Assembly (NCBI GenBank): GCA_963678065.2 | Contig: CAXXVZ010000003.1 | Span: 1,376,001 to 1,440,000, forward strand | Length of the DNA: 64,000 nt | Origin: Treponemataceae bacterium | Lineage (GTDB): Bacteria; Spirochaetota; Spirochaetia; Treponematales; Rectinemataceae | Reading direction: 5' to 3' | Translations under genes and position numbers: made by a program | Shown: positions 1 to 64,000 of the stretch, piece by piece | Layout of the letters: the number at the start of each line of letters is the position of its first letter | Position numbering within the stretch: the stretch's first letter is position 1 | Notes under the pieces: model-generated | What the model saw: the letters and a program-made list of their open reading frames with translations, nothing else | Databases searched by the model: none | Told to the model about the DNA's origin: nothing

Positions 1-2
1 TT

Positions 3-854
3 CTTAGCAAGGTGAGATCGCCCAGCCTGCAGACACGGACCCTCGCGCTAAAGGCTCTGAGGGACGCCCCGATGGGCGGGGAAGTCGAAAGGATGCTCAT
101 CGCCGAGCTGAAAGATCATCCCGGCACCACGGGCCATCTGGCAGCAGAAATCATCGGGAATCGCCGGATAGTCGAGGGTATCCCGCAGCTCAGGGTGGCG
201 ATGCGAAGCGACGATACCCTTCTCGCAGGGACGAGCATGGTGTCGCTGGCACATCTCGGAGATGGGAAATCTCTCGCAAAGATGGAGGCGATTCTTGGAG
301 AAACGGAGAATCCCCGGCTGCTCGAACGCGCGATCGCGGCCGCGAGAATTTACGGGCGGGCCTCGTCGGTGCCGATCCTTCTTGGCCGATTGTCCGAGCC
401 TTCTGATTCCTGCATCCGGGACGAGATCGTGCTCGCCCTCTCGTCGATGGCGGGAGTATTCGATTGGTTCTACCCGAAATACTCCGGCTTCACCGAGCAC
501 GGAGAGCTCGGCGTCGCACAGCTGAAGGATTGCGTGGAGGAGAGGATCGGGAATTCTTCGTCCGAACTGAAGTCCAGGCTTCTGGAGATCGCAGAAGCCC
601 CCTTGAAAGATCCGTCGCTCTTCTCCGCCATCGTCAGTCCGCTCCTGGCGGACAGGCTCCTGGCGGATAGGCTCCTTGCGGGCAGACTCCTTGCGGACAC
701 GCAGCTCGCGGCGAGGTCCATCCGGGTCGGCGGCGAGGATATCGCGCCCGCGCTGCTGCAGGCGCTCGGCGACCGCGACCTGCGACTCGCGGAACTCGAC
801 CGATTCCGTTTCCTCTGCGCCGCCCTGATCATCTCGGCGCAGTGCGCGCCTTAG
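3..854 (+). CDS. HEAT/ARM-repeat-containing protein, 5'-truncated (C-terminal part)
   Basis: Frame is open from the window edge. Helical repeats such as LAAEIIG, MVSLAHLGD, AIAAARIYG and IVLALSS are typical of HEAT repeats. Confidence 0.55.
   Translation, partial: LSKVRSPSLQTRTLALKALRDAPMGGEVERMLIAELKDHPGTTGHLAAEIIGNRRIVEGIPQLRVAMRSDDTLLAGTSMVSLAHLGDGKSLAKMEAILGETENPRLLERAIAAARIYGRASSVPILLGRLSEPSDSCIRDEIVLALSSMAGVFDWFYPKYSGFTEHGELGVAQLKDCVEERIGNSSSELKSRLLEIAEAPLKDPSLFSAIVSPLLADRLLADRLLAGRLLADTQLAARSIRVGGEDIAPALLQALGDRDLRLAELDRFRFLCAALIISAQCAP
642..701 (+). repeat. In-frame 15-bp tandem repeat x4 (LLADR-LLADR-LLAGR-LLADT)
   Basis: ctcctggcggacagg/ctcctggcggatagg/ctccttgcgggcaga/ctccttgcggacacg. 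Confidence 0.9.
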
Positions 855-1957
855 TATCGCCCGTACCTGTCAACCAGCTCGGGCAGCATCGCGATCCTCG
901 CGAAGGGGGCATCCGGGGGAACCTGATCCCCCGCTGCCATCAGAAGCCTCGGGGACGAAAGCCGCGTATCGAGCCAGCGTCTGACGCATTCTATGAACTG
1001 AGCGTCGCTTCCCGTCGAACCGAAAATCGTCGCAGGGATTCCGCCCGACAGGATGAGACCCGGACCGGCCTGTGCGCGCATCCGGGCCGGCGAGAGCGAG
1101 AACATGGGCTCGGGCGTCAGGGCGTCGGCGCAATCCACGCCGCACTCGGCCAGCCAGCCGAGCGCGCCCCGGCTCTCCCCGTCGACGTGCACCGCGAGAT
1201 ATTTTCCCGCCGCGTGGAGTCTGTCCGCGACCGCCGTGTAGTAGCCGCGCACGTACTCGTCGAAGAAGGCCTTGGTCTGCACGTTGCTGTCGTAGTTGTC
1301 GCTGATGATAAGGGTCTCGAAGGGGCCGTCGATGATGGCCTCGAGGATGCGGAGATTGCACTCGTTCACCGTGCAGACGAATCGCGCAACCCGTTCGGGC
1401 TCGTCCTGGATCGCGAAGACAGTCGCCTCGACGCCCATATAGCGGGACACGAGGTAGCCCGAACCGGAATAGGGCAGCTGGGCGTAGGGATAGGCGAGGT
1501 CGCCGAGAGCCTCGCACCAGGCCCGCAAGTGTTCCCACCTGGGGCGGCAGCGGAGTCGCTCCATGAGGTATTCGACGATCGGAAAATCATCGGTGGACTC
1601 GAGTAGGTACTTCCGGATTCCGTACGAGTAGCTCGCCGGATTGAAAACCCTCTCCTCGTGCAACGAGCCAAGGGGCGTCCGGATCGAGTAGGTGAAGACG
1701 CCGCCCTCGGTGCGCGACTCGATCCGGACATCCGGGTCGTCGGAGTACAGCGAATAGAAGCTCCCCATCTCGCAATAGCAGACCGCGCCGATCTCCCTGT
1801 GGAGCTCCGCGAGGCCCGGCTCCGGGCGGGAAAAGCCCGAGAGATCGAAGGGTACGTTCCTGTTTTTCTTGTACCAGTGGGAGAGATCCAGCATGAGGGG
1901 AACCTTGTCGGGGACGCGCCCGCCGTATACGGCGCGGACTCTCTCATTCGGCTTCAC
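851..1957 (-). CDS. Uroporphyrinogen decarboxylase (URO-D/MtaA-like) superfamily protein
   Basis: PDKVP N-terminal motif, HVDG, LILSGGIP and GDQVPPDAP C-terminus. GTG start at 1957 follows AAGGAGG; the ORF-track extension to 2305 overlaps the upstream gene. Confidence 0.7.
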   Translation of the reverse strand: MKPNERVRAVYGGRVPDKVPLMLDLSHWYKKNRNVPFDLSGFSRPEPGLAELHREIGAVCYCEMGSFYSLYSDDPDVRIESRTEGGVFTYSIRTPLGSLHEERVFNPASYSYGIRKYLLESTDDFPIVEYLMERLRCRPRWEHLRAWCEALGDLAYPYAQLPYSGSGYLVSRYMGVEATVFAIQDEPERVARFVCTVNECNLRILEAIIDGPFETLIISDNYDSNVQTKAFFDEYVRGYYTAVADRLHAAGKYLAVHVDGESRGALGWLAECGVDCADALTPEPMFSLSPARMRAQAGPGLILSGGIPATIFGSTGSDAQFIECVRRWLDTRLSSPRLLMAAGDQVPPDAPFARIAMLPELVDRYGRY

Positions 1958-2972
1958 GATCACCCTCCTTCCTTGGCGTACCAGTTGTCCCTGGCATCCC
2001 TCCGAGTGTCCCTCCGGGCTTCCCTCCGGGTGTCCCCGGCATCCACTCAGGCCAGGTTTCCGAGAGCCAGGTTCCGAGACGCTCGAAGGCGTCCACTCCC
2101 GCTCCCCCGTAGGGTGAAATGAGATCGAGAGGAAAATCGGGATCGGTGAACCTCGAGTAGAGCTTGTCGTAGGCGCCGTCCATGTGGGCGCCCTCCCCTG
2201 CCACCGTTTCCAGGATCCTGCCGCGGATCGAGTACAGCTCGCGGACCATGCTCTGGAGGGTTTTGACATCTCTCCGGCGCCCTGCCTCGAAGAAAGCGCG
2301 GGCACGGCCGGGATTGAGCGCGCCTATCGACACGAGGAGGCCGCAGTCTTTCCCGAGGAGACTGGCCACCGCGTAATCGAGCTCGGTGACGAAGTGGCAG
2401 AGGAGAGGGGCTTCCCCGAAGAGCGCGAGGAGCGAAGCGGCAGAGTGTCCTCCCGATTTCGTCGCGACGAGATTGGGGTGCTCGGCCGCGATCCGGGCAT
2501 ACTCGCGCCCGGTCACGATCCTTCCTGCGCGGATAGTGTTGTAGTGGAGAAATTTCGCCTCGGGATAGGGATCGAGGACCTCGCGGAAAAAGCGGCCGAG
2601 CTCCCGGTCGGTGAGCGTTCCCCAGGGGGGCAGGGAGATCTGGAAATCCCGGAAACCCAGCTCGAGGCCGAGCTCGATCCGCGCCCGGATCTGGGGCACG
2701 GACATGGCGATCACGCCGAGCTGGCGGATCCCCGTATGGCCGCGCGTCGCGTCGCAGAAAACGGAGGCGACGTCGCGGAACATCTCGTCGGTGAGCGCGT
2801 ACCCCTCGCCGGCGGTGCCGAAAATGTACAGATTCTCCGCGCCCGCGGAGTAAAGGAGAGAGACCGCGCGGCGAAACCGCCCTTCATCGAAACCGCCGCC
2901 CTCCCGGATGGGGAGGCAGACGGTGGCCAGCATGGCGGGCCTTATCCTGGCAACGGGATTCTCTTCATCCAT
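1944..2972 (-). CDS. DHDPS/N-acetylneuraminate lyase family class I aldolase
   Basis: GTAGEG motif, HYN and Schiff-base Lys in NLVATKSG. GGAGG RBS before ATG 2972. Confidence 0.8.
   Translation of the reverse strand: MDEENPVARIRPAMLATVCLPIREGGGFDEGRFRRAVSLLYSAGAENLYIFGTAGEGYALTDEMFRDVASVFCDATRGHTGIRQLGVIAMSVPQIRARIELGLELGFRDFQISLPPWGTLTDRELGRFFREVLDPYPEAKFLHYNTIRAGRIVTGREYARIAAEHPNLVATKSGGHSAASLLALFGEAPLLCHFVTELDYAVASLLGKDCGLLVSIGALNPGRARAFFEAGRRRDVKTLQSMVRELYSIRGRILETVAGEGAHMDGAYDKLYSRFTDPDFPLDLISPYGGAGVDAFERLGTWLSETWPEWMPGTPGGKPGGTLGGMPGTTGTPRKEGDREAE
1989..2044 (-). repeat. Degenerate 12-bp tandem repeat encoding the C-terminal PGTPGGKPGGTLGGMPG tail
   Basis: On +: tccgagtgtccc/tccgggcttccc/tccgggtgtccc with flanking ggcatcc units. 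Confidence 0.75.
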
Positions 2973-3004
2973 CGGCATCCTCCATCTCAAGGCCCTGATA
3001 CGGA

Positions 3005-3454
3005 CTAGACGGCGACCTTCACGACGACCTTGAGAACCTGGGTCGGGCTCCCCGCGGTCATGCAGGGCATGTGCGCGTCAGCGGGGAAGAACACGGCGAA
3101 CATCCCCGCGCGCAGGGTCAGATGGTCGCCGGCCCCGGCGAAGAGCTCGCAATCGCCCTCCGCGGTGTAGGGCTTCGTCGTCCTGAGAGTCCCGATGGGG
3201 GCGTAGCCCACGGTCTCGATCCCCTGCGCCAGAAACTGTACGTCGATGTAGCGGCGATGCGCCTCCCAGACACAGGTATCCCCGGGCTTCGTCTCGTAGC
3301 GCTGAACCAGGGCGAATACTCGCTCGCCGTCGATATCGTGGCGTCCTGACGCCATAGCCGGGAAGTCCGCCGCCGCAAGAAAATCGAAGGCCCGGCGCAA
3401 GCTGTCGCCTGAGGCCGCGTAGACAGCGTCGTTATCGAGCAGATCGACAATCAT
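3005..3454 (-). CDS. YhcH/YjgK/YiaL (NanQ-like) cupin protein
   Basis: WEAHRRYIDVQ, FFPADAHMP and KVVVKV family motifs. Confidence 0.9.
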   Translation of the reverse strand: MIVDLLDNDAVYAASGDSLRRAFDFLAAADFPAMASGRHDIDGERVFALVQRYETKPGDTCVWEAHRRYIDVQFLAQGIETVGYAPIGTLRTTKPYTAEGDCELFAGAGDHLTLRAGMFAVFFPADAHMPCMTAGSPTQVLKVVVKVAV

Positions 3455-3469
3455 CTTTTCCCCTCCCCT

Positions 3470-4795
3470 TCACCGCGTCTTGTACAGAAGATCGACAGCC
3501 GCGTCGACGATTTGTTCGCCGGCCGCGCCGGACAGGAGCGAGGTGCCCGCCTCGTAGCCCCCTTGAGCGTAGGCGCGGGCGGTGCAGGCGTACCCAGGCA
3601 GGCAGCCGTTGGCCAACTCGGCGACGAAGACGGACTCGAAGGGCGCCCGGTACTGTATCGTGATGCCGAGTTCCACGAAGAGCTCTCCCGGAACGCCGAC
3701 GATGCGCGCGTCGCCGATCCCGATCACCTGTATCTCCGCTGGCATTTCGTCGTCCAGGAGGTGGAGGCTCTCCCCCTTCTCCTTCAGGAGAAGGTAGCCC
3801 AGGGTATCTTCGGCGCCCAGAAGGCGGAGCTCTGCGTTCCAGATATCGCGCTCCACCGCGCTCGTGGCCTTGATCGACTCCCACTCCGAGCGCGCGGCGG
3901 CGACATGTCTCTCGGCTTCCCCGCGCGGCGGCAGAGCGCGCAGCTCGAGATCGATCTCGGTGGAGACGCACAGGAGGGAGAGGTCGCCGCGATATTCGAG
4001 GCCTGAGAGGACTCGGTCGGCCTCGGCGCCGATCGCGCGGCCGACTCGAATCGCCTCGTCGTAGGTCTTTCCGCTGCGGAAGTAGCGGGGGCTCTGGTTC
4101 CCCGAGGGCCCTTGGGCGAACATGAAGACCATGTCCGGATTCTTCTCGGCGAAATACGCGCGGATGCAGCCCGGATAATCCGCGGAGACCTGGAAATTGT
4201 CGGAGTGGAGGAAGGTCGGATGGAGGGTGTATTTCACGAGGCAGCCGCGCAGGTTTCCCGACGCGTCCTTCACGCCCAGCGTCCAGACTTCGGGGTCGGC
4301 GATCTCGTTCGGGTTTCTCCTGTTCCCGCCCACGCCCTGCTCTCTCCCGCAGAATCCGGCTCCGACGCCGAGCGCCGCGTCGAATTTTTTCTCCCAGGCC
4401 TCGGCCACGAGGCGGACAAGCTTGCCCCGCAGTTCCGCCATGTACGCGGCGTCGGGCTCTAGTCCCTGTTCGAGCGCCTCGAGATCGAGCCTGCCGGAGG
4501 TCCAGGGCCCCGAGTGGGTGTGGGAGCAGAGGATCATGATGTTGCGCGCCGGGATGCCGGTGAGGAGAGAAGCCTCCTCGCGAAGGGCGCGCACTGCCGT
4601 CTTGGAGTACATGAGGAGATCCATGGAGATTATCGCGAGTTTCGTGGAGCCATCGTCGAGGCAGACACAGCCGGCGTACAGGGGATCGTGGATTCCTGTG
4701 TTGTGGCGCGGATGGTGCGGATAGCCGGCGAGCTCGATGCCCGGCCCCGGAGAAATATCGACAATCGCCACACCCGCCTTCAATCCATTTTTCAT
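3470..4795 (-). CDS. Neutral/alkaline ceramidase-like metal-dependent amidohydrolase
   Basis: LAGY, IHDPLYA, SHTHSGP, HPT, SADYPG, PGELFVE and GGYE motifs. GGAGGAG RBS before ATG 4795. Confidence 0.75.
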   Translation of the reverse strand: MKNGLKAGVAIVDISPGPGIELAGYPHHPRHNTGIHDPLYAGCVCLDDGSTKLAIISMDLLMYSKTAVRALREEASLLTGIPARNIMILCSHTHSGPWTSGRLDLEALEQGLEPDAAYMAELRGKLVRLVAEAWEKKFDAALGVGAGFCGREQGVGGNRRNPNEIADPEVWTLGVKDASGNLRGCLVKYTLHPTFLHSDNFQVSADYPGCIRAYFAEKNPDMVFMFAQGPSGNQSPRYFRSGKTYDEAIRVGRAIGAEADRVLSGLEYRGDLSLLCVSTEIDLELRALPPRGEAERHVAAARSEWESIKATSAVERDIWNAELRLLGAEDTLGYLLLKEKGESLHLLDDEMPAEIQVIGIGDARIVGVPGELFVELGITIQYRAPFESVFVAELANGCLPGYACTARAYAQGGYEAGTSLLSGAAGEQIVDAAVDLLYKTR

Positions 4796-4844
4796 GATCG
4801 CTCCTCCATGCTCAGGTCCGCGCGTATCTCGGGTATCGCGGGTT

Positions 4845-6326
4845 TTAGTCCCGCAGGTTTCTGTCCCGGATCGCGCAATAGTCTTCATATTTTTCGCGGT
4901 AGCGCCGCGAGAAGGCCGCCCGGGGCTCGAAGGTCTTCCCTGTCTCGAGTTTACCCGCCGCCTGTGCGCCGTCGGCGAAGGTTCTGCAGCCGAGTCCGGC
5001 CAGAATCGCCGCTCCGATGGATGCGGCCTCCGAAGTCGCGAGCGCGCTCACCGGTTTTCCGCAGGCATCGGCGATTATCCGGCACCAGAGCTCGCTGCGC
5101 GACCCGCCGCCGAAAATCCGCAGCTCGCCGATGGCGCCCGAAAGCTCCTCCATGACCTCGAGGTTGGAGCGGATCAGGCAGGCCATGCCCTCGTAGAAGC
5201 CTCGCACAAGCTGACCCCTATCCGTCGAGAAGTCGAGGCCGTGGATGAACCCGCGCGCCCGAGCTGCGTAGTGCGGAGAACCCGCCCCGGAGAAGAAGGG
5301 AAAAACAGTCACTGGATTCGGCTCTCCCTCCGATCTCTCCGCCAGAAGGTTGAGATCGTCGTAGCCGAGTTCGGGAAAGAAGGTCTTTTTCATCCAGTCG
5401 AGGACACTGCAGCAGTCGGAAGAGCCCTCTATCACCCAGCGCCCCTCCGAGAGGCCGGAAAAACAGGGTATCCGCATGAGTGGATCGAGGACAGGCCTTG
5501 CGCACTGCCTCGTGATGGCCATCGCCGTCCCGAGGGATACGGTCGTCCGGGCCATATCGATGCCGGCCCCGAGAGCCGCCACCTTCTGGTCCTGGCCGCC
5601 GACGGAAACGACGGTCGACTCGGGCAGTCCGAGTTCGCCCGCGACGCCCGCAAGGAGCTTGCCCACCGGCGTCCCGCTGGAGCGCAGCTTTGGCAATTTG
5701 CCCGGCTCGATCCCGAACGATTCGAGAATCCAGGCCGACCAGGCCCTCTCTCCGATGTCGTAGAACATCGTGCCCGAAGCCATGCTGTGGTCGGTCACGA
5801 ACTCGCCGGTCAGACGCGCGAGAAGGAAATCGAGCGGCATCAGGATTTTCGCCGCGGCGCGGTAGGTTTCCGGCTCGTGTTCCATGAGCCAGAGCAGCTT
5901 GGGCAGCGTGTAGGCCGCGCTGCAGCGCTTCCCCGTCCGGGCGAAGATATCCCGCTCGCCCAATCTGTCGCGGATCGTGTCCATCTGCGCCACTGCGCGC
6001 ATGTCCATCCAGCTGATGGCGGGGCCAAGGGGCTCGCAGAAAGCGTCCACCGGCACGAATGAGATGCCCTGGGAGCTGACGCTGAGTCCCCGCACGCGAT
6101 CGGCGCGGACTCCGGGCTGACGGAGGGCTTCCGCGATAGCTTCGCGGGAAGATTCCCACCAGAGCTTTGCGTCCTGCTCGATCTCGCCGCCCGGCCTCGC
6201 CGCGAGGGGAATGCGGCGGGAGGCGCTGCCCTGTACGCGAAGGTCAGCGTCGACGACGACGCATTTGCACACTGTCGTCCCGAGATCTATCCCGACGAGA
6301 AGATCCCCGTCTCCAGTCGAGCTCAT
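4845..6326 (-). CDS. FGGY-family carbohydrate kinase (xylulokinase-like)
   Basis: GIDLGTT, ISWMDMR, GGQDQ, SLGT and GGGSRSELW motifs. Confidence 0.9.
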   Translation of the reverse strand: MSSTGDGDLLVGIDLGTTVCKCVVVDADLRVQGSASRRIPLAARPGGEIEQDAKLWWESSREAIAEALRQPGVRADRVRGLSVSSQGISFVPVDAFCEPLGPAISWMDMRAVAQMDTIRDRLGERDIFARTGKRCSAAYTLPKLLWLMEHEPETYRAAAKILMPLDFLLARLTGEFVTDHSMASGTMFYDIGERAWSAWILESFGIEPGKLPKLRSSGTPVGKLLAGVAGELGLPESTVVSVGGQDQKVAALGAGIDMARTTVSLGTAMAITRQCARPVLDPLMRIPCFSGLSEGRWVIEGSSDCCSVLDWMKKTFFPELGYDDLNLLAERSEGEPNPVTVFPFFSGAGSPHYAARARGFIHGLDFSTDRGQLVRGFYEGMACLIRSNLEVMEELSGAIGELRIFGGGSRSELWCRIIADACGKPVSALATSEAASIGAAILAGLGCRTFADGAQAAGKLETGKTFEPRAAFSRRYREKYEDYCAIRDRNLRD

Positions 6327-7495
6327 CGGCGCTCCACGACGAGCTCGCCGCCCAGGATGACCGATTTCAGGTTGAAAGACTCGTCGACGAGGATGGCGTC
6401 CGCTCTCTTCCCGACTTCCAGCGTGCCGATCTCATCCAGCATTTTGATGGCCTTGGCGGGATTCCGCGCGCCGATCCTGAACGCGTCGACGAGGCCTATT
6501 CCGGTATGATTCATGAAATTGCGCACAGCCCGGTACATGAGAAGCCGACTTCCGCACAACTCTTCGCCCACCATGTTGATGTCGGGGGAATCGGCGGCTT
6601 CCCCTGTTCCGGACTCCGTACCTTTGGACGTCTCGTCGAATCCCCCCTGCGTCGCGCAATCCGTGATCGCGATGATCCTGTCTATGCCGACAGTCTTCAG
6701 GATCAGCTTGCACATGAGGGGGCGCACGTGGACCCCGCGCTCATCCGGGATCACCTCCGTCATCACCGAGTCGCAGAGCATGATGGCCTCGTCGAATCCG
6801 ACTTCGCGCGTGCCGGCCCACCTGGTCGGGACGATCGAGCAGCCCGTGGCATCCATAATGTGGGTGCACACAGAGACACCCTTCTGCGCGTACTTGAAGA
6901 TGAGTTCCGGACTGGCCTCCGAGTGCGCGAAGGACATGGTTATGCCCTTTCCGAGCACCGTGTCGGCGAAGGCCTCGATATTCTCCACCTCGGGCGAGAA
7001 GGACCACTGCCGTATAAGTCCTTCCGCCAATTCAAGATAGGTATTGTACTCGACGGGATCGGGCGCCCGGGCCGTCCTGGCGGAGGCGCCGTATTTCGGA
7101 TTCAGGTAGGGGCCTTCGAAGTGGATGCCGACGATGTTGCCGGGATTCTTCTCCTCGCAGGCCTTCCGTATGAGGCCGATAGCCTTCACCGTCGTGGGAA
7201 AATCCTGGGCGTGATAGAGCGAACAGCAGAGCGAAGTGGTCCCCCCCGCCAGATGGTGTTTCGCCACGGCCACGGGATCGTCGTAGCACCATATCGCCCC
7301 GCCGCCGTGGCAGTGGATGTCGACGAGGCCGGGGCCCGCGATGAGCCCCGCCCCGTCGATGACCCGCGCGCCCGCCGGTATCCCGATTTCACGGGCGGGG
7401 CCAAGGCCCACGATCCGTCCGCCGTCCATGACGAGCGCGCCATCTTCAAGAATGCCGTCTTCCGTGACTATTCTGACATTAACAAGAGCTTGCAT
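6323..7495 (-). CDS. NagA-like N-acetyl-aminosugar deacetylase (amidohydrolase)
   Basis: DIHCHG, HFEGPY, AHS, TH, ITD and NPAK...GKRAD motifs. The substrate loop is divergent (HIMDAT vs usual HLFNAM). Confidence 0.8.
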   Translation of the reverse strand: MQALVNVRIVTEDGILEDGALVMDGGRIVGLGPAREIGIPAGARVIDGAGLIAGPGLVDIHCHGGGAIWCYDDPVAVAKHHLAGGTTSLCCSLYHAQDFPTTVKAIGLIRKACEEKNPGNIVGIHFEGPYLNPKYGASARTARAPDPVEYNTYLELAEGLIRQWSFSPEVENIEAFADTVLGKGITMSFAHSEASPELIFKYAQKGVSVCTHIMDATGCSIVPTRWAGTREVGFDEAIMLCDSVMTEVIPDERGVHVRPLMCKLILKTVGIDRIIAITDCATQGGFDETSKGTESGTGEAADSPDINMVGEELCGSRLLMYRAVRNFMNHTGIGLVDAFRIGARNPAKAIKMLDEIGTLEVGKRADAILVDESFNLKSVILGGELVVERR

Positions 7496-7568
7496 TGTCG
7501 CCTCTTTGCAGATTCATGGCCGATCGGTCGATCGGGGCCGATTTTAAGGAAGCCTCGGGTCGTACCGC

Positions 7569-8507
7569 TCAATAGCCGACCGTTTCCCAGCACTCGAACT
7601 CTTTCGCGATCATCTCGCTGACGTACACGGAGGTCGGGAAGAGCTGAAGGATGGAAGACGGTACCTTGGGGGTGACCTCTCCGTACAGCACGAGCCGCGA
7701 GGTCATCCTCTGCCAGGAGGAGATGGATCCCATGGTCGCGAGATCGTGGAATTCCATCCTGTTCCTGCTCCGGGCCACATCCGCAGGGCCTATGGTCGCA
7801 GCCTTGGGCGGCACGTTGGCGATATCGCCCGAGCAGCCGAATACGCCGTGCAGGGAGTTCTGCATGATCGTGAGCGGATTGAGGGTGACCACCCGCGCGT
7901 TCATCGCGAGAAATTCCTCGACCGTATCGCAGGCGAACTCGGGCGTGTCCGGATCGATGAACGCGATGTGCCCCGCCCAGCCCGGGCCGCTGTAGCAGAT
8001 GTCGGCCCCGCCCTCGCCGCACTCGGTGATCATGTCGCTGTAGCGCGCGATGTTCTCCGTAGTCGGCGCGCGGCAGTTCTCCCGGGGCATGCGCAGATCG
8101 GGATCTATCTGTCCGTAGAAATATTTCATGAACGAGTGATTGAATCCGGCGCAGTAGCTCTCGGGGGCTATGTTGCCGTCCTGGTCGGCCCACTCGTCCA
8201 TGTTGAAGGTGTGCACATTTCTGCAATTGATTTTGAATCTATTGACGAGCTCCGCCACCGCCGCATACATGACCGGCGCGGGGTTGGGCATGATCATGAC
8301 GAGTTTCTTGTCCTGCTCATCCGACTCCCGCATGCGGAGCACCATGTCTCCGAGCCAGAGCAGGGACGGACTCTCGACGATCTTGATCCTGAAATCCGGG
8401 TTGGCGTGCTTCTCCATATCGGCTCGCGTCAGTTTCCGGCACCTGTCCAGGACTTCCTTGTTCTGATACGGCACCCACGGGGCCGGTTTGAACGTAAATT
8501 CTTTCAT
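7569..8507 (-). CDS. NagB/glucosamine-6-phosphate isomerase-like protein (divergent)
   Basis: FNMDEW, GPGWAGHIAF, VPPKAATIG and VPSSILQ motifs. Confidence 0.75.
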   Translation of the reverse strand: MKEFTFKPAPWVPYQNKEVLDRCRKLTRADMEKHANPDFRIKIVESPSLLWLGDMVLRMRESDEQDKKLVMIMPNPAPVMYAAVAELVNRFKINCRNVHTFNMDEWADQDGNIAPESYCAGFNHSFMKYFYGQIDPDLRMPRENCRAPTTENIARYSDMITECGEGGADICYSGPGWAGHIAFIDPDTPEFACDTVEEFLAMNARVVTLNPLTIMQNSLHGVFGCSGDIANVPPKAATIGPADVARSRNRMEFHDLATMGSISSWQRMTSRLVLYGEVTPKVPSSILQLFPTSVYVSEMIAKEFECWETVGY

Positions 8508-8576
8508 GCGACGTTCCTCCTCTTCTTTTACGGATACGATGCAAATCGACTTGTGTTTGACCGGAGAGTTCCGGGA

Positions 8577-9065
8577 TTATGGTTCGACGCGCCTGTATGG
8601 CTCCGCCAGAAGCTTGACCCCTTGTGCGTACTTCCTGGCCAATTCGCGGTCCTTGTAGATCCGCATCACACATCGCGGCTCGGTCCTGGAGATGATATCG
8701 TAGACGCAGAAATATCCCCTCTTCTCCATGAGGGGCTTGATCCACCCCGCGCAGTGGTCGCAATACAGGGGAAAGGCCCCGGCATCGTTGTCCATGGCCT
8801 TCCTGAGCGAGGGACAGGCGTGCATGAGGAACTCGAAATACTCATCGGTCAGAGTCAGCGTCGCGTCGCAATTCTCCTCGATCCTGATGTGCTCCCAATA
8901 CTCGTACATCCCCGCAAGGCCAGCCTTGTCGATGTAGGGGCCCAGGATCGACTCCTGGAGATCCGATATTTCGAGCCAGTATTCCTGCAGCTGGGAGTGT
9001 CCGCGCTCTTCCAGCATTTTGAAGAGTTCATTGTACATTCTGACGAAGTGATCACTTGGCAGCAT
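8577..9065 (-). CDS. Hypothetical V4R/ATC-hydrolase-like Cys-rich protein
   Basis: CPS...YCDHC...C motif pattern; 162 aa; overlaps the upstream paralog-like gene. Confidence 0.5.
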   Translation of the reverse strand: MLPSDHFVRMYNELFKMLEERGHSQLQEYWLEISDLQESILGPYIDKAGLAGMYEYWEHIRIEENCDATLTLTDEYFEFLMHACPSLRKAMDNDAGAFPLYCDHCAGWIKPLMEKRGYFCVYDIISRTEPRCVMRIYKDRELARKYAQGVKLLAEPYRRVEP

Positions 9066-9510
9066 CGGTCTTTCTCCTCAGAGTGATCAGACACTCGCGT
9101 TCGCCCTTCACTTCCGTCGAGATTTCGAAGGGAGTGCCCTCGGCCCAGGCATTGTTCATGAGGATTGTCTGAAGATGGAATTCCGGAGAGACAGGCCTTC
9201 CCCCTTCCGCCAGATGCCTCGCGGCGGGACAGTCCTTCACGTGCAGGCGGACCGCGCCGGCTTCCTCTTCGATCGTGAAATCTCCCCCTTCCCGCTCGAG
9301 AAAAAACTTCCAATGCCCGAGGAGTTCGGAGGGGTCTCCACCCTTGAGGTGGTCGTATATGTCGACATAGACCTTCTGCGCGGTCCGCCTGAAGAGCTCC
9401 GCGAGGAAATTCCTGTCGTATTTTTTGAGCACGTACCGGATCGTAGTGTCGGTGGCCAAATGGAAGTCTTTGTGGACTTCCCCTGTCGCTGCGTATCTCA
9501 TCGATTTCAT
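9052..9510 (-). CDS. Hypothetical protein, V4R-like, similar layout to its neighbour
   Basis: HW..FLEREGG, VKDCPA and a terminal C. GAGGAG RBS before ATG 9510. Confidence 0.5.
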   Translation of the reverse strand: MKSMRYAATGEVHKDFHLATDTTIRYVLKKYDRNFLAELFRRTAQKVYVDIYDHLKGGDPSELLGHWKFFLEREGGDFTIEEEAGAVRLHVKDCPAARHLAEGGRPVSPEFHLQTILMNNAWAEGTPFEISTEVKGERECLITLRRKTDAAK

Positions 9511-9541
9511 TCTCCTCATCGATTCCCTCGGGAATCCAGGA

Positions 9542-10438
9542 TCAGACCAGGTAGTCGCGGTACTCGGCAAGACAGCGCTCGATCCTCTTTCTGACCTGAT
9601 CGCTCAGCGCGTTTTCCTCGGCCGGGACAAGCGTCTTTTCCGTGGCGATGATCCCGAGCAGCTTCAGGGCGTACTTCTGGCCGATCCACACCGTGCTGAG
9701 ATCGGCGCCGTAGACGCCGTCGAATATCTTCAGCATGACACTCTGGCGCTCGGCCGCGGCGCGAAGATCGCCTGAATCGACCGCATCGGCGATCGAGCGG
9801 AACAATTTCGCCCCGAGCGGGGCCATTCCCACGAGGGCTCCGTCGCAGCCGAGGGCCAGGGACTCGTCGACGACCCACTCCTGCCCCTCGAAAAGGACGA
9901 AATTCCTGGTTCGCTTGAGTTCGAGCAATTCCTTTCTCGCCCGCAGGCTGTCGGAGGAGTTCTTTACGCCGGCCACGTTCGGGTGGGAGAAGAGTTCGGC
10001 GAACTGCTCCTTGGTGAGGGAAATTCCATTCGCGCCCGGCACGTAATACAGATAAATCGGCTTCGGCGAGAAATCCGCGATCTTCTGCACATATTTGACG
10101 GTGTCTTTCGGTTTCGCCCAGCCTCCCGGCAGCTGCACCGCGAAGGAATCGCAGCCCAGCTTCGAGAAGGTCTCGATGTTTTCGAGAATGCCGGCCAGCC
10201 CCGTGGAGTGGACACCCGCTATCATTTCGGCCCGGCCGCGGAGGATGCCGGAGGCTGCAAAGAGCAACTCCCGCTTCATCGCGCTGTCGAGGACAGCCCA
10301 CTCCCCCATCGAGCCGAGGAAAAAGAATCCCTCGATTCCCCTCTCGAGATCGAACTCGAGAAGGCGTTCCAGCGATGTCGCGTCGATTCTGCCCTCTTCG
10401 GTGAAGGGCGTGACGGACGCGGAATAAATTCGTTTCAT
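9542..10438 (-). CDS. DHDPS/N-acetylneuraminate lyase family class I aldolase
   Basis: TPF, GSMGE, YLYYVP and NVAGVKNS (Schiff-base Lys). GAGGAG RBS. Confidence 0.85.
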   Translation of the reverse strand: MKRIYSASVTPFTEEGRIDATSLERLLEFDLERGIEGFFFLGSMGEWAVLDSAMKRELLFAASGILRGRAEMIAGVHSTGLAGILENIETFSKLGCDSFAVQLPGGWAKPKDTVKYVQKIADFSPKPIYLYYVPGANGISLTKEQFAELFSHPNVAGVKNSSDSLRARKELLELKRTRNFVLFEGQEWVVDESLALGCDGALVGMAPLGAKLFRSIADAVDSGDLRAAAERQSVMLKIFDGVYGADLSTVWIGQKYALKLLGIIATEKTLVPAEENALSDQVRKRIERCLAEYRDYLV

Positions 10439-10464
10439 TCGGTTCTCCTCTTTTCCCGCGGATC

Positions 10465-11409
10465 TCAGGGGCGCACAGTCTTCCACAGAGCGGGATTCAC
10501 GCAATGTTCCGGGACCTCGTCGAAGGCGGCTGACACCTCGGCCAGGATTTCCGGACCGAGCGGGCCGCGCATGAAAATGTCGTAATTTTCGTCGAATTGA
10601 GCGGCCGTATCCATGCCGAGAATGCTCGTTCCGATCTCGGGCCGCGAAAACACGTATCTGAGGCTGAGGGTTTTCCGGTCCATGCCGTACCGGCCGGCGA
10701 TATCCTCGAGTCGCTCGATGTAGGCCCGAGCGTAGGAAAGGTTTGCGGGCAGCTCATCGGGCGCCATGAGGACGAGTCCCTGCAGGTAGGAGCTGCGGCT
10801 CACCACGAGGATACCGGATTTTTTGGCCTTCTCGAAGAATCCGGATTTCGCCCATCTGCCGTCGAAGACATTGAAGGGGATCTGGAGCGCCTCCAGTCCC
10901 GGCAGGCCGAAGCAAGCCTCTGCGCCGCTCGGGCCGACCTCCACGGAGACGCCGGCGTGCCGGACCTGCCCCGATGCGACCGCGTCGAGGAGAAAGTTCC
11001 AGAGGCAGGGAAACCTGAGGTAGCGCTCGGTGTGCAGAAGGCAGAGTTCGAGGCTGTCCACCCTGAGAGCCGCAAGACTTCCCTCGAGGCTCGCGCGCGC
11101 CGCCGCGAGGAGCCCGGGCTCGTCCATGGACTCCCAATCCCCCGGCAAGTCCAGTTTCGTGGCGACGATGAAGTCATCCCGCGCACCGAGCCGGTCGAGG
11201 GCATCGGCTATGCGCGCCTCGCTCGAACCGTAGGCCCTGGCGGTGTCGAGGAAGGTGACGCCCCGCTGTCTGCACTTTTCGAACACAGCGTCGATGTCCG
11301 CCGTCGGCGTCTGCCCCGTCTTGTTGTTTATGCCGTAGCTCAAACCGTACTGGACGGTTCCGACACCGAGGCGGGAGACTGCGCGACCGAAGAAATCGTA
11401 GTGCTGCAT
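10465..11409 (-). CDS. Aldo/keto reductase
   Basis: GTVQYG, DTARAYG, ATK, LLH and QIPFNVFD motifs. Confidence 0.9.
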   Translation of the reverse strand: MQHYDFFGRAVSRLGVGTVQYGLSYGINNKTGQTPTADIDAVFEKCRQRGVTFLDTARAYGSSEARIADALDRLGARDDFIVATKLDLPGDWESMDEPGLLAAARASLEGSLAALRVDSLELCLLHTERYLRFPCLWNFLLDAVASGQVRHAGVSVEVGPSGAEACFGLPGLEALQIPFNVFDGRWAKSGFFEKAKKSGILVVSRSSYLQGLVLMAPDELPANLSYARAYIERLEDIAGRYGMDRKTLSLRYVFSRPEIGTSILGMDTAAQFDENYDIFMRGPLGPEILAEVSAAFDEVPEHCVNPALWKTVRP

Positions 11410-11426
11410 TTTAATTCCAACCTATG

Positions 11427-11472
11427 ATAATGTTATGACAATCATAATGACGTCATTGTCGCAACTTGTCAA
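11427..11472 (-). promoter_or_regulatory. Internal sigma70-type promoter (TTGACA-17-CATTAT) with ATAACATTAT box
   Basis: AT-rich gap. On minus: TTGACA 11472-11467, CATTAT 11449-11444, ATAACATTAT 11436-11427. The palindrome AATGACGTCATT overlaps the spacer and -10. Confidence 0.6.
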
Positions 11473-11499
11473 GACAAAACGTTGGTCCTGACGACTGCT

Positions 11500-12816
11500 T
11501 CAGTTCAGACGTCTGAACCCGCTGTGCGCCACGGGTCCTGCGAGCGAGGATTCGATCTCATCCGCCGCGATGACCCCGGCGATGAGCGCGAAAACTTCCT
11601 CGATGGCCTTTCCGTACAGCGAGACCGGCCCGTCGCGATGCGCGAGCGTGGGGTAGAGGGAAACTCCCGCGAGGAATCCCCGCTCGAGCATCGCCTGAGT
11701 GTAGAGCGTCCGGAGGGCCTCCGCCTTGGGATGCACGAAGCGGAAATGGGCGAGGCAGGCCTGGCATCCCCCGGTGTCGACGGGAAGTCCGTTTTTCTTC
11801 GCCGAAGTCTTCCAGTAGTCGAGGACACGGCGCCCCACATCCTCCACATAGGCCGGCACATCCGCGGCCCGCATCTTGGCGAGGGTGGCGAGGGCCGCCA
11901 CCGGACCGACGCTCTCGGTCCAATTCGTGCTGCTGATGAAAGATGTGTTCGCGCCCTCCATCGCCCTTGTGCTGCCGATGATCGCGCCGATGGGGTGTCC
12001 GTTGCCGAGGGCCTTCGCGAATATCGCGAGGTCGGGAGTTACGCCGAATTTCAGGTGCGCCCCGCCGAAATGGAGCCGCCAGCCTATGGTGATCTCGTCG
12101 AAAATGAGAAGGGCGCCGCAGCGGTGAGCCTGTTCCTTCACGTAGTCGAGGAAGCCCGGCGCGGGGTCGGTGTTCCTGCAGGGCTCCATGATGACCGCGG
12201 CGAGGTCCTTCCCGTGCTCCGCGATGATGGCCTCGAGTTCCCGCGCGTCGCCGAAGTGGAAGGCGAGACTCGTCCCCGCGAGTTCGCGGGGTACGCCGTG
12301 GGGATCGAGACCCGGAAGGAGGTGTCCGCCGAGGGCCTCGCTGTCGCCGAGATTGCAGGCGAGGTACCAGTCCTGCCAGCCGTGATAGCCGCAAATGGCG
12401 ACGATGGATCTGCCCGTCGTGGCCCTCGCGATGCGCACGGCCACCGCGCAGGCTTCTCCGCCCGAGCGGGTGAAGCGCGCCTGTTCGGCCCAGGGATGTA
12501 TCCCGCAGAGGGTATCGGCGAGCTCCACTTCCTCGGGCGGATTGAGAGAGCACATGCTCCCCCTGTCGATGCGGGATTTGACCGCGGAAGAGACATCCGG
12601 GTCCGCGAAGCCGAGGAGGCAGGAGCCGATTCCGTTCGTGGACATGTCGATGTAGCGCTTCCCGTCCAGATCCCAGACTTCGCAGCCTCTGGCCTCGCTG
12701 AAATAGGCCGGCCAGAGATCCGGAGCCATCATCTCCGGACGCTTGCTGAGGAGCTGTGTGCCTCCGGGAATCCTGATTTTCGCGCGCTCGTACAGCGCCG
12801 CCGTCACACTTTTCAT
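11500..12816 (-). CDS. Class III PLP aminotransferase (GSA-aminomutase-like)
   Basis: WDLDGKRYID, GYHGW, FDEITIGWR and FAKALGNG (PLP Lys). Confidence 0.9.
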   Translation of the reverse strand: MKSVTAALYERAKIRIPGGTQLLSKRPEMMAPDLWPAYFSEARGCEVWDLDGKRYIDMSTNGIGSCLLGFADPDVSSAVKSRIDRGSMCSLNPPEEVELADTLCGIHPWAEQARFTRSGGEACAVAVRIARATTGRSIVAICGYHGWQDWYLACNLGDSEALGGHLLPGLDPHGVPRELAGTSLAFHFGDARELEAIIAEHGKDLAAVIMEPCRNTDPAPGFLDYVKEQAHRCGALLIFDEITIGWRLHFGGAHLKFGVTPDLAIFAKALGNGHPIGAIIGSTRAMEGANTSFISSTNWTESVGPVAALATLAKMRAADVPAYVEDVGRRVLDYWKTSAKKNGLPVDTGGCQACLAHFRFVHPKAEALRTLYTQAMLERGFLAGVSLYPTLAHRDGPVSLYGKAIEEVFALIAGVIAADEIESSLAGPVAHSGFRRLN

Positions 12817-13595
12817 TTCGCCGTATACCCGCCGTCCAGGGCTATGTTCGCGCCGGTCATATAAAGGGACGCGTCCGACGCGAGGTAGACGATGAGTCCC
12901 ATGAGATCCGTGTCATTCGCGAGCCGCCCGAGCTGCGTTCTCTCCGAATAATTCGCCTTGAAGCGCTCCGGCTGCGAGGGCATCGCGAGGCCGCCGGGGG
13001 AGACGCAATTGACGCGGATATTGAAGCGGCCGAAGTAGCTCGCGCAGAATCGCGTGAAGTTGATCATGCCGCCCTTGTGGAAAAAGTAGGAGCCGCACCA
13101 GCTCTCCATATCCGTCCCGTCGTAGTTGTGCTGCTCGAGCCCCACGGCACCCATCATCGAGGAGATATTGACGATGGAGCCGGCCCTGTTGGGTATCATC
13201 AGCTCGCCGAAGGCCCTCGTGATGATGAAGAGCCCTGTTCCGTTTATGTGCAGGTCGGCGTCGAAGGCGCTCGCGTCATCCCCCCAGTCTCGCATGTTCC
13301 GGGAGACTGCGTTGTTCACGAGGATGTCGCAGGTCCCGCTCCTCTTCGCGACCTCGTCGCGGAGACGGAGGATCGACGACTCGTCGCCCTGGTCGTACTG
13401 GAGGGCGGTGACCTTGAGCCCCCTCGCCCTGTACTCCTGCGCCGCCGTTTCCAGAGCCTCCACGTTCCGCGAGGCGATGTAGGTGTCCGCGCCGGCCTCG
13501 GCGAGCGCCGTGAGGCACTGCCTGCCATAGAGCCCCGCACCGCCCGTGAGGACGGCGACTTTCCCGTTCAGCGAAAACATATCGAGGACGCCCAT
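12813..13595 (-). CDS. SDR oxidoreductase, PtmA-like
   Basis: TGGAGLYG, NNA, YFFHK (YxxxK), NYDGTDM insert and IRVNCVSPGG. Confidence 0.85.
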   Translation of the reverse strand: MGVLDMFSLNGKVAVLTGGAGLYGRQCLTALAEAGADTYIASRNVEALETAAQEYRARGLKVTALQYDQGDESSILRLRDEVAKRSGTCDILVNNAVSRNMRDWGDDASAFDADLHINGTGLFIITRAFGELMIPNRAGSIVNISSMMGAVGLEQHNYDGTDMESWCGSYFFHKGGMINFTRFCASYFGRFNIRVNCVSPGGLAMPSQPERFKANYSERTQLGRLANDTDLMGLIVYLASDASLYMTGANIALDGGYTAK

Positions 13596-13596
13596 T

Positions 13597-14430
13597 CTAC
13601 CGCCCCTCCTGACTCTTTCCGGTCTGCCCGTAGAACTCCACGGCCCCGTTGCCCGCGCCGATCCCCGCCGCGGCGGCCATCGACGCGCAGTACTGGCTCA
13701 AGCCCACCACATCCGCGCCGATGCTCAGGAAGCGGTAGCCCGCGTCGATGAGCTCCTGGCGATTCTGCGGGTTGCAGACAGTGCCCGCGAATTTACCGTA
13801 TTTCTTCGCGAGTTCGGGTATTTTTTTCCGTATTTCGAGAAGCCTCGGATTCTTGAAGTTGCCCGGATCCCCGATCGCGACGCTGAAATCCCCCGGGCCG
13901 AAAAAGAGAATGTCGTAGCCGTCCACCGCAGCTATCTCTTCGAGCCTGTCGGCGCTCTCAGGATCCTCGATCTGGAGAATGACGAATTTTTCGCTGTTGG
14001 AGCGCGCGAGATACTCGAGGAAAGGAACGTTGCAGTAGGCGGCGTCCGCGTTGCCGCCATCGACGGCCCTGCGTCCAAGGGGAGGAAATTTCGTCATCCG
14101 GACGACGGCCGCAGCGTCCTCGCCGCTCATCACGTGGGGAACCATGATGCCGGCAGCGTCGAGCTCGAAGGGCCGAACGTAATCGCTGTAGCCGCCCCGC
14201 GAAACCCGGCAGAGTATGTCGGTGTCGCGGGTTTTCGCGGCCAGTATCTGCCTTTCCAGCGAGGCCCAGTCGTTGCCGACATGCTCCATGCAGGTCCAGA
14301 CGCAATCGAAGCCGTGCATGGCCGCGATCTCCACGGAGCGCGAATCGCTCAAGTTCACCTTGAAACAGTTCGCGACGCCGCCCGATCTGAGTACGCGGAG
14401 CGTCCTGCTCTTTCTCATCGTAAAATTCAT
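13597..14430 (-). CDS. HpcH/HpaI class II pyruvate-dependent aldolase
   Basis: CMEH, FPPLGRR, QIE and GPGDFS motifs. Confidence 0.9.
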   Translation of the reverse strand: MNFTMRKSRTLRVLRSGGVANCFKVNLSDSRSVEIAAMHGFDCVWTCMEHVGNDWASLERQILAAKTRDTDILCRVSRGGYSDYVRPFELDAAGIMVPHVMSGEDAAAVVRMTKFPPLGRRAVDGGNADAAYCNVPFLEYLARSNSEKFVILQIEDPESADRLEEIAAVDGYDILFFGPGDFSVAIGDPGNFKNPRLLEIRKKIPELAKKYGKFAGTVCNPQNRQELIDAGYRFLSIGADVVGLSQYCASMAAAAGIGAGNGAVEFYGQTGKSQEGR

Positions 14431-14524
14431 GGTTTCTCCATTGAATACCCGGATTCATGCCCTCGCAGGGCGCCTCATGCAGGCATCGCAGGGGACGGAT
14501 CCGTCCGCGACGCCGGCCTGCCCG

Positions 14525-15499
14525 TCAGAGTATGTCTTTCAGGAACACTTCCTCGCCGTGCAAGTCCCTGCTCATCTGGCCCGCGATCACCATGCGCATG
14601 AGCTCCTCGGTCTCGCTGTAGGGGAAAGGCCGCAGGCCCGTGCGGAGGTAGTCCACGAACTTCACGAGCTGTTTGCGGAACGAGTAGTAGCTGTCCCTCT
14701 GGACGACCGTGTCGCTCCCCTTCGTCCCGCAGAGCGTCATGAGACCGAAGCCCCCGAACATGTCCTTCGTGACGACCACGACGACGTCGATCCCCTTCTC
14801 GTGCTTGAAGTGGACGACATTCCTCTCGGCCGTGCCGGTGTTCCTGCACGAGATGTAGCCGGGTCCCGTCACGGAGAAGACGCCCTCGAGCGCATGGATG
14901 CCGTAGGTCTCCCATTTCTTCGCGCAGGTCACCGTGACGTAGCGCAGTTCGCCCAGATTGTGCGTGGATTCCTGATAGGGGATATATTCCTTGGAGTACC
15001 GCATGGAACTGCTGCTCATGATCGGTCTGCCCTCGGCCACCCAGGCGTTGAAGACGGCGAGATCCCGGGCGTTGTCCACGAGGGGTTTGTCGACGAAGAT
15101 GGGAATCCCCGCCTCCACGAAGGGTCTCGCCCTCTCGACGTGCTCGCTCCCGATGTCCGTCGCGATGATCACCGCGTCGACCTCGCCTATGACATCCTCA
15201 GGATGCGCCACCACCTTCGGGATGAGGGAGCAGCGCGCCGCGTGCTCGGCCTCAAAATCTCCCGAACCTGTGCAGCAGATGTGGGTGACCTTCGCTCCGG
15301 GGATGCCGAGCGTGTCCTTGGGCTGTTTGTTCAGGTATTCAGGTATGCCCGCGTAAGGACACTCGGAAGTCATCAGGCTCTCGTCGTATCCGTTGAAAAT
15401 CGCGCTCCAGGAATAGGGGTGCCCGTTGCCGGGCGTGCGGCCCAGCATGGCTATCCGGATGCTCTCCGATTCGACGAGCGGTTTACCAAGCTTTTCCAT
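14525..15499 (-). CDS. Gfo/Idh/MocA family oxidoreductase
   Basis: GNGHPYSWSAIFNG, FVDKP and YGIH motifs. Confidence 0.85.
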   Translation of the reverse strand: MEKLGKPLVESESIRIAMLGRTPGNGHPYSWSAIFNGYDESLMTSECPYAGIPEYLNKQPKDTLGIPGAKVTHICCTGSGDFEAEHAARCSLIPKVVAHPEDVIGEVDAVIIATDIGSEHVERARPFVEAGIPIFVDKPLVDNARDLAVFNAWVAEGRPIMSSSSMRYSKEYIPYQESTHNLGELRYVTVTCAKKWETYGIHALEGVFSVTGPGYISCRNTGTAERNVVHFKHEKGIDVVVVVTKDMFGGFGLMTLCGTKGSDTVVQRDSYYSFRKQLVKFVDYLRTGLRPFPYSETEELMRMVIAGQMSRDLHGEEVFLKDIL

Positions 15500-15541
15500 G
15501 ACGTAACACTCCCTGGCGTATCTGCCATCGCCTATCGATCA

Positions 15542-16402
15542 TCAGCCTTTGACGGCCCCCATCGTGATGCCCTTAACGAAGTACTTCTGGAAGAACGCGA
15601 AGATCGCGATCATGGGCATGGCCCCGAAACTGGCCCCCGCCATGAGCAGGCCATAGTCGACGCTCATCTCCGTGCTGGACACCTTCGAGATCCCGACCGG
15701 AAGCGTCGCCATGGCGAGATCCTTCACCATGACGAGCTGCCACATGTAGTCGTTCCAGGTGTTCACGAAGGTCAGGATGCCGATGGTCGCTATCGCGGGC
15801 ACGCTGATCGGAAGGATGATCCGGGAGAACACCGTCCACTCGCCCGCGCCGTCGATCTTCGCCGATTGGATTATGTCGTCGGGCAAGCCCTGCATGTACT
15901 GCTTCATGAGAAAGAGACCGAAAGGCCACGCCACCATCGGGAGGAACTGCCCCGGATAGGTGTTGTAGAGGGAATACTTGTTCATGAGGATATAGAGGGG
16001 GATGAGCATCACCTGCTTGGGAACCATCATCGCAGTGAGGAGCATCCAGAAAAGGAAGTTCTTCCCGGCGAACTTTTTCTTGCCGAAGGCGTATCCCGCG
16101 AGCGAGGAGAAGAAGACCGTCAGCACCGTGCTGGAGCTCGCGACAATCAGGCTGTTCAGAAACCACCTGAGTGCGGGAGTCTGATTGAAGAGTTTGTCGA
16201 AATTCTTCAGGGTCAGCTTCACCGGAAGAAACACCGGAGGAGTCTGGATGGCGAAGAAGGAGGGCTGAAACGCCGCCTTGGCCATCCAATACAGAGGGAA
16301 CAAGAAAAGAAACGCCAGAAGGAGCAGAAGGATGAACGAAACGGTGAAGCCCGCCCTGTTCAGAAAACCGCCCTGTCTATATTCGTTAGTGCTGGTGAGC
16401 AT
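15542..16402 (-). CDS. Carbohydrate ABC transporter permease (MalG-like)
   Basis: SAKIDGA EAA loop, WNDY and TM helices. Confidence 0.95.
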   Translation of the reverse strand: MLTSTNEYRQGGFLNRAGFTVSFILLLLLAFLFLFPLYWMAKAAFQPSFFAIQTPPVFLPVKLTLKNFDKLFNQTPALRWFLNSLIVASSSTVLTVFFSSLAGYAFGKKKFAGKNFLFWMLLTAMMVPKQVMLIPLYILMNKYSLYNTYPGQFLPMVAWPFGLFLMKQYMQGLPDDIIQSAKIDGAGEWTVFSRIILPISVPAIATIGILTFVNTWNDYMWQLVMVKDLAMATLPVGISKVSSTEMSVDYGLLMAGASFGAMPMIAIFAFFQKYFVKGITMGAVKG

Positions 16403-16415
16403 CGGTCTTCTCCCG

Positions 16416-17288
16416 TCAATAGTTGAGCTCTTCGCCCGCGTACAGTTTCTGGAGCAGTGTTATGAGGATGACGATGACGAGCAGAACCATCCCCATCGCC
16501 GAGGCCCTTCCGAACTGGTTGAACCAGAAAGCGTCCTTGTATATCTGGAAGACGATGGTCTCCGTGGACCTCGCCGGCCCTCCGTTCGTCAGCAGCTGGA
16601 TGACCACCCATGTCTGGAAGACGGCGATCGTCTGCGTGACCAGGATAAAGAAGGTCGTCGGCTTGAGGAGGGGGGCCACAATCTTCCACTTTATTGTCGA
16701 AGGTTTCGCGCCGTCGATGCGCGCGGCCTCAAGTATCTCCTCGGGGACGTTGCCCACTGCCGCGAGGTACACGATGAGGATGGTGCCGAAATTGAACGTA
16801 AAAATGACGATCATCAGGTAGTACAGTGTCCGGGGCGAGGCCATCCACATGACCGGCGCCTGTCCGAGCAGTTCCATCATGAAATTCAGTAGTCCGTAGC
16901 TCGGATCGAATATCCACTTCCAGATCAGGCTTATCACGACACCGCTCAGAACGACGGGGAGGTAGAAAACCGCGCGGAAAAAAGCGCCCAGGCCGCTCGA
17001 GAGTTTATTGATCCGTATGGCGGTGACAAAGCCGATGAAGGTCGCCACAGGAACGAGAATTATGACGAGGATGAAGGTATTCTTGATCGCGACAATGAAG
17101 TAGGGATCGCTGAAAATGTCGAAGTAATTGGCGAATCCTATCCACTTCGCCGCGATCAGGCCCTTCTGCTGAAAGCTGATGATGAAAGAGAGGATGATCG
17201 GATACAGGACGAAGAGCAGGAACATGAGGACGCTCGGCAGTATGAAGAGATAGGCCGAACTGTTTCTTTCGAGAGATTTCTTTTTCAT
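16416..17288 (-). CDS. Carbohydrate ABC transporter permease (MalF-like)
   Basis: EAARIDGA, TNGGP and TM helices. Confidence 0.95.
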   Translation of the reverse strand: MKKKSLERNSSAYLFILPSVLMFLLFVLYPIILSFIISFQQKGLIAAKWIGFANYFDIFSDPYFIVAIKNTFILVIILVPVATFIGFVTAIRINKLSSGLGAFFRAVFYLPVVLSGVVISLIWKWIFDPSYGLLNFMMELLGQAPVMWMASPRTLYYLMIVIFTFNFGTILIVYLAAVGNVPEEILEAARIDGAKPSTIKWKIVAPLLKPTTFFILVTQTIAVFQTWVVIQLLTNGGPARSTETIVFQIYKDAFWFNQFGRASAMGMVLLVIVILITLLQKLYAGEELNY

Positions 17289-17317
17289 CAGCTCACCCGC
17301 AGGAATTGGGATATGAA

Positions 17318-17345
17318 TTTCCTCCCGGGATACCCCGGGAGGAAA
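17318..17345 (-). terminator. Perfect 12-bp stem-loop between SBP and permease (partial terminator or mRNA stabiliser)
   Basis: tttcctcccggg-atac-cccgggaggaaa. Confidence 0.7.
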
Positions 17346-17352
17346 AGGATGC

Positions 17353-18699
17353 TTACTGACCTAAGATTTTTTTGAGACCGGCTTCGAGATCGGCGGCTGT
17401 CTTCTCGGGAGTCTTCATCCCGGAGAACATGGCCTGGAGCTGGGATCCCAGCTCGGTGCGGATCTTGTTGTAGTTGGGATTGGAGAGCCCGAAGTTCCCC
17501 GAGGGGTACTTGGCCAGGATGTCCTGCATCGTCTCGCCGAGGGCATCGCCCTTGTAGATGTTCAAGGCGGCGATCGACTTGGTCGCGGGGAGCTGTCCGA
17601 GCATCTTCGCGGAGGCCGCGAGATACTTGCCCTGGATGTAGAACTCGATGAACTCGACCGCCGCTTTCTGCTTGGCCTGATCCTTGGTCATGACGATGAA
17701 GCCGGTGGGTCCGATCGCGACGGAGGGGCTGATTCCGGGTTTGGTCGGGAAGGGATAGAGGGAAACGGCCGCCGGTCCTTCGATAGTGCCGTCTTTCACG
17801 GCCGCGGCCATCGTGGTGTAGTGACCTCTGTTGCCGGCCCAGCCGCCGATCTTGTTGCTGTACATGAGCTTCAGAACGTCGGAGCTGGTCATGCTCGCGG
17901 TGCCGGGGGCGAGGAGTCCATCCTTGTCGAGGGAGAGGAGGAACTTGAGCGCTTCCACGGTCTGGGGAGAGTTGACCACGACCTTGCCGCTCTTGTCGAA
18001 GAGCTGTCCGCCGAATCCCCAGATGAATTCCCACCACACGTAGTCGCCCTGCTCGCTCGCGCAGCCGAGGCCGTAGGGATAGACACCCTTCGGGAAGGCT
18101 TTCTTGGCGGCGACGAGGCGGTTGCGGAAATCATCCATCGACTGTGCGGTGCCGAGAGGAGGAAGAGCGTTTCCGATACCGTATTTGTCGAACAGGAACT
18201 TGTTGAAGAGCTGCATCTGGACCCAGGCGAAGATCGGGTAGGCGTGAAGCTTCCCGTTGATCATGTACAGGTCCTTGAACGAGGGGATTATGTCGTCGAT
18301 CGCCTTCTGGGAGATGAGATTGTCGAGGGGGATGCCCGCTCCCTGATAGTACCATCCGCCTGTGCGCCCGAGGTAATCGAGGACGATATCCGGAGGATTT
18401 CCGCCCGCGATGGCCACATTCACTTTGTCGACGCCGCCTTCCCAGGGCTGCAGTTCAGGAACGACTTCGATGTCGGGGTTGGCCTTGTTGAACTCGGATA
18501 CGAGGAACTTCTCCCAATCCCCGAAGGCCTTCGAGTTGGACTCGTACCCGGCGATGTTGATGAACTGGGGGAAGAACCAGAATGTTATTTTGGTTTTACC
18601 ACCCGCAGCACTGGTTCCCTTCTGTGTCTGGGCCGAGACCCCGGACGCAAGGAACAGAATACAGAACAGCAGCAAGAGAGATGACTTCGCTCTTTTCAT
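17353..18699 (-). CDS. Carbohydrate ABC transporter substrate-binding protein
   Basis: Signal peptide ending SAQ, GNPPD and FNK motifs. GGAGG RBS before ATG 18699. Confidence 0.95.
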   Translation of the reverse strand: MKRAKSSLLLLFCILFLASGVSAQTQKGTSAAGGKTKITFWFFPQFINIAGYESNSKAFGDWEKFLVSEFNKANPDIEVVPELQPWEGGVDKVNVAIAGGNPPDIVLDYLGRTGGWYYQGAGIPLDNLISQKAIDDIIPSFKDLYMINGKLHAYPIFAWVQMQLFNKFLFDKYGIGNALPPLGTAQSMDDFRNRLVAAKKAFPKGVYPYGLGCASEQGDYVWWEFIWGFGGQLFDKSGKVVVNSPQTVEALKFLLSLDKDGLLAPGTASMTSSDVLKLMYSNKIGGWAGNRGHYTTMAAAVKDGTIEGPAAVSLYPFPTKPGISPSVAIGPTGFIVMTKDQAKQKAAVEFIEFYIQGKYLAASAKMLGQLPATKSIAALNIYKGDALGETMQDILAKYPSGNFGLSNPNYNKIRTELGSQLQAMFSGMKTPEKTAADLEAGLKKILGQ

Positions 18700-18855
18700 A
18701 AACACCTCCCGATAAACTTTCTCCGCCCCACGGACGGCCTGTTGCCACGAGACAAATGAACAAGCGACGCAGCCGAAAGGTATTCGCCTTCGGACCGGAA
18801 AGGATTCCTGCGGTCCGGAAGTCTTGCACGGACGCTCGCTTCCTGGACAAAAGTC

Positions 18856-18884
18856 ATGCTATACCGGATATAACAATATGTCAA
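18856..18884 (-). promoter_or_regulatory. sigma70-type promoter (TTGACA-17-TAGCAT) with ATAACAATAT box in the spacer
   Basis: TTGACA 18884-18879, TAGCAT 18861-18856, box 18870-18879. Confidence 0.65.
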
Positions 18885-19081
18885 TAAAAAAGCGATCTAC
18901 TTTCTTTACAATTTTTATTGCTTTACTTTGCATTCCTTAGGCTTTCGTTTTAAACAAAACAGAACGGACGGACGCGATGATCATTCCGGATGCCGGACTC
19001 GCCTGAGGATAGGGCCAAAGGTCGCCCCACTGAAGCCCATCCCTCACCACGTGGCCTCAGGACGGCGAGGAGAATCGACCG

Positions 19082-19126
19082 AATTCATTTCAGAAATTAT
19101 AATTAGACATTTTCCAATAAGTCAAG
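19082..19126 (-). promoter_or_regulatory. sigma70-type promoter (TTGACT-18-TATAAT) with candidate ROK operator
   Basis: 34/45 ungapped identity to 23041-23085. AATT-N9-AATT at 19082-19098. Confidence 0.65.
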
Positions 19127-19168
19127 AACATTCTGCATTCCTAATCACGGCACGAATCGTACAATAGT

Positions 19169-20302
19169 TCAGATGTAGTAGTGGCCGGGCACTTCGAAAA
19201 ACTCCCTCAACACCAGGGACAGGGCTCCGAGACCTGCCGCATCGGCGAGGGTGGACGCGACGAGCCTCGTTCTCTCGGCGCACTCGCGAAGGCAGTGGTC
19301 GCGAACTCCGCGCTCGACGCCGTTCATGAAATACGGAGCAAAGCGGGTCAGAGATCCGTTCACGAACAGTGTGGGCGGGTTCAGCACCGCGACGATGGGA
19401 GCCAGGGCCTTGCCCAGGAGGTAACCTTTTTCTTCCGCCAGAGCGTCCGTCCTGGCGGATCGCGGAAGGCTTTCAAGCCCGCCGGGAGAATCCGGCGGCA
19501 CTCCGAACTCGGGACGGAGTACCCTCTCCGAAAGGTATGCCTCCAGGCAGCCCAGCCTCCCGCAGCTGCAGGGATTCCCGCCGACCTCGATGACGGTGTG
19601 GCCTATTTCTCCCGTGTACGAACCGCGGTTCTCGTAGAGCCTGCGCTGGAAGACGAGTCCGGCGCCGATACCGATGCCCAGATTGACCACAACGAAGTCA
19701 TCGATGTCGCGGGCGGCGCCGAACCATTTTTCGGCGAGAGCCTCGGCCTTGGAGGAATTCTCGAAATAGACGGGAGTCTCCTCCATAGAGAGAAAGAAGG
19801 AGGACGAACAGCCATCGAGTCCGTTGAAGTTGGCGGCGCGCACGATGCGCCCGAGCGAGTCTATGACGGCGGGGATGACGATACCTATCCCCCTGAATCC
19901 GGACGGCGCGGCTTCCCGGAGCTGGACAAGGAGCTGCCGCGTCCTCTGCGCGATCAGAGCTGCGGGAGAACCGCTCTCGTAGCGAAGCGTCGCAGTTTTT
20001 ACCGCCTGACCGTGAAAATCGGCGACAAGGCCCCTGACGCGATCGGGTTCGACGCTGATCCCCGCGCAGAGCAGGTCGGGAGCGAAGACCAAAAGCTCGT
20101 GGGGCCGGCCTTCCGTCATTTTTTTCTGACCGGAATCCACGACAAGGCCGCCCTCGATGAACCTGTCCACGATGTTCGTCACGGTTTTCTTGTCGAGATT
20201 CGTGGCCCAAGCGATGTGCGAGCGGGACAATGGGGCGCCGAGGCGAAGCGCGTTCAGCACCTTGCATTCGTTGATGCGCTTGATGAGCGAGTGGTTTTGC
20301 AT
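19169..20302 (-). CDS. ROK family transcriptional regulator (NagC/XylR-like)
   Basis: N-terminal HTH (LSRSHIA...GRP), GIGAG, GEIGH and CSCGRLGCLE. Confidence 0.92.
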   Translation of the reverse strand: MQNHSLIKRINECKVLNALRLGAPLSRSHIAWATNLDKKTVTNIVDRFIEGGLVVDSGQKKMTEGRPHELLVFAPDLLCAGISVEPDRVRGLVADFHGQAVKTATLRYESGSPAALIAQRTRQLLVQLREAAPSGFRGIGIVIPAVIDSLGRIVRAANFNGLDGCSSSFFLSMEETPVYFENSSKAEALAEKWFGAARDIDDFVVVNLGIGIGAGLVFQRRLYENRGSYTGEIGHTVIEVGGNPCSCGRLGCLEAYLSERVLRPEFGVPPDSPGGLESLPRSARTDALAEEKGYLLGKALAPIVAVLNPPTLFVNGSLTRFAPYFMNGVERGVRDHCLRECAERTRLVASTLADAAGLGALSLVLREFFEVPGHYYI

Positions 20303-20373
20303 CCTGATCGCCTCGGTGTAGTCCATGATACGCGAGGGTGAGCGGGGCGCGCCAGTCCGGAAAACGCGGCGGA

Positions 20374-20403
20374 TTGACAATTTTCGATATATGATAACAT
20401 TAT
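20374..20403 (+). promoter_or_regulatory. Promoter of the gntR-like gene with ATAACATTAT box
   Basis: TTGACA 20374-20379; ATAACATTAT 20394-20403 over the -10 region. Confidence 0.6.
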
Positions 20404-20436
20404 ATATGGCTACATTTTCAAGATTAAAGAGGATTT

Positions 20437-21177
20437 ATGCCCCTTGAAGGAACCGCATACAGCAAACTGTACAACCATCTGCACGAGCGCATCGTCACCA
20501 GAGTGTACGGCCCCGGCGACAAACTGCCCTCCGAAAGAGAACTCTGCGATACCTTCGATGTGTCGCGGATAACCTGTCGCAGAGCTCTCTCCATGCTGCA
20601 GGACCACGGGCTCATAGAGCGTTTCCCGGGAATCGGGACCTTCGTCCGGGAAATCCGCTCGCACAAGGTTCCCATCCTCGACGGAGACTACTCGGGCTCC
20701 ATGCGCGAACAGGCACCCGGCATGAAGAGGGTTCTCCTCTCGCTCGAGACCGTGGAACCTCCCGATCCGTACCGCGAACTCTTCGGCATGCTCAGGACCG
20801 ACAAGTGCCTGAAAGTTGAGCGGTTGGACCAGCAGGGCGACGAGCCCCTCAGCTACGACAGGGGCTACATCCCGCTACCGCTCTCGACCTCGGTCGACGA
20901 GGTCATGGCCGTCCAGATCGACTTCCTCGATCTCTGGATGGAGAAACAGGGACTCTCGTACTCCTACATCCGCAGCTCCGTAGAGGCCATCGAGGCCGAC
21001 GAGACGGCCGCGCTCAGGCTGGAATGCCCGATACGGACGCCGGTGCTCCTCACCATCGACCTCATACACAGCGTGGACGGAAAAATTCTCGCGATCTTCG
21101 AGTCAGTCTACCGCGGCGACCGATTCAAGATCATGTCGACAAAGACGAAGCAGCAAGGCGGACCCGCACAGGCCTAA
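20437..21177 (+). CDS. GntR family regulator, HutC/UTRA type
   Basis: LPSERELC..FDVSRIT..GIGTFV wHTH; C-terminal UTRA ending YRGDRF. Confidence 0.95.
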   Translation: MPLEGTAYSKLYNHLHERIVTRVYGPGDKLPSERELCDTFDVSRITCRRALSMLQDHGLIERFPGIGTFVREIRSHKVPILDGDYSGSMREQAPGMKRVLLSLETVEPPDPYRELFGMLRTDKCLKVERLDQQGDEPLSYDRGYIPLPLSTSVDEVMAVQIDFLDLWMEKQGLSYSYIRSSVEAIEADETAALRLECPIRTPVLLTIDLIHSVDGKILAIFESVYRGDRFKIMSTKTKQQGGPAQA

Positions 21178-21217
21178 AAGGCTTTGCGGGCGAAGGCGGT
21201 GCGGCGCGAGATCGCCG

Positions 21218-21991
21218 TCAGCAGTGCAGGCCCCCGTCCATGAGGATGTCCTCGCCTGTCAGATACGCGGAGGCGTCGGAGGCGAGCAGCACCGCGAGCC
21301 CCTTGATATCGTCGCCGCAGGCCATCCGCCCGAGGGGCACCGCGCGGCAGTAGCGTGAATAGAAGGGCTCTGGCTGATTCGCGGCCAACCCTCCCGGACT
21401 GATGCAGTTCACGCGGATATTCTTTGGACCGTATCTGCGCGCCAGATACTTGGTCAGAGCCGCGAGTCCGCCTTTGTGGAAACTGTAGTCGGGAGAGGCG
21501 TCCATCGTCGTTCCCTCGTACAGGTCGAAGGAGGGGCTGAACGAGCCCTTCATCGACCCGATATTGATGACCGATCCGCCGCCGCCCTTCTCCATGAGGC
21601 GAAGCATCCCGCGCATGAGGTCGAACATGCCCGTCGCGTTCACCGCCATCGACCGGGCCCAGGCATCGAGCGGGTCGTCGAAACCCTGCATGGTGAGCGC
21701 GTAGGCATTGTTGACGAATACGTCCAAGCGGCCGAAGCGCGACTCGATCTCATTTCCCAGGGCGGCGACCGATTCGGGCGAAGCCTGGTCGAGTCTCATC
21801 GCGCATGCCTGGAATCCTTCGGAGACGAGTTCCTCGGCGTAGGCGCGGCAGGCCGGAAGGTCGCGCGAAGCCACGATGACAGTTCCACCCGCCTCGGCCA
21901 TGCCGCGGGCGATATGGCGGCCGTATTTCCCCGCCCCGCCCGTGACGAGAATGATTTTTCCTTCCAGGCTCAAAAGCTTCCTGACATCCAT
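21218..21991 (-). CDS. SDR oxidoreductase, PtmA-like
   Basis: TGGAGKYG, NNAY, LYEGTTM insert, YSFHK and IRVNCISPGG. Confidence 0.85.
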   Translation of the reverse strand: MDVRKLLSLEGKIILVTGGAGKYGRHIARGMAEAGGTVIVASRDLPACRAYAEELVSEGFQACAMRLDQASPESVAALGNEIESRFGRLDVFVNNAYALTMQGFDDPLDAWARSMAVNATGMFDLMRGMLRLMEKGGGGSVINIGSMKGSFSPSFDLYEGTTMDASPDYSFHKGGLAALTKYLARRYGPKNIRVNCISPGGLAANQPEPFYSRYCRAVPLGRMACGDDIKGLAVLLASDASAYLTGEDILMDGGLHC

Positions 21992-22032
21992 AGCGTCACT
22001 CCTTCACTACCTTCTCTTCAAGCATTCTCTCT

Positions 22033-22983
22033 TCACCACAGGGCGTCCATGTCGATACGAACGCCGCCCATTCTCTTCGACAGCTCTCCTGCGATGACAG
22101 CCCGCGATACCGCGAGCGTCTCTTCGTGCCAGGCAGGGCGCCGTCCGCTCTCGACCATGCCGGTGAAGGCCTCGAGCATGCGGAAAAAGCCCCAGAAATA
22201 GGATTCGAAGCCGTCGGTCTCGTCCGCGAAGGGGACCGTGACGTGGGCTCCGCCCGCCTTCTGGTAGCAGGTGAACCCGATCGGCAGAGAGATCCCGTCG
22301 ATGGCCTCAAGTACCGCAGACAGGCCGTTTCGGTAGACGATGCGCACGACGTCGCAGCCGGGTTCGCCGATATTCTGGACAGATTTGAAATCTGCGCCGA
22401 AGAGCGCGACGATGCCGTCGAGCAGATGATTCCCGTACCTGATCCAGTTGACCGTGCTGATGCCGTGGATGGAGCGGACGCTCGCCGGGTCCAGGCTCTT
22501 CCGGGCATCCATGACCGCGTTCGTGAAGCGGCTCGACGATCCCGCCATGAAAGGGTAGTTTTCGCCCGCGGCGGCGATGATCCGGTGGTAATCCCCGAAA
22601 TTCTGTGCGATGACTTTGTCGATGTAGATCGGCACGCCCGCCTCTATGAAGGGTCGGGCCATCTCCCAGTGATTCCAGGGATCGTCCCGCGCGAGGATCA
22701 CTCCGTCCACCTTGCCCAGCATGTCGGTGTAGCGGTCGACGATGTGAGGGATTCCGGCCAGCCTCGCCACCTTCGCCGAGATCGCCGCATCCTGGGTCCA
22801 GATGTGCGTCACCCGGGCGCCTGAAACCATGTGCCGGTTCTGGTGTATGCGGCTCAGGTAGGTTCTGATCGCGGCGAAGGGGCAGTCCGCCAGAGCCTCT
22901 TCGTCGAATCCGTTGAAAATGGCAGAGAATGAGTACGGATGCCCGTTGCCCTCATTGAGACCGATGATCCCGAAGCTCAGCAC
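22033..22983 (-). CDS. Gfo/Idh/MocA family oxidoreductase (paralog of 14525-15499)
   Basis: GNGHPYSFSAIFNG, YIDK and YGNH motifs. Confidence 0.85.
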   Translation of the reverse strand: MLSFGIIGLNEGNGHPYSFSAIFNGFDEEALADCPFAAIRTYLSRIHQNRHMVSGARVTHIWTQDAAISAKVARLAGIPHIVDRYTDMLGKVDGVILARDDPWNHWEMARPFIEAGVPIYIDKVIAQNFGDYHRIIAAAGENYPFMAGSSSRFTNAVMDARKSLDPASVRSIHGISTVNWIRYGNHLLDGIVALFGADFKSVQNIGEPGCDVVRIVYRNGLSAVLEAIDGISLPIGFTCYQKAGGAHVTVPFADETDGFESYFWGFFRMLEAFTGMVESGRRPAWHEETLAVSRAVIAGELSKRMGGVRIDMDALW

Positions 22984-23040
22984 CGCACACCTCCTTAAGG
23001 CCTTCCCGAGAAACTGGATATGAGCCGCGCAAAATGAAGC

Positions 23041-23085
23041 AATTCGTTTTTAAAATTATAAATGGAATTCTTCCATCAAGTCAAG
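23041..23085 (-). promoter_or_regulatory. sigma70-type promoter (TTGACT-18-TATAAT) with candidate ROK operator
   Basis: TTGACT 23084-23079, TATAAT 23060-23055, AATT-N9-AATT 23041-23057. Confidence 0.65.
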
Positions 23086-23178
23086 CAAAGATAATTTCAC
23101 ATTTTCCACAACAGATCTGCCGGGCGATACCGGCCAGGGCGGCCCCCAAATTCCCGGAATGCGGTCCGCGTTTCATTC

Positions 23179-23207
23179 TGGACAGCGCAAGGGACCGAGT
23201 GTATTAT
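23179..23207 (+). promoter_or_regulatory. Likely promoter of the purine operon (TGGACA-17-TATTAT)
   Basis: Hexamers at 23179-23184 and 23202-23207. Confidence 0.55.
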
Positions 23208-23222
23208 TCATATCCGGTATTT

Positions 23223-23383
23223 GATGAGCGTCCATTCCGTGCCGTCCTTGAGCGACGCTACGGAAAAGACGATCGAGCCGCACCCGCCCGGAGAGCCTTG
23301 GGCACCTCTCCGTATCCGGCCGGGCTTTCTCCACCGAAGGGCCGCTTCCCGGAAACCACAGATTCCCGGGGGCGGTCCTTTCG
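23223..23383 (+). promoter_or_regulatory. Structured 5' leader with terminator-like hairpin (candidate attenuator/riboswitch)
   Basis: Stems at 23223-23274, 23289-23312 and 23335-23383; no known riboswitch class recognised. Confidence 0.45.
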
Positions 23384-23473
23384 CATATCCTGAGGGCGGG
23401 ACCGTGGAGGCAGAGGCCGAAAGTTGCGAAGCACGAGGCGGTGCATTACGATGGAACGAAGGAGGCCTGAGCC

Positions 23474-25186
23474 ATGAACAAGAACCTGATCGACGCGGCC
23501 AACAACGTGATTCCCTGCGACCTGAACCTGATCAACTGCCGCCTCCTCGACCTCCTGGAAGGCCGCATCCGCGAGAATGTCACGGTCTCCGTCAAAAACG
23601 GCTACGTCGTCGGCGTCGACGACAGACTCGCCGCCATCCGCACCATCGATCTCAGAGGGAAGTACCTCGCACCCGGCCTCGTCGACTCGCACGTCCACAT
23701 CGAGTCCTCCATGCTCACGCCGGCCGAGTACGCCCGCATCGTCCTGCCCCGCGGCACGACGACGGTCGTGGCCGATCCCCACGAGATCGTCAACGTCCTC
23801 GGCTACGACGGCATGCGCTACATGCTCGCGGCGAGCCAGGGCCTTCCCCTCGAGGTCTACTTCATGGTGCCCTCCTGCGTACCCGCCACGGGCTTCGACA
23901 CGGCGGGCGCGGCCCTCTACGCCTCGGACATGTACCCCTTCCTCAGGGAACCCCGCGTTCTGGGCCTCGGCGAGGTCATGAACTACCCCGGAGTCCTCGC
24001 CAAGGACCAGAACCTCCTCGACAAGATCGCCCTCTTCACCGATGCTGGAAAGGCTGTCGACGGCCACGCGCCCGGCCTCGCGGGGGCGGGACTCTCCGCC
24101 TACATCGCCGCCGGCATCGGCTCCGACCACGAGTGCACGACCCCGGCCGAGGCCACAGAGAAGATCTCCAAGGGCATGTACGTCATGCTGCGCGAAGGGT
24201 CGACGACCAAGGACCTGGCGCATCTTTTGCCCGCCGTGAACTCGCGGACGGCTTCGCGCTTCCTCATCTGCTCGGACGACCGCCACCCCAACGACCTCGT
24301 CGACGAAGGACACATGGACTACGCGCTCAGGCTCATGCTCTCAGGCGGTGTCGACGTCATCGATGCCTTCAGGATAGCCTGCCGCAATCCCGCCGACTGG
24401 TTCGGGCTGCGCAGTTCGGGCCTCGTGGCGCCGGGATACCGGGCCGATTTCGTGGCCTTCGAGTCCCTCAGGGACTTCAGGGCCGCGATGGTGTTCAAGA
24501 AAGGCGTCCTCGTCGCGGAAAACGGGATTCTTCTGGCACAGATTCCGCAGTCAGGACCGCCCTTGCGCGATTCCGTCAACATCAAGTGGCTGACCGAGGA
24601 CGATTTCCGCATTCCCGACACCGGGAAAAAGGTCAGGGTCATCCAGGCCATCCCGGGTTCCATCATCACGGAATCCCTCGTCGTCGAGCCGAAGGTCGAG
24701 GAAGGGCTCTGCGTCTCCGATCCCGGGCGCGACATCGTCAGAATCTTCGTCATCGAGCGCCACACAGGCTCGGGCAACATCGGCAAGGGCTTCATCTCCG
24801 GATTCGGACTCACCCGCGGCGCCTTCGGCTGCACCGTGAGCCACGACTCGCACAACATGATCATCGCCGGGGTCGACGACCGCTCCATATTCAAGGCCGC
24901 CCGCCACCTCAACAAGATGAAGGGCGGACTCGTCTTCGTGGTGGACGGCGAAGTCCTCCTCGATCTCCCACTCCCCGTGGCCGGCCTCATGAGCGACCGC
25001 GATTCCACCTTCGTCATCGAGAGACTCAGGGAATTCGACGAGGTATTCAGGCGCGAGGGACTCACCAACACCTCGCCTCTCATGACCCTCTCCTTCATGG
25101 CCCTGCCCGTGATCCCGACTCTCAAGATCACGGACAGAGGCCTCGTCGATGTGTCGAAATTCGAGCCGGTGGAACTCTATGTGTAA
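23474..25186 (+). CDS. ade: Adenine deaminase (AdeC type)
   Basis: DSHVHIESS, DPHEIVNV, EVMN, DGHAP, SDHE, REGS, SDD and SHDSHN motifs. AAGGAGG RBS. Confidence 0.96.
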   Translation: MNKNLIDAANNVIPCDLNLINCRLLDLLEGRIRENVTVSVKNGYVVGVDDRLAAIRTIDLRGKYLAPGLVDSHVHIESSMLTPAEYARIVLPRGTTTVVADPHEIVNVLGYDGMRYMLAASQGLPLEVYFMVPSCVPATGFDTAGAALYASDMYPFLREPRVLGLGEVMNYPGVLAKDQNLLDKIALFTDAGKAVDGHAPGLAGAGLSAYIAAGIGSDHECTTPAEATEKISKGMYVMLREGSTTKDLAHLLPAVNSRTASRFLICSDDRHPNDLVDEGHMDYALRLMLSGGVDVIDAFRIACRNPADWFGLRSSGLVAPGYRADFVAFESLRDFRAAMVFKKGVLVAENGILLAQIPQSGPPLRDSVNIKWLTEDDFRIPDTGKKVRVIQAIPGSIITESLVVEPKVEEGLCVSDPGRDIVRIFVIERHTGSGNIGKGFISGFGLTRGAFGCTVSHDSHNMIIAGVDDRSIFKAARHLNKMKGGLVFVVDGEVLLDLPLPVAGLMSDRDSTFVIERLREFDEVFRREGLTNTSPLMTLSFMALPVIPTLKITDRGLVDVSKFEPVELYV

Positions 25187-25195
25187 AGGATCGAC

Positions 25196-26716
25196 ATGAA
25201 AACGACCATATCCTTCATGGCCAACGGAGGTCGGGTCTCCGTGGAGGCCTGGCCGGGATCGCCGGCCCTCGACTTCATCCGCCACGAACTCGGGCTGACA
25301 GGAACCAAGGAAGGCTGCCGGGAAGGCGACTGCGGCGCCTGCGCCGTCCTCATCGGCTCGCGCGAGGCGGACGGCCTCGTCCACTACAGGACGGCGCCAT
25401 CCTGCCTTCTCGCCCTCGGCGAGCTCGCCGGCCGCCATCTCGTCACGATCGAGGGCCTCTCCTCATCCTCACCCGACGGCCTCACGCCCGTCATGAAAGC
25501 TTTCCTCGAGGAGAACGCGAGCCAGTGCGGCTTCTGCTCGCCCGGCTTCGTCGTCAGCCTCACGGGATGGCTCCTCGAAACGCCTGTGCCCGACATCGCG
25601 GGCGCCATCGTCGCCGTGGAGGGCAACCTCTGCCGCTGTACGGGCTACGGGGCCATCAGAAGGGCGGCCGCCCGCCTCGTGAGCGAGTTCGCTAGCCTCC
25701 CTGCGCCCGGTCCCGCCAGGATCGAGGCCCTCGTCGCCGCGGGCGTGATTCCTGCGTCGGTAGCCGATTTTGCCGCCGCGCCGGCCGCGGTGCCCCGGGC
25801 AGAGAATGCGGGGGCTATCTCCTGCGCCGTTGTTGCCTCCGCCGCTGCTTCGTCCCGGGGTTCCGCCCTCATCCTCGGCGGCGGAACAGACTGGTACGTG
25901 CGCAACCCCGAGCCTGAGGAAACCGGGGACTGCGTCCTCCTCGACCTCTCTGAAAATCTTTGCAGAATCGAAATGAAAAAAGCCTCCGAAGGCCCGGACA
26001 TGATCGAAATCGGCGCCGCGACGACGGTCCGCGAGTTCTTCGCCCATCACCTGCTGCGCTCCGGATTCCCCGGAATCGAAGCCTTCGAGCGGGAAGTCGC
26101 GTCGAGCCTCATCCGCAACCGGGCTACCCTGGGCGGCAACGTCGCGAACGCCTCTCCCGTCGCCGACATGACGGCCATCCTCATCGGCATGGGCGCCGCG
26201 GTCAGGCTCGGCGGCGGAAAACGCGGGGCCGGGGCCGGAGCCGGGGTCGACGCGCGGAACAGGCTCATGCCCCTCGAGAGACTCTTCAAGGGCTACAAGA
26301 GCCTCGACCTGGCCGAAGGCGAAATCATCGAATCCTTCGAGCTCTGGCCCTGCGGCCCCGACGAGCGCTTCAACTTCGAGAAGATAGCCAAGCGCCGGAG
26401 CCTCGACATCGCGGCGGTCAACACGGCCATGCGCGTCGAAGTCCGGGATGGAACCATCGTCCGGGCGAGAGTCTCGGCGGGCGGCGTCGCCCCGGTGCCT
26501 CTTTTCCTCGAGAGGACATCGGCCTGGCTCGCAGGAAAACCCGTCTCGTCCGCGACAGCCAAAGAGGCCGCAAGGCTCGCCACGGAGGAATCGAGTCCCA
26601 TCGGCGACGTGCGCGGCTCAGCGGACTACCGGAGGCGCATCCTCGGACGCCTCGTGCTGGCTCACTTCATCCGGCTCTTCCCCGACGGGGAAATCGCCCA
26701 GGAGCTCCTGCCATGA
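25196..26716 (+). CDS. xdhA: Xanthine dehydrogenase small subunit (2x[2Fe-2S] + FAD)
   Basis: GTKEGCREGDCGAC, QCGFC, GNLCRCTGY, GGGTD, RNRATLGGN and DVRGSADYR. Confidence 0.9.
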   Translation: MKTTISFMANGGRVSVEAWPGSPALDFIRHELGLTGTKEGCREGDCGACAVLIGSREADGLVHYRTAPSCLLALGELAGRHLVTIEGLSSSSPDGLTPVMKAFLEENASQCGFCSPGFVVSLTGWLLETPVPDIAGAIVAVEGNLCRCTGYGAIRRAAARLVSEFASLPAPGPARIEALVAAGVIPASVADFAAAPAAVPRAENAGAISCAVVASAAASSRGSALILGGGTDWYVRNPEPEETGDCVLLDLSENLCRIEMKKASEGPDMIEIGAATTVREFFAHHLLRSGFPGIEAFEREVASSLIRNRATLGGNVANASPVADMTAILIGMGAAVRLGGGKRGAGAGAGVDARNRLMPLERLFKGYKSLDLAEGEIIESFELWPCGPDERFNFEKIAKRRSLDIAAVNTAMRVEVRDGTIVRARVSAGGVAPVPLFLERTSAWLAGKPVSSATAKEAARLATEESSPIGDVRGSADYRRRILGRLVLAHFIRLFPDGEIAQELLP

Positions 26717-29013
26717 AAAGCCCCAAAGAGAGCGCCCTCAATGTCAAAGGGGCCACCCTCTACATCGACGATATCGCCGCGCCGACCGGCACCCTGGAGG
26801 GAGCGGTCAAACTCTCGACGAGCGCGCGCGGCCGCATCCTCTCCATCGACGCGACCCAAGCCCTCGAACTCGACCCCTCCGTGCGGGTCATCACCGCGAA
26901 AGACGTACCTGGCCAGAACCAGATCGGATTCTCCGTTCCTGATGAGGTCCTTCTCCCCGAGGATGAGTGGGAGTACTGGGGCCAGCCGATCGTTCTCTGC
27001 CTCGCGCGCACCCGCACCCTCGCGCGGCGGGCGGCCGCCCTCGTCGCCGTGACCGGCGAACCGCTTCCCGCCATACTCGACGAGCGCAAGGCCGCGAAGG
27101 CGGGTCACTTCATCCTCCCATCGCGGACCATGCGCTCGGGCGACCCGGAGGCCGCGTTCGCGGACTGCGCCACCGTGCTCTCCGGCACCGTCGTCTCGGG
27201 GGGCCAGGAGCACGTCTACCTGGAAACCCAGGGCGCCATCGCGGAAGTCCGCGACGGGGACAAGGTCTTCGTCATCTCCGGAACCCAGGGACCGACGGGC
27301 GTCCAGAAGGCCATCGCGCAGTCTCTCGGCATCCCCATGAACCGGGTCGAGGTCGAGGCGAGGCGCCTGGGGGGAGCCTTCGGCGGCAAGGAGGACCAGG
27401 CGGCCTACTGGGGAGCCCTCGCGGCCCTCGGGGCCTGGGTCAGCCGCAGGCCGGTCAGGCTCTATCTGAACCGGCGCGACGACATGCACGCCACCGGCAA
27501 GCGCCACCCCTACTCCTCGGACTACAAAATCGGCATGGATGCGGAGGGACGAATCCTCGCCTTCGAGGCGGACTACTACCAGAACTCGGGCTGCACCTGC
27601 GACCTCTCGCCCGCCATCCTCTCGCGCACACTCTTCCACGCGACCGGCGCCTACTCGATCCCGAACGTCAGGGTCACGGGCCACATGTGCCGCACGAACC
27701 TGCCATCTTTCACCGCCTTCCGCGGTTTCGGCGCACCCCAGGGCTTCTTCGTCGTCGAATCGGCCATCCAGGCTCTCGCGATCAAGTCGGGGCTGGACGC
27801 GAACGCCCTGCGCTACCACAACCTTTATAAGGAAGGCGAGATCACCCACTACGGCATGCCCCTCGTCTCATGCCGGACCACCGAGGCCTTCGACCGCCTC
27901 CTCGAGAAGACGCGATGGGCCTCGCTGCGCGACCGCATCGACGATTTCAACGCCGAGAACCGCCTGTACAAAAAGGGGGCGGCGATCATTCCGATCTGTT
28001 TCGGCATATCCTTCACGAAGCTTCTCATGAATCAGGCCGGGGCCCTCGTCCACGTCTACCAGGACGGCTCCGTCCTCGTCTCGACGGGCGCCATCGAGAT
28101 GGGTCAGCAGGTCAGCCGCAAGATAGCGGTGGCTGCGGCGGCCGCACTCGGCGTGGGGACAGAGCTCGTCTCGGTGGAGCGCACGACGACGCTGACAGTC
28201 GCCAACACGGTCCCGACCGCGGCGAGCACGGGCTCCGACCTCAACGCGATGGCCGCGACTCTCGCCTGCGAACAGATAAAGGCGCGGCTCGTCGCGAAGG
28301 CGGCGTCCATGCTCGGAGCCGAACCCGGATCGGTCTCGATCGAAGGCGGGCGCGTTTCCGTTTCGGGAGAGGAAGCAGAACTAGGCTGGGAGGCCCTTGT
28401 CACGGCGACCTACGAGTCGCGCGTCGACCTCTCCGCCCACGGCTTTTACTCGACGCCGGGTCTCTTCTACGACATGGCGACCGAACGGGGCAGCCCCTTC
28501 GCCTACCATGTCTACGGCGCTGCCTGCGTCGAGGCGACAGTGGATGTCCTCCGGGGGAGCTACACCCTCGACAGAGCGACCATCGTCCACGACATGGGCC
28601 GCAGCCTGGACGAGAAGGTCGACATCGGGCAGATCGAGGGAGCTCTCGCGCAGGGGCTCGGCTGGGCGCTGCTCGAGGACCTGCAGTTCGCGGGCTCGGG
28701 CGGTGTGCCTGTCCCGCCGGGCGCCCCCGCTACCGCGGGCAAACTGCTCGCCGACACGCTGTCGACCTACAAACTCCCCGACATCCACTTCATGCCGCCG
28801 GAGGTCGAAATCGAGTTCCTTTCCGAGAGGGACGGCCCCTCGGCCCTCCTGCGCTCCAAGGCGATCGGCGAGCCTCCTCTCATCTACGGCATCGCGGGCT
28901 ACTTCGCCGTTTTGGACGCGATGCGGGCCGCGCGGCTACGGGGACCCGGTCTCTTCGACCTTCCCCTGACGCCGGAAAAAGTGCTGGACTATATCATGGG
29001 GGTAAAACCGTGA
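26713..29013 (+). CDS. xdhB: Xanthine dehydrogenase molybdopterin-binding subunit
   Basis: GGQEHVYLE, GGAFGGKE, AFRGFGAPQG and SKAIGEPP. ATG 26713 overlaps the xdhA stop (ATGA). Confidence 0.92.
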   Translation: MKSPKESALNVKGATLYIDDIAAPTGTLEGAVKLSTSARGRILSIDATQALELDPSVRVITAKDVPGQNQIGFSVPDEVLLPEDEWEYWGQPIVLCLARTRTLARRAAALVAVTGEPLPAILDERKAAKAGHFILPSRTMRSGDPEAAFADCATVLSGTVVSGGQEHVYLETQGAIAEVRDGDKVFVISGTQGPTGVQKAIAQSLGIPMNRVEVEARRLGGAFGGKEDQAAYWGALAALGAWVSRRPVRLYLNRRDDMHATGKRHPYSSDYKIGMDAEGRILAFEADYYQNSGCTCDLSPAILSRTLFHATGAYSIPNVRVTGHMCRTNLPSFTAFRGFGAPQGFFVVESAIQALAIKSGLDANALRYHNLYKEGEITHYGMPLVSCRTTEAFDRLLEKTRWASLRDRIDDFNAENRLYKKGAAIIPICFGISFTKLLMNQAGALVHVYQDGSVLVSTGAIEMGQQVSRKIAVAAAAALGVGTELVSVERTTTLTVANTVPTAASTGSDLNAMAATLACEQIKARLVAKAASMLGAEPGSVSIEGGRVSVSGEEAELGWEALVTATYESRVDLSAHGFYSTPGLFYDMATERGSPFAYHVYGAACVEATVDVLRGSYTLDRATIVHDMGRSLDEKVDIGQIEGALAQGLGWALLEDLQFAGSGGVPVPPGAPATAGKLLADTLSTYKLPDIHFMPPEVEIEFLSERDGPSALLRSKAIGEPPLIYGIAGYFAVLDAMRAARLRGPGLFDLPLTPEKVLDYIMGVKP

Positions 29014-30476
29014 GCGGCCTCGGATCGACGATCCTGCGGAACGGACTCTTCGCCCTGCCGGGCGAGACGGATCTGAAGAGAAGAAGCATGCGGATCGAAA
29101 ACGGCCGTATCGCGGAAATATCGGAAACCCTGGCAGGAAATCCGGCCAGCCCCGGCGCCGGGTCAGAGGCCGGCAGCTTGCCCTCGCCCGGAACGATAAT
29201 CGTGGACGCGTGCGGCCTCATGGTCTTCCCCGGCGCGATCGACCCCCACGTCCACTTCGACGAGCCGGGTTTCACGCACCGCGAGGACTTCTTCCACGGA
29301 ACATGCGAGGCCGCGAAGGGCGGCGTCACGACGGTCGTCGACATGCCCTGCACCTCCCTGCCCCCGGTGACCACCCTGGAGGCCCTCGAGACCAAGCTCG
29401 CCATCATCTCGAAGCGCGCCGTCGTCGACTACGCCCTCTACGGCGGCGTCTCGGGCCATACGGCCGAAGCGAGCCTCGCGCGCCACATGGCGGAGCTTGC
29501 GCCGCGCGTCGTCGGCTTCAAGTGCTACTTCGTCTCCGGCATGGACACTTTCACGAGCGTCGATCCTGCGACCTTCGGCCGGGTGGTCGCGCAGGGCGCG
29601 GCGCTCGGAAGACCCGTTCTCCTCCACGCGGAGGATCCGGCCACGGTCCGTGCAGCCACGGAGCGCGTCCGCGCGCGCAGAGAGGACATCGCCGAGGGCC
29701 GCGTCGCTCCCGACGAAGCACCCGCATGGCGCGACTACTACGAGACCCGTCCCCGCGAAGCCGAGATCGAGGCCATGCGCTCCGCCCTGGAAGCCGCGGG
29801 AGAGAACGCCGCGACCCTCCACGTGGTCCATGTCGGAACCGCGCGGGCGGCGGAGCTCATAGCCGCATCCGGCGGCGCACCTTGCGCGGCGACGTGCGAA
29901 ACCTGCGCCCACTACCTCGCCTTCGACGAAAACGACTTTGCGCGACTCGGTGCCTCGCTCAAGACGGCCCCGCCCGTGAAAGGACCTGGGGAGAAGGCGC
30001 AACTCTGGAAGCTCCTCGCGTCGGGAGCGATCTCCTTCGTGACGAGCGACCACGCCCCGGCGCCGGATTACGAGAAGAACACGGGCAACCCGCTCACGGC
30101 CTACGGCGGCATCCCGGGCACAGGGACCATGTTCCCCTTCATGCTCTCGGAGGGCTATCTCGCGGGCAGACTCGGCCTTCCTCGCTTCCTGGATGCGGTC
30201 GCAGGCGCCGCCGCGCGCCGATACGGACTCTCTGGCCGCAAGGGCTCGCTCGAGCCGGGCAAGGACGCCGACTTCGTCCTCGTCGACCCGGCCGGAAAAA
30301 CGACCATCAGCGGCGAAAAGCTCCTCTCAAAAGGAAAAATCACGCCTTTCGAGGGCATGACCTTCTCAGGCTCGATCCGCTCGACCTGGCTGCGCGGCCG
30401 GGCCGTCTACACCGAACGCGATTCCATCCTCGCCGAACCCGGCTTCGGCGAATATCTGACCTGGGGGTGCCTGTGA
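29010..30476 (+). CDS. Cyclic amidohydrolase (allantoinase/hydantoinase/dihydroorotase family)
   Basis: DPHVHFDEPG..HREDF, DMPCTSLP, GFKCY, HAE, HVVH and SDHAP. GTGA overlap at the start. Confidence 0.85.
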   Translation: MSGLGSTILRNGLFALPGETDLKRRSMRIENGRIAEISETLAGNPASPGAGSEAGSLPSPGTIIVDACGLMVFPGAIDPHVHFDEPGFTHREDFFHGTCEAAKGGVTTVVDMPCTSLPPVTTLEALETKLAIISKRAVVDYALYGGVSGHTAEASLARHMAELAPRVVGFKCYFVSGMDTFTSVDPATFGRVVAQGAALGRPVLLHAEDPATVRAATERVRARREDIAEGRVAPDEAPAWRDYYETRPREAEIEAMRSALEAAGENAATLHVVHVGTARAAELIAASGGAPCAATCETCAHYLAFDENDFARLGASLKTAPPVKGPGEKAQLWKLLASGAISFVTSDHAPAPDYEKNTGNPLTAYGGIPGTGTMFPFMLSEGYLAGRLGLPRFLDAVAGAAARRYGLSGRKGSLEPGKDADFVLVDPAGKTTISGEKLLSKGKITPFEGMTFSGSIRSTWLRGRAVYTERDSILAEPGFGEYLTWGCL

Positions 30477-33400
30477 GTAAAATCATGAAGACGACCCCGC
30501 TATCCGTGCTTTTGGGCCGGATCGCGGGCGAATATGCGGCCAAGCGAAGCATTTTCGAGATACCGGAATCCTGTTTCGCGAAAGCTTTTGTCCTCGAGGC
30601 GAAAAGCCCCGGCCTGGCGGTCATGTCGGGTCGGGCCTCGCTTCCGGTGGGCCCCGCCGCAGGGCCGCACAGCCAGATCGCGCCCAACCTCGTCGCCGCC
30701 TACCTCTCGGGATCGCGTGTCTTCGAGCTCAAAACCGTCCAGGAGAACGACCACCTCGACATCGAGAAGCCCTGCATCGAGGCGCTCGACGAAGGACACA
30801 ACGTCGAGTGGTCCACGGAGCTCACTCTGACACAGGCGCGCGAGGAATACCTGCGCGGCTGGATCGCCGTCAACCTCCTCGCGGCCGTCTTCTCCGCGAA
30901 ACCCCGCGACTTCTTCTTCAACATGTCCGTCGGCTACACGCTGGACGGCATCAGGGGGCACAAGGTCGACGCCTACATCGAGGGCATGCGAAGACCTGAG
31001 CGGACCGCGTTCTGGTTCGAGGCGATGAAGCAAACGCGCTCCTTCGTCGAATCCGGGGCCTTCGCCTCGGCTTTCGGCCCCGGGGCCCGCGAGAGGGCGG
31101 CCGCCCTCTGCGAGGCCTTCCCCGCGAAGCCCGTCCACTCCGTCACCCTCTCCACCATGCACGGCTGCCCTCCCGCCGAGATCGAGCGCATCGGCCGGTA
31201 CCTCATCGTCGACAAGGGCTTCGACGCCTATGTCAAGCTGAATCCGACCCTTCTCGGCTACGACCGCGCCCGCGACATCCTGGACGGCCTCGGCTGGAAC
31301 GATATTTCCCTGAAGCGCGAGAGCTTCGAGCACGACCTTCAGTTCGCCGACGCACTCAAGCTTGTCGCGAACCTGAAGGCGACGGCGGAGGATTCGGGCC
31401 GCGAGTTCGGCATCAAGCTCTCCAACACCCTCGCCAACGCCAACACGGGGAGCTTCCTTCCCGGCGGCGAGCGCTACATGTCCGGCCGCGCCCTCTTCCC
31501 GATCACGGTCGCCCTCGCCGCCGACCTCGCATCCACCTTGGCCGAAACCCTGCCCGACTTTGGCGCGAGATTCTCCTACTGCGGAGGCGTCTCGGCGCTC
31601 AACGCGGCCGGGCTCGTCGGGGCGGGCATGGCTCCCCTCACGATAGCGACCGACATCCTGAAGCCGGGTGGCTACCAGCGCCTCCTCGCCGTGGCCGAAC
31701 GCGCAGTCGCGGCCCTCCCCGGCGCCCCCATCGCGGCAAACGCGGCGGCGCTTTCGGCGCTCGCGGCCGCTGCCCGGACCAAAGCCGAATACCGGAAGGA
31801 CTGGAAGCAGGGTCGCGCCTCGATCGCTGCGAAGCTGCCTGTCTTCGACTGCTTCGCCGCCCCCTGCATAGAAGCCTGCCCCGTCAACCAGAAGGTGCCC
31901 GCCTACATCGCGGCCGCCGCCGCGGGCGAGTCCGCCCAGGCACTCGCCACCATCCTTTCGGACAATCCTCTGCCCCATATAACTGGGGTCCTCTGCGACC
32001 ACGTCTGCCAGGAACACTGCAGCCGCGTCGACTACGAGGGATCGGTCCGCATCCGCGACGTCAAGCTCGCCTGTGCCCGGGCCTGCAGTCTGCCGGATTC
32101 CGCGGCGGCCATCGCCACCCGGCTCGCCCCCGAAACCGCGGACAAAGCCGCCGCATTCGGAAAGGTCGCGGTCGTGGGGGCGGGCCCTGCCGGACTCGCC
32201 TGCGCCCACCATCTCGCCCTCGCAGGAATCGCCGTCACCATCTTCGAGCGCGCGCAGAGGCCGGGCGGCGTGCCCGTCAACGTCATCCCGAAGTTCCGCA
32301 TCGCGCGCGAGGACATCGCCGCCGACATCGACAGGATCGAGTCCCTCGGCGTGAAGTTCGAGTTCGGAAAGAGGGTTTCAGGCGCCGCCGAACTGAAGGA
32401 GGCGGGATTCTCCGCCGTTTTCCTCGGCATAGGGGCCGACTCGGCCCGCTCCCTCGGCCTCGCGGGCTCGGGCATCAGGGAAATCGACGCCCTCGAGTTC
32501 CTCGAAACCCTCTCCGGCGAGCCCGCTGCCTATGCGGGCTCGAAACATGTCGTCGTAGCCGGCGGCGGCAACACCGCCATGGACGCCGTGCGCAGCGCCA
32601 CCCGCATCCCCGGAGTCCGGAGCGTGAAGCTCTCCTACCGAAGGACGGTGGCCGAGATGCCCGCCGACCGCGAGGAACTCGAGAACGCCCTCGCGGAAGC
32701 GAATGCTCTGGCGACAGCCTCAGGCGCGGCTGGGGGCTGCTTCCTCGAACTCAGCCTGCCCGAGAGCGCCGCGCCGGGGCTCCTCACGCTCAGGAAGATG
32801 AAGCTCGGCGACAGGGACGCCTCCGGCCGACGCAGCCCCGTCCCTTCGGACGAAACCTTCGCCCTGCCCTGCGACATCCTGGTCGCGGCCATCGGCGAGT
32901 CCCCTGACCGCGCGGCGCTTGAATCCTTCGGCGTCGCGGTCGGAACCGACGGCCGCCCCGTCGCCGATCCTGCGACCATGTCGGCAGCGCCCGGAATTTA
33001 TGTCGGAGGCGACGCGCGGCGTGGCCCTGCCTCCATCATCTCGGCTGAGGCGGACGGCAGGAGGGCGGCCTACGCCATCCTCCGGACTGCGGGAATCGAG
33101 CCGCCGGCCGCCGGCTACGTCGCCCCCGCGGCCGATGCGGAAAAGCTCGCCGCGCGCGGCCAGACCATCCCCTCCCTCGACCCAGCCGACCCTGACTTCG
33201 TCGCGCGCGAGGCCGAACGCTGCCTGGCCTGCGACTCGGCCTGCCTGCGCTGCGTCGAGGTCTGCCCGAACAGGGCCAACGCCTTCGTCGCGGTCGGCGC
33301 CCCCTTCGCGCAAGGACTGCAGATCGTCCACGTCGACCGTCTGTGCAACGAGTGCGGCAACTGCGGCGTATTCTGCCCCTGGGAGGGCGAACCCTTCCGC

Positions 33401-33688
33401 GGGAAACCCACTCTCTTCGACACGGCGGCAGAGCTCGAAGCCTCGACGAACGCGGGATTCGCCTTCGTCGCCGCGCCGCCGGCATCAACGCCGGCACCCG
33501 GCATGGTCGCGTCGACCGGGAATTCCGCTCCGGACCTCGCCCTCAAGACCGCCACCGGAGCGCCTGTGCACGTCTACAGTCACGCCGAGTGGAACGGCGC
33601 GAGCCTGCCCGCGACGGCGGCGCCCATGGCCGCCCTCGCCCGCGCCGTATGGCGCGACCACCGCTACCTCGCAGGAGGCGCAAAGTGA
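30473..33688 (+). CDS. ygfK: YgfK-type flavin/Fe-S reductase (annotated putative selenate reductase subunit)
   Basis: GPAAGPHSQ, LSTMHGCP, KLNPTLLG, GAGPAG, GGGNTAMD and C-terminal ferredoxin CNECGNC. GTG 30473. Confidence 0.93.
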   Translation: MSKIMKTTPLSVLLGRIAGEYAAKRSIFEIPESCFAKAFVLEAKSPGLAVMSGRASLPVGPAAGPHSQIAPNLVAAYLSGSRVFELKTVQENDHLDIEKPCIEALDEGHNVEWSTELTLTQAREEYLRGWIAVNLLAAVFSAKPRDFFFNMSVGYTLDGIRGHKVDAYIEGMRRPERTAFWFEAMKQTRSFVESGAFASAFGPGARERAAALCEAFPAKPVHSVTLSTMHGCPPAEIERIGRYLIVDKGFDAYVKLNPTLLGYDRARDILDGLGWNDISLKRESFEHDLQFADALKLVANLKATAEDSGREFGIKLSNTLANANTGSFLPGGERYMSGRALFPITVALAADLASTLAETLPDFGARFSYCGGVSALNAAGLVGAGMAPLTIATDILKPGGYQRLLAVAERAVAALPGAPIAANAAALSALAAAARTKAEYRKDWKQGRASIAAKLPVFDCFAAPCIEACPVNQKVPAYIAAAAAGESAQALATILSDNPLPHITGVLCDHVCQEHCSRVDYEGSVRIRDVKLACARACSLPDSAAAIATRLAPETADKAAAFGKVAVVGAGPAGLACAHHLALAGIAVTIFERAQRPGGVPVNVIPKFRIAREDIAADIDRIESLGVKFEFGKRVSGAAELKEAGFSAVFLGIGADSARSLGLAGSGIREIDALEFLETLSGEPAAYAGSKHVVVAGGGNTAMDAVRSATRIPGVRSVKLSYRRTVAEMPADREELENALAEANALATASGAAGGCFLELSLPESAAPGLLTLRKMKLGDRDASGRRSPVPSDETFALPCDILVAAIGESPDRAALESFGVAVGTDGRPVADPATMSAAPGIYVGGDARRGPASIISAEADGRRAAYAILRTAGIEPPAAGYVAPAADAEKLAARGQTIPSLDPADPDFVAREAERCLACDSACLRCVEVCPNRANAFVAVGAPFAQGLQIVHVDRLCNECGNCGVFCPWEGEPFRGKPTLFDTAAELEASTNAGFAFVAAPPASTPAPGMVASTGNSAPDLALKTATGAPVHVYSHAEWNGASLPATAAPMAALARAVWRDHRYLAGGAK

Positions 33689-35163
33689 TCCTCTTCGAGA
33701 ACATGCGCATCATTTCATGGAACCCGCCCGCCGTATCGGGCCCCCTGGATGTCGTCGCCTATGGCCCGGATGAGGGCGTACCCTCACAGACTCTCCCGTC
33801 TCCGGGTGGCGCCGACGCGGGCAGCCCTGCCGGTGGCAGCCGGGCGGGAACAATCGCCGAAGTCGGCACCAATCTCGCAGCCCGCTACCCGGGCGCCAGG
33901 CGCGTCGCCTCGGGCGGCTACCTCTCGCCAGGCCTCGTGCTCTCCCACACACACCTCTACTCCGCCCTCGCGCGCGGCATGATGGTCTCGATCAAACCTT
34001 CCAAGGACTTCGCCCAGCAGCTCGATCACCTCTGGTGGCGCCTCGACCGGGCCATCGATCTTCCCATACTCGAATCGAGCGGGCTCGCCGGCCTCGCCGA
34101 CGCGGCCTTCTCGGGCGTCACGGCCGTCGTCGATCACCACGCCGGCCCCGAGGCGATCGACGGCAGCCTCTCCGTGCTCCGCGGAGCCTACGAGAAGATC
34201 GGTCTGCGCGGCCTCCTCTGTTACGAGACCACGGATCGCAACGGCATGGCCGGAGCGCGCGCGGGCGTGGCCGAAAACGTCAGATTCGCCCGCGAAATCG
34301 ACGCCGGACGAAAGGCAGGACGACGCCCCCTCGTCGACGGGGCCATCGGCGGACACGCCGGCTTCACCGTCGGCACCGAGACGCTGGAAGCCCTCGGAGA
34401 CGCCGTTTGCTCCACCGGACGGGGCATCCACATCCACCTCGGCGAGGATAAGTACGACGCCGTCGACTCACGCCATCGATTCGGAGCCGACCTCGTCGAG
34501 CGGATGGACGCGGCCGGCTGCCTCGGACCGAAGAGCATCGTCGGCCACGGCGTCTGGCTGACCGACAGCGAGGTCGAGATCCTGAACGGGCGCGATGCCT
34601 TCCTCGCCCACAACGCCCGCTCGAACATGAACAACGCCGTCGGCTACAACGCCCTCCTCACCCGTTTCAGGAACGTCATACTCGGGACGGACGGCATGAG
34701 CGCCGACATGCTCGAAGAGTTCAAGTTCGCCGTCTTCCGCCACCGCGAGACGGCCGGTCCCTGGTGGCCGGACAACTTCCTCGAGTGCATGGACCGCGGC
34801 AACCGCCTCCTCGAGCGCTATTTCGGCGCGGACTTCGCCCATGGCGCCGCTGCGAGCACCGCCGCCGCGAGCACTGTCCCCAGCGTCCCTGGACTCCCGG
34901 GCTCGGGTCCGCGCTTCGGCTCCATCGAGGCCGGAAGCCCCGCGGACGTGGTGGTCTGGAACTACGACCCGCCTACGCCCCTTGAGGGCGGCAATCTCGC
35001 GGGACACCTGGCCTTCGGCCTCGGATCCCGGTCGGTACGAAGCGTCGCCGTGAACGGCGATATGATCATAGAGAACGGACAGGCCCGATTCGACCAGGCC
35101 GCCATCATGGCGACCGCGCGCGACGAGGCCGCCCGGCTCTGGAAACGGATGGAGGAGAGGTAA
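33685..35163 (+). CDS. ssnA: SsnA-type amidohydrolase
   Basis: HTHLYSALARG, WWRLDRA, DHHA, CYETTDR and HNARSNMNN. Confidence 0.9.
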   Translation: MILFENMRIISWNPPAVSGPLDVVAYGPDEGVPSQTLPSPGGADAGSPAGGSRAGTIAEVGTNLAARYPGARRVASGGYLSPGLVLSHTHLYSALARGMMVSIKPSKDFAQQLDHLWWRLDRAIDLPILESSGLAGLADAAFSGVTAVVDHHAGPEAIDGSLSVLRGAYEKIGLRGLLCYETTDRNGMAGARAGVAENVRFAREIDAGRKAGRRPLVDGAIGGHAGFTVGTETLEALGDAVCSTGRGIHIHLGEDKYDAVDSRHRFGADLVERMDAAGCLGPKSIVGHGVWLTDSEVEILNGRDAFLAHNARSNMNNAVGYNALLTRFRNVILGTDGMSADMLEEFKFAVFRHRETAGPWWPDNFLECMDRGNRLLERYFGADFAHGAAASTAAASTVPSVPGLPGSGPRFGSIEAGSPADVVVWNYDPPTPLEGGNLAGHLAFGLGSRSVRSVAVNGDMIIENGQARFDQAAIMATARDEAARLWKRMEER

Positions 35164-35167
35164 ATCC

Positions 35168-36376
35168 ATGTCGACGAAAACGATTCTCGAAAAAGCGAAG
35201 GCTTACAGAGACTACACGGCCAAAAACCTGAGCGAAATGATAAAGGTGCCGGGCTTCTCCTGCACGGAGAAAGAGCGGGTCCTGGTCCTCAGGAAAATGT
35301 GCGAAGAGGTCGGCATGGAAGACATCCGCATCGACGGTCTCGGCAGCCTCCTCGGCCGCGTCGGCAATGGGCCGAAGAAGCTCGTCTTCGACGCCCACAT
35401 CGACACGGTCGGTGTCGGCGACCCCGCCCAGTGGAAGACCCCGCCCCACTCCGGCATCATAAAGGACGGCCTCGTCTACGGCCGCGGCGCCTCCGATCAG
35501 CTCGGCGGGGCAGCCTCCATGATCAGCGCAGCCCGCATCCTGAAAGAGATGGACTATAAAGGCGAGTACACCGTCTGGTTCGCCTTCACCACGATCGAGG
35601 AGGATTGCGACGGCCTGTGCTGGAAGTACCTCATCGAGGAAGAGAAGTTCGTCCCCGACATGGTCGTCTCCACCGAGCCCACGAGCTGCCGACTCTACCG
35701 CGGACACCGCGGTCGCATGGAGATCCAGATCGACATTAAGGGTATCTCCTGCCACGGCTCAGCGCCTGAGCGCGGCGAGAACGCCGGCTACAAGGCCGCC
35801 CGCGCGGCCCTCGCCCTCGAGAAACTCAACGCCGAGCTCGAGCCCGACGACGATGGCTTCCTCGGCAAGGGCACCATCGTCGTCTCCCAGATCAAGGTCA
35901 ACGGTCCCTCACAGTGCGCCGTGCCCGATCAGGCCATGCTCTACTGCGACCGCCGCCTCACATGGGGCGAGGACGACAAGCTCGCCATCGGCCAGGTCGA
36001 GAAGGCCCTCGCCGCAGCCGGGGTCGACAAGTTCAGCGTGAAGATGCCCGAATACGCCCAGCCCGCCTACACGGGCCTTTTGTACAAGCAGGAACTCTAC
36101 TTCCCCACCTGGAAGATCCCCGCCGACTCGAAACTCGTCACTTCCGGCGTCGACGCCTACACCGCTCTCTACGGCAAAGCTCCTGTGGTCGACAAGTGGA
36201 CCTTCTCCACGAACGGCGTCGCGATCTGCGGACGGCACAAGATCCCGACGATCGGATTCGGCCCCGGCGACGAGAGCCAGGCCCACGCCCCCAACGAGAT
36301 CAACCGCATCGACGACCTCGAGATCTGCGCCGCTTTCTACGCCGCCCTGCCCTACGCCCTGGAGCAAAAGGCATGA
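35168..36376 (+). CDS. ygeY: YgeY family M20 hydrolase
   Basis: DAHIDTV, EEDCDG, GHRGRMEI, WTFSTNG and AHAPNE. Confidence 0.92.
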   Translation: MSTKTILEKAKAYRDYTAKNLSEMIKVPGFSCTEKERVLVLRKMCEEVGMEDIRIDGLGSLLGRVGNGPKKLVFDAHIDTVGVGDPAQWKTPPHSGIIKDGLVYGRGASDQLGGAASMISAARILKEMDYKGEYTVWFAFTTIEEDCDGLCWKYLIEEEKFVPDMVVSTEPTSCRLYRGHRGRMEIQIDIKGISCHGSAPERGENAGYKAARAALALEKLNAELEPDDDGFLGKGTIVVSQIKVNGPSQCAVPDQAMLYCDRRLTWGEDDKLAIGQVEKALAAAGVDKFSVKMPEYAQPAYTGLLYKQELYFPTWKIPADSKLVTSGVDAYTALYGKAPVVDKWTFSTNGVAICGRHKIPTIGFGPGDESQAHAPNEINRIDDLEICAAFYAALPYALEQKA

Positions 36377-37587
36377 AATGGCTCTACCGCTGCCCAAGCT
36401 GCGGCGCCGAATACCCCATCGAGCCGGGCCGCTACCTCTGCGACCCATGCTCGGCCTCCAACGTTCCCGGCAGGCCGCTCGAGGGTATCCTCGAGTGCGC
36501 CTGGGAGGGCGAGTGGTCTCCGGCGGCCGCTGGCGGCCGTGGCGCGACCGTATCGGCAGGACCGACGGCAGCGATTGCCTCGATCCCCCTCCCCGTCGAG
36601 CCCGAATACTTCCCCGACCTCCCCGTCGGCGACACCCCGCTCTGGGCGAGCTCGCGCCTGCGGACCGCGGTCGGCTTCCCCGGCCTCTGGCTCAAGGACG
36701 ACACCTGCAACCCCTCGGGCTCCTACAAGGACCGCGCGAGCTTCCTCGTCGCCGCCTTCGCGAAAAAGTTCGGCATCGACGAGATAGCCCTCGCCTCGAC
36801 GGGCAACGCCGCGTCCAGCATGGCCTGCGTCGGGGCGGCCGCCGGCCTGAAAATTACCGTATTCCTCCCCGCGAAGGCGCCCGCGGCCAAGCGCATCCAG
36901 GTCCTCCAGTACGGGGCGACCTTGCGCGAAGTCCAGGGCACCTACGACCTCGCCTTCGACCAATCCCTCGCCTACTCGGCCGAGACGGGAGTGCTCTCGC
37001 GCAACACCGCCTACAACCCCCTCACGATCGAGGGCAAGAAGACGGCCGCCTTCGAGATCGTGCGCGACCTCAAAAAGGCCAGAGGCGAAGTCGCAGGGCG
37101 CAGAGTCGACCACGTCTTCGTCCCCACGGGCGACGGCGTCATCCTCTCAGGCCTCATCCGCGGCTTCGAGGACCTCATCAGGCTCGGGGAAGTCGATGTC
37201 ATGCCGACCTTCTGGGCCGCCCAGGCAGGTGGATCGAGCGCCCTGGCCCGCGCCCTCGAGACGGGCGTCTTCACCGAGGTGAGTTCGGACACCATCGCCG
37301 ACTCGATCTCCGTCGACGTCCCGCGCAACGGCAGCTACGCCCTGGCCAAGCTGAAAAAGTACGCGGGGCGCGCCGTCGTCGTCTCGGACGCGGAAATACT
37401 CGAGGCGCAGCGCTACGTTTCCGCCAACTCAGGGCTTTTCGCCGAGCCCTCCAGCGCCTGCGCCTTCGCGGGTTTCATGAAGGCGCGACCCTCTCTCGAC
37501 CCCGACTCCACCGTCGTCGTCATGCTCACCGGATCGGGACTCAAGGACATCGCGGGGGCGGCCAAGGCCGTCGGCGCCCGCATATAA
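36373..37587 (+). CDS. Threonine synthase-like fold-type II PLP enzyme with N-terminal CxxC...CxxC
   Basis: NPSGSYKDR, ASTGNAA, EGKKT, EPSSA and LTGSGLK. Confidence 0.85.
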   Translation: MKWLYRCPSCGAEYPIEPGRYLCDPCSASNVPGRPLEGILECAWEGEWSPAAAGGRGATVSAGPTAAIASIPLPVEPEYFPDLPVGDTPLWASSRLRTAVGFPGLWLKDDTCNPSGSYKDRASFLVAAFAKKFGIDEIALASTGNAASSMACVGAAAGLKITVFLPAKAPAAKRIQVLQYGATLREVQGTYDLAFDQSLAYSAETGVLSRNTAYNPLTIEGKKTAAFEIVRDLKKARGEVAGRRVDHVFVPTGDGVILSGLIRGFEDLIRLGEVDVMPTFWAAQAGGSSALARALETGVFTEVSSDTIADSISVDVPRNGSYALAKLKKYAGRAVVVSDAEILEAQRYVSANSGLFAEPSSACAFAGFMKARPSLDPDSTVVVMLTGSGLKDIAGAAKAVGARI

Positions 37588-37598
37588 AGGAGAACGAA

Positions 37599-39092
37599 AT
37601 GATCGACCTGACCATCGATAGCGCCCAGCGCAAAAAGAACATCCAGCGCTGCAGGGAAAAAGGAATCATCCTCCCCACCTACGCCCAGATGCGCGACCCC
37701 GCCCTCATCCCGCAGGGCATCAAGGACGAGCTGAAGGGGATCGGACTCTGGGACGTCCACCCGCGCAACCTCTTCCGCGTCAACTGGCACAACGAGCCCG
37801 TCAAACAGGGTGGAACCTACGGCGGCGTCAACTTCATCGAGATGCCCTCCTCCATCACCGGAACCAGGGCCCGCATCGTCGGCATCTCCGGCAAGTGGTT
37901 CCCGACGGGCGCGCACAAGGTCGGAGCCGCCCTCTCCTGCCTCCTCCCCGAGCTGACCACCGGACGATTCGACCCGACCACCAAGAAAGCCGTCTGGCCC
38001 TCCACCGGCAACTACTGCCGCGGCGGAGCCTACATCAGCCGCCTCCTCTCCTGCCCCTCCATCGCCATCCTGCCCGCCGGCATGAGCCGCGAGCGCTTCG
38101 ATTGGCTCAAGACCATGGCCGAGGAAGTCATCGCCACCCCCGGCTGCGAGTCCAACGTCAAGGAAATCTTCGACAAGTGCATCGAACTCGAGCGCACACG
38201 AGCCGACGCCGTCATCTTCAACCAGTTCGACCAGCTTCCGAACCACCTCTGGCACTACTCGGTCACGGGACCGGCCATGGAAGAAGTCTACAAACAGATC
38301 GCGAAACCCGGCGACAGGCTCTCAGGCGCCGTCTTCTCCTCGGGCTCCGGCGGCACCCTCGGCGCGGGCTCCTACCTCAGAGACAACTACTCCGGCTTCA
38401 AGGTCGGCGTCGGCGAGGCCCTGCAGTGCCCGACCATCCTCGAGAACGGCTTCGGAGACCACCGCATCGAAGGCATCGGCGACAAGCACATCCCCTGGAT
38501 CCACAACCTCCGCGACACCGACGTCGCAGTCGGCATCGATGACGAGCTTCCGATGCGCCTCATCCGTCTCTTCAACGAACCAGCGGGACGCGCAAAACTC
38601 GTCGAGGCGGGAGTCCCGGCCGATGTCCTCGCCAAAATCGACTGGATCGGCATCTCCGGCGTCGGCAACATGCTGGGCGCGATCAAGATGGCCAAGTACT
38701 ACGAACTCACCGAGAAGGACATCGTCTTCACCGTCTTCACCGACTCCATGGAAATGTACGGCTCCCGCATCGCCGAGCTCGACGCGGAGCGCGGAACCTA
38801 CGACCAGCGCCAGGCCGACCGCGACTACGAGCGCCTCCAGGTCGTTGGAACCGACAACCTCCTCGAACTCTCCTTCGTCGACAAGCGCCGCATCCACCAG
38901 CTCAAGTACTTCACCTGGATCGAGCAGCTCGGCAAACAACTGCCCGAACTCCGCGCCCAGTGGGACGACTCCTACAACTACTGGGGCGGACTGCACCAGG
39001 AAGCCTCCCGCCTCGACGAGATGATAAACGACTTCAACGCCGAAGCCGCCGTCGCCCCTGGCGCAGGAGCGTCAGCTGGGGCTGGAAAATGA
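37599..39092 (+). CDS. Fold-type II PLP-dependent enzyme (Trp synthase beta superfamily), function unknown
   Basis: FPTGAHKV (PLP Lys), WPSTGNY, GSGGT and HRIEGIG. AAGGAG RBS. Confidence 0.85.
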   Translation: MIDLTIDSAQRKKNIQRCREKGIILPTYAQMRDPALIPQGIKDELKGIGLWDVHPRNLFRVNWHNEPVKQGGTYGGVNFIEMPSSITGTRARIVGISGKWFPTGAHKVGAALSCLLPELTTGRFDPTTKKAVWPSTGNYCRGGAYISRLLSCPSIAILPAGMSRERFDWLKTMAEEVIATPGCESNVKEIFDKCIELERTRADAVIFNQFDQLPNHLWHYSVTGPAMEEVYKQIAKPGDRLSGAVFSSGSGGTLGAGSYLRDNYSGFKVGVGEALQCPTILENGFGDHRIEGIGDKHIPWIHNLRDTDVAVGIDDELPMRLIRLFNEPAGRAKLVEAGVPADVLAKIDWIGISGVGNMLGAIKMAKYYELTEKDIVFTVFTDSMEMYGSRIAELDAERGTYDQRQADRDYERLQVVGTDNLLELSFVDKRRIHQLKYFTWIEQLGKQLPELRAQWDDSYNYWGGLHQEASRLDEMINDFNAEAAVAPGAGASAGAGK

Positions 39093-40462
39093 TCCTGCTC
39101 GGGAACTGCCTCCGGGTCCTTCGCCATGACGGCGCGGACCTCGCGGGCGTCGATGTCCTCATAGACGGGGCGCGCATCGTGAAGATCGCTCCCCGGATCG
39201 AGGCGACCGGCGCCGACCGCGTCATCGACTGCTCCCGCATGGTGGTGGCTCCCGGCCTCGTCAACACGCACCACCACTTCTACCAGACCCTCACGCGCAA
39301 CCTGCCGGCCGTCCAGAACGCCAAGCTTTTCGACTGGCTTCTCTATCTCTACGAAATCTGGAAGGGCATCGACGAGGAGGCCGTCTACGTCTCGAGCCTC
39401 CTCGCGATGACCGAAATGATCAAGACGGGCTGCACCTGCACCACCGACCACCACTACCTCTACCCGGATACCTTTGTCGACGACCTCCCGGCCATTCAGT
39501 TCCGCGCGGCCGCCGAGCTCGGCATCCGCTTCGCGCCCACGCGCGGCTCGATGTCGCGCTCCAAAAAGGACGGCGGGCTTCCGCCCGACTCCGTCGTCCA
39601 GGACGAGGAGACGATCCTCGCCCACTGCGAGTCGACGATAACCCGCTTCCACGATCCCTCCCCCGATTCCATGCGACGTGTGGCCCTCGCGCCCTGCAGC
39701 CCCTTCTCCGTCTCCGAGGACCTCATGAAGAAGTCGGCCGCCCTCGCGAGGCGCCACGGCGTTCGCCTTCACACCCACCTCGCGGAGACTTCCGACGAGG
39801 ACGACTACTGCGTCTCTATCTACGGACGGCGCCCGCTCAAGCTCATGGAAGACTGCGGTTTCCTCGGCCCCGACGTCTGGTACGCCCACGGCATCTTCTT
39901 CAACGATGCCGAACTCGACCTCCTCGCGGCGACGAAGACTGGCGTCGCACACTGCCCCTCCTCCAACATGCGCCTGGGCTCGGGCATCTGTCGCGTACGC
40001 GAGATGCTGGACCGCGGCGTCCCCGTCGGCCTCGCTGTGGACGGCTCGGCGTCCAACGACTCCTCCGACATGCTCGGCGAGGCGCGCCAGGCCATGCTGC
40101 TGCAGCGCGTGCGCTACGGCTCAGGCGGACTCACGGCGAAAGAGACCTGGGAGATCGCGACCCGCGGCGGAGCGAGCATCCTCGGCTGGTCAGAGACCGG
40201 CAGCATCGAAGAAGGCATGCTCGCCGATATCTCCATCTGGAACATGGACAGGCTGGCCTACTCCGGCTCGCTCTCGGACCCCGCCGCCGCCCTCCTCTTC
40301 TGCGGCTACGACCACTCGGCCGACACGGTCATCGTGAACGGCCGCATCGTCGCCGAGAAGGGGACAGTGCTCGGGGTCGACGAAAACAAACTCAAGGACG
40401 ACGCCAACCGCGTCGCCCGAAACCTCTACAAAAAAGCGGGGATCGCTCTACAGACATGGTGA
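39089..40462 (+). CDS. 8-oxoguanine deaminase-like amidohydrolase
   Basis: NTHHHFYQTLTR, PCSPFS, HTHLAE, HCPSSNMRL and DGSASND. Confidence 0.85.
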   Translation: MILLGNCLRVLRHDGADLAGVDVLIDGARIVKIAPRIEATGADRVIDCSRMVVAPGLVNTHHHFYQTLTRNLPAVQNAKLFDWLLYLYEIWKGIDEEAVYVSSLLAMTEMIKTGCTCTTDHHYLYPDTFVDDLPAIQFRAAAELGIRFAPTRGSMSRSKKDGGLPPDSVVQDEETILAHCESTITRFHDPSPDSMRRVALAPCSPFSVSEDLMKKSAALARRHGVRLHTHLAETSDEDDYCVSIYGRRPLKLMEDCGFLGPDVWYAHGIFFNDAELDLLAATKTGVAHCPSSNMRLGSGICRVREMLDRGVPVGLAVDGSASNDSSDMLGEARQAMLLQRVRYGSGGLTAKETWEIATRGGASILGWSETGSIEEGMLADISIWNMDRLAYSGSLSDPAAALLFCGYDHSADTVIVNGRIVAEKGTVLGVDENKLKDDANRVARNLYKKAGIALQTW

Positions 40463-41493
40463 CGACATTCCACAGGCCGCGCGACGCAGCCGAAGCACAG
40501 TCTCTGCTCAACGCACATCCATCTGCCCTACCGCTCGCGGGCGGAACCTGGCTCCTGACAGGCCAGTTCCGGAAAACGCCGTTGGAAGTCGTGTCCGTCG
40601 ACGGGCTCCTTCCCTCTGGAATCGAGCGCCTGCCGGAACCCGGCAGGCCTGCATCTGGCACTTCCGCGGTGGACACTTTTGCAGCCTCTACACCCGGCAA
40701 CGCGCCTCATGGCGGATTCACCCTCGCTCTCGGCGCGCTCGCGACCTTCCAATCCATCGCGGATTCGCCCGAAGCGCCCGCGCCCTTGAGGGAGGCCGTC
40801 CTCGGCATGGCGGACCGCAACATCCGCAACCGCGCGACGGTCGGTGGCAACATAGGCGCGGGAAAGTCCTGCGCGAGCCTCATTCCCCTCTTCCTCGTGA
40901 CCGACGCGGTCTACGAGTGCGCGTCTGGAACCTCAGGCGGCGCTGCGCTCGCGCTCCCCGCCGCGGAATGGACGAAAACAGAGCCCGCGAAACTCATCGT
41001 GCGCGTCGCCCTCCGCTTCGAGACGGAGAGGCTTTACGCCTGCCGGCGCTGGTCGCGCACCGCCTGCGACCTCTCGGTGATCACGGTCGCCGTCTCGTTC
41101 AGGCTAGATACCCCCGATTCCTTTGCGTCGGCATCGGCCACAACAGGCATCCCAACTGGTGCTCCGGCTTCCTCCCGCGCCCTGCGCGGACTGCGCATAG
41201 CCCTGGGCGGCATGGGAGCCTCGGCCCGCCGCTTCCCCGAAATCGAAGCCGTCCTCGAAGGAAAGCCCCTCCCTGCCCGGGACGAACTCGAGTCCCTGGT
41301 CGCTCCCTTCTTCGACCCGAAATCCGACGCCCGCGGCAGCGCTGAGTTCAAACGCTACCGCGCCGCCTGCCTGGTCGTCGAGGCTCTTCTCTCCGCACAG
41401 CCGGTGGCGTCTGTCGCGGCGAATGAAATGGCAGCGCAGGCACGGGTCGGAGCCCCGGCATCGAGCTCCGCGGCCCCGGAGGTACAGCCATGA
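40456..41493 (+). CDS. ygfM: YgfM-type FAD-binding subunit of molybdenum hydroxylase
   Basis: LAGGTWL, RNIRNRATVGGN and DARGSAEFKRY; directly upstream of xdhD. Confidence 0.75.
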   Translation: MVTTFHRPRDAAEAQSLLNAHPSALPLAGGTWLLTGQFRKTPLEVVSVDGLLPSGIERLPEPGRPASGTSAVDTFAASTPGNAPHGGFTLALGALATFQSIADSPEAPAPLREAVLGMADRNIRNRATVGGNIGAGKSCASLIPLFLVTDAVYECASGTSGGAALALPAAEWTKTEPAKLIVRVALRFETERLYACRRWSRTACDLSVITVAVSFRLDTPDSFASASATTGIPTGAPASSRALRGLRIALGGMGASARRFPEIEAVLEGKPLPARDELESLVAPFFDPKSDARGSAEFKRYRAACLVVEALLSAQPVASVAANEMAAQARVGAPASSSAAPEVQP

Positions 41494-44396
41494 AAGTCTC
41501 CTTCACCCTCAACGGGAAAAAAGTCGCATGGGAAGCGGGAGAAGGCGAGAGCCTCAAAACCCTGCTCCGGCGCAAGGGCATAAGCTCGATCAAGGATGGC
41601 TGCGACGGCGAGGGCTCCTGCGGCCTTTGCGCGGTCATCATGAACCGCAAGCTCGTCAACTCCTGCCTCCTCCTCGCTCCCCAGGTCGAGGGGGCCGAGG
41701 TCCTCACGGTCGAGCACTTCTCCAAAGACCGAAAGCTCTCGGTCGTCCAGCGAGCCCTCGTCGACGCGGCCTGCGTCCAGTGCGGCTACTGCACCCCCGC
41801 GGTCGTCCTCGCGGTCCACGAACTTCTCGAGCGCGACCGCAACCCCGACGAGGCCGCCATCCGCGACGCTCTCTCGGGAACCATCTGCCGCTGCACGGGC
41901 TACGAGCAGTTCTACAACGCCGTCCGGATCGCCTCGCGCCGCCTCGACGATCCTTCCTACGCCGAGTCGGCCGCCCCCGAGTTCCGCCCCGACCTCAGGC
42001 ACATCGGCAAGGACCGCGAGAAGGTCGACGCGGCCAGTCTCGTGCGCGGCGAGAAGGCCTTCGTGGAGGACCGCCTCGACTCAGGCGCCTGCCACCTGAA
42101 GCTTCTCGGAAGCCCCCACGCCCACGCCTGGATAAGCTCGATCGACACATCCGAGGCGGAAGGTATGCCCGGCGTCGTCGCCGTGCTGACCCACAAAAAC
42201 TGCCCCGATCAGGTCTACACGACAGCCGGCCAGGGCTTCCCCGAGCCCTCGCCCCACGACCAGCGCATGTTCTCGCGCAAAGTCAGGCATGTGGGCGACC
42301 GCGTCGCCGCCATCCTCGCCGAGACTCCCGAGGAGGCCGAGGCCGCCCTCGCGACGATAAAGGTCGAGTACGAGGTCCTGAAACCCGTCCTCTCCATCGC
42401 CGAGGCCAAGGCCCCCGGCGCGCCCATCGTCCACTCGGGCGAGGTCCGCTACGTGGCCGGCTCAGCCCCCGCGGGGACCTCGACGGCCGGAGACGGCCGC
42501 GACGACCCGATAATCTATCAGTTCCCCCTCCATTCCGACCCCCACCGCAACCTCGCGGCGAGCGCCGAGGCCGGCATCGGCGACATCGACTCGGGCTTCG
42601 CCGAGGCCGACGTCGTGATCGAGCGGAGCTACCGCGGCAACCGCGTGCAGTCGACCCCCTTGGAGCCCCACGAGGTCTTCGCGAAGATGGATCGCGACAG
42701 GCTCGTGCTGCACGCCTCGACCCAGGTTCCCTGGCACGTCAGACGCATTGTCGCCCGAGTCATCGGCATCCCCGAAAACAAGGTCCGCGTCATCAAGGAG
42801 CGCGTCGGCGGCGGTTTCGGCGCCAAGCAGGACATCGTCGTCGAGGACCTCGCCGGCTATCTCGCCTGGACCACCGGGCGATCGGTCTTCTTCCGCTACA
42901 CGAGAGAGCAGGAGTTCATGGCGAGCCGCACCCGCCACGCCATGGAGATCACCGTGAAGCTCGGCGCGAAGCGCGACGGCAAACTCACGGCCATCCTCAT
43001 GAAGCTCGACGCGGACACCGGACCCTACGGCCAGCACTGCCTGACCGTACCCATGAACGCCATCTCCAAAAGCCTGCCGCTGCTCCTGTGCGATAACGCC
43101 CGCTTCGAGGTCAAAAGCTACTACACGAACCTCTCCCCCGCCGGAGCCTATCAGGGCTACGGGGCTCCCAAGGGTTCTTTCGCCCTCCAGACCTGCCTCG
43201 CCGAGCTCGCGGCGGAACTTGGAATTCCCCAGCTCGACATGATCGAGAGGAACCGCGTGCGCTCCGGCAGCCGCATCGAGATTCTCAAAAGCCTCGGCGA
43301 AGGTCGCGAAGGCGCCGCCGTGACCCTGGGCGAGTGCGGCCTCGGCGACATGATCGATCGCGGAAAGGCCGACATGAACTGGGGACAGAGCTGGCCTCCC
43401 GCCGCGGCCCTCAGATCCGCCTTGGGAGCCGGCGGCGCCGCAGCCGATCCCGACATCGCGCTCGGCCGCGGCGCCGTCATCATCCAGCAGGGCTCGGGTC
43501 TGCCCGGCCTGGACGCCGCCAACGCCGAGATCCGCCTTCTCGCCGACGGCACCCTCCTCCTCCTCTCAGGCGGCGCCGACCTGGGGACAGGGCTCGACAC
43601 AGTCACCGCCAAAGCGGCTGCCGAGATCCTCGGCCTCGACATGGAGGACGTGGCCGTCGTCTCGGGCGACACCGACACGACCCCCTTCGACAAGGGCGCC
43701 TACGCCTCCTCGGGCACCTACTTCTCCGGCAACGCCGCCGTGAAGGCCGCCGAGGACCTGCGCGCCAAGGTGCTCGCCGTAGCCTCGGTCGTCCTCGGAG
43801 AACCCGTTTCCGACCTCGCCATCGCCCACCGCGGGCGCATCGTCGGCAAGAAGGGCGAGACGACCCTCGCCAAACTCGCCCACATATCGGTGCAGGGCGA
43901 GGGCCACGGAGACCTCGTCGGCTCGGGTTGCTTCAAGACCGACCACGCCGCCTTCCCCTACGGCGTCCACATCGCCGAGGTCGCGGTGAACCGTCGCACC
44001 GGCGACGTGAAAGTGCGCAAATACTACGCCTACCAGGACTGCGGCACGCCCATCAATCCGGCCCTCGCCAAGGGCCAGATCTACGGCGCCGCCCTCAAGT
44101 CCATCGGCCACTCGCTCTACGAGGAAATGCTCTACGACGAGAAGGGACAGTGCCTGAATCCGCGCTTCCTCGACTACAAGGTCCCCACCGTCTTCGAGGT
44201 TCCGGATGACTTCCGCGTCGAGCTCATGCCCGTCGCGGACGAGGTCGGCCCCTTCGGTGGCAAGTCTATCTCCGAGATCGCCGTCAACGGCGCCGCCCCG
44301 GCCATCGCCATCGCCATCCACGACGCGATCGGCGTCTGGTGCCGTGAGTGGCCCTTCACGCCTGAGCGCATCCTGAAGGCGATGGGGAAGATATGA
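41490..44396 (+). CDS. xdhD: XdhD-type fused [2Fe-2S]/molybdopterin oxidoreductase
   Basis: GCDGEGSCGLC, QCGYC, CRCTGY, GAYQGYGAPK, AYASSGTY and GGKSISEI..NGAAPAI (XdhD signature). Confidence 0.9.
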   Translation: MKVSFTLNGKKVAWEAGEGESLKTLLRRKGISSIKDGCDGEGSCGLCAVIMNRKLVNSCLLLAPQVEGAEVLTVEHFSKDRKLSVVQRALVDAACVQCGYCTPAVVLAVHELLERDRNPDEAAIRDALSGTICRCTGYEQFYNAVRIASRRLDDPSYAESAAPEFRPDLRHIGKDREKVDAASLVRGEKAFVEDRLDSGACHLKLLGSPHAHAWISSIDTSEAEGMPGVVAVLTHKNCPDQVYTTAGQGFPEPSPHDQRMFSRKVRHVGDRVAAILAETPEEAEAALATIKVEYEVLKPVLSIAEAKAPGAPIVHSGEVRYVAGSAPAGTSTAGDGRDDPIIYQFPLHSDPHRNLAASAEAGIGDIDSGFAEADVVIERSYRGNRVQSTPLEPHEVFAKMDRDRLVLHASTQVPWHVRRIVARVIGIPENKVRVIKERVGGGFGAKQDIVVEDLAGYLAWTTGRSVFFRYTREQEFMASRTRHAMEITVKLGAKRDGKLTAILMKLDADTGPYGQHCLTVPMNAISKSLPLLLCDNARFEVKSYYTNLSPAGAYQGYGAPKGSFALQTCLAELAAELGIPQLDMIERNRVRSGSRIEILKSLGEGREGAAVTLGECGLGDMIDRGKADMNWGQSWPPAAALRSALGAGGAAADPDIALGRGAVIIQQGSGLPGLDAANAEIRLLADGTLLLLSGGADLGTGLDTVTAKAAAEILGLDMEDVAVVSGDTDTTPFDKGAYASSGTYFSGNAAVKAAEDLRAKVLAVASVVLGEPVSDLAIAHRGRIVGKKGETTLAKLAHISVQGEGHGDLVGSGCFKTDHAAFPYGVHIAEVAVNRRTGDVKVRKYYAYQDCGTPINPALAKGQIYGAALKSIGHSLYEEMLYDEKGQCLNPRFLDYKVPTVFEVPDDFRVELMPVADEVGPFGGKSISEIAVNGAAPAIAIAIHDAIGVWCREWPFTPERILKAMGKI

Positions 44397-44433
44397 TCTG
44401 GATCGTTCAAACCGGTGCATAACAGTTGCTGTC

Positions 44434-44457
44434 AGGTGGGGACTCTAGTCCCCACCT
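44434..44457. repeat. Perfect 11-bp inverted repeat (REP-like hairpin or operon terminator)
   Basis: aggtggggact-ct-agtccccacct; no U-tract. Confidence 0.75.
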
Positions 44458-44532
44458 AGCTGCCGCTTAGCTTAGCTGCTTAGCTGGAGTCGTTTTCTAT
44501 CAATAGGCGCAGCTCCAGTTCTACCTTCTCCC

Positions 44533-44612
44533 GAAACTCTGGGACAGTGCTCGAAACTCCTGAAACTCTCTGGGGACAGTGCTCGGATTTGTGCTGGTGG
44601 TGCTCGGATTTT
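44533..44612 (+). repeat. Cluster of short direct repeats upstream of RAYT (candidate REP elements)
   Basis: gaaactc x3, gggacagtgctcg x2 (44541, 44573) and gtgctcggattt x2. Confidence 0.75.
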
Positions 44613-44663
44613 CTAGGATTTGAGGATTCAAGCAAACCTCGTACTCGGTAGCGTATACATGGT

Positions 44664-45182
44664 ATGAGAAAGCCACGCGAGCTACAGGACGGCGCACGCT
44701 ATCACGTCACGGCGCGTGCGAACCGGAAAGAGATGATTCTCGATTCAGGTTCGATGAAGGAGCTTTTCCTTTCGGTCGTGAAAAGGGCAAAACAGAAGTA
44801 CCGTTTCCGGATCGAGAACTTCTGCATCATGGGAAACCACTTTCATTTCATTATCAAGCCTGCTAAGAGCGAGAACCTTTCCGCGATCATGCGCTGGATC
44901 ATGAGTGTGTTCGCCATGGCATACAACCGGATTCGTAATTTCACCGGTCATGTGTGGGGTTCGAGATTCTTTTCGCGGATCATCTCCGGGCTGCGAGAGT
45001 TCATGCATGTGTTCGGATATATTGACGACAATCCGGTGAAGGCCTGTCTGGTTGCCGACCGACGAACCTGGCGATATGGAGGACTCGGCCATATTCGAGA
45101 AGGATGTCGAGAGATTCTCGACGAGTGGCCAACCTGGCTTTCATTCTTGTTCCCGGACCATGCACCGCTTTTGCTTCATTAG
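44664..45182 (+). mobile_element. REP-associated tyrosine transposase (RAYT, Y1 HUH family)
   Basis: YHVTARAN, HUH motif NHFH, WGSRFFSR and YIDDNPVKA catalytic Tyr; no tnpB or terminal IRs. Confidence 0.88.
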
Positions 45183-45348
45183 TCCGGGACTCTGACAAAT
45201 GAAGCTATGTGTGCCATCCCTGGATGGCCGATACTGGGAATGAACGGGCAGGAGTGAAAAATGGCGATTCCAGACTACCAGCATGTGGAGGTTCTCCATC
45301 ACGATCGACGGAATCTCCGCAGCAAACACCCTTCTTTGAGCGAAACCC

Positions 45349-46302
45349 TCATCCACCTGTTCCCACAAATCTGAAGGGTTCCCTCCCGGGCACGTCCAGC
45401 CTGACGCGGAAAAGACAGCCCGCGTCAGGCTGTTCCGAAGGAACCGAGTCCAGCGATGCCGTAGTTATGATCAGCTCATCGAGGTTCTCACCTGCGAAGG
45501 CGCAGCAGGTTGTTTTTGCAGCGGGAACCTCGACGCGGTCGAGGATCTCGCCGGAGCGCGGGTCAGCCTTCACGACGGCCCCGCCGTTCCAGAGGGCGAT
45601 CCAGAGATAGCCTTGTGCGTCGATCGTGAGTCCGTCGGGAGAGCCCAGAGCTTCGGGGATGCGCAGAACAGTCCGGCGCTTGTAAAGGCGCCCTTCGATC
45701 GCGTCGAAGTCAAAGGCGTCGATGCGGCGAAGAGGGGTATCACAGTAGTAGAGCGTTCCGCAGTCGCAAGACCAGTCGAGTCCGTTGGAGACCCTGACAT
45801 CCCCGAAGAGGCTTGCCAGCCGGCCGTCGGCGTCGAGCCGGTAGAATTCCCCGCCGCCCTCTCTGCGCATGGTTCCGACGTAGAGCCTGCCGTCAGGACC
45901 AACCTTGCCGTCGTTGAAGCGGCTGCCCGCGATGGGCGTCTTCGCGTGCGCGGGCACAATTCTCCCGTCTTCCGTTAGAAAGTAGATCCCGTCCTCCATG
46001 GCCGCGAGAAGACCCCCTTCCGCGGTGAGGACGATGCATCCCGTCTCCTGCGGCAGTCTAAAGGCCGTCGACCGGCCTGTCGATCTTCCCGGCAATCCAT
46101 CGCGTGCCACACCGGGCGATGGGCCCGGCGATCCGGTCGTCGATCCGGACCTTGCCGCACCGGCCGCCCACTCGAGGGTTTGCATGCTGCGTCCCCTGAT
46201 GTCGACATAGCGCAGAAGTCGCTTTTCTGCGTCCCAGAGGGGAGACTCGCCCACGATGCTCCGGTGATCGTCGAATACTTCGAGCCCGCCATATCGTCCC
46301 AT
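45349..46302 (-). CDS. SMP-30/gluconolactonase family protein
   Basis: GESPLWD, RFNDGK, SNGLDWS and PDGLTID. Confidence 0.92.
   Translation of the reverse strand: MGRYGGLEVFDDHRSIVGESPLWDAEKRLLRYVDIRGRSMQTLEWAAGAARSGSTTGSPGPSPGVARDGLPGRSTGRSTAFRLPQETGCIVLTAEGGLLAAMEDGIYFLTEDGRIVPAHAKTPIAGSRFNDGKVGPDGRLYVGTMRREGGGEFYRLDADGRLASLFGDVRVSNGLDWSCDCGTLYYCDTPLRRIDAFDFDAIEGRLYKRRTVLRIPEALGSPDGLTIDAQGYLWIALWNGGAVVKADPRSGEILDRVEVPAAKTTCCAFAGENLDELIITTASLDSVPSEQPDAGCLFRVRLDVPGREPFRFVGTGG
46065..46148. repeat. Degenerate 12-bp tandem array (7 units) forming an in-frame insert in the lactonase
   Basis: ccgtcgaccggc/ctgtcgatcttc/ccggcaatccat/cgcgtgccacac/cgggcgatgggc/ccggcgatccgg/tcgtcgatccgg. Confidence 0.55.
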
Positions 46303-46353
46303 CCTCTCCTCCCACGATCGTTTGTATCGACATTGCTGACATTGCAGGCTCCG

Positions 46354-48099
46354 TCAGTTCGCGTGCGTCTGGTGCGTCCTTCGCGGAATGCAGATCGCTA
46401 CCATCGACATCTTTCCGTTCTCGCTCTGCACTTCCACCGAATGATCCTCGGGATACAGAAGGCGCAAGCGCTGCAGGACGCTGTACGACCCGAATCCGAC
46501 CGCATCGGCGTCGACGCCCGGATCGGCGATCGCGCGCTTCAATCGTTCCAGAGCCCCGGACTCGAAGCCGCGCCCATTGTCGCACACTTCGACCCTGATC
46601 CTGTCGTTCCGGATGCTCGCGTCGACGTCGATCCTGAATCCCACATCGATTCCCGGGCAGAATCCGTGCACCAGAGAATTCTCGACGAGGGGCTGGAGTA
46701 TCATGTTGGGGACAGTGCTTTCCATGAGTGCATCGTCCGCGGTCACGGTGAAAATGACCTCCCGGCCGTAGGTCGAAGCGAAAATCCCGACGTAGCTGCG
46801 GATGTTGGCGATCTCCTCGCGCAGTGATACGAATTTCGTATCGTGTTTCCGGAGGATCGCCCGCAAGTACTCCCCGGCTTCCGTCGCGAGCCTTCCCGCC
46901 TTTTCGTTCTCGCCGAGACAGGAGAGAGCGTCGATCGTGGAGAGGATGTTACAGATGAAGTGGGGACTGACCTGCGATTGCAGGGAGCGGTATTTGATCT
47001 CCAGAAACTCGTACTCGGCCTGGTGCTTCTGATTCTCTTCGCTGACGATTCTCTCCATCGCCTGACCGAGTCTTCCGGTCATCCGATTGAAATGCTCGGC
47101 GAGCAGGCCGATCTCGTCGCGGGCATCCACTTTGATAATGGTGCCAAGTTTTCCGGAACTGACGTCTTCCATGCTGACGATCAGCGTGTTCACATTCCGC
47201 GTGATCGAATTGGAGATGATGACAGCGACGACGATGGCTCCGAGGCCGAGTACGAGGGCCAGGAGGTACACGAGTCGCTTCATCGATTGCCAGACGCGCA
47301 GCATCGAATCCATCGGCTCACAGTTCACGATGAACCATTCGCCGTCGGAACTCGAAAGGCCTGTCACATAGTACGTTTTCCCGCCATGTTCGAAGGGCGA
47401 GCTGATCCTGACTCCGCGCAGATCGAAGGCGATCTTCACCGCGTCTGTCATGGACTCGTCCAGCCCCGCACGGGAACTGACTATCCGCAAGTCGCGGTTG
47501 AGTATCGCCGCGGGCCAGGAGCTGTCACCCTCGCTTCCGAAAATCGAGCGAAGGTAGTCCTCGTCGACGCGGATGGCGATGACCCCGAGGTATTGCAGGG
47601 GGAAGATCTTGAAGATGTCTTTCTTGAGATAGACTCCGCCATCTTTTGCCCTGAGCCAGGCCGTCGGGCTTTCAGTGTCGAAAAAACCTTCGCCGGCCAG
47701 GGTCTCCATTTCGCGGATTTCCTCCTCAGACTGGTCGCGCGAGCCGAAATGGCGCCCGCCCTCCTTGTCGATGACGAGGACATCCCGGATGTAGGGAACC
47801 TCGGCGCACATGGTGCGCAAGATGCCCCGGACGGCGAGATTCTTCGAGGCGACGTCCGCGTTCTGGAGGAGATAGCCGGGAAGGCCTGAATTGGTGTACA
47901 GACGGAAGAGATTGCCGTCCATGTTCTGCGCGAAAAGTTCGAAACCCATGAGAGTCTGTTCGCAGAGTATGCGGTTGGCCTGCGCCTTTTCGGCGACCGT
48001 GTTCTTCTCGCCGACCCAGTCGCTGAAAACGGCGATCGAGACCGAGAGCGCAGCGATGATGAGGATGAACCCGAGAATCATTTTGTTTCGGAGTTTCAT
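46354..48099 (-). CDS. YesM-like sensor histidine kinase (HAMP, His_kinase)
   Basis: Two TM segments, DEIG..FNRM, QVSPHF, QPLVEN..HG and DNGRG. Confidence 0.93.
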   Translation of the reverse strand: MKLRNKMILGFILIIAALSVSIAVFSDWVGEKNTVAEKAQANRILCEQTLMGFELFAQNMDGNLFRLYTNSGLPGYLLQNADVASKNLAVRGILRTMCAEVPYIRDVLVIDKEGGRHFGSRDQSEEEIREMETLAGEGFFDTESPTAWLRAKDGGVYLKKDIFKIFPLQYLGVIAIRVDEDYLRSIFGSEGDSSWPAAILNRDLRIVSSRAGLDESMTDAVKIAFDLRGVRISSPFEHGGKTYYVTGLSSSDGEWFIVNCEPMDSMLRVWQSMKRLVYLLALVLGLGAIVVAVIISNSITRNVNTLIVSMEDVSSGKLGTIIKVDARDEIGLLAEHFNRMTGRLGQAMERIVSEENQKHQAEYEFLEIKYRSLQSQVSPHFICNILSTIDALSCLGENEKAGRLATEAGEYLRAILRKHDTKFVSLREEIANIRSYVGIFASTYGREVIFTVTADDALMESTVPNMILQPLVENSLVHGFCPGIDVGFRIDVDASIRNDRIRVEVCDNGRGFESGALERLKRAIADPGVDADAVGFGSYSVLQRLRLLYPEDHSVEVQSENGKMSMVAICIPRRTHQTHAN

Positions 48100-49682
48100 C
48101 GCCTGTCCCGGACGGTGCTGCGGTAATCCCTCGGAGTGATGCCCTCCCTCCTCGTGAACACGTTGTAGAAGGTCACGTAGTTCTTGTAGCCGACGGCCTC
48201 GGAAATTTCGTTGATCCGGTAGCGAGGATCGAGGAGGAGGTTTTTGGCGAGGGCCATCTTGGCGTCGATCACGCAGTCGGAGTATTTCTTGCCTGTATGT
48301 TTTTTGACGAGGGCACTGACATAGGTGGGACTGACGGTGAAATGCGAGGCGAGGCCCTCCAGGGACAGGCGCTCCGAGGCGTGCAGGTCGATGTACAGGA
48401 GGATATTGTTGGCCAGAAGGGAGGACTTCGGTCCGGAAGGGCAGAGGCTGTCGGATACCTGCCTCACGAAGACCGAGAGAATCCTCTGCGCGAGCGCCAT
48501 GTCCGCGAGCCGCTTCAGCTGCCGCACGGTCTCGTCCACAAAGCCGGATACGTCGACGGAGCCCTCAGCCACCCTCCCCTTTATGAAACGGACACAGAAA
48601 TCGATGAAGTAGAACTTCATGATGAGGGGATCCCTGTTGGTCAGCTGCGCCAGCGAGGCGGAAAATTCCTTGAGGATCGCATCGGTGTCCTCGCGCCGTT
48701 CCCGGAGTTTTTCGCATGTCGCATCGACGAGAAGGGAAATGTCAGCGAAGCTTCTTCCCTTGATGTGGCCGAAACGATTCTCTGCGAAGGAATAGACCAC
48801 CTCATCACGGTCCGGACAGAGTTCCTCAGGGAGATCGAGGACTTCGCAGTACGCGGCGGGTAGATCCGAGTGCGAGTTGTGGAGACGGCTGACGCTGACC
48901 TGCCTGATCCGCATTCCGCAGCAGGTGAGGCATTTTATGGTTTCGACCACGAGGGAGCGCGGGACGCCTTCCTGTTCTTCCCTCAGGAAAAAAAACATGA
49001 TGAGTCGGTTGGAGAGATACAGGCTGACCGTCAGCGCGCTGTCCGACACCCGGCGCTCGGCCAAAAGCGAGGACAGAGCGTTTTCGTCGTAGAGTTCGAA
49101 GGCGTCCGTGGCGATGGCGAAAAACGACGAGAAGACGAGATTTTCCCGCTCCAGGAGAAATCTGATCCGGTCATCGGGCAGCATCAGATTGTTCAGGATG
49201 AGGGTCAGGGCGGCGACCCTCCCTGGCGCGGAAACCAGCAATGGCGTGGCGTTGCGAAGGGCTGTGTCCGGATTGCTCGCTGGATGGGCCAAAGTCGCGC
49301 GCCCGGCCTCGATGAGATGCACCGCCTTCATGACGGTTTCCGTGAGTTTCTTCCTGTCCACCGGTTTCAGCACATAGTCGAAGGCGCCGATCTTGAGTGC
49401 CCTGACGGCGTAGTCGAACTGGTCGTAGGCGCTGATGAAGATGACCTTGGCCTCCGGAAGGATTTCCCGGACCAGCTCGATCATCCTGAGGCCATCCATG
49501 CCAGGCATGTTTATATCGGAAAGGATGATGTCGGGCTTGTTGGCGATGATGGCCTGACGGCCCTGGAGTCCGTCGAAGGCTACCGCGGCGACAGAACAGC
49601 CGAGGAGATCCCAATCGATGGTTTTGGCGAGCATCTCGGCTGCATACCTGTTGTCGTCTATGATCACGACTCTGTACGGCAT
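48096..49682 (-). CDS. YesN-like response regulator (REC + AraC HTH)
   Basis: IIDD, SDINMPGMDG, LKP and C-terminal AraC motif GY...F...G.TP..YR. Confidence 0.93.
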   Translation of the reverse strand: MPYRVVIIDDNRYAAEMLAKTIDWDLLGCSVAAVAFDGLQGRQAIIANKPDIILSDINMPGMDGLRMIELVREILPEAKVIFISAYDQFDYAVRALKIGAFDYVLKPVDRKKLTETVMKAVHLIEAGRATLAHPASNPDTALRNATPLLVSAPGRVAALTLILNNLMLPDDRIRFLLERENLVFSSFFAIATDAFELYDENALSSLLAERRVSDSALTVSLYLSNRLIMFFFLREEQEGVPRSLVVETIKCLTCCGMRIRQVSVSRLHNSHSDLPAAYCEVLDLPEELCPDRDEVVYSFAENRFGHIKGRSFADISLLVDATCEKLRERREDTDAILKEFSASLAQLTNRDPLIMKFYFIDFCVRFIKGRVAEGSVDVSGFVDETVRQLKRLADMALAQRILSVFVRQVSDSLCPSGPKSSLLANNILLYIDLHASERLSLEGLASHFTVSPTYVSALVKKHTGKKYSDCVIDAKMALAKNLLLDPRYRINEISEAVGYKNYVTFYNVFTRREGITPRDYRSTVRDRR

Positions 49683-49710
49683 CGGCGCCACCTTCCAATT
49701 CAAGGACAGA

Positions 49711-50904
49711 TTACCCTGCCGACCCGGCCTTTTCCAGACCTTTGAAGTAATAAATCGAATCGTCCTTCGCCCTGATGTCGGTGAGAGTACCTGAATAGTG
49801 GCGGAGATTCCGGGGCGCGTAGGGCCTCTGCGCTATCTCCTTCTCGTCGAGTTCGATGCCGAATCCGGGTTTGTCCGGGATCATGATGCATCCGTCTTTA
49901 TACACTACTTCCTCGTTGGATACTTTCTGCCTGAAGGAACCGTCGGTGAGCATGATCTCGTGGATGAGGAAGTTCGGGACACAGGCCGCGAGTTGGAGGA
50001 TGGCCATGTTGGATACGGGGCCGCTCGGATTGTGGAAGGAAACCGGGATGTGGCAGGCTTCGGCCATCGCTGCGATCTTCTTCGCCTCCATGATGCCGCC
50101 GGCGTGGAAAACGTCGGGCTGGGCGATATCGATGGCCTTTTTGGAGAGCGCTTCCCAGAAACCGTATTTCGTGAGTATCCGTTCCCCCGCCGCGATGGGC
50201 ACACAGGACTTGTCGCGCACCATCGCGAGGGCGTCCATATTGTCCGGGGGAACGGGCTCCTCCATGAACATGGGCTTGAACTGCGCGAGTTCGCGCGAGA
50301 TCAGGATGGCCGTGGAGGGGTTGAAGCGCCCGTGACATTCGATGAGGAGGTCGACATGGGGGCCGACGGCGTCCCGTACCGCGCCGACGCAGTTCACGGC
50401 TTTCTCCATCTCGCGCGTGGATACGGTCATGTAGGCGGAGCCGAAGGGATCCCACTTCAGCGCGTCGATGCCGAGGGCCGCGGTCGCCACTGCCCTGGCC
50501 GCGAAATCGGCCGGTTCCCTCCCGCCCACGAACCAGGCGTTGGCGTACATCCTGACCCTGTCGCGTATCTTGCCGCCGAGGAGGTTGTAGACGGGAGTGT
50601 TGAAATATTTTCCCGCGATGTCCCACATGGCCATCTCGATCCCGCTCAGGGCGGACAGAAAAATTTCGCCACTCTTCCAGTAGGAATCCCGGTAGACCTC
50701 GAACCACATTTTCTCGGTGTCCAGCGGACTCCGGCCGATGACGAGGCGCTTCAGATCCTCGACGCAGCCTGCGAGCGAGAGCTCCCTCGTTCCGAGCGAA
50801 GCCTCGCCCCAGCCATGGAGGCCCTCGTCGGTCTCGACTTTGATGAAGGTCCAGTTGGTCCTGTAAGCGTCCATGGTGAATGATTTGACATCGGTTATGC
50901 GCAT
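49711..50904 (-). CDS. dgoD: Galactonate dehydratase-like enolase-superfamily enzyme
   Basis: GWGEA, YANAW, KWDP, ECHGR, EEP, GER, QPD and HNPSGP. Confidence 0.75.
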   Translation of the reverse strand: MRITDVKSFTMDAYRTNWTFIKVETDEGLHGWGEASLGTRELSLAGCVEDLKRLVIGRSPLDTEKMWFEVYRDSYWKSGEIFLSALSGIEMAMWDIAGKYFNTPVYNLLGGKIRDRVRMYANAWFVGGREPADFAARAVATAALGIDALKWDPFGSAYMTVSTREMEKAVNCVGAVRDAVGPHVDLLIECHGRFNPSTAILISRELAQFKPMFMEEPVPPDNMDALAMVRDKSCVPIAAGERILTKYGFWEALSKKAIDIAQPDVFHAGGIMEAKKIAAMAEACHIPVSFHNPSGPVSNMAILQLAACVPNFLIHEIMLTDGSFRQKVSNEEVVYKDGCIMIPDKPGFGIELDEKEIAQRPYAPRNLRHYSGTLTDIRAKDDSIYYFKGLEKAGSAG

Positions 50905-50909
50905 TGTCC

Positions 50910-51614
50910 TCACGCTCCTTTTATGGAAGATCGACGCAGGGCTTCGACGTGGAGACGCGCGAGTCCGGCGATCGCTGCAAAATCGCGCCTCAGGACCAGT
51001 TCGGGCTTCAGTACGGTGATGCCGGTCGCGACTGCCGTGATCCCCGCGGCCAGAAATTCCGGGATGGTATCGGGATTCACGCCACCCGTGGCCATGAGGG
51101 GTATGTGGGACAGGGGAGAGCGAATGTTCCTGATGTAGTGGTAGCCCAGGTCGTCTGCCGGGAAAAGCTTCACGATGTCAGCTCCGCAGTCCCAGGCATG
51201 GACGATCTCGGTGGGTGTCATCGCGCCCGGTATGGAGATCATGCCGAGGCGTTTGGTTTCTTCTATTACAGAGGCTTTGGTGTTAGGGGAGATTATGTAT
51301 CCGGCGCCGGCATCCCGAGCAGCCCTCACCTCGTCGAGGTCGAGCACTGTCCCCGCGCCGATCCTCATGCGTGTTCCCATGCGGGCACATATCGACGAGA
51401 TGGCTTTTTTCGTGCGCTCGATCCTGTCCTGTCTGTCCTGGGCGAAGGTCACCTCGAGGAGCAGCACGCCGCCCTCGAAGAGGGCTTCGGCTATCGTCGC
51501 CATGTCCGCAGGTTCTATATTCCGGGCGATGACGACAAAGCGCTCGCGCCGGATGGCTTCCATCGTCGCGTCCCTCGTCGAGCTGGCCGACATACCGGCA
51601 ATCGTTCCGCTCAT
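50910..51614 (-). CDS. KDPG/KDPGal aldolase (Eda/DgoA family)
   Basis: LEVT, GAGTVL, SPN, PGAMTPTE, VKLFP and TGGV. Confidence 0.92.
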   Translation of the reverse strand: MSGTIAGMSASSTRDATMEAIRRERFVVIARNIEPADMATIAEALFEGGVLLLEVTFAQDRQDRIERTKKAISSICARMGTRMRIGAGTVLDLDEVRAARDAGAGYIISPNTKASVIEETKRLGMISIPGAMTPTEIVHAWDCGADIVKLFPADDLGYHYIRNIRSPLSHIPLMATGGVNPDTIPEFLAAGITAVATGITVLKPELVLRRDFAAIAGLARLHVEALRRSSIKGA

Positions 51615-52399
51615 GCGTCCCACTCCTTGTTGTAAGGCAGGAGGCAGATCCCCACGCCCGAGTCGACAGTCAGATCGATGCCTGTCACGGTGCTGGACTG
51701 ATCCGAGGCCAGGAAATACACGGCGTTCGCCACGTCCTCGGGGCTGGATTCCCTGCCGACGGGGTATTGGGCGCGGCGCTTCACGGCTGCCTCCTCGGTC
51801 ATCGCCTCCCAGCGTTCCGACCAGATCGCGCCGGGCACCACGCAGTTCACCCTGACGCCGAACTTTGCCAGTTCGTAGGCCATGCACCTCGTCATCGACA
51901 TGATCCCACCCTTCGCAGCCGAGTACACGATCCGGTTGGGGATCGCGCCTTTGTACTGGACAGAGCCGATGAGGACGATGGCGCCCCGCTTCTGTTCCAC
52001 CATGATCTTCGCGGCCTCCTGGCAGCAGAAGAAGTACCCGCGCAGATTCGCGTGGATGACTTCGTCGAATTCTTCCGGAGTGGTATTGAGAATGTTCTGG
52101 CCGACTCCGAGATGGGCCGCGTTGGGGACAAAGACATCCAGGCGGCCGAAGCGCTCCCGGATTTCTGCGAAGACACGCCGTATGTCGCCCACGTCGGAGG
52201 GTTGAAGCGAATATCCTTCCGCCCTGATTTCCGGGAATTCAGCGGCGATCTTGTGCGCTGCCTCGCTGGCGGCCCCGGGATCCCTGCCGCTCACGCAGAC
52301 ATCGAAGCCCTCGCTGGCGAAGCGTCGGGCTATCGCGAAGCCCAGGTTCCTGGTGGCGCCGGTTATGAATGCCGATTTGCGTTGCAGGGTTTCGTCCAT
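51611..52399 (-). CDS. SDR oxidoreductase (probable aldose dehydrogenase)
   Basis: TGATRNLG, YSAAK and VRVN; pathway context. Confidence 0.85.
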   Translation of the reverse strand: MDETLQRKSAFITGATRNLGFAIARRFASEGFDVCVSGRDPGAASEAAHKIAAEFPEIRAEGYSLQPSDVGDIRRVFAEIRERFGRLDVFVPNAAHLGVGQNILNTTPEEFDEVIHANLRGYFFCCQEAAKIMVEQKRGAIVLIGSVQYKGAIPNRIVYSAAKGGIMSMTRCMAYELAKFGVRVNCVVPGAIWSERWEAMTEEAAVKRRAQYPVGRESSPEDVANAVYFLASDQSSTVTGIDLTVDSGVGICLLPYNKEWDA

Positions 52400-52567
52400 G
52401 CTTGCCCATCCTCCTCGTCGTCCATTCGCAGTATAGGGCATCCCCCGCGCTTGGCAATCGACGAAGAATCAAATGACAAAACGGGTTAATAAAATCGCAA
52501 GGCCCGTACATATTTTTCTCCGGGAAGCGGGCTTATGCTGGGATCATTCTATTGGAGGAGGCTGATC

Positions 52568-53842
52568 ATGGCCAAACGAAGAGCGACTCTCGTCATCGCG
52601 TCTGTGATGATCCTGGCATTCACCGTGCCGGTTTCATCGCAAACAGCCGCGAAAAACATCAGGATCAAGGTCCTGAACTATATCGGGAACGAGGTGCAGG
52701 TGACGGCCTGGAAAAACATTCTGGCCAAGTACACCGAACGCAATCCCGCAGTGACCTTCGACTCGCAGAGCATGAGCCAGACGGAATATATCACCCAGCT
52801 CAGAACCCGCATCGCGTCGGGAGATGCTCCGGACATCATGATGGGGCAGCCTTCTCAGTATCCGGACATCATCGATTCCGGCTATGTCATGGACATCTCG
52901 AACAGCGCCACCCTCGCAAAGCTCAAGCTCTCCAAGGGCGACCTCGGAGACTGCTCGTTCAAGGGAAAGGCCTACGCTTTCCCGATCGACTTCAAGGTCT
53001 CGGGCGTTTTTTACAATAAGGACATTTTCGCCAAATACAGCCTCTCTGTGCCCAAATCCACCAAAGAACTGACGCAGATCTGCGAAATCCTCAAGAAGAA
53101 CGGCGTCGATCCCTGGGTACGCGGCTACGCTTACAACATCTACCCCGACATCGAAGTGCGCTCGATTTTCTGGCCCATGCTCCAGGACAACGGCAAGTAC
53201 GACGCCTTCGAGAAGCTTATGACCGGCAAGGCGAAGTTCTCCGACTACCCCGAGTTCGCGATGGCGATGAAACAGTGGACTGACCGGATGGCGTACAAAC
53301 GGATCGACGATATGTCCAACGAGTACATCAAGGCTCGTCAGATCTTTGTACGCGGCGAAGCGGCGATGCTCTACGAGGGCAGCTGGGCGGTAGGTCAGCT
53401 CTATCAGTTCAATCCCAAAATCAACATGGACATGTTCCCAATGCCCCGGGACGACGGAAAGCCCAACGATTATCCCTATCAGATAGACAAACTCTTCATG
53501 GTCAACGGCAAGAGCAAAAACGTAGCCGAAGTGTTGAAATTCATGGATTTCCTCCTGTCTCCGGAGATCAGCGCCTACTGGGCCGCTGTCACCCTCCAGC
53601 CTTCTGTCGTGCCCGGAGCCATCCAGAAGGAAATACCCGACGTCATCAGGGAAGCGATGAGGGCCAAGGAAGCGAACCAGATCGCGCACGCCGGACTGTG
53701 GACAGCCCAGCTCTACGGCGAGTTCAACAACACCTGGAGGGCACAGCTCCAGGGATACGCCGCCGAGAAGAAATTCGACATTCCGAAGTTCACCGAGAAA
53801 CTCCAGGCCGCCTTCGACGAGATCATCAAGAGCCTGAAGTGA
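52568..53842 (+). CDS. Carbohydrate ABC transporter substrate-binding protein
   Basis: Signal peptide, GDAPDI and FYNKD. GGAGGAGG RBS. Confidence 0.95.
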   Translation: MAKRRATLVIASVMILAFTVPVSSQTAAKNIRIKVLNYIGNEVQVTAWKNILAKYTERNPAVTFDSQSMSQTEYITQLRTRIASGDAPDIMMGQPSQYPDIIDSGYVMDISNSATLAKLKLSKGDLGDCSFKGKAYAFPIDFKVSGVFYNKDIFAKYSLSVPKSTKELTQICEILKKNGVDPWVRGYAYNIYPDIEVRSIFWPMLQDNGKYDAFEKLMTGKAKFSDYPEFAMAMKQWTDRMAYKRIDDMSNEYIKARQIFVRGEAAMLYEGSWAVGQLYQFNPKINMDMFPMPRDDGKPNDYPYQIDKLFMVNGKSKNVAEVLKFMDFLLSPEISAYWAAVTLQPSVVPGAIQKEIPDVIREAMRAKEANQIAHAGLWTAQLYGEFNNTWRAQLQGYAAEKKFDIPKFTEKLQAAFDEIIKSLK

Positions 53843-53921
53843 AAAAAGGGCCGGTTCTTGTCGTCCAGAACCGGTTCTTGTCAGCCGGATGGGCCAGACG
53901 GGCAGGAATAAAGGAATTGCT

Positions 53922-54788
53922 ATGACCACTACCATGAAGGGCAGGATCAGGAAGGGAATCTGGATCCCCGTATTTCTTTTTCCTGCAATGCTGCTCTTCC
54001 TCGCCTGCGTGATCCTTCCCCTGTTTCAGGGAATCCCCTACTCCCTCATGGACTGGAACGGCGTGAGCCCCACCCACCGCTATGTCGGATTGAAAAACTA
54101 CGTGAAGCTGCTCTCCGCCACCGAGCTCTGGAGAGATGTCGCGACCACCTTCCGCTACACCTTCGCCTACATGATAGCTGCCAACGTCCTCGGACTGGCC
54201 ACAGCCCTCCTCTTGCGGAAGGGGTCGCGACTGAACAACCTCTGCCGCACCCTCATCTTCATGCCCTACGTGATCAGCATGATAACGGCGGCCTTCGTGT
54301 GGAAATCCATCTTCAACGAAATCTATTCGCCGCTTTTCCTTGTTCCCAGCCCCCTCGGCGTGCCGGACCAGGCCCTCATGGGCATCGTGGCCATCTCCGT
54401 GTGGAGGGTGTCAGGCTATTGCATGCTCATCTACATCGCCGCGCTGCAGAGCATCCCGGTCGAGTATTACGAGGCTGCCAAGGTTGAGGGCGCTTCCGGA
54501 CTCGCGCAGTTCCTTCACATCACGGCGCCGATGATCGTCCCGGCCTTTTCGACGAATGTTACCCTGCTCCTCGCCTGGGGTTTCAAGGTGTTCGACACGG
54601 TGATGGCGGCGACGGGAGGAGGTCCCGGCAAGGCCACGGAGACCATGTCGATGTACGTGTACAACAACATCTTCGGCTACATGAAGGCGGGATACGGCCA
54701 GGCGGCAGCCATCATGATGACGGTCATCCTCCTTGTCATCTCCATTTTCGTATCCCGATTCTTCAGAACCAGAGTGGTGGAAGCATGA
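53922..54788 (+). CDS. Carbohydrate ABC transporter permease
   Basis: YEAAKVEGA and TGGGPG. Confidence 0.95.
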   Translation: MTTTMKGRIRKGIWIPVFLFPAMLLFLACVILPLFQGIPYSLMDWNGVSPTHRYVGLKNYVKLLSATELWRDVATTFRYTFAYMIAANVLGLATALLLRKGSRLNNLCRTLIFMPYVISMITAAFVWKSIFNEIYSPLFLVPSPLGVPDQALMGIVAISVWRVSGYCMLIYIAALQSIPVEYYEAAKVEGASGLAQFLHITAPMIVPAFSTNVTLLLAWGFKVFDTVMAATGGGPGKATETMSMYVYNNIFGYMKAGYGQAAAIMMTVILLVISIFVSRFFRTRVVEA

Positions 54789-55636
54789 CAAAGAGCATCG
54801 CAACACAGGCAAAAAAGAACCTGCCCGCCATCCTTAAATGTGCCGCGATTGTCGCGGTGACCGTCTGTTTCGTCTTTCCCTTCTATATCAGTCTGGTCTA
54901 TTCCATGAAAACGCCGAGTGATATCGGGAAGAGCTCGCTGGCCCTGCCGACGAAACTGTACTTCGGCAACTATCTGAACGTCATACAGCGGAATGACGCC
55001 TTCCTCACCGGGATGCTGAACTCAATCCTCACGACGGTGCCGATAGTGCTCATGCTCACAATATTCTGCTCTATGGCTGCCTACGTCCTTGCGCGCTGTA
55101 AGGGAAGGGCCTTCAACGCGATCTACTACCTCTTCCTCCTGGGCATTCTCATTCCCTTCCAGTGCATCATGTTTCCCACCTACGTCAATCTGCGCTCGAT
55201 CGGACTCATGAATACGCTTCCGGGCTACATCCTTGTGAGGACGGGCTTCCAGATCGGTATATGCCTCCTCATGATCACCGACTATGTGAAGACAGTCCCG
55301 CGCGAGCTGGAAGACGCCGCGCGCATCGACGGCGCAGACAACTTCCAGACTTTCTGGAAAATCGTATTCCCACTCATGAAGCCGATCAACGTGACAGTGA
55401 TGGTTATCAACGCGGTCTTCGCCTGGAACGATTTCTACGTTTCGGTGACGATACTCCAGTCCACCGAGAAGAGAACCCTGCCCCTGGCCCAGTTCATCTA
55501 CATAAGCGAGGCTGGCGTCGACATCAACACGGCCTTCGCCTTCTTCACGCTCTGCATGATCCCGATCCTGATCATTTACCTGGTTGCGCAGAAATACATC
55601 GTGAACGGCATCATGTCGGGAGCTGTCAAGGGTTGA
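54785..55636 (+). CDS. Carbohydrate ABC transporter permease
   Basis: DAARIDGA, WNDF and GAVKG. Confidence 0.95.
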   Translation: MTKSIATQAKKNLPAILKCAAIVAVTVCFVFPFYISLVYSMKTPSDIGKSSLALPTKLYFGNYLNVIQRNDAFLTGMLNSILTTVPIVLMLTIFCSMAAYVLARCKGRAFNAIYYLFLLGILIPFQCIMFPTYVNLRSIGLMNTLPGYILVRTGFQIGICLLMITDYVKTVPRELEDAARIDGADNFQTFWKIVFPLMKPINVTVMVINAVFAWNDFYVSVTILQSTEKRTLPLAQFIYISEAGVDINTAFAFFTLCMIPILIIYLVAQKYIVNGIMSGAVKG

Positions 55637-55689
55637 ATCGCGATTCCCGCCGAATTCGCTACAAAATCATCGATATCGGAGAATCGTCC

Positions 55690-55720
55690 TTGACTCTCCT
55701 CTTGGGGGAGACCGCAACCT
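55690..55720 (+). promoter_or_regulatory. MerR-type promoter/operator (TTGACT-19-CAACCT with dyad)
   Basis: 19-bp spacer containing the dyad TCTCCTC-TT-GGGGGAGA. Confidence 0.8.
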
Positions 55721-55742
55721 TCGTATCCACCAGGAGGTTCCT

Positions 55743-56477
55743 ATGGACGAAGCAGTACGGATACGCGGCCTTCGCAAGGTCTACGGCGATCTTGTCGCGG
55801 TGGACGACCTCGACCTCTCGATCCCGAAGGGCGAGATTTTCGGGCTTCTCGGCCCGAACGGGGCAGGAAAATCCACCACAATCGAGTGCGCGCTCGGAAC
55901 GAAAAAACGCGACTCGGGCAGCGTCGCGATTCTCGGCCTCGATCCCGAGAAGAATCGCAAAGAGCTCTTCGAGCGGGTGGGCGTCCAGTTTCAGGAGTCG
56001 GCTTACCAGGAAAAAATCAAGGTCGCCGAGCTCTGCGAACTCACAGCCTCCCTCTACAGACGGCCCGCCGATCCTCGCGCCCTCCTCGACCGGTTCGGGC
56101 TTGGAGCCAAGCACGGCGCGGCGGTGACCGAGCTCTCGGGCGGCGAACGGCAGAAGCTCTCGATCGCCCTCGCCCTCATCCCCGATCCCGAACTCATCTT
56201 TCTCGACGAACTCACCACGGGGCTGGATCCCAAGGCCAGGCGCTCGACCTGGGCCGCGATACAAGGACTCAAAGCCGCGGGAGTGACCGTCTTTCTGACC
56301 TCGCACTACATGGAGGAGGTGGAGTACCTGTGCGACCGCATCGCCATCCTCAAAAACGGAAAGATCGCCATCCAGGGGACGCCCGCCGAGCTTGTCGCGC
56401 TCAACAAGACCAAGAACCTCGAAGAGGCCTTTCTCCTTTACATGGAGAAGGACGAGGAAACGGAGGAAATGCGATGA
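55743..56477 (+). CDS. ABC exporter ATP-binding protein
   Basis: GPNGAGKS, LSGGE, LDE and SHYM. Confidence 0.95.
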   Translation: MDEAVRIRGLRKVYGDLVAVDDLDLSIPKGEIFGLLGPNGAGKSTTIECALGTKKRDSGSVAILGLDPEKNRKELFERVGVQFQESAYQEKIKVAELCELTASLYRRPADPRALLDRFGLGAKHGAAVTELSGGERQKLSIALALIPDPELIFLDELTTGLDPKARRSTWAAIQGLKAAGVTVFLTSHYMEEVEYLCDRIAILKNGKIAIQGTPAELVALNKTKNLEEAFLLYMEKDEETEEMR

Positions 56478-57190
56478 AAAGGTTCCTGATGTTCTTCAAG
56501 ACCGAGTTGAGACTTACGGCCCGCAGTCTCGACATGCTCGTGTTCGGCATCGGCTTTCCGGTGGGGCTCATGATCCTCCTCGGCTTCATCTCGGGTCCCG
56601 AGGCGCTCAGACTCGATTTCGGCGGCATCGTCTCGGTGGGCATCTGCGCTACCGGCCTCATGGGCCTTCCCCTCACGATTTCTGATTATCGCCACCGGAA
56701 GATCCTGAAGCGCCTGCGGGTGACGCCCGCGAGCCCCGCCATGCTCCTTGGCGCGCACACCCTCGTCCAGTTCCTGTTCTCTCTTGTCTCGTCGACTCTG
56801 GTCTTCCTCATCGCGCGCCTGGGCTTCGGCGTCGAGATCGCAGGCTCGCTCCCGCGCTTCGCCCTTTCGTATCTCTTCGTGACGGTCGCGATCTACGGGA
56901 TCGGATTTCTCGTCGCAAGCCTGTGTCCGAGCATGAAGGTCGCAAACGCGGTCGCCTCGCTTCTGTACTTCCCCATGCTCTTCCTCTCCGGCGCGACGAT
57001 ACCCTTCGAGATCCTGCCGCGCGGGCTCAGGGCCGCGGCCAACGTCTTCCCGCTCACGCAGGGCATAAAAATCCTCAAAGGGGCGGTGCTGGGCTCGCCG
57101 GTCGGCGACCTCGCACTGCCCGCCATCATCCTTTCCTGTGTAGCTATCGCGTCGTATAGTATTTCGATCAAATTCTTCCGCTGGGAATGA
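56474..57190 (+). CDS. ABC-2 type exporter permease
   Basis: TM helices, LKRLRVTP, FLSGA..P and FRWE terminus. Confidence 0.92.
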   Translation: MKRFLMFFKTELRLTARSLDMLVFGIGFPVGLMILLGFISGPEALRLDFGGIVSVGICATGLMGLPLTISDYRHRKILKRLRVTPASPAMLLGAHTLVQFLFSLVSSTLVFLIARLGFGVEIAGSLPRFALSYLFVTVAIYGIGFLVASLCPSMKVANAVASLLYFPMLFLSGATIPFEILPRGLRAAANVFPLTQGIKILKGAVLGSPVGDLALPAIILSCVAIASYSISIKFFRWE

Positions 57191-57220
57191 CGCAGGGAAT
57201 GACAGAATTCGGGAGGGCCC

Positions 57221-58039
57221 ATGTACCGCATCGGACAGTTTTCTAAAATCGGCAAGGTTACGGTGAAGGCTCTCCGCTTCTACGAGGAGGAGGGCCTCCT
57301 CGAGCCGCATTATATCGACGCATTGAGCGGCTACCGCTATTACGACTCGGGTCAGCTCCCGCGCATCCACAAGATCGTGGCCCTCAGGCAGTGCGGCTTC
57401 TCCATCCCCGAAATCCGGAAAATCATACACGACAGGAACATCCCGGCGCTGTTCGCTCAGCGCAAGCGGGAGCTGGAAATCGCCAGTCGCGAGACGGCCC
57501 TTCAGCTCTCGTCCATCAACTCCTACATCGAATCGCTTGAGGAGAGCGGCGCCATGAACTATCAGATCGTACTGAAGGATCTTCCGCGGGTCCTCGTCTT
57601 CAGCAAGCGCATGATCGTCAAGGGTTACGACAGCTATTTCTACGAGATACCCAGGATCGGCGAGGAAATCCTCGCGGCCAATCCCGGCCTGCGCTGCCTC
57701 GACGACCCGCCCTACTGCTTCATCGTGTACCTCGACGGCGAGTACAAAGAGGGAGATATCGACATCGAGTTCTGCGAGGCCGTCTACGAGGCGGGCATCG
57801 AGACCGAAACGATCAAATTCAAGACCATCCCCGCCGTCCCGACGGCCGCCTGCGTCCTCCACAAAGGCCCCTACTCCGAGCTCCGGCCCGCCTACGCCGC
57901 CGTCTTCAAGTGGATCGACGACAACGGCTACATTCCCACCGACAACCCGCGCGAGTCCTACATCGACGGAATCTGGAACAGAGAAGACCCCTCCGAGTGG
58001 CTCACCGAGGTCCAGGTGCCGATCAGAAGGCCGGGTTGA
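57221..58039 (+). CDS. MerR family regulator with GyrI-like effector domain (BmrR-like)
   Basis: MYRIGQFS...LRFYEEEGLL..GYRYY; HKGPY and RESY. Confidence 0.93.
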   Translation: MYRIGQFSKIGKVTVKALRFYEEEGLLEPHYIDALSGYRYYDSGQLPRIHKIVALRQCGFSIPEIRKIIHDRNIPALFAQRKRELEIASRETALQLSSINSYIESLEESGAMNYQIVLKDLPRVLVFSKRMIVKGYDSYFYEIPRIGEEILAANPGLRCLDDPPYCFIVYLDGEYKEGDIDIEFCEAVYEAGIETETIKFKTIPAVPTAACVLHKGPYSELRPAYAAVFKWIDDNGYIPTDNPRESYIDGIWNREDPSEWLTEVQVPIRRPG

Positions 58040-58045
58040 GCGGAT

Positions 58046-59011
58046 TCAAGGTCGCGCTCGGACGGCGGTCAATCCCCTGACCTGATCCAGCAATCGCGCA
58101 ACTTCGTGTTCTGCGGAAGCTTGAAAAATATACTCAAGACGGACAGCTTCCGGCAGGTGGACGGACAATACCAGCACGTCGCCATCCTTCCTTCCCAGAG
58201 ACAGATCCACGATTTTGTTCAAGGGGATATAGTCGGATATACCACCATACTTAGTGTCTCCGCTCTGCTTTTCATCTTCACTGATCATGATCAGCTCCCG
58301 ATCGGTGAGGATGCTCGCGTGGGTGGGGGAGATAGCTCTGTAGTATGTCTTGCCAAGAACGGTGAGCAGATTTACTCGGATTTCAGGCTGCAAAATGGCG
58401 TGGAGGACCGTTTCTTCTCCCAGCAAGCTGCGCCTCGCATAGTTCATGAACTTGTAGTTCAACGTGATCCAATGGTCGAACTTCGCCAGCTCCGAACTCC
58501 GGACGGCGCCCCTGAAATCCCCTGAGGCGAACCGTATCTTTTCCAGAATGGGCACAAATAGATAGTCCGTCACTGAATTGAACTTGATGGTAGAGGAAGC
58601 GGAAACGCCGTTTCGTGTCACGCCAGTTATTTTGATGCGGGAGTCCAAAAGGACGGTTCTGACTTGAACGAAACTGATCCCCTCCAGAGGATAGCATTGT
58701 GCCTCACATGTATTTCCCTTTCGTTCCAAAACGTGGATTTCGCGGCCCACATCGCAGACGAGTTTTTCGGTTGTCCTTCGGATGAACCCTTCGTAGGAAG
58801 GGGTGAGAAGCGCATAGGGAAGATCCCGTCCTTCCGCGCGCAGGGGCCCGAAGAAGGCGCTGTAAACATCGGGGACGGCGTCGTACGACTCAAGGGATCT
58901 GGCCCACGACAATTGTGTCTGTTCGGCCGCGCCCAGCGGTGACAGTCCGGCGATTGTCGGATCAAGTATTCGTCTCCACATCGCCCGCGGCATTTTTTTC
59001 GCAGCCTCCAT
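58046..59011 (-). CDS. Hypothetical protein
   Basis: 321-aa ORF with natural composition and lower GC than neighbours; no motif recognised. Confidence 0.6.
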   Translation of the reverse strand: MEAAKKMPRAMWRRILDPTIAGLSPLGAAEQTQLSWARSLESYDAVPDVYSAFFGPLRAEGRDLPYALLTPSYEGFIRRTTEKLVCDVGREIHVLERKGNTCEAQCYPLEGISFVQVRTVLLDSRIKITGVTRNGVSASSTIKFNSVTDYLFVPILEKIRFASGDFRGAVRSSELAKFDHWITLNYKFMNYARRSLLGEETVLHAILQPEIRVNLLTVLGKTYYRAISPTHASILTDRELIMISEDEKQSGDTKYGGISDYIPLNKIVDLSLGRKDGDVLVLSVHLPEAVRLEYIFQASAEHEVARLLDQVRGLTAVRARP

Positions 59012-59319
59012 TCATGCAGTTATACAATCCTGATATCACCGTCGGAATCGAAACGCAAGAGGCGGGGACGCTTGATCCATCCACTAGAAGAGTGAACGCG
59101 GTCATCGAAAAGCAGACACTGCCTCCGTATTTACTAAATTTTTATAATATTTTTTCTGCACTGTTCAATTCATTTTAGTAAACCAGCACCATGCCAATCT
59201 GTATGGTTCCGTCGGACAACATCGAAAAAACACAGAATTTCAAGACAGATAAAAAGACGCTTAATATGTAATGCTAAATAGAAATAACAAGTTTGTCTCT
59301 GTCTGAAAGAAAAAAATGC

Positions 59320-59347
59320 TTGACAGGGTTGGAAACAGTGGTATAGT
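59320..59347 (+). promoter_or_regulatory. sigma70-type promoter (TTGACA-16-TATAGT, extended TG)
   Basis: TTGACA 59320-59325, TG 59339-59340, TATAGT 59342-59347; A-tract upstream. Confidence 0.7.
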
Positions 59348-59577
59348 TGAACAAGCGTGACTGAAAATCCAACTTAATTTTAGTAAAATTTTTTAATGTG
59401 AAGTAGTTGGATAAAATTCACAACTGGCGTTGCCGGATGTGAGGGCCACTACTCGATGGATGGGCCGATGGATGTGCGGGGAACAGGAGTTTCGGCAGCG
59501 CGGCTTTTATAGTGCCCCAGCCAACCGCAGTGGTGCTTGTCAGTCAGTCATATCACGAAACTACAGGAGTGAAAGGC

Positions 59578-60867
59578 ATGAGGAAAAACAAGACCTTGCG
59601 AAAGTGTCTCATGGTGGCAGTATTGCTGGCAGCTGTTGCAGGCTCGCTTGTCGCACAGACCAAAGACCAACCCTATAAAGGAACGACGATCAACTTTATC
59701 GGGTTCGGAGCCGAGTGGACCAACAACATGGTCGCCAATCTCGATGACTTCAAGGCGAAAACCGGCATCGAAGTGAATTTCCAGCAGCTGGCCAACGACC
59801 AGCTCAGCAACAAGATCGCGATCAGTTCGGCAGCCAGAAGCAAGGATCTCGACGTAGTCGCGTACAGACCGCTGCAGGAAACCTTGCTCTTCTCCAAGAA
59901 CGGCTGGCTCGAACCGCTGGACGATTACATCGCCAAGACTCCCGATTTCGCCATCAACGACTTTTTCAAGGCCGGGCGCGACATCAGCCTGAACGGCAAC
60001 GGCAAGCTGGTCGGAATCCCTGTCATGACCGAAAGGGAAATCGTATTTTACAACAAGGAATTGTTCGCCAAGGCCGGCATCAAGATCCCCAAAACGCTCG
60101 ATGAGCTCATGGATGCCGCGAAAAAACTGAACGATCCTTCCAAGGGTATCGCAGGCATCGCTATCCGCGGCAAGGGTTCCGACGCTGTCACCCAGTTCTC
60201 CAGCTTCCTCCGTTCCTTCGGCGGCGACTTCATCAAGGACGGCAAGGCCGTCATCAACACTCCCCAGGCCATTCAGGCATTCCAGTACTACGGCGACCTG
60301 CTGAGGCTGTACGGTCCCCCCGGCGTCCTCAACATGGGCTGGACCGAGACACAGACCCTCTTCACCCAGGGAAGGGCCGCGATGAGAATCGACGCGGACA
60401 GCCAGTGGGGTTTCGCCTCGGAAAAGAAATCCTCGCTCATCTACGACAAAGTCGGCTACTTCACCTTCCCCGCCGGTCCTGCCGGCGCGGCTCCGTACAA
60501 TATCGTCGCCTGGGATCTCGGAATCAGCTCCTATTCGGCCAACAAGGGAGCGTGCTGGGAGTTCATCAAGTGGGTTATGGGCAAAGAGATGGATGTCAAG
60601 GCCCAGCTTCGCGGCAATCCGAGCACACGCACCTCCACATGGACCAATCCCGAGGCGAGCAAGAATTTCCCCGCCGAACTGGTCAAAGTCATCAACGAGA
60701 CGAATCCTCTGGGTGTGAGCACCGACAGGCCCTACATGATCAATGTCGGCGAGGCGCGGACAATAATCGGCACTGTCATCGTCGACGCCATCAACGGAAA
60801 GGATGTCGCGGCGTCGGCAAATAAGGCGAACATCGAATTCCAGAAACTGCTCGACAAGGAAAAATAA
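59578..60867 (+). CDS. Carbohydrate ABC transporter substrate-binding protein
   Basis: Signal peptide ending VAQ and FYNKELF. AGGAG RBS. Confidence 0.95.
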   Translation: MRKNKTLRKCLMVAVLLAAVAGSLVAQTKDQPYKGTTINFIGFGAEWTNNMVANLDDFKAKTGIEVNFQQLANDQLSNKIAISSAARSKDLDVVAYRPLQETLLFSKNGWLEPLDDYIAKTPDFAINDFFKAGRDISLNGNGKLVGIPVMTEREIVFYNKELFAKAGIKIPKTLDELMDAAKKLNDPSKGIAGIAIRGKGSDAVTQFSSFLRSFGGDFIKDGKAVINTPQAIQAFQYYGDLLRLYGPPGVLNMGWTETQTLFTQGRAAMRIDADSQWGFASEKKSSLIYDKVGYFTFPAGPAGAAPYNIVAWDLGISSYSANKGACWEFIKWVMGKEMDVKAQLRGNPSTRTSTWTNPEASKNFPAELVKVINETNPLGVSTDRPYMINVGEARTIIGTVIVDAINGKDVAASANKANIEFQKLLDKEK

Positions 60868-60894
60868 TCAGGCCCGACAAGGAATGTCTTTAGT

Positions 60895-60931
60895 AGTGTT
60901 GCGGTTCCGTTTCGCGCGGGGCCGCAACACT
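60895..60931 (+). terminator. Stem-loop after SBP gene
   Basis: agtgttgcgg...ccgcaacact. Confidence 0.65.
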
Positions 60932-60963
60932 GTCATATCACGACTGACACGAGGGTACGAAAC

Positions 60964-61845
60964 TTGATTTTGAAATGGATCGACAGGAACCTCAAATACA
61001 TATTCACGTTGCCCACGGTTTTTTTTGTGTTGGCGATGATTCTGTTTCCCTTGTTGTACACATTCAGGCTGAGTTTTTTCGAATGGGGCATGTCCAACAA
61101 TATTCCGCTGAAATGGGTGGGCTTCGGCAATTTCATCTCATTGTTCACCGATGAAAGATTCATTTCGGCATTTTTCAGGACATTCATTTTTTCCGGCGGC
61201 GCACTCGTCGTCGAAGTGCTCCTCGGCGTCTCGATAGCCCTTTTCCTCAACAGGGATTTCATGGGGAAATCCGCTGTGAAGACACTGTTCCTGTTGCCTA
61301 TGGTCGCAACGCCTGTAGCCATCGGCCTCGTGTGGACCCTGATCTATGAGCCGACGATCGGCATCGCGAATCTGGTGCTCGCCAAATTCGGCGCCGCCCC
61401 CCTCATCTGGCTCGGCGCGGAAAAGACAGCCCTTGTTTCGCTCATCATCATCGATATCTGGCAGTGGACTCCCATGATAATGCTCATCACCCTCGCAGGA
61501 ATCACTTCCCTGCCGGCCGAACCTTTTGAATCGGCGCTCGTCGACGGAGCCTCGAAGGTGCAGATGCTCTTCAAGATAACGCTTCCGCTCCTCCGCTCCA
61601 CGATTCTCGTGGCGATACTGCTCAGGCTGATAGATGTGCTGAAAACCTTCGATATCATCTACTCGACGACGCAGGGCGGCCCCGGTTTCGCCACTGAAAC
61701 GATGAATATCCTGGCATTCAAGAATGCTTTCGAATATTTCCAGTTCGGAAAAGCTTCGGCGACATTGGTCATTTTCTTCATTATCGTTTTGTCTATCGCT
61801 GTTCTATTCGTAAAAATAAAGAACAGAGTGGAGATTGATAACTGA
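60964..61845 (+). CDS. Carbohydrate ABC transporter permease
   Basis: WQWTP, ESALVDGA and TQGGPG; TTG start. Confidence 0.93.
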   Translation: MILKWIDRNLKYIFTLPTVFFVLAMILFPLLYTFRLSFFEWGMSNNIPLKWVGFGNFISLFTDERFISAFFRTFIFSGGALVVEVLLGVSIALFLNRDFMGKSAVKTLFLLPMVATPVAIGLVWTLIYEPTIGIANLVLAKFGAAPLIWLGAEKTALVSLIIIDIWQWTPMIMLITLAGITSLPAEPFESALVDGASKVQMLFKITLPLLRSTILVAILLRLIDVLKTFDIIYSTTQGGPGFATETMNILAFKNAFEYFQFGKASATLVIFFIIVLSIAVLFVKIKNRVEIDN

Positions 61846-62675
61846 TGACGTACTCAAGAAAAACCGGAACGATGCTCTGGAGCATATTCTTCTACGTCGT
61901 GTTGGTCGCGATCCTGTTCTGCGCGATCTTTCCCTTTCTCTGGATGATCCTGGCATCGTTCAAGAACATGGTCGATCTGCTCAATACCAACAAGCTGTTC
62001 TCGTTCAAACCGACCTTCGACAATTATCTCGATGTCTTCGGCAAATACAAATTCCTGAAGCCCATGCTCAACAGCCTGTATATCGGATTGGCCTCGACGG
62101 GGCTGGCATTGTTTTTCGGCCTGCCGACGGCATATTCCATAGCCCGGGAAAAACAGACCATGCTGGCGTCCATCATCCTGATCATAAGGATCATACCGGC
62201 CATTACATTCCTGGTGCCCTGGTACATCCTTTTTATGAAAGTCAATCTGGTCGGCACCTATACGTCCCTCATCCTCGCCCACCTCCTCATAGCATTGCCG
62301 CTCATAATCTGGATAATGGTTCCCTACTTCGAATCCATGCCGAGAGAGCTCGAGCAGGCTGCCTGGGTGGACGGCTGTTCCAGGATCGGCACATTCATAC
62401 GGATCATGCTCCCCCTCTCCGCTCCCGGGGTCCTGACGGCGTCTCTGCTGGCCTTCATTTTTTCCTGGAACAACTTCATCTTCGCCCTCGTGCTGTGCAA
62501 CAACAAGACTAAAACCATTCCTACAGCTGTTTTCAACTTCATCTCCTACACCGAAATAAACTGGTCGGGTCTGATGGCCGCAGCAGTCGCGATCACCGCG
62601 CCGATCCTCCTCATCTCCCTCGGGCTGCAGAAATACATCATCAAGGGCATGACTGCCGGCGCTGTAAAAGGATGA
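61845..62675 (+). CDS. Carbohydrate ABC transporter permease
   Basis: EQAAWVDG, SWNNF and GAVKG. Confidence 0.95.
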   Translation: MTYSRKTGTMLWSIFFYVVLVAILFCAIFPFLWMILASFKNMVDLLNTNKLFSFKPTFDNYLDVFGKYKFLKPMLNSLYIGLASTGLALFFGLPTAYSIAREKQTMLASIILIIRIIPAITFLVPWYILFMKVNLVGTYTSLILAHLLIALPLIIWIMVPYFESMPRELEQAAWVDGCSRIGTFIRIMLPLSAPGVLTASLLAFIFSWNNFIFALVLCNNKTKTIPTAVFNFISYTEINWSGLMAAAVAITAPILLISLGLQKYIIKGMTAGAVKG

Positions 62676-62705
62676 GGCCCGGTCCGACAATTCGAGGCGG
62701 AATAC

Positions 62706-64000
62706 ATGGAAGCAAGACCTGATTCGCGCAGTCAGCGCGTGACGTCGAGACCGCTGTGGTCCAATGTGAGGGCTCTGTATAAATCGATGGGGTACAGCGA
62801 TTACGATCTCGAAAGGCCCCTCATCGGCATAGCCAATTCGTGGAACCGCGCGACGCCTGGGCATTACAACCTGAATGCGGTATCCGAATACGTGAAGCAG
62901 GGTATCCTCCAGGCGGGAGGAACTCCGGTCGAATTCGGCATCATCGGACCATGCGACGGCGTGGGAGTCGGGAACGTGGGAATGAATTACATCCTTCCTG
63001 CGCGCGACATCATCGCCAACGAAGTCGAGATAATGGTCCAGGCCCACCGTCTGGACGCGGTCGTCCTTCTGGGTTCATGCGACAAGATAGTCCCCGGGCT
63101 TCTGATGGCCGCTGCCCGCCTCGACCTTCCGGCCATTCTTGTCGTCGGCGGCCCCATGTTGGGAGGAATCGAATTCGATGGCAGGTCCTCCGACAACTCA
63201 TCCATCGCCGAAGCCCTCGGCATGCTCCAGGAAGGCCGAATCACTCAGAAGGAATACGATATTCTGGAAGACAAATCGATGCCGTGCTGCGGTTCCTGCT
63301 CATTTTTGGGGACAGCCAACACGATGGCTGCGGTGACCGAGGCGCTGGGCATGTGTCTGCCGGGCAGCGCCGCGATTCCGGCCGTCATGGCGGACCGTCT
63401 CCGCGCCGCCCAGGCCTCGGGACGCAGGATCGTCGACATGGTGGAGAAGAACCTGACGGCCCGCAGGATCATCAATAAAGAAGGCCTGGAAAATGCGTTG
63501 CGACTCGGGATGGCGATTGGCGGCTCGACGAATCTCGCCCTCCACATTCCGGCGATCGCCTACGAAGCGGAATGCGATGTTTCTCTCGCGACGATAGATG
63601 CCGTCTCCCGTTCCACGCCGCATATCGCGAGGATTTATCCGGCGGGAACATGCAATGTCCCCGATTTTCATGCCGCGGGCGGCGTCCCGGCCGTCATGAA
63701 GCAACTTGAACCCATTCTGAATCTCGACGCTGTGACCTGCGCAGGCAAAAGCTGGCGCGAGGTGCTGAAGGACTTGCCCGCGGTCGAGAACGAGGTTATC
63801 CGTCCTTTCGGCAATCCCTGGCATCCCTGGGGCAGCCTCGGCATACTGAGAGGGAATTTGGCTCCTTCGGGCGCCGTCACGAAGCCTATCGCCATAGACG
63901 AAAGCATGCGGGTCTTCCGCGGAACAGCCGCCTGCTTTGACTCCGAAGAAGAAGCGACGGAAGCCTTGCAGGCAGGCCGGGTAAAAGCCGGAATGGTGCT
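62706..64000 (+). CDS. IlvD/Edd family dihydroxy-acid (probably sugar-acid) dehydratase, 3'-truncated
   Basis: Hand translation (absent from the ORF track): MEARPDS...RPLIGIANSW..PGH, PCDG, CDKIVPG, CGSCSFLGTANTM, GGSTN and LRGNLAP. Confidence 0.92.
   Translation, partial: MEARPDSRSQRVTSRPLWSNVRALYKSMGYSDYDLERPLIGIANSWNRATPGHYNLNAVSEYVKQGILQAGGTPVEFGIIGPCDGVGVGNVGMNYILPARDIIANEVEIMVQAHRLDAVVLLGSCDKIVPGLLMAAARLDLPAILVVGGPMLGGIEFDGRSSDNSSIAEALGMLQEGRITQKEYDILEDKSMPCCGSCSFLGTANTMAAVTEALGMCLPGSAAIPAVMADRLRAAQASGRRIVDMVEKNLTARRIINKEGLENALRLGMAIGGSTNLALHIPAIAYEAECDVSLATIDAVSRSTPHIARIYPAGTCNVPDFHAAGGVPAVMKQLEPILNLDAVTCAGKSWREVLKDLPAVENEVIRPFGNPWHPWGSLGILRGNLAPSGAVTKPIAIDESMRVFRGTAACFDSEEEATEALQAGRVKAGMV

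What the first reader, a model, noticed from the sequence alone, without database searches (positions are those of the whole stretch)
28154..51354. RAYT-flanking motif (CT)GGGGACAGTGCTCG recurs inside protein-coding genes on both strands around the RAYT
Seen: the motif is repeated upstream of the RAYT (44570-44585 and 44541-44553). It recurs inside CDSs as exact matches: 16/16 reverse in ssnA (34868-34883), 15/15 in the deaminase (40360-40374), 14/14 reverse on + in the KDPG aldolase (51341-51354) and 13/13 in the histidine kinase (46707-46719). One-mismatch copies occur in xdhB (28154-28168) and xdhD (43581-43596, 43379-43392). The copies are read in three registers (G-T-x-L, W-G-Q-S, antisense S-T-V-P) and often use GGG-ACA codons that are uncommon in these genes. 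Of 9 GGGGACAG hits found by eye, 8 continue NGCT, and all 8 lie within about 17 kb of the RAYT. Established: RAYTs are HUH nucleases that recognise and spread short REP sequences, normally in intergenic DNA. Inference: this RAYT may convert near-cognate coding sites to its recognition sequence in cis without breaking proteins, a form of intragenic REP imprinting.
Basis: partly seen in the sequence, partly recalled or inferred. Interest (0 to 1): 0.8.

Follow-up and report, generated by a model that had tools for sequence, protein, structure and literature searches.

The report
Transposase stamps its motif into neighbours
A small transposase-like gene in an environmental spirochaete is surrounded by copies of its own 12-base motif inside ordinary protein-coding genes, and related bacteria show the same local pattern with their own motif variants, which suggests the enzyme rewrites nearby genes while leaving them in frame.

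Summary
Observation confirmed. All nine copies match as stated. GGGGACAGNGCT occurs 19 times in the 5.27-Mb genome; 12 lie within -17/+47 kb of its only RAYT. Nearby genes hold 10 copies against 0.28 after synonymous shuffling.

The halo recurs in all 8 genomes tested, each with its RAYT's own tail; in G002, 23 of 24 GGGGACAGACC copies are on the RAYT contig. Orthologues show two outcomes: colinear recoding (xdhD, an invariant peptide with motif codons in 0 of 29 orthologues; xdhA; deaminase) and in-frame insertions in tolerant loops (ssnA).

The motif is not a REP: it has no hairpin and no GTAG. It fits the published TIRYT consensus GGGGWSAS, though this gene lacks the inverted pair and the HTH. 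Best reading: the HUH nuclease copies a 12-16-nt patch into nearby DNA, and selection keeps tolerated events. That chemistry is inferred, not shown. Against strict cis action, 37 of 58 G039 copies lie over 60 kb from the cognate RAYT. I found no paper describing such halos. This scan noted the same pairing twice on other DNA.

The parts
44664..45182 (+). Y1 (HUH) tyrosine transposase, RAYT/TIRYT type, 172 aa; H59-F-H61 and Y119 intact; no C-terminal HTH; only copy in the genome
   Evidence: Pfam Y1_Tnp E 4e-13; NCBIfam NF047646 83.7 bits, cut-off 80; aligns to E. coli TnpA-REP 4ER8 with HUH and Tyr in register; one tblastn hit in G000; positions
44530..44620 (+). Upstream array: two direct copies of the motif (44541-44553, 44570-44585) among short duplicated pieces; presumed donor or binding site
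   Evidence: Sequence; does not fold; a sense-strand copy lies 50-95 bp before the gene in most close homologues; a loose contig end at 44591 in run X5 suggests strain variation
28154..28168 (+). Copy in the xdhB-like molybdopterin subunit (26713-29013), read V-G-T-E-L; colinear replacement that changes amino acids
   Evidence: 12 of 12 orthologues colinear, 11 of 12 have Pro where this genome has Gly, none has the motif
34868..34883 (-). Copy in ssnA (33685-35163), antisense, read S-T-V-P, inside an inserted low-complexity loop with partial copies
   Evidence: All 16 orthologues lack most or all of the loop; one contig of run X11 (depth 6) carries a further in-frame 57-nt expansion here, and an X5 contig spanning the site has 15 gap letters
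40360..40374 (+). Copy in the 8-oxoguanine deaminase-like gene (39089-40462), read K-G-T-V-L
   Evidence: Thr in 0 of 20 orthologues; colinear with 15 of 20
43379..43392 (+). Copy in the xdhD-like gene (41490-44396), read W-G-Q-S, at the start of a length-variable loop
   Evidence: Alignment with 29 orthologues
43581..43596 (+). Copy in xdhD at the invariant L-G-T-G-L-D peptide: purely synonymous recoding; the one mismatch falls where the consensus base would replace a conserved Gly
   Evidence: Peptide identical in 29 of 29 orthologues, no indel, GGG-ACA codon pair in 0 of 29
44143..44156 (+). Partial copy in xdhD (3 mismatches of 14), read K-G-Q-C
   Evidence: Gln in 0 of 29 orthologues, Arg in 22 of 29; may be chance
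46707..46719 (+). Copy in the sensor histidine kinase gene (46354-48081, minus strand), antisense, read S-T-V-P
   Evidence: no orthologue at E<=1e-60 in 200 genomes of the order, so not polarised
51341..51354 (-). Copy in the KDPG aldolase gene (50910-51623), sense, at the conserved G-A-G-T-V-L peptide: synonymous recoding
   Evidence: Two paralogues and one homologue keep G-A-G-T-V with other codons
44436..44457 (+). GC-rich hairpin after the xdhD stop, probably a terminator; shares GGGGAC with the motif but is not shown to belong to the element
   Evidence: Fold z -3.2; not repeated next to related RAYTs in the flanks read

Best explanation
The Y1/HUH nuclease recognises the non-palindromic motif GGGGACAG-W-GCT(CG) kept just upstream of its gene and copies a 12-16-nt motif patch into DNA that is physically close. 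Shown: the halo, its link to the cognate gene and motif variant, its fall-off with distance, and two products (colinear replacement of several bases; in-frame insertion or short tandem duplication). Inferred: the enzyme nicks single-stranded DNA and joins or primes a motif-bearing strand onto a partly matching site, and host repair or replication closes the second junction a few bases away, as in short-patch illegitimate recombination. Purifying selection then keeps only events that stay in frame and leave the protein usable, so copies read as G-T-V/E-L, G-Q-S, G-D-R-A, S-V-P, L-S-P or L-C-P. Once made, copies seem to drift. When the gene moves or the chromosome rearranges, orphan clusters remain. 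I put a causal, local role of the RAYT at about 0.85 and this templated-patch chemistry at about 0.6.
For: Local excess; G-T-[VEG]-L peptides are motif-coded in 4 of 6 cases near the RAYT against 7 of 176 elsewhere (Fisher p 1e-4). Same genes elsewhere: 1 copy in 311 kb of xdh-cluster DNA from 16 other genomes against 5 in 21 kb here. Replication: excess at 0.6-30 kb from the cognate RAYT in 8 of 8 genomes tested, p 2e-5 to 8e-31. Variant specificity: G002 has 23 of 24 and G012 8 of 9 GGGGACAGACC on the RAYT contig, while the 5 copies in G000 are all far from its RAYT; G064 has 24 of 24 on its two RAYT contigs; the AGGT tail dominates around the G037 RAYT, 13 of 20. Genome level: all 14 of 69 family genomes with >=20 GGGACAGWGCT carry a RAYT, and 42 genomes without a match have at most 12. 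Colinear recoding. Four successive third positions, tail included, differ between G006/G047 and G046 at an unchanged R-A-L-S-P. A motif was gained in G049 by three adjacent changes relative to G048, with G022 sharing G048's Pro. Insertions: 21-30-nt in-frame tandem units in G039, G048/G049 and run X11. Catalytic residues are intact, and E. coli TnpA-REP cleaves and strand-transfers ssDNA in vitro (PMC3333891 passages).
Against: There is no direct evidence of cleavage or copying. In the complete genome G039, 37 of 58 copies lie over 60 kb from the cognate RAYT, in clusters with no RAYT remnant in the 20-kb stretches fetched; its two other Y1 genes have a palindromic 13-mer spread at 76 sites. 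In G000 both upstream copies have T at position 9, yet 5 of the 11 copies beyond the array have A, so one fixed donor does not explain all. Both strands are used on single contigs (G002 16 plus, 10 minus), which does not fit a lagging-strand-only model. In 12 of 25 close RAYT loci the motif was not the top distal 10-mer, and no such motif appeared in 32 distant loci. Most G048/G049 sites are shared (23), so few single-step gains were caught, and one three-change site cannot be polarised. Distant genes of G000 also show a 4-5-fold excess over shuffles. Related genomes are not independent samples.
Confidence: 0.6

Rival explanations
1. Footprints of local hopping: a larger element ending in the motif inserts near its parent and is later removed imperfectly, leaving one end. 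Only in-frame scars survive.
For: The RAYT sits at different places in different genomes and was seen beside the xdh cluster only in G000 and G013. Orphan clusters exist in G039. Insertion-type copies are common.
Against: Purely synonymous, colinear copies in invariant peptides (xdhD 43583, aldolase, R-A-L-S-P) need a scar exactly as long as the DNA lost. G000 has no inverted downstream copy within 2.9 kb. Shared sequence never extends beyond about 16 nt.
Confidence: 0.15
2. Uptake-sequence-like drive: motifs arise by ordinary point mutation and spread because motif-bearing DNA near the RAYT is preferentially mobilised or recombined.
For: The pattern in proteins resembles uptake sequences: several frames, and poorly conserved positions preferred (PMC2817400 abstract). 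Amino-acid divergence within 30 nt of copies is 0.216 against 0.129 far away. Single-base gains or losses also occur.
Against: It does not explain tandem in-frame units ending in the motif, or three to four adjacent changes between genomes about 90% identical. Uptake sequences are genome-wide, whereas this is local and follows each RAYT's tail.
Confidence: 0.14
3. Host-selected binding sites: the protein, or another factor, organises or regulates the local chromosome domain, and sites are kept by selection like parS or matS (analogy recalled, not from a call).
For: Four-fold-degenerate positions inside copies differ less between G048 and G049 than distant ones (9 of 68 against 263 of 1054, p 0.03). 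RAYTs are proposed to have an unknown host function (PMC5581495 passages).
Against: Sites were picked for having the motif in at least one genome, which by my estimate lowers the expected divergence to about 0.19, so 0.13 is not a clear excess. Tails change between related RAYTs, the gene is patchy (27 of 69 genomes), and halos fall on unrelated genes.
Confidence: 0.08
4. Chance, codon bias, or a horizontally acquired island that brought the motif with it.
For: Genes right of the RAYT are accessory (kinase 0 of 200 genomes, aldolase 1 of 68). Some copies fall on peptides that favour them (G-Q-S-W in Asp-box repeats).
Against: Five copies are in the widely shared xdh cluster, whose orthologues lack them. 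Shuffles never reach the count. GGG and ACA codons are no more frequent near the RAYT than elsewhere. The pattern replicates in 8 of 8 genomes.
Confidence: 0.03

Closest known systems
TIRYT / TIRtron (Di Nocera et al. 2013, PMC3733652), about equal to TnpA-Y1 subclass 2.1 (Quentin et al., 10.1101/279083)
   Same: RAYT-like Y1 gene flanked by a non-REP repeat fitting GGGGWSAS; GGGGACAG and the GGGGTCAG of distant homologues both fit.
   Different: Described as long terminal inverted repeats around the gene with modest repeat families; the passages read say nothing of local halos or recoded codons. This gene has direct upstream copies only, and no C-terminal HTH.
REPtron: TnpA-REP/RAYT with REP, BIME or REPIN (PMC3333891, PMC8266576, PMC5581495)
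   Same: Same HUH/Tyr enzyme family (NF047646, 4ER8); single-copy gene with a cognate repeat; cleavage, strand transfer and local amplification are shown or proposed.
   Different: REPs are 20-50-nt GTAG-tagged hairpins, mostly intergenic and genome-wide. Here the motif is 12-16 nt, unstructured, mostly intragenic and concentrated near the gene. Known intragenic REPs are insertions; here colinear replacements occur as well.
[quoted passage not shown]
   Same: Produces clustered substitutions or microindels templated by ssDNA at microhomologies, like the products seen here.
   Different: SPDIR is rare, unprogrammed, uses any ssDNA and is modelled on the lagging strand. Here one motif is written repeatedly, near one enzyme gene, on both strands.
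DNA uptake sequences of Neisseria and Pasteurellaceae (PMC2817400)
   Same: A short motif accumulates in coding DNA in several frames and at tolerant positions (abstract).
   Different: Uptake sequences are genome-wide, built by point mutation plus biased uptake, and not tied to a nearby transposase.

Membership tests
RAYT / TnpA-REP protein family | Y1_Tnp domain with HUH motif and catalytic Tyr; passes the RAYT profile | tested here: met
   PF01797; NF047646 83.7 against cut-off 80, IS200 model 21.6 against 55; H59/H61 and Y119 align with 4ER8
REPtron (RAYT + REP/BIME/REPIN) | Flanking 20-50-nt palindromes with a GTAG-type foot | tested here: not met
   Array does not fold, z +1.1 and +1.5; no GTAG/CTAC adjoining the motif copies
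REPtron (RAYT + REP/BIME/REPIN) | Repeat abundant genome-wide and mostly extragenic | tested here: not met
   19 copies, 12 near the gene; at least 83 of 130 copies in called genes across 8 genomes
TIRYT / TIRtron | Flanking motif fits GGGGWSAS | tested here: met
   GGGGACAG at 44572
TIRYT / TIRtron | Terminal inverted repeats on both sides of the gene | tested here: not met
   No inverted core between 45183 and 48102; an inverted downstream copy within 400 bp is rare among 37 related loci
TnpA-Y1 subclass 2.1 | C-terminal HTH extension | tested here: not met
   172 aa, Y1_Tnp only; the 28 close homologues in the tree are 168-200 aa
TnpA-Y1 subclass 2.1 | Placement in the published subclass clustering | not tested
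   The paper's reference sequences and profiles were not available to me (bioRxiv supplements closed)
HUH transposases in general | Metal-dependent ssDNA cleavage and strand transfer on the cognate site | not testable with these tools
   Needs purified protein
DNA uptake sequence / HIP1-like motif | Roughly uniform genome-wide over-representation | tested here: not met
   No GGGGACAGNGCT on C3 between 60 and 300 kb from the RAYT; about 80-fold density contrast

The most novel reading that the evidence does not exclude
A widespread group of Y1/HUH nucleases performs natural, templated short-patch editing: each enzyme overwrites partly matching 12-16-nt sites within tens of kilobases with the motif stored beside its own gene, recoding even conserved enzymes and seeding new protein loops. 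Changing the stored motif would change what is written.
Probability: 0.45. Interest if true: 0.92.

Novelty: new variant of a known kind. Interest (0 to 1): 0.78.

Why it matters
What RAYT-type nucleases do in vivo is an open question: evidence that they move their repeats is called indirect, and their maintenance unexplained (PMC5581495 passages). A distance-dependent, variant-specific halo is strong comparative evidence of activity and gives a direct assay: a known motif, a known range and swappable variants. It also points to a source of clustered substitutions and small in-frame insertions in ordinary genes, which could mislead tests of selection and codon usage. If the patch is templated by the adjacent copy, a 172-residue enzyme that writes short sequences is of interest as a tool.

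Tried and rejected
One-sided hypermutation 5' of the motif, suggested by eye: not supported (Wilcoxon p 0.39-1.0; 23 shared sites in G048/G049 and 6 in G006/G047). A point-mutation halo around copies: four-fold-degenerate divergence within 60 nt is 85 of 328 against 263 of 1054 far away, p 0.72 (G006/G047 28 of 60 against 76 of 212, p 0.14), so the variable flanks reflect tolerant protein stretches and indels. Active maintenance of copies: not established (ascertainment). An unbiased 11-mer clustering scan was swamped by a large repeat array on C5 and was not repeated, so I cannot say how the motif ranks among all clustered words. Polarising the kinase and aldolase sites: no usable orthologues. 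G002 versus G022 and G012 versus G048/G049 were mostly too divergent (66-79%) to read single events. Laying four runs: all were contigs, the table of differing letters was cut (40 shown, 3811 not), and none of the rows shown is at a motif site. Lower cover over the RAYT in X11 and X12 is no evidence of absence. Promoter scan: no sigma-70-like site at 44380-45400. Literature: searches listed nothing relevant, and the one GGGGACAG hit read was a primer. Three look-ups of earlier findings gave nothing. No structure prediction was run.


Full report
Observation. The window is G000:C3:1,376,001-1,440,000 of a 5.27-Mb genome in 5 contigs; its closest homologous loci are titled as spirochaetes. GGGGACAGNGCT occurs 8 times in the window against a shuffle mean of 0.04 and 19 times in the genome, 12 of them between 16.5 kb left and 47 kb right of the gene at 44664-45182. 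That gene is the genome's only Y1 transposase hit. None lies between 60 and 300 kb from it on C3. With genes called by my own hexamer model (3575 genes, 76% of the genome), the 54 genes near the RAYT hold 10 copies against 0.28 after synonymous shuffling (0 of 1000), and 3433 distant genes hold 7 against 1.8 (0 of 10). GGG and ACA codons are no commoner near the gene (0.16 and 0.09 against 0.19 and 0.12).

The enzyme and its motif. The protein passes the RAYT profile NF047646 but not the IS200 one, and keeps the HUH and Tyr of E. coli TnpA-REP. The motif is not a REP: the array does not fold. Di Nocera et al. describe RAYT-like TIRYT genes flanked by inverted repeats with consensus GGGGWSAS (passages), and Quentin et al. 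equate them with subclass 2.1, whose TIRYT examples all carry an HTH (section read whole). The motif fits. The inverted pair and the HTH are missing here. Close homologues carry GGGACAG plus a gene-specific tail 50-95 bp upstream, mostly on the sense strand: AGCT, TGCT, ACC, AGGT, TCCT. A distant clade (31-37% identity, support 100/100) has GGGTCAG or GTGTCAG instead. Tail types cluster only loosely on the tree (9 of 34 branches well supported).

The halo is general and variant-specific. Of 69 family genomes, 27 have a RAYT match. All 14 with at least 20 GGGACAGWGCT are among them, and the 42 without a match have at most 12; Fisher p is 1e-7, overstated because kin are not independent and many genomes are incomplete. 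In the 8 genomes whose listings were complete, copies 0.6-30 kb from the cognate gene were 9 of 18 (G000), 18 of 21 (G002), 4 of 5 (G012), 22 of 24 (G064), 13 of 25 (G006), 18 of 35 (G021), 7 of 19 (G005) and 16 of 57 (G039), against expected fractions of 1-5%. These genomes were chosen for having a RAYT; the pattern came from the gene's own flank, except for G064, whose flank I did not read. G002 has 23 of 24 and G012 8 of 9 ACC-type copies on the RAYT contig, while G000's 5 ACC copies are far from its gene. On the three long contigs (G000, G002, G039) counts were 20, 13, 10 and 8 at 0.6-5, 5-15, 15-30 and 30-60 kb, about 0.76, 0.22, 0.11 and 0.04 per kb per genome (my arithmetic; the last bin is cut for G002). 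Among loci, the motif was the top distal 10-mer in 13 of 25 close loci, 9 of 17 at 31-37% identity (one titled Bacteroidales) and 0 of 32 more distant ones; 4 loci were too short. Some of these loci repeat genomes counted above. In 12 stretches from 8 genomes, at least 83 of 130 copies over 700 bp from a RAYT lie in called genes (coding density 84%; the caller misses genes), in all six frames, 58 sense and 25 antisense (p 4e-4), on both strands. The sense excess could reflect protein tolerance or transcription; I cannot separate them.

What happened at the sites. At xdhD 43583 the peptide L-G-T-G-L-D is invariant in 29 of 29 orthologues, and only this genome uses the motif codons. At xdhA 28155 the alignment is colinear in 12 of 12, and a Pro kept in 11 of 12 has become Gly. 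At the deaminase site Thr is found in 0 of 20. The aldolase copy recodes the conserved G-A-G-T-V. The ssnA copy lies in a loop that 16 of 16 orthologues largely lack, and one low-depth contig of a related strain carries a further in-frame 57-nt expansion there (run X11). Stretches around the same cluster in 16 other genomes, six of them with a RAYT match elsewhere, hold 1 copy in 311 kb. In closer pairs, G006 and G047 differ from G046 at four successive third positions of an unchanged R-A-L-S-P, all towards the motif. G049 has a copy where G048 (90% identical) and the outgroup G022 share a Pro, which points to a gain by three adjacent changes. Tandem in-frame units of 21-30 nt containing the motif occur in G039 and differ in number between G048 and G049. 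So there are two products: replacement and insertion.

Mechanism. HUH enzymes cut single strands, hold the 5' end on Tyr and free a 3'-OH (PMC8266576 Introduction). TnpA-REP cleaves at a distance from its binding site and recombines substrates in vitro (PMC3333891 passages). Microhomology-guided uptake of short single strands is known to give clustered substitutions and microindels (10.1101/2024.07.02.601687 passages). I infer that this nuclease delivers a 12-16-nt motif patch to nearby, partly matching DNA, that the host closes the second junction, and that selection filters the outcome. The local range could come from a cis-acting protein or from the need for contact with a donor copy; neither is shown. 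After creation, copies look neutral: no excess of synonymous change around them and no clear maintenance, with amino-acid divergence raised within 30 nt (0.216 against 0.129), as expected if copies survive in tolerant stretches.

Results against. In G039, 37 of 58 copies lie over 60 kb from the cognate gene, in clusters without RAYT remnants in the 12 stretches fetched. Its other two Y1 genes have a dispersed palindromic motif at 76 sites. In G000, 5 of 11 halo copies have A where both upstream copies have T; an older A-type donor, as in most relatives, would explain this but is untested. Both strands are used, against a simple lagging-strand model. Few single-step gains were caught. My idea of one-sided hypermutation failed.

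Novelty. The enzyme family and the consensus motif are published. A local halo that recodes neighbouring genes was not found in searches for RAYT (18 of 19 papers listed), TIRYT (2 works listed), TnpA-REP since 2019, motif drive, SPDIR, cis preference or the broader. The library lacks most subscription papers, I read most papers only in passages, and I did not see the figures and supplements of the two TIRYT papers. PMC5581495 was read in passages and PMC2817400 as abstract. This scan noted the pairing on other DNA twice (e1-4975408; e1-2560388); these are unchecked notes, not support. Verdict: real, a new variant of the RAYT/TIRYT kind with an undescribed behaviour, mechanism inferred; interest 0.78.

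Noticed in passing
G000:C5:754,726-930,161: A repeat of about 130 bp with 111 marker hits, spaced mostly 0.5-5 kb apart, with ends like integron attC sites (resemblance recalled): probably a large cassette array.
   Followed up: partly
G000, e.g. C3:104,985 and C5:766,123: Thirteen listed GGGGACAG hits share a near-identical context of about 40 bp with tail AACC, probably the end of a multicopy insertion sequence; unrelated to the halo as far as seen.
   Followed up: no
L029 and L032 (G039): Two Y1 genes, 76% identical to each other, are flanked by palindromic 13-mers (GGTGMCWGKCACC; 76 sites genome-wide against 0 control), with a local cluster near 2.11 Mb.
   Followed up: partly
L227-L233, L241 (glycerate kinase-like gene): A 4-5-residue insertion reading S/T-L-G/D-T-V/T/A-L is shared by 8 of 20 orthologues, with exact motif codons only in G049; possibly an old motif insertion that became fixed and decayed.
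   Followed up: no
L148:17841-20348: A motif copy lies in a conserved G-G-T-E-H-A stretch of an 836-aa ORF that looks like leucyl-tRNA synthetase (identification recalled, not tested).
   Followed up: no
L089 (G013:C57:56,798-60,000): A RAYT lies about 17 kb from xdhD in G013, with its own tail (ACAC) in 4 copies within 3 kb and none in the xdh genes fetched.
   Followed up: partly
window 44664-64000 and beyond to about 100 kb: The RAYT sits at the border between the widely shared xdh cluster and a run of sugar-uptake and catabolic genes, two of which were tested and have few or no orthologues in the family.
   Followed up: partly
window 44112-52000: A 19.8-kb contig of run X6 spans the RAYT and the genes to its right with 138 differing and 85 gap letters, so a related strain has the gene at the same place.
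   Followed up: no
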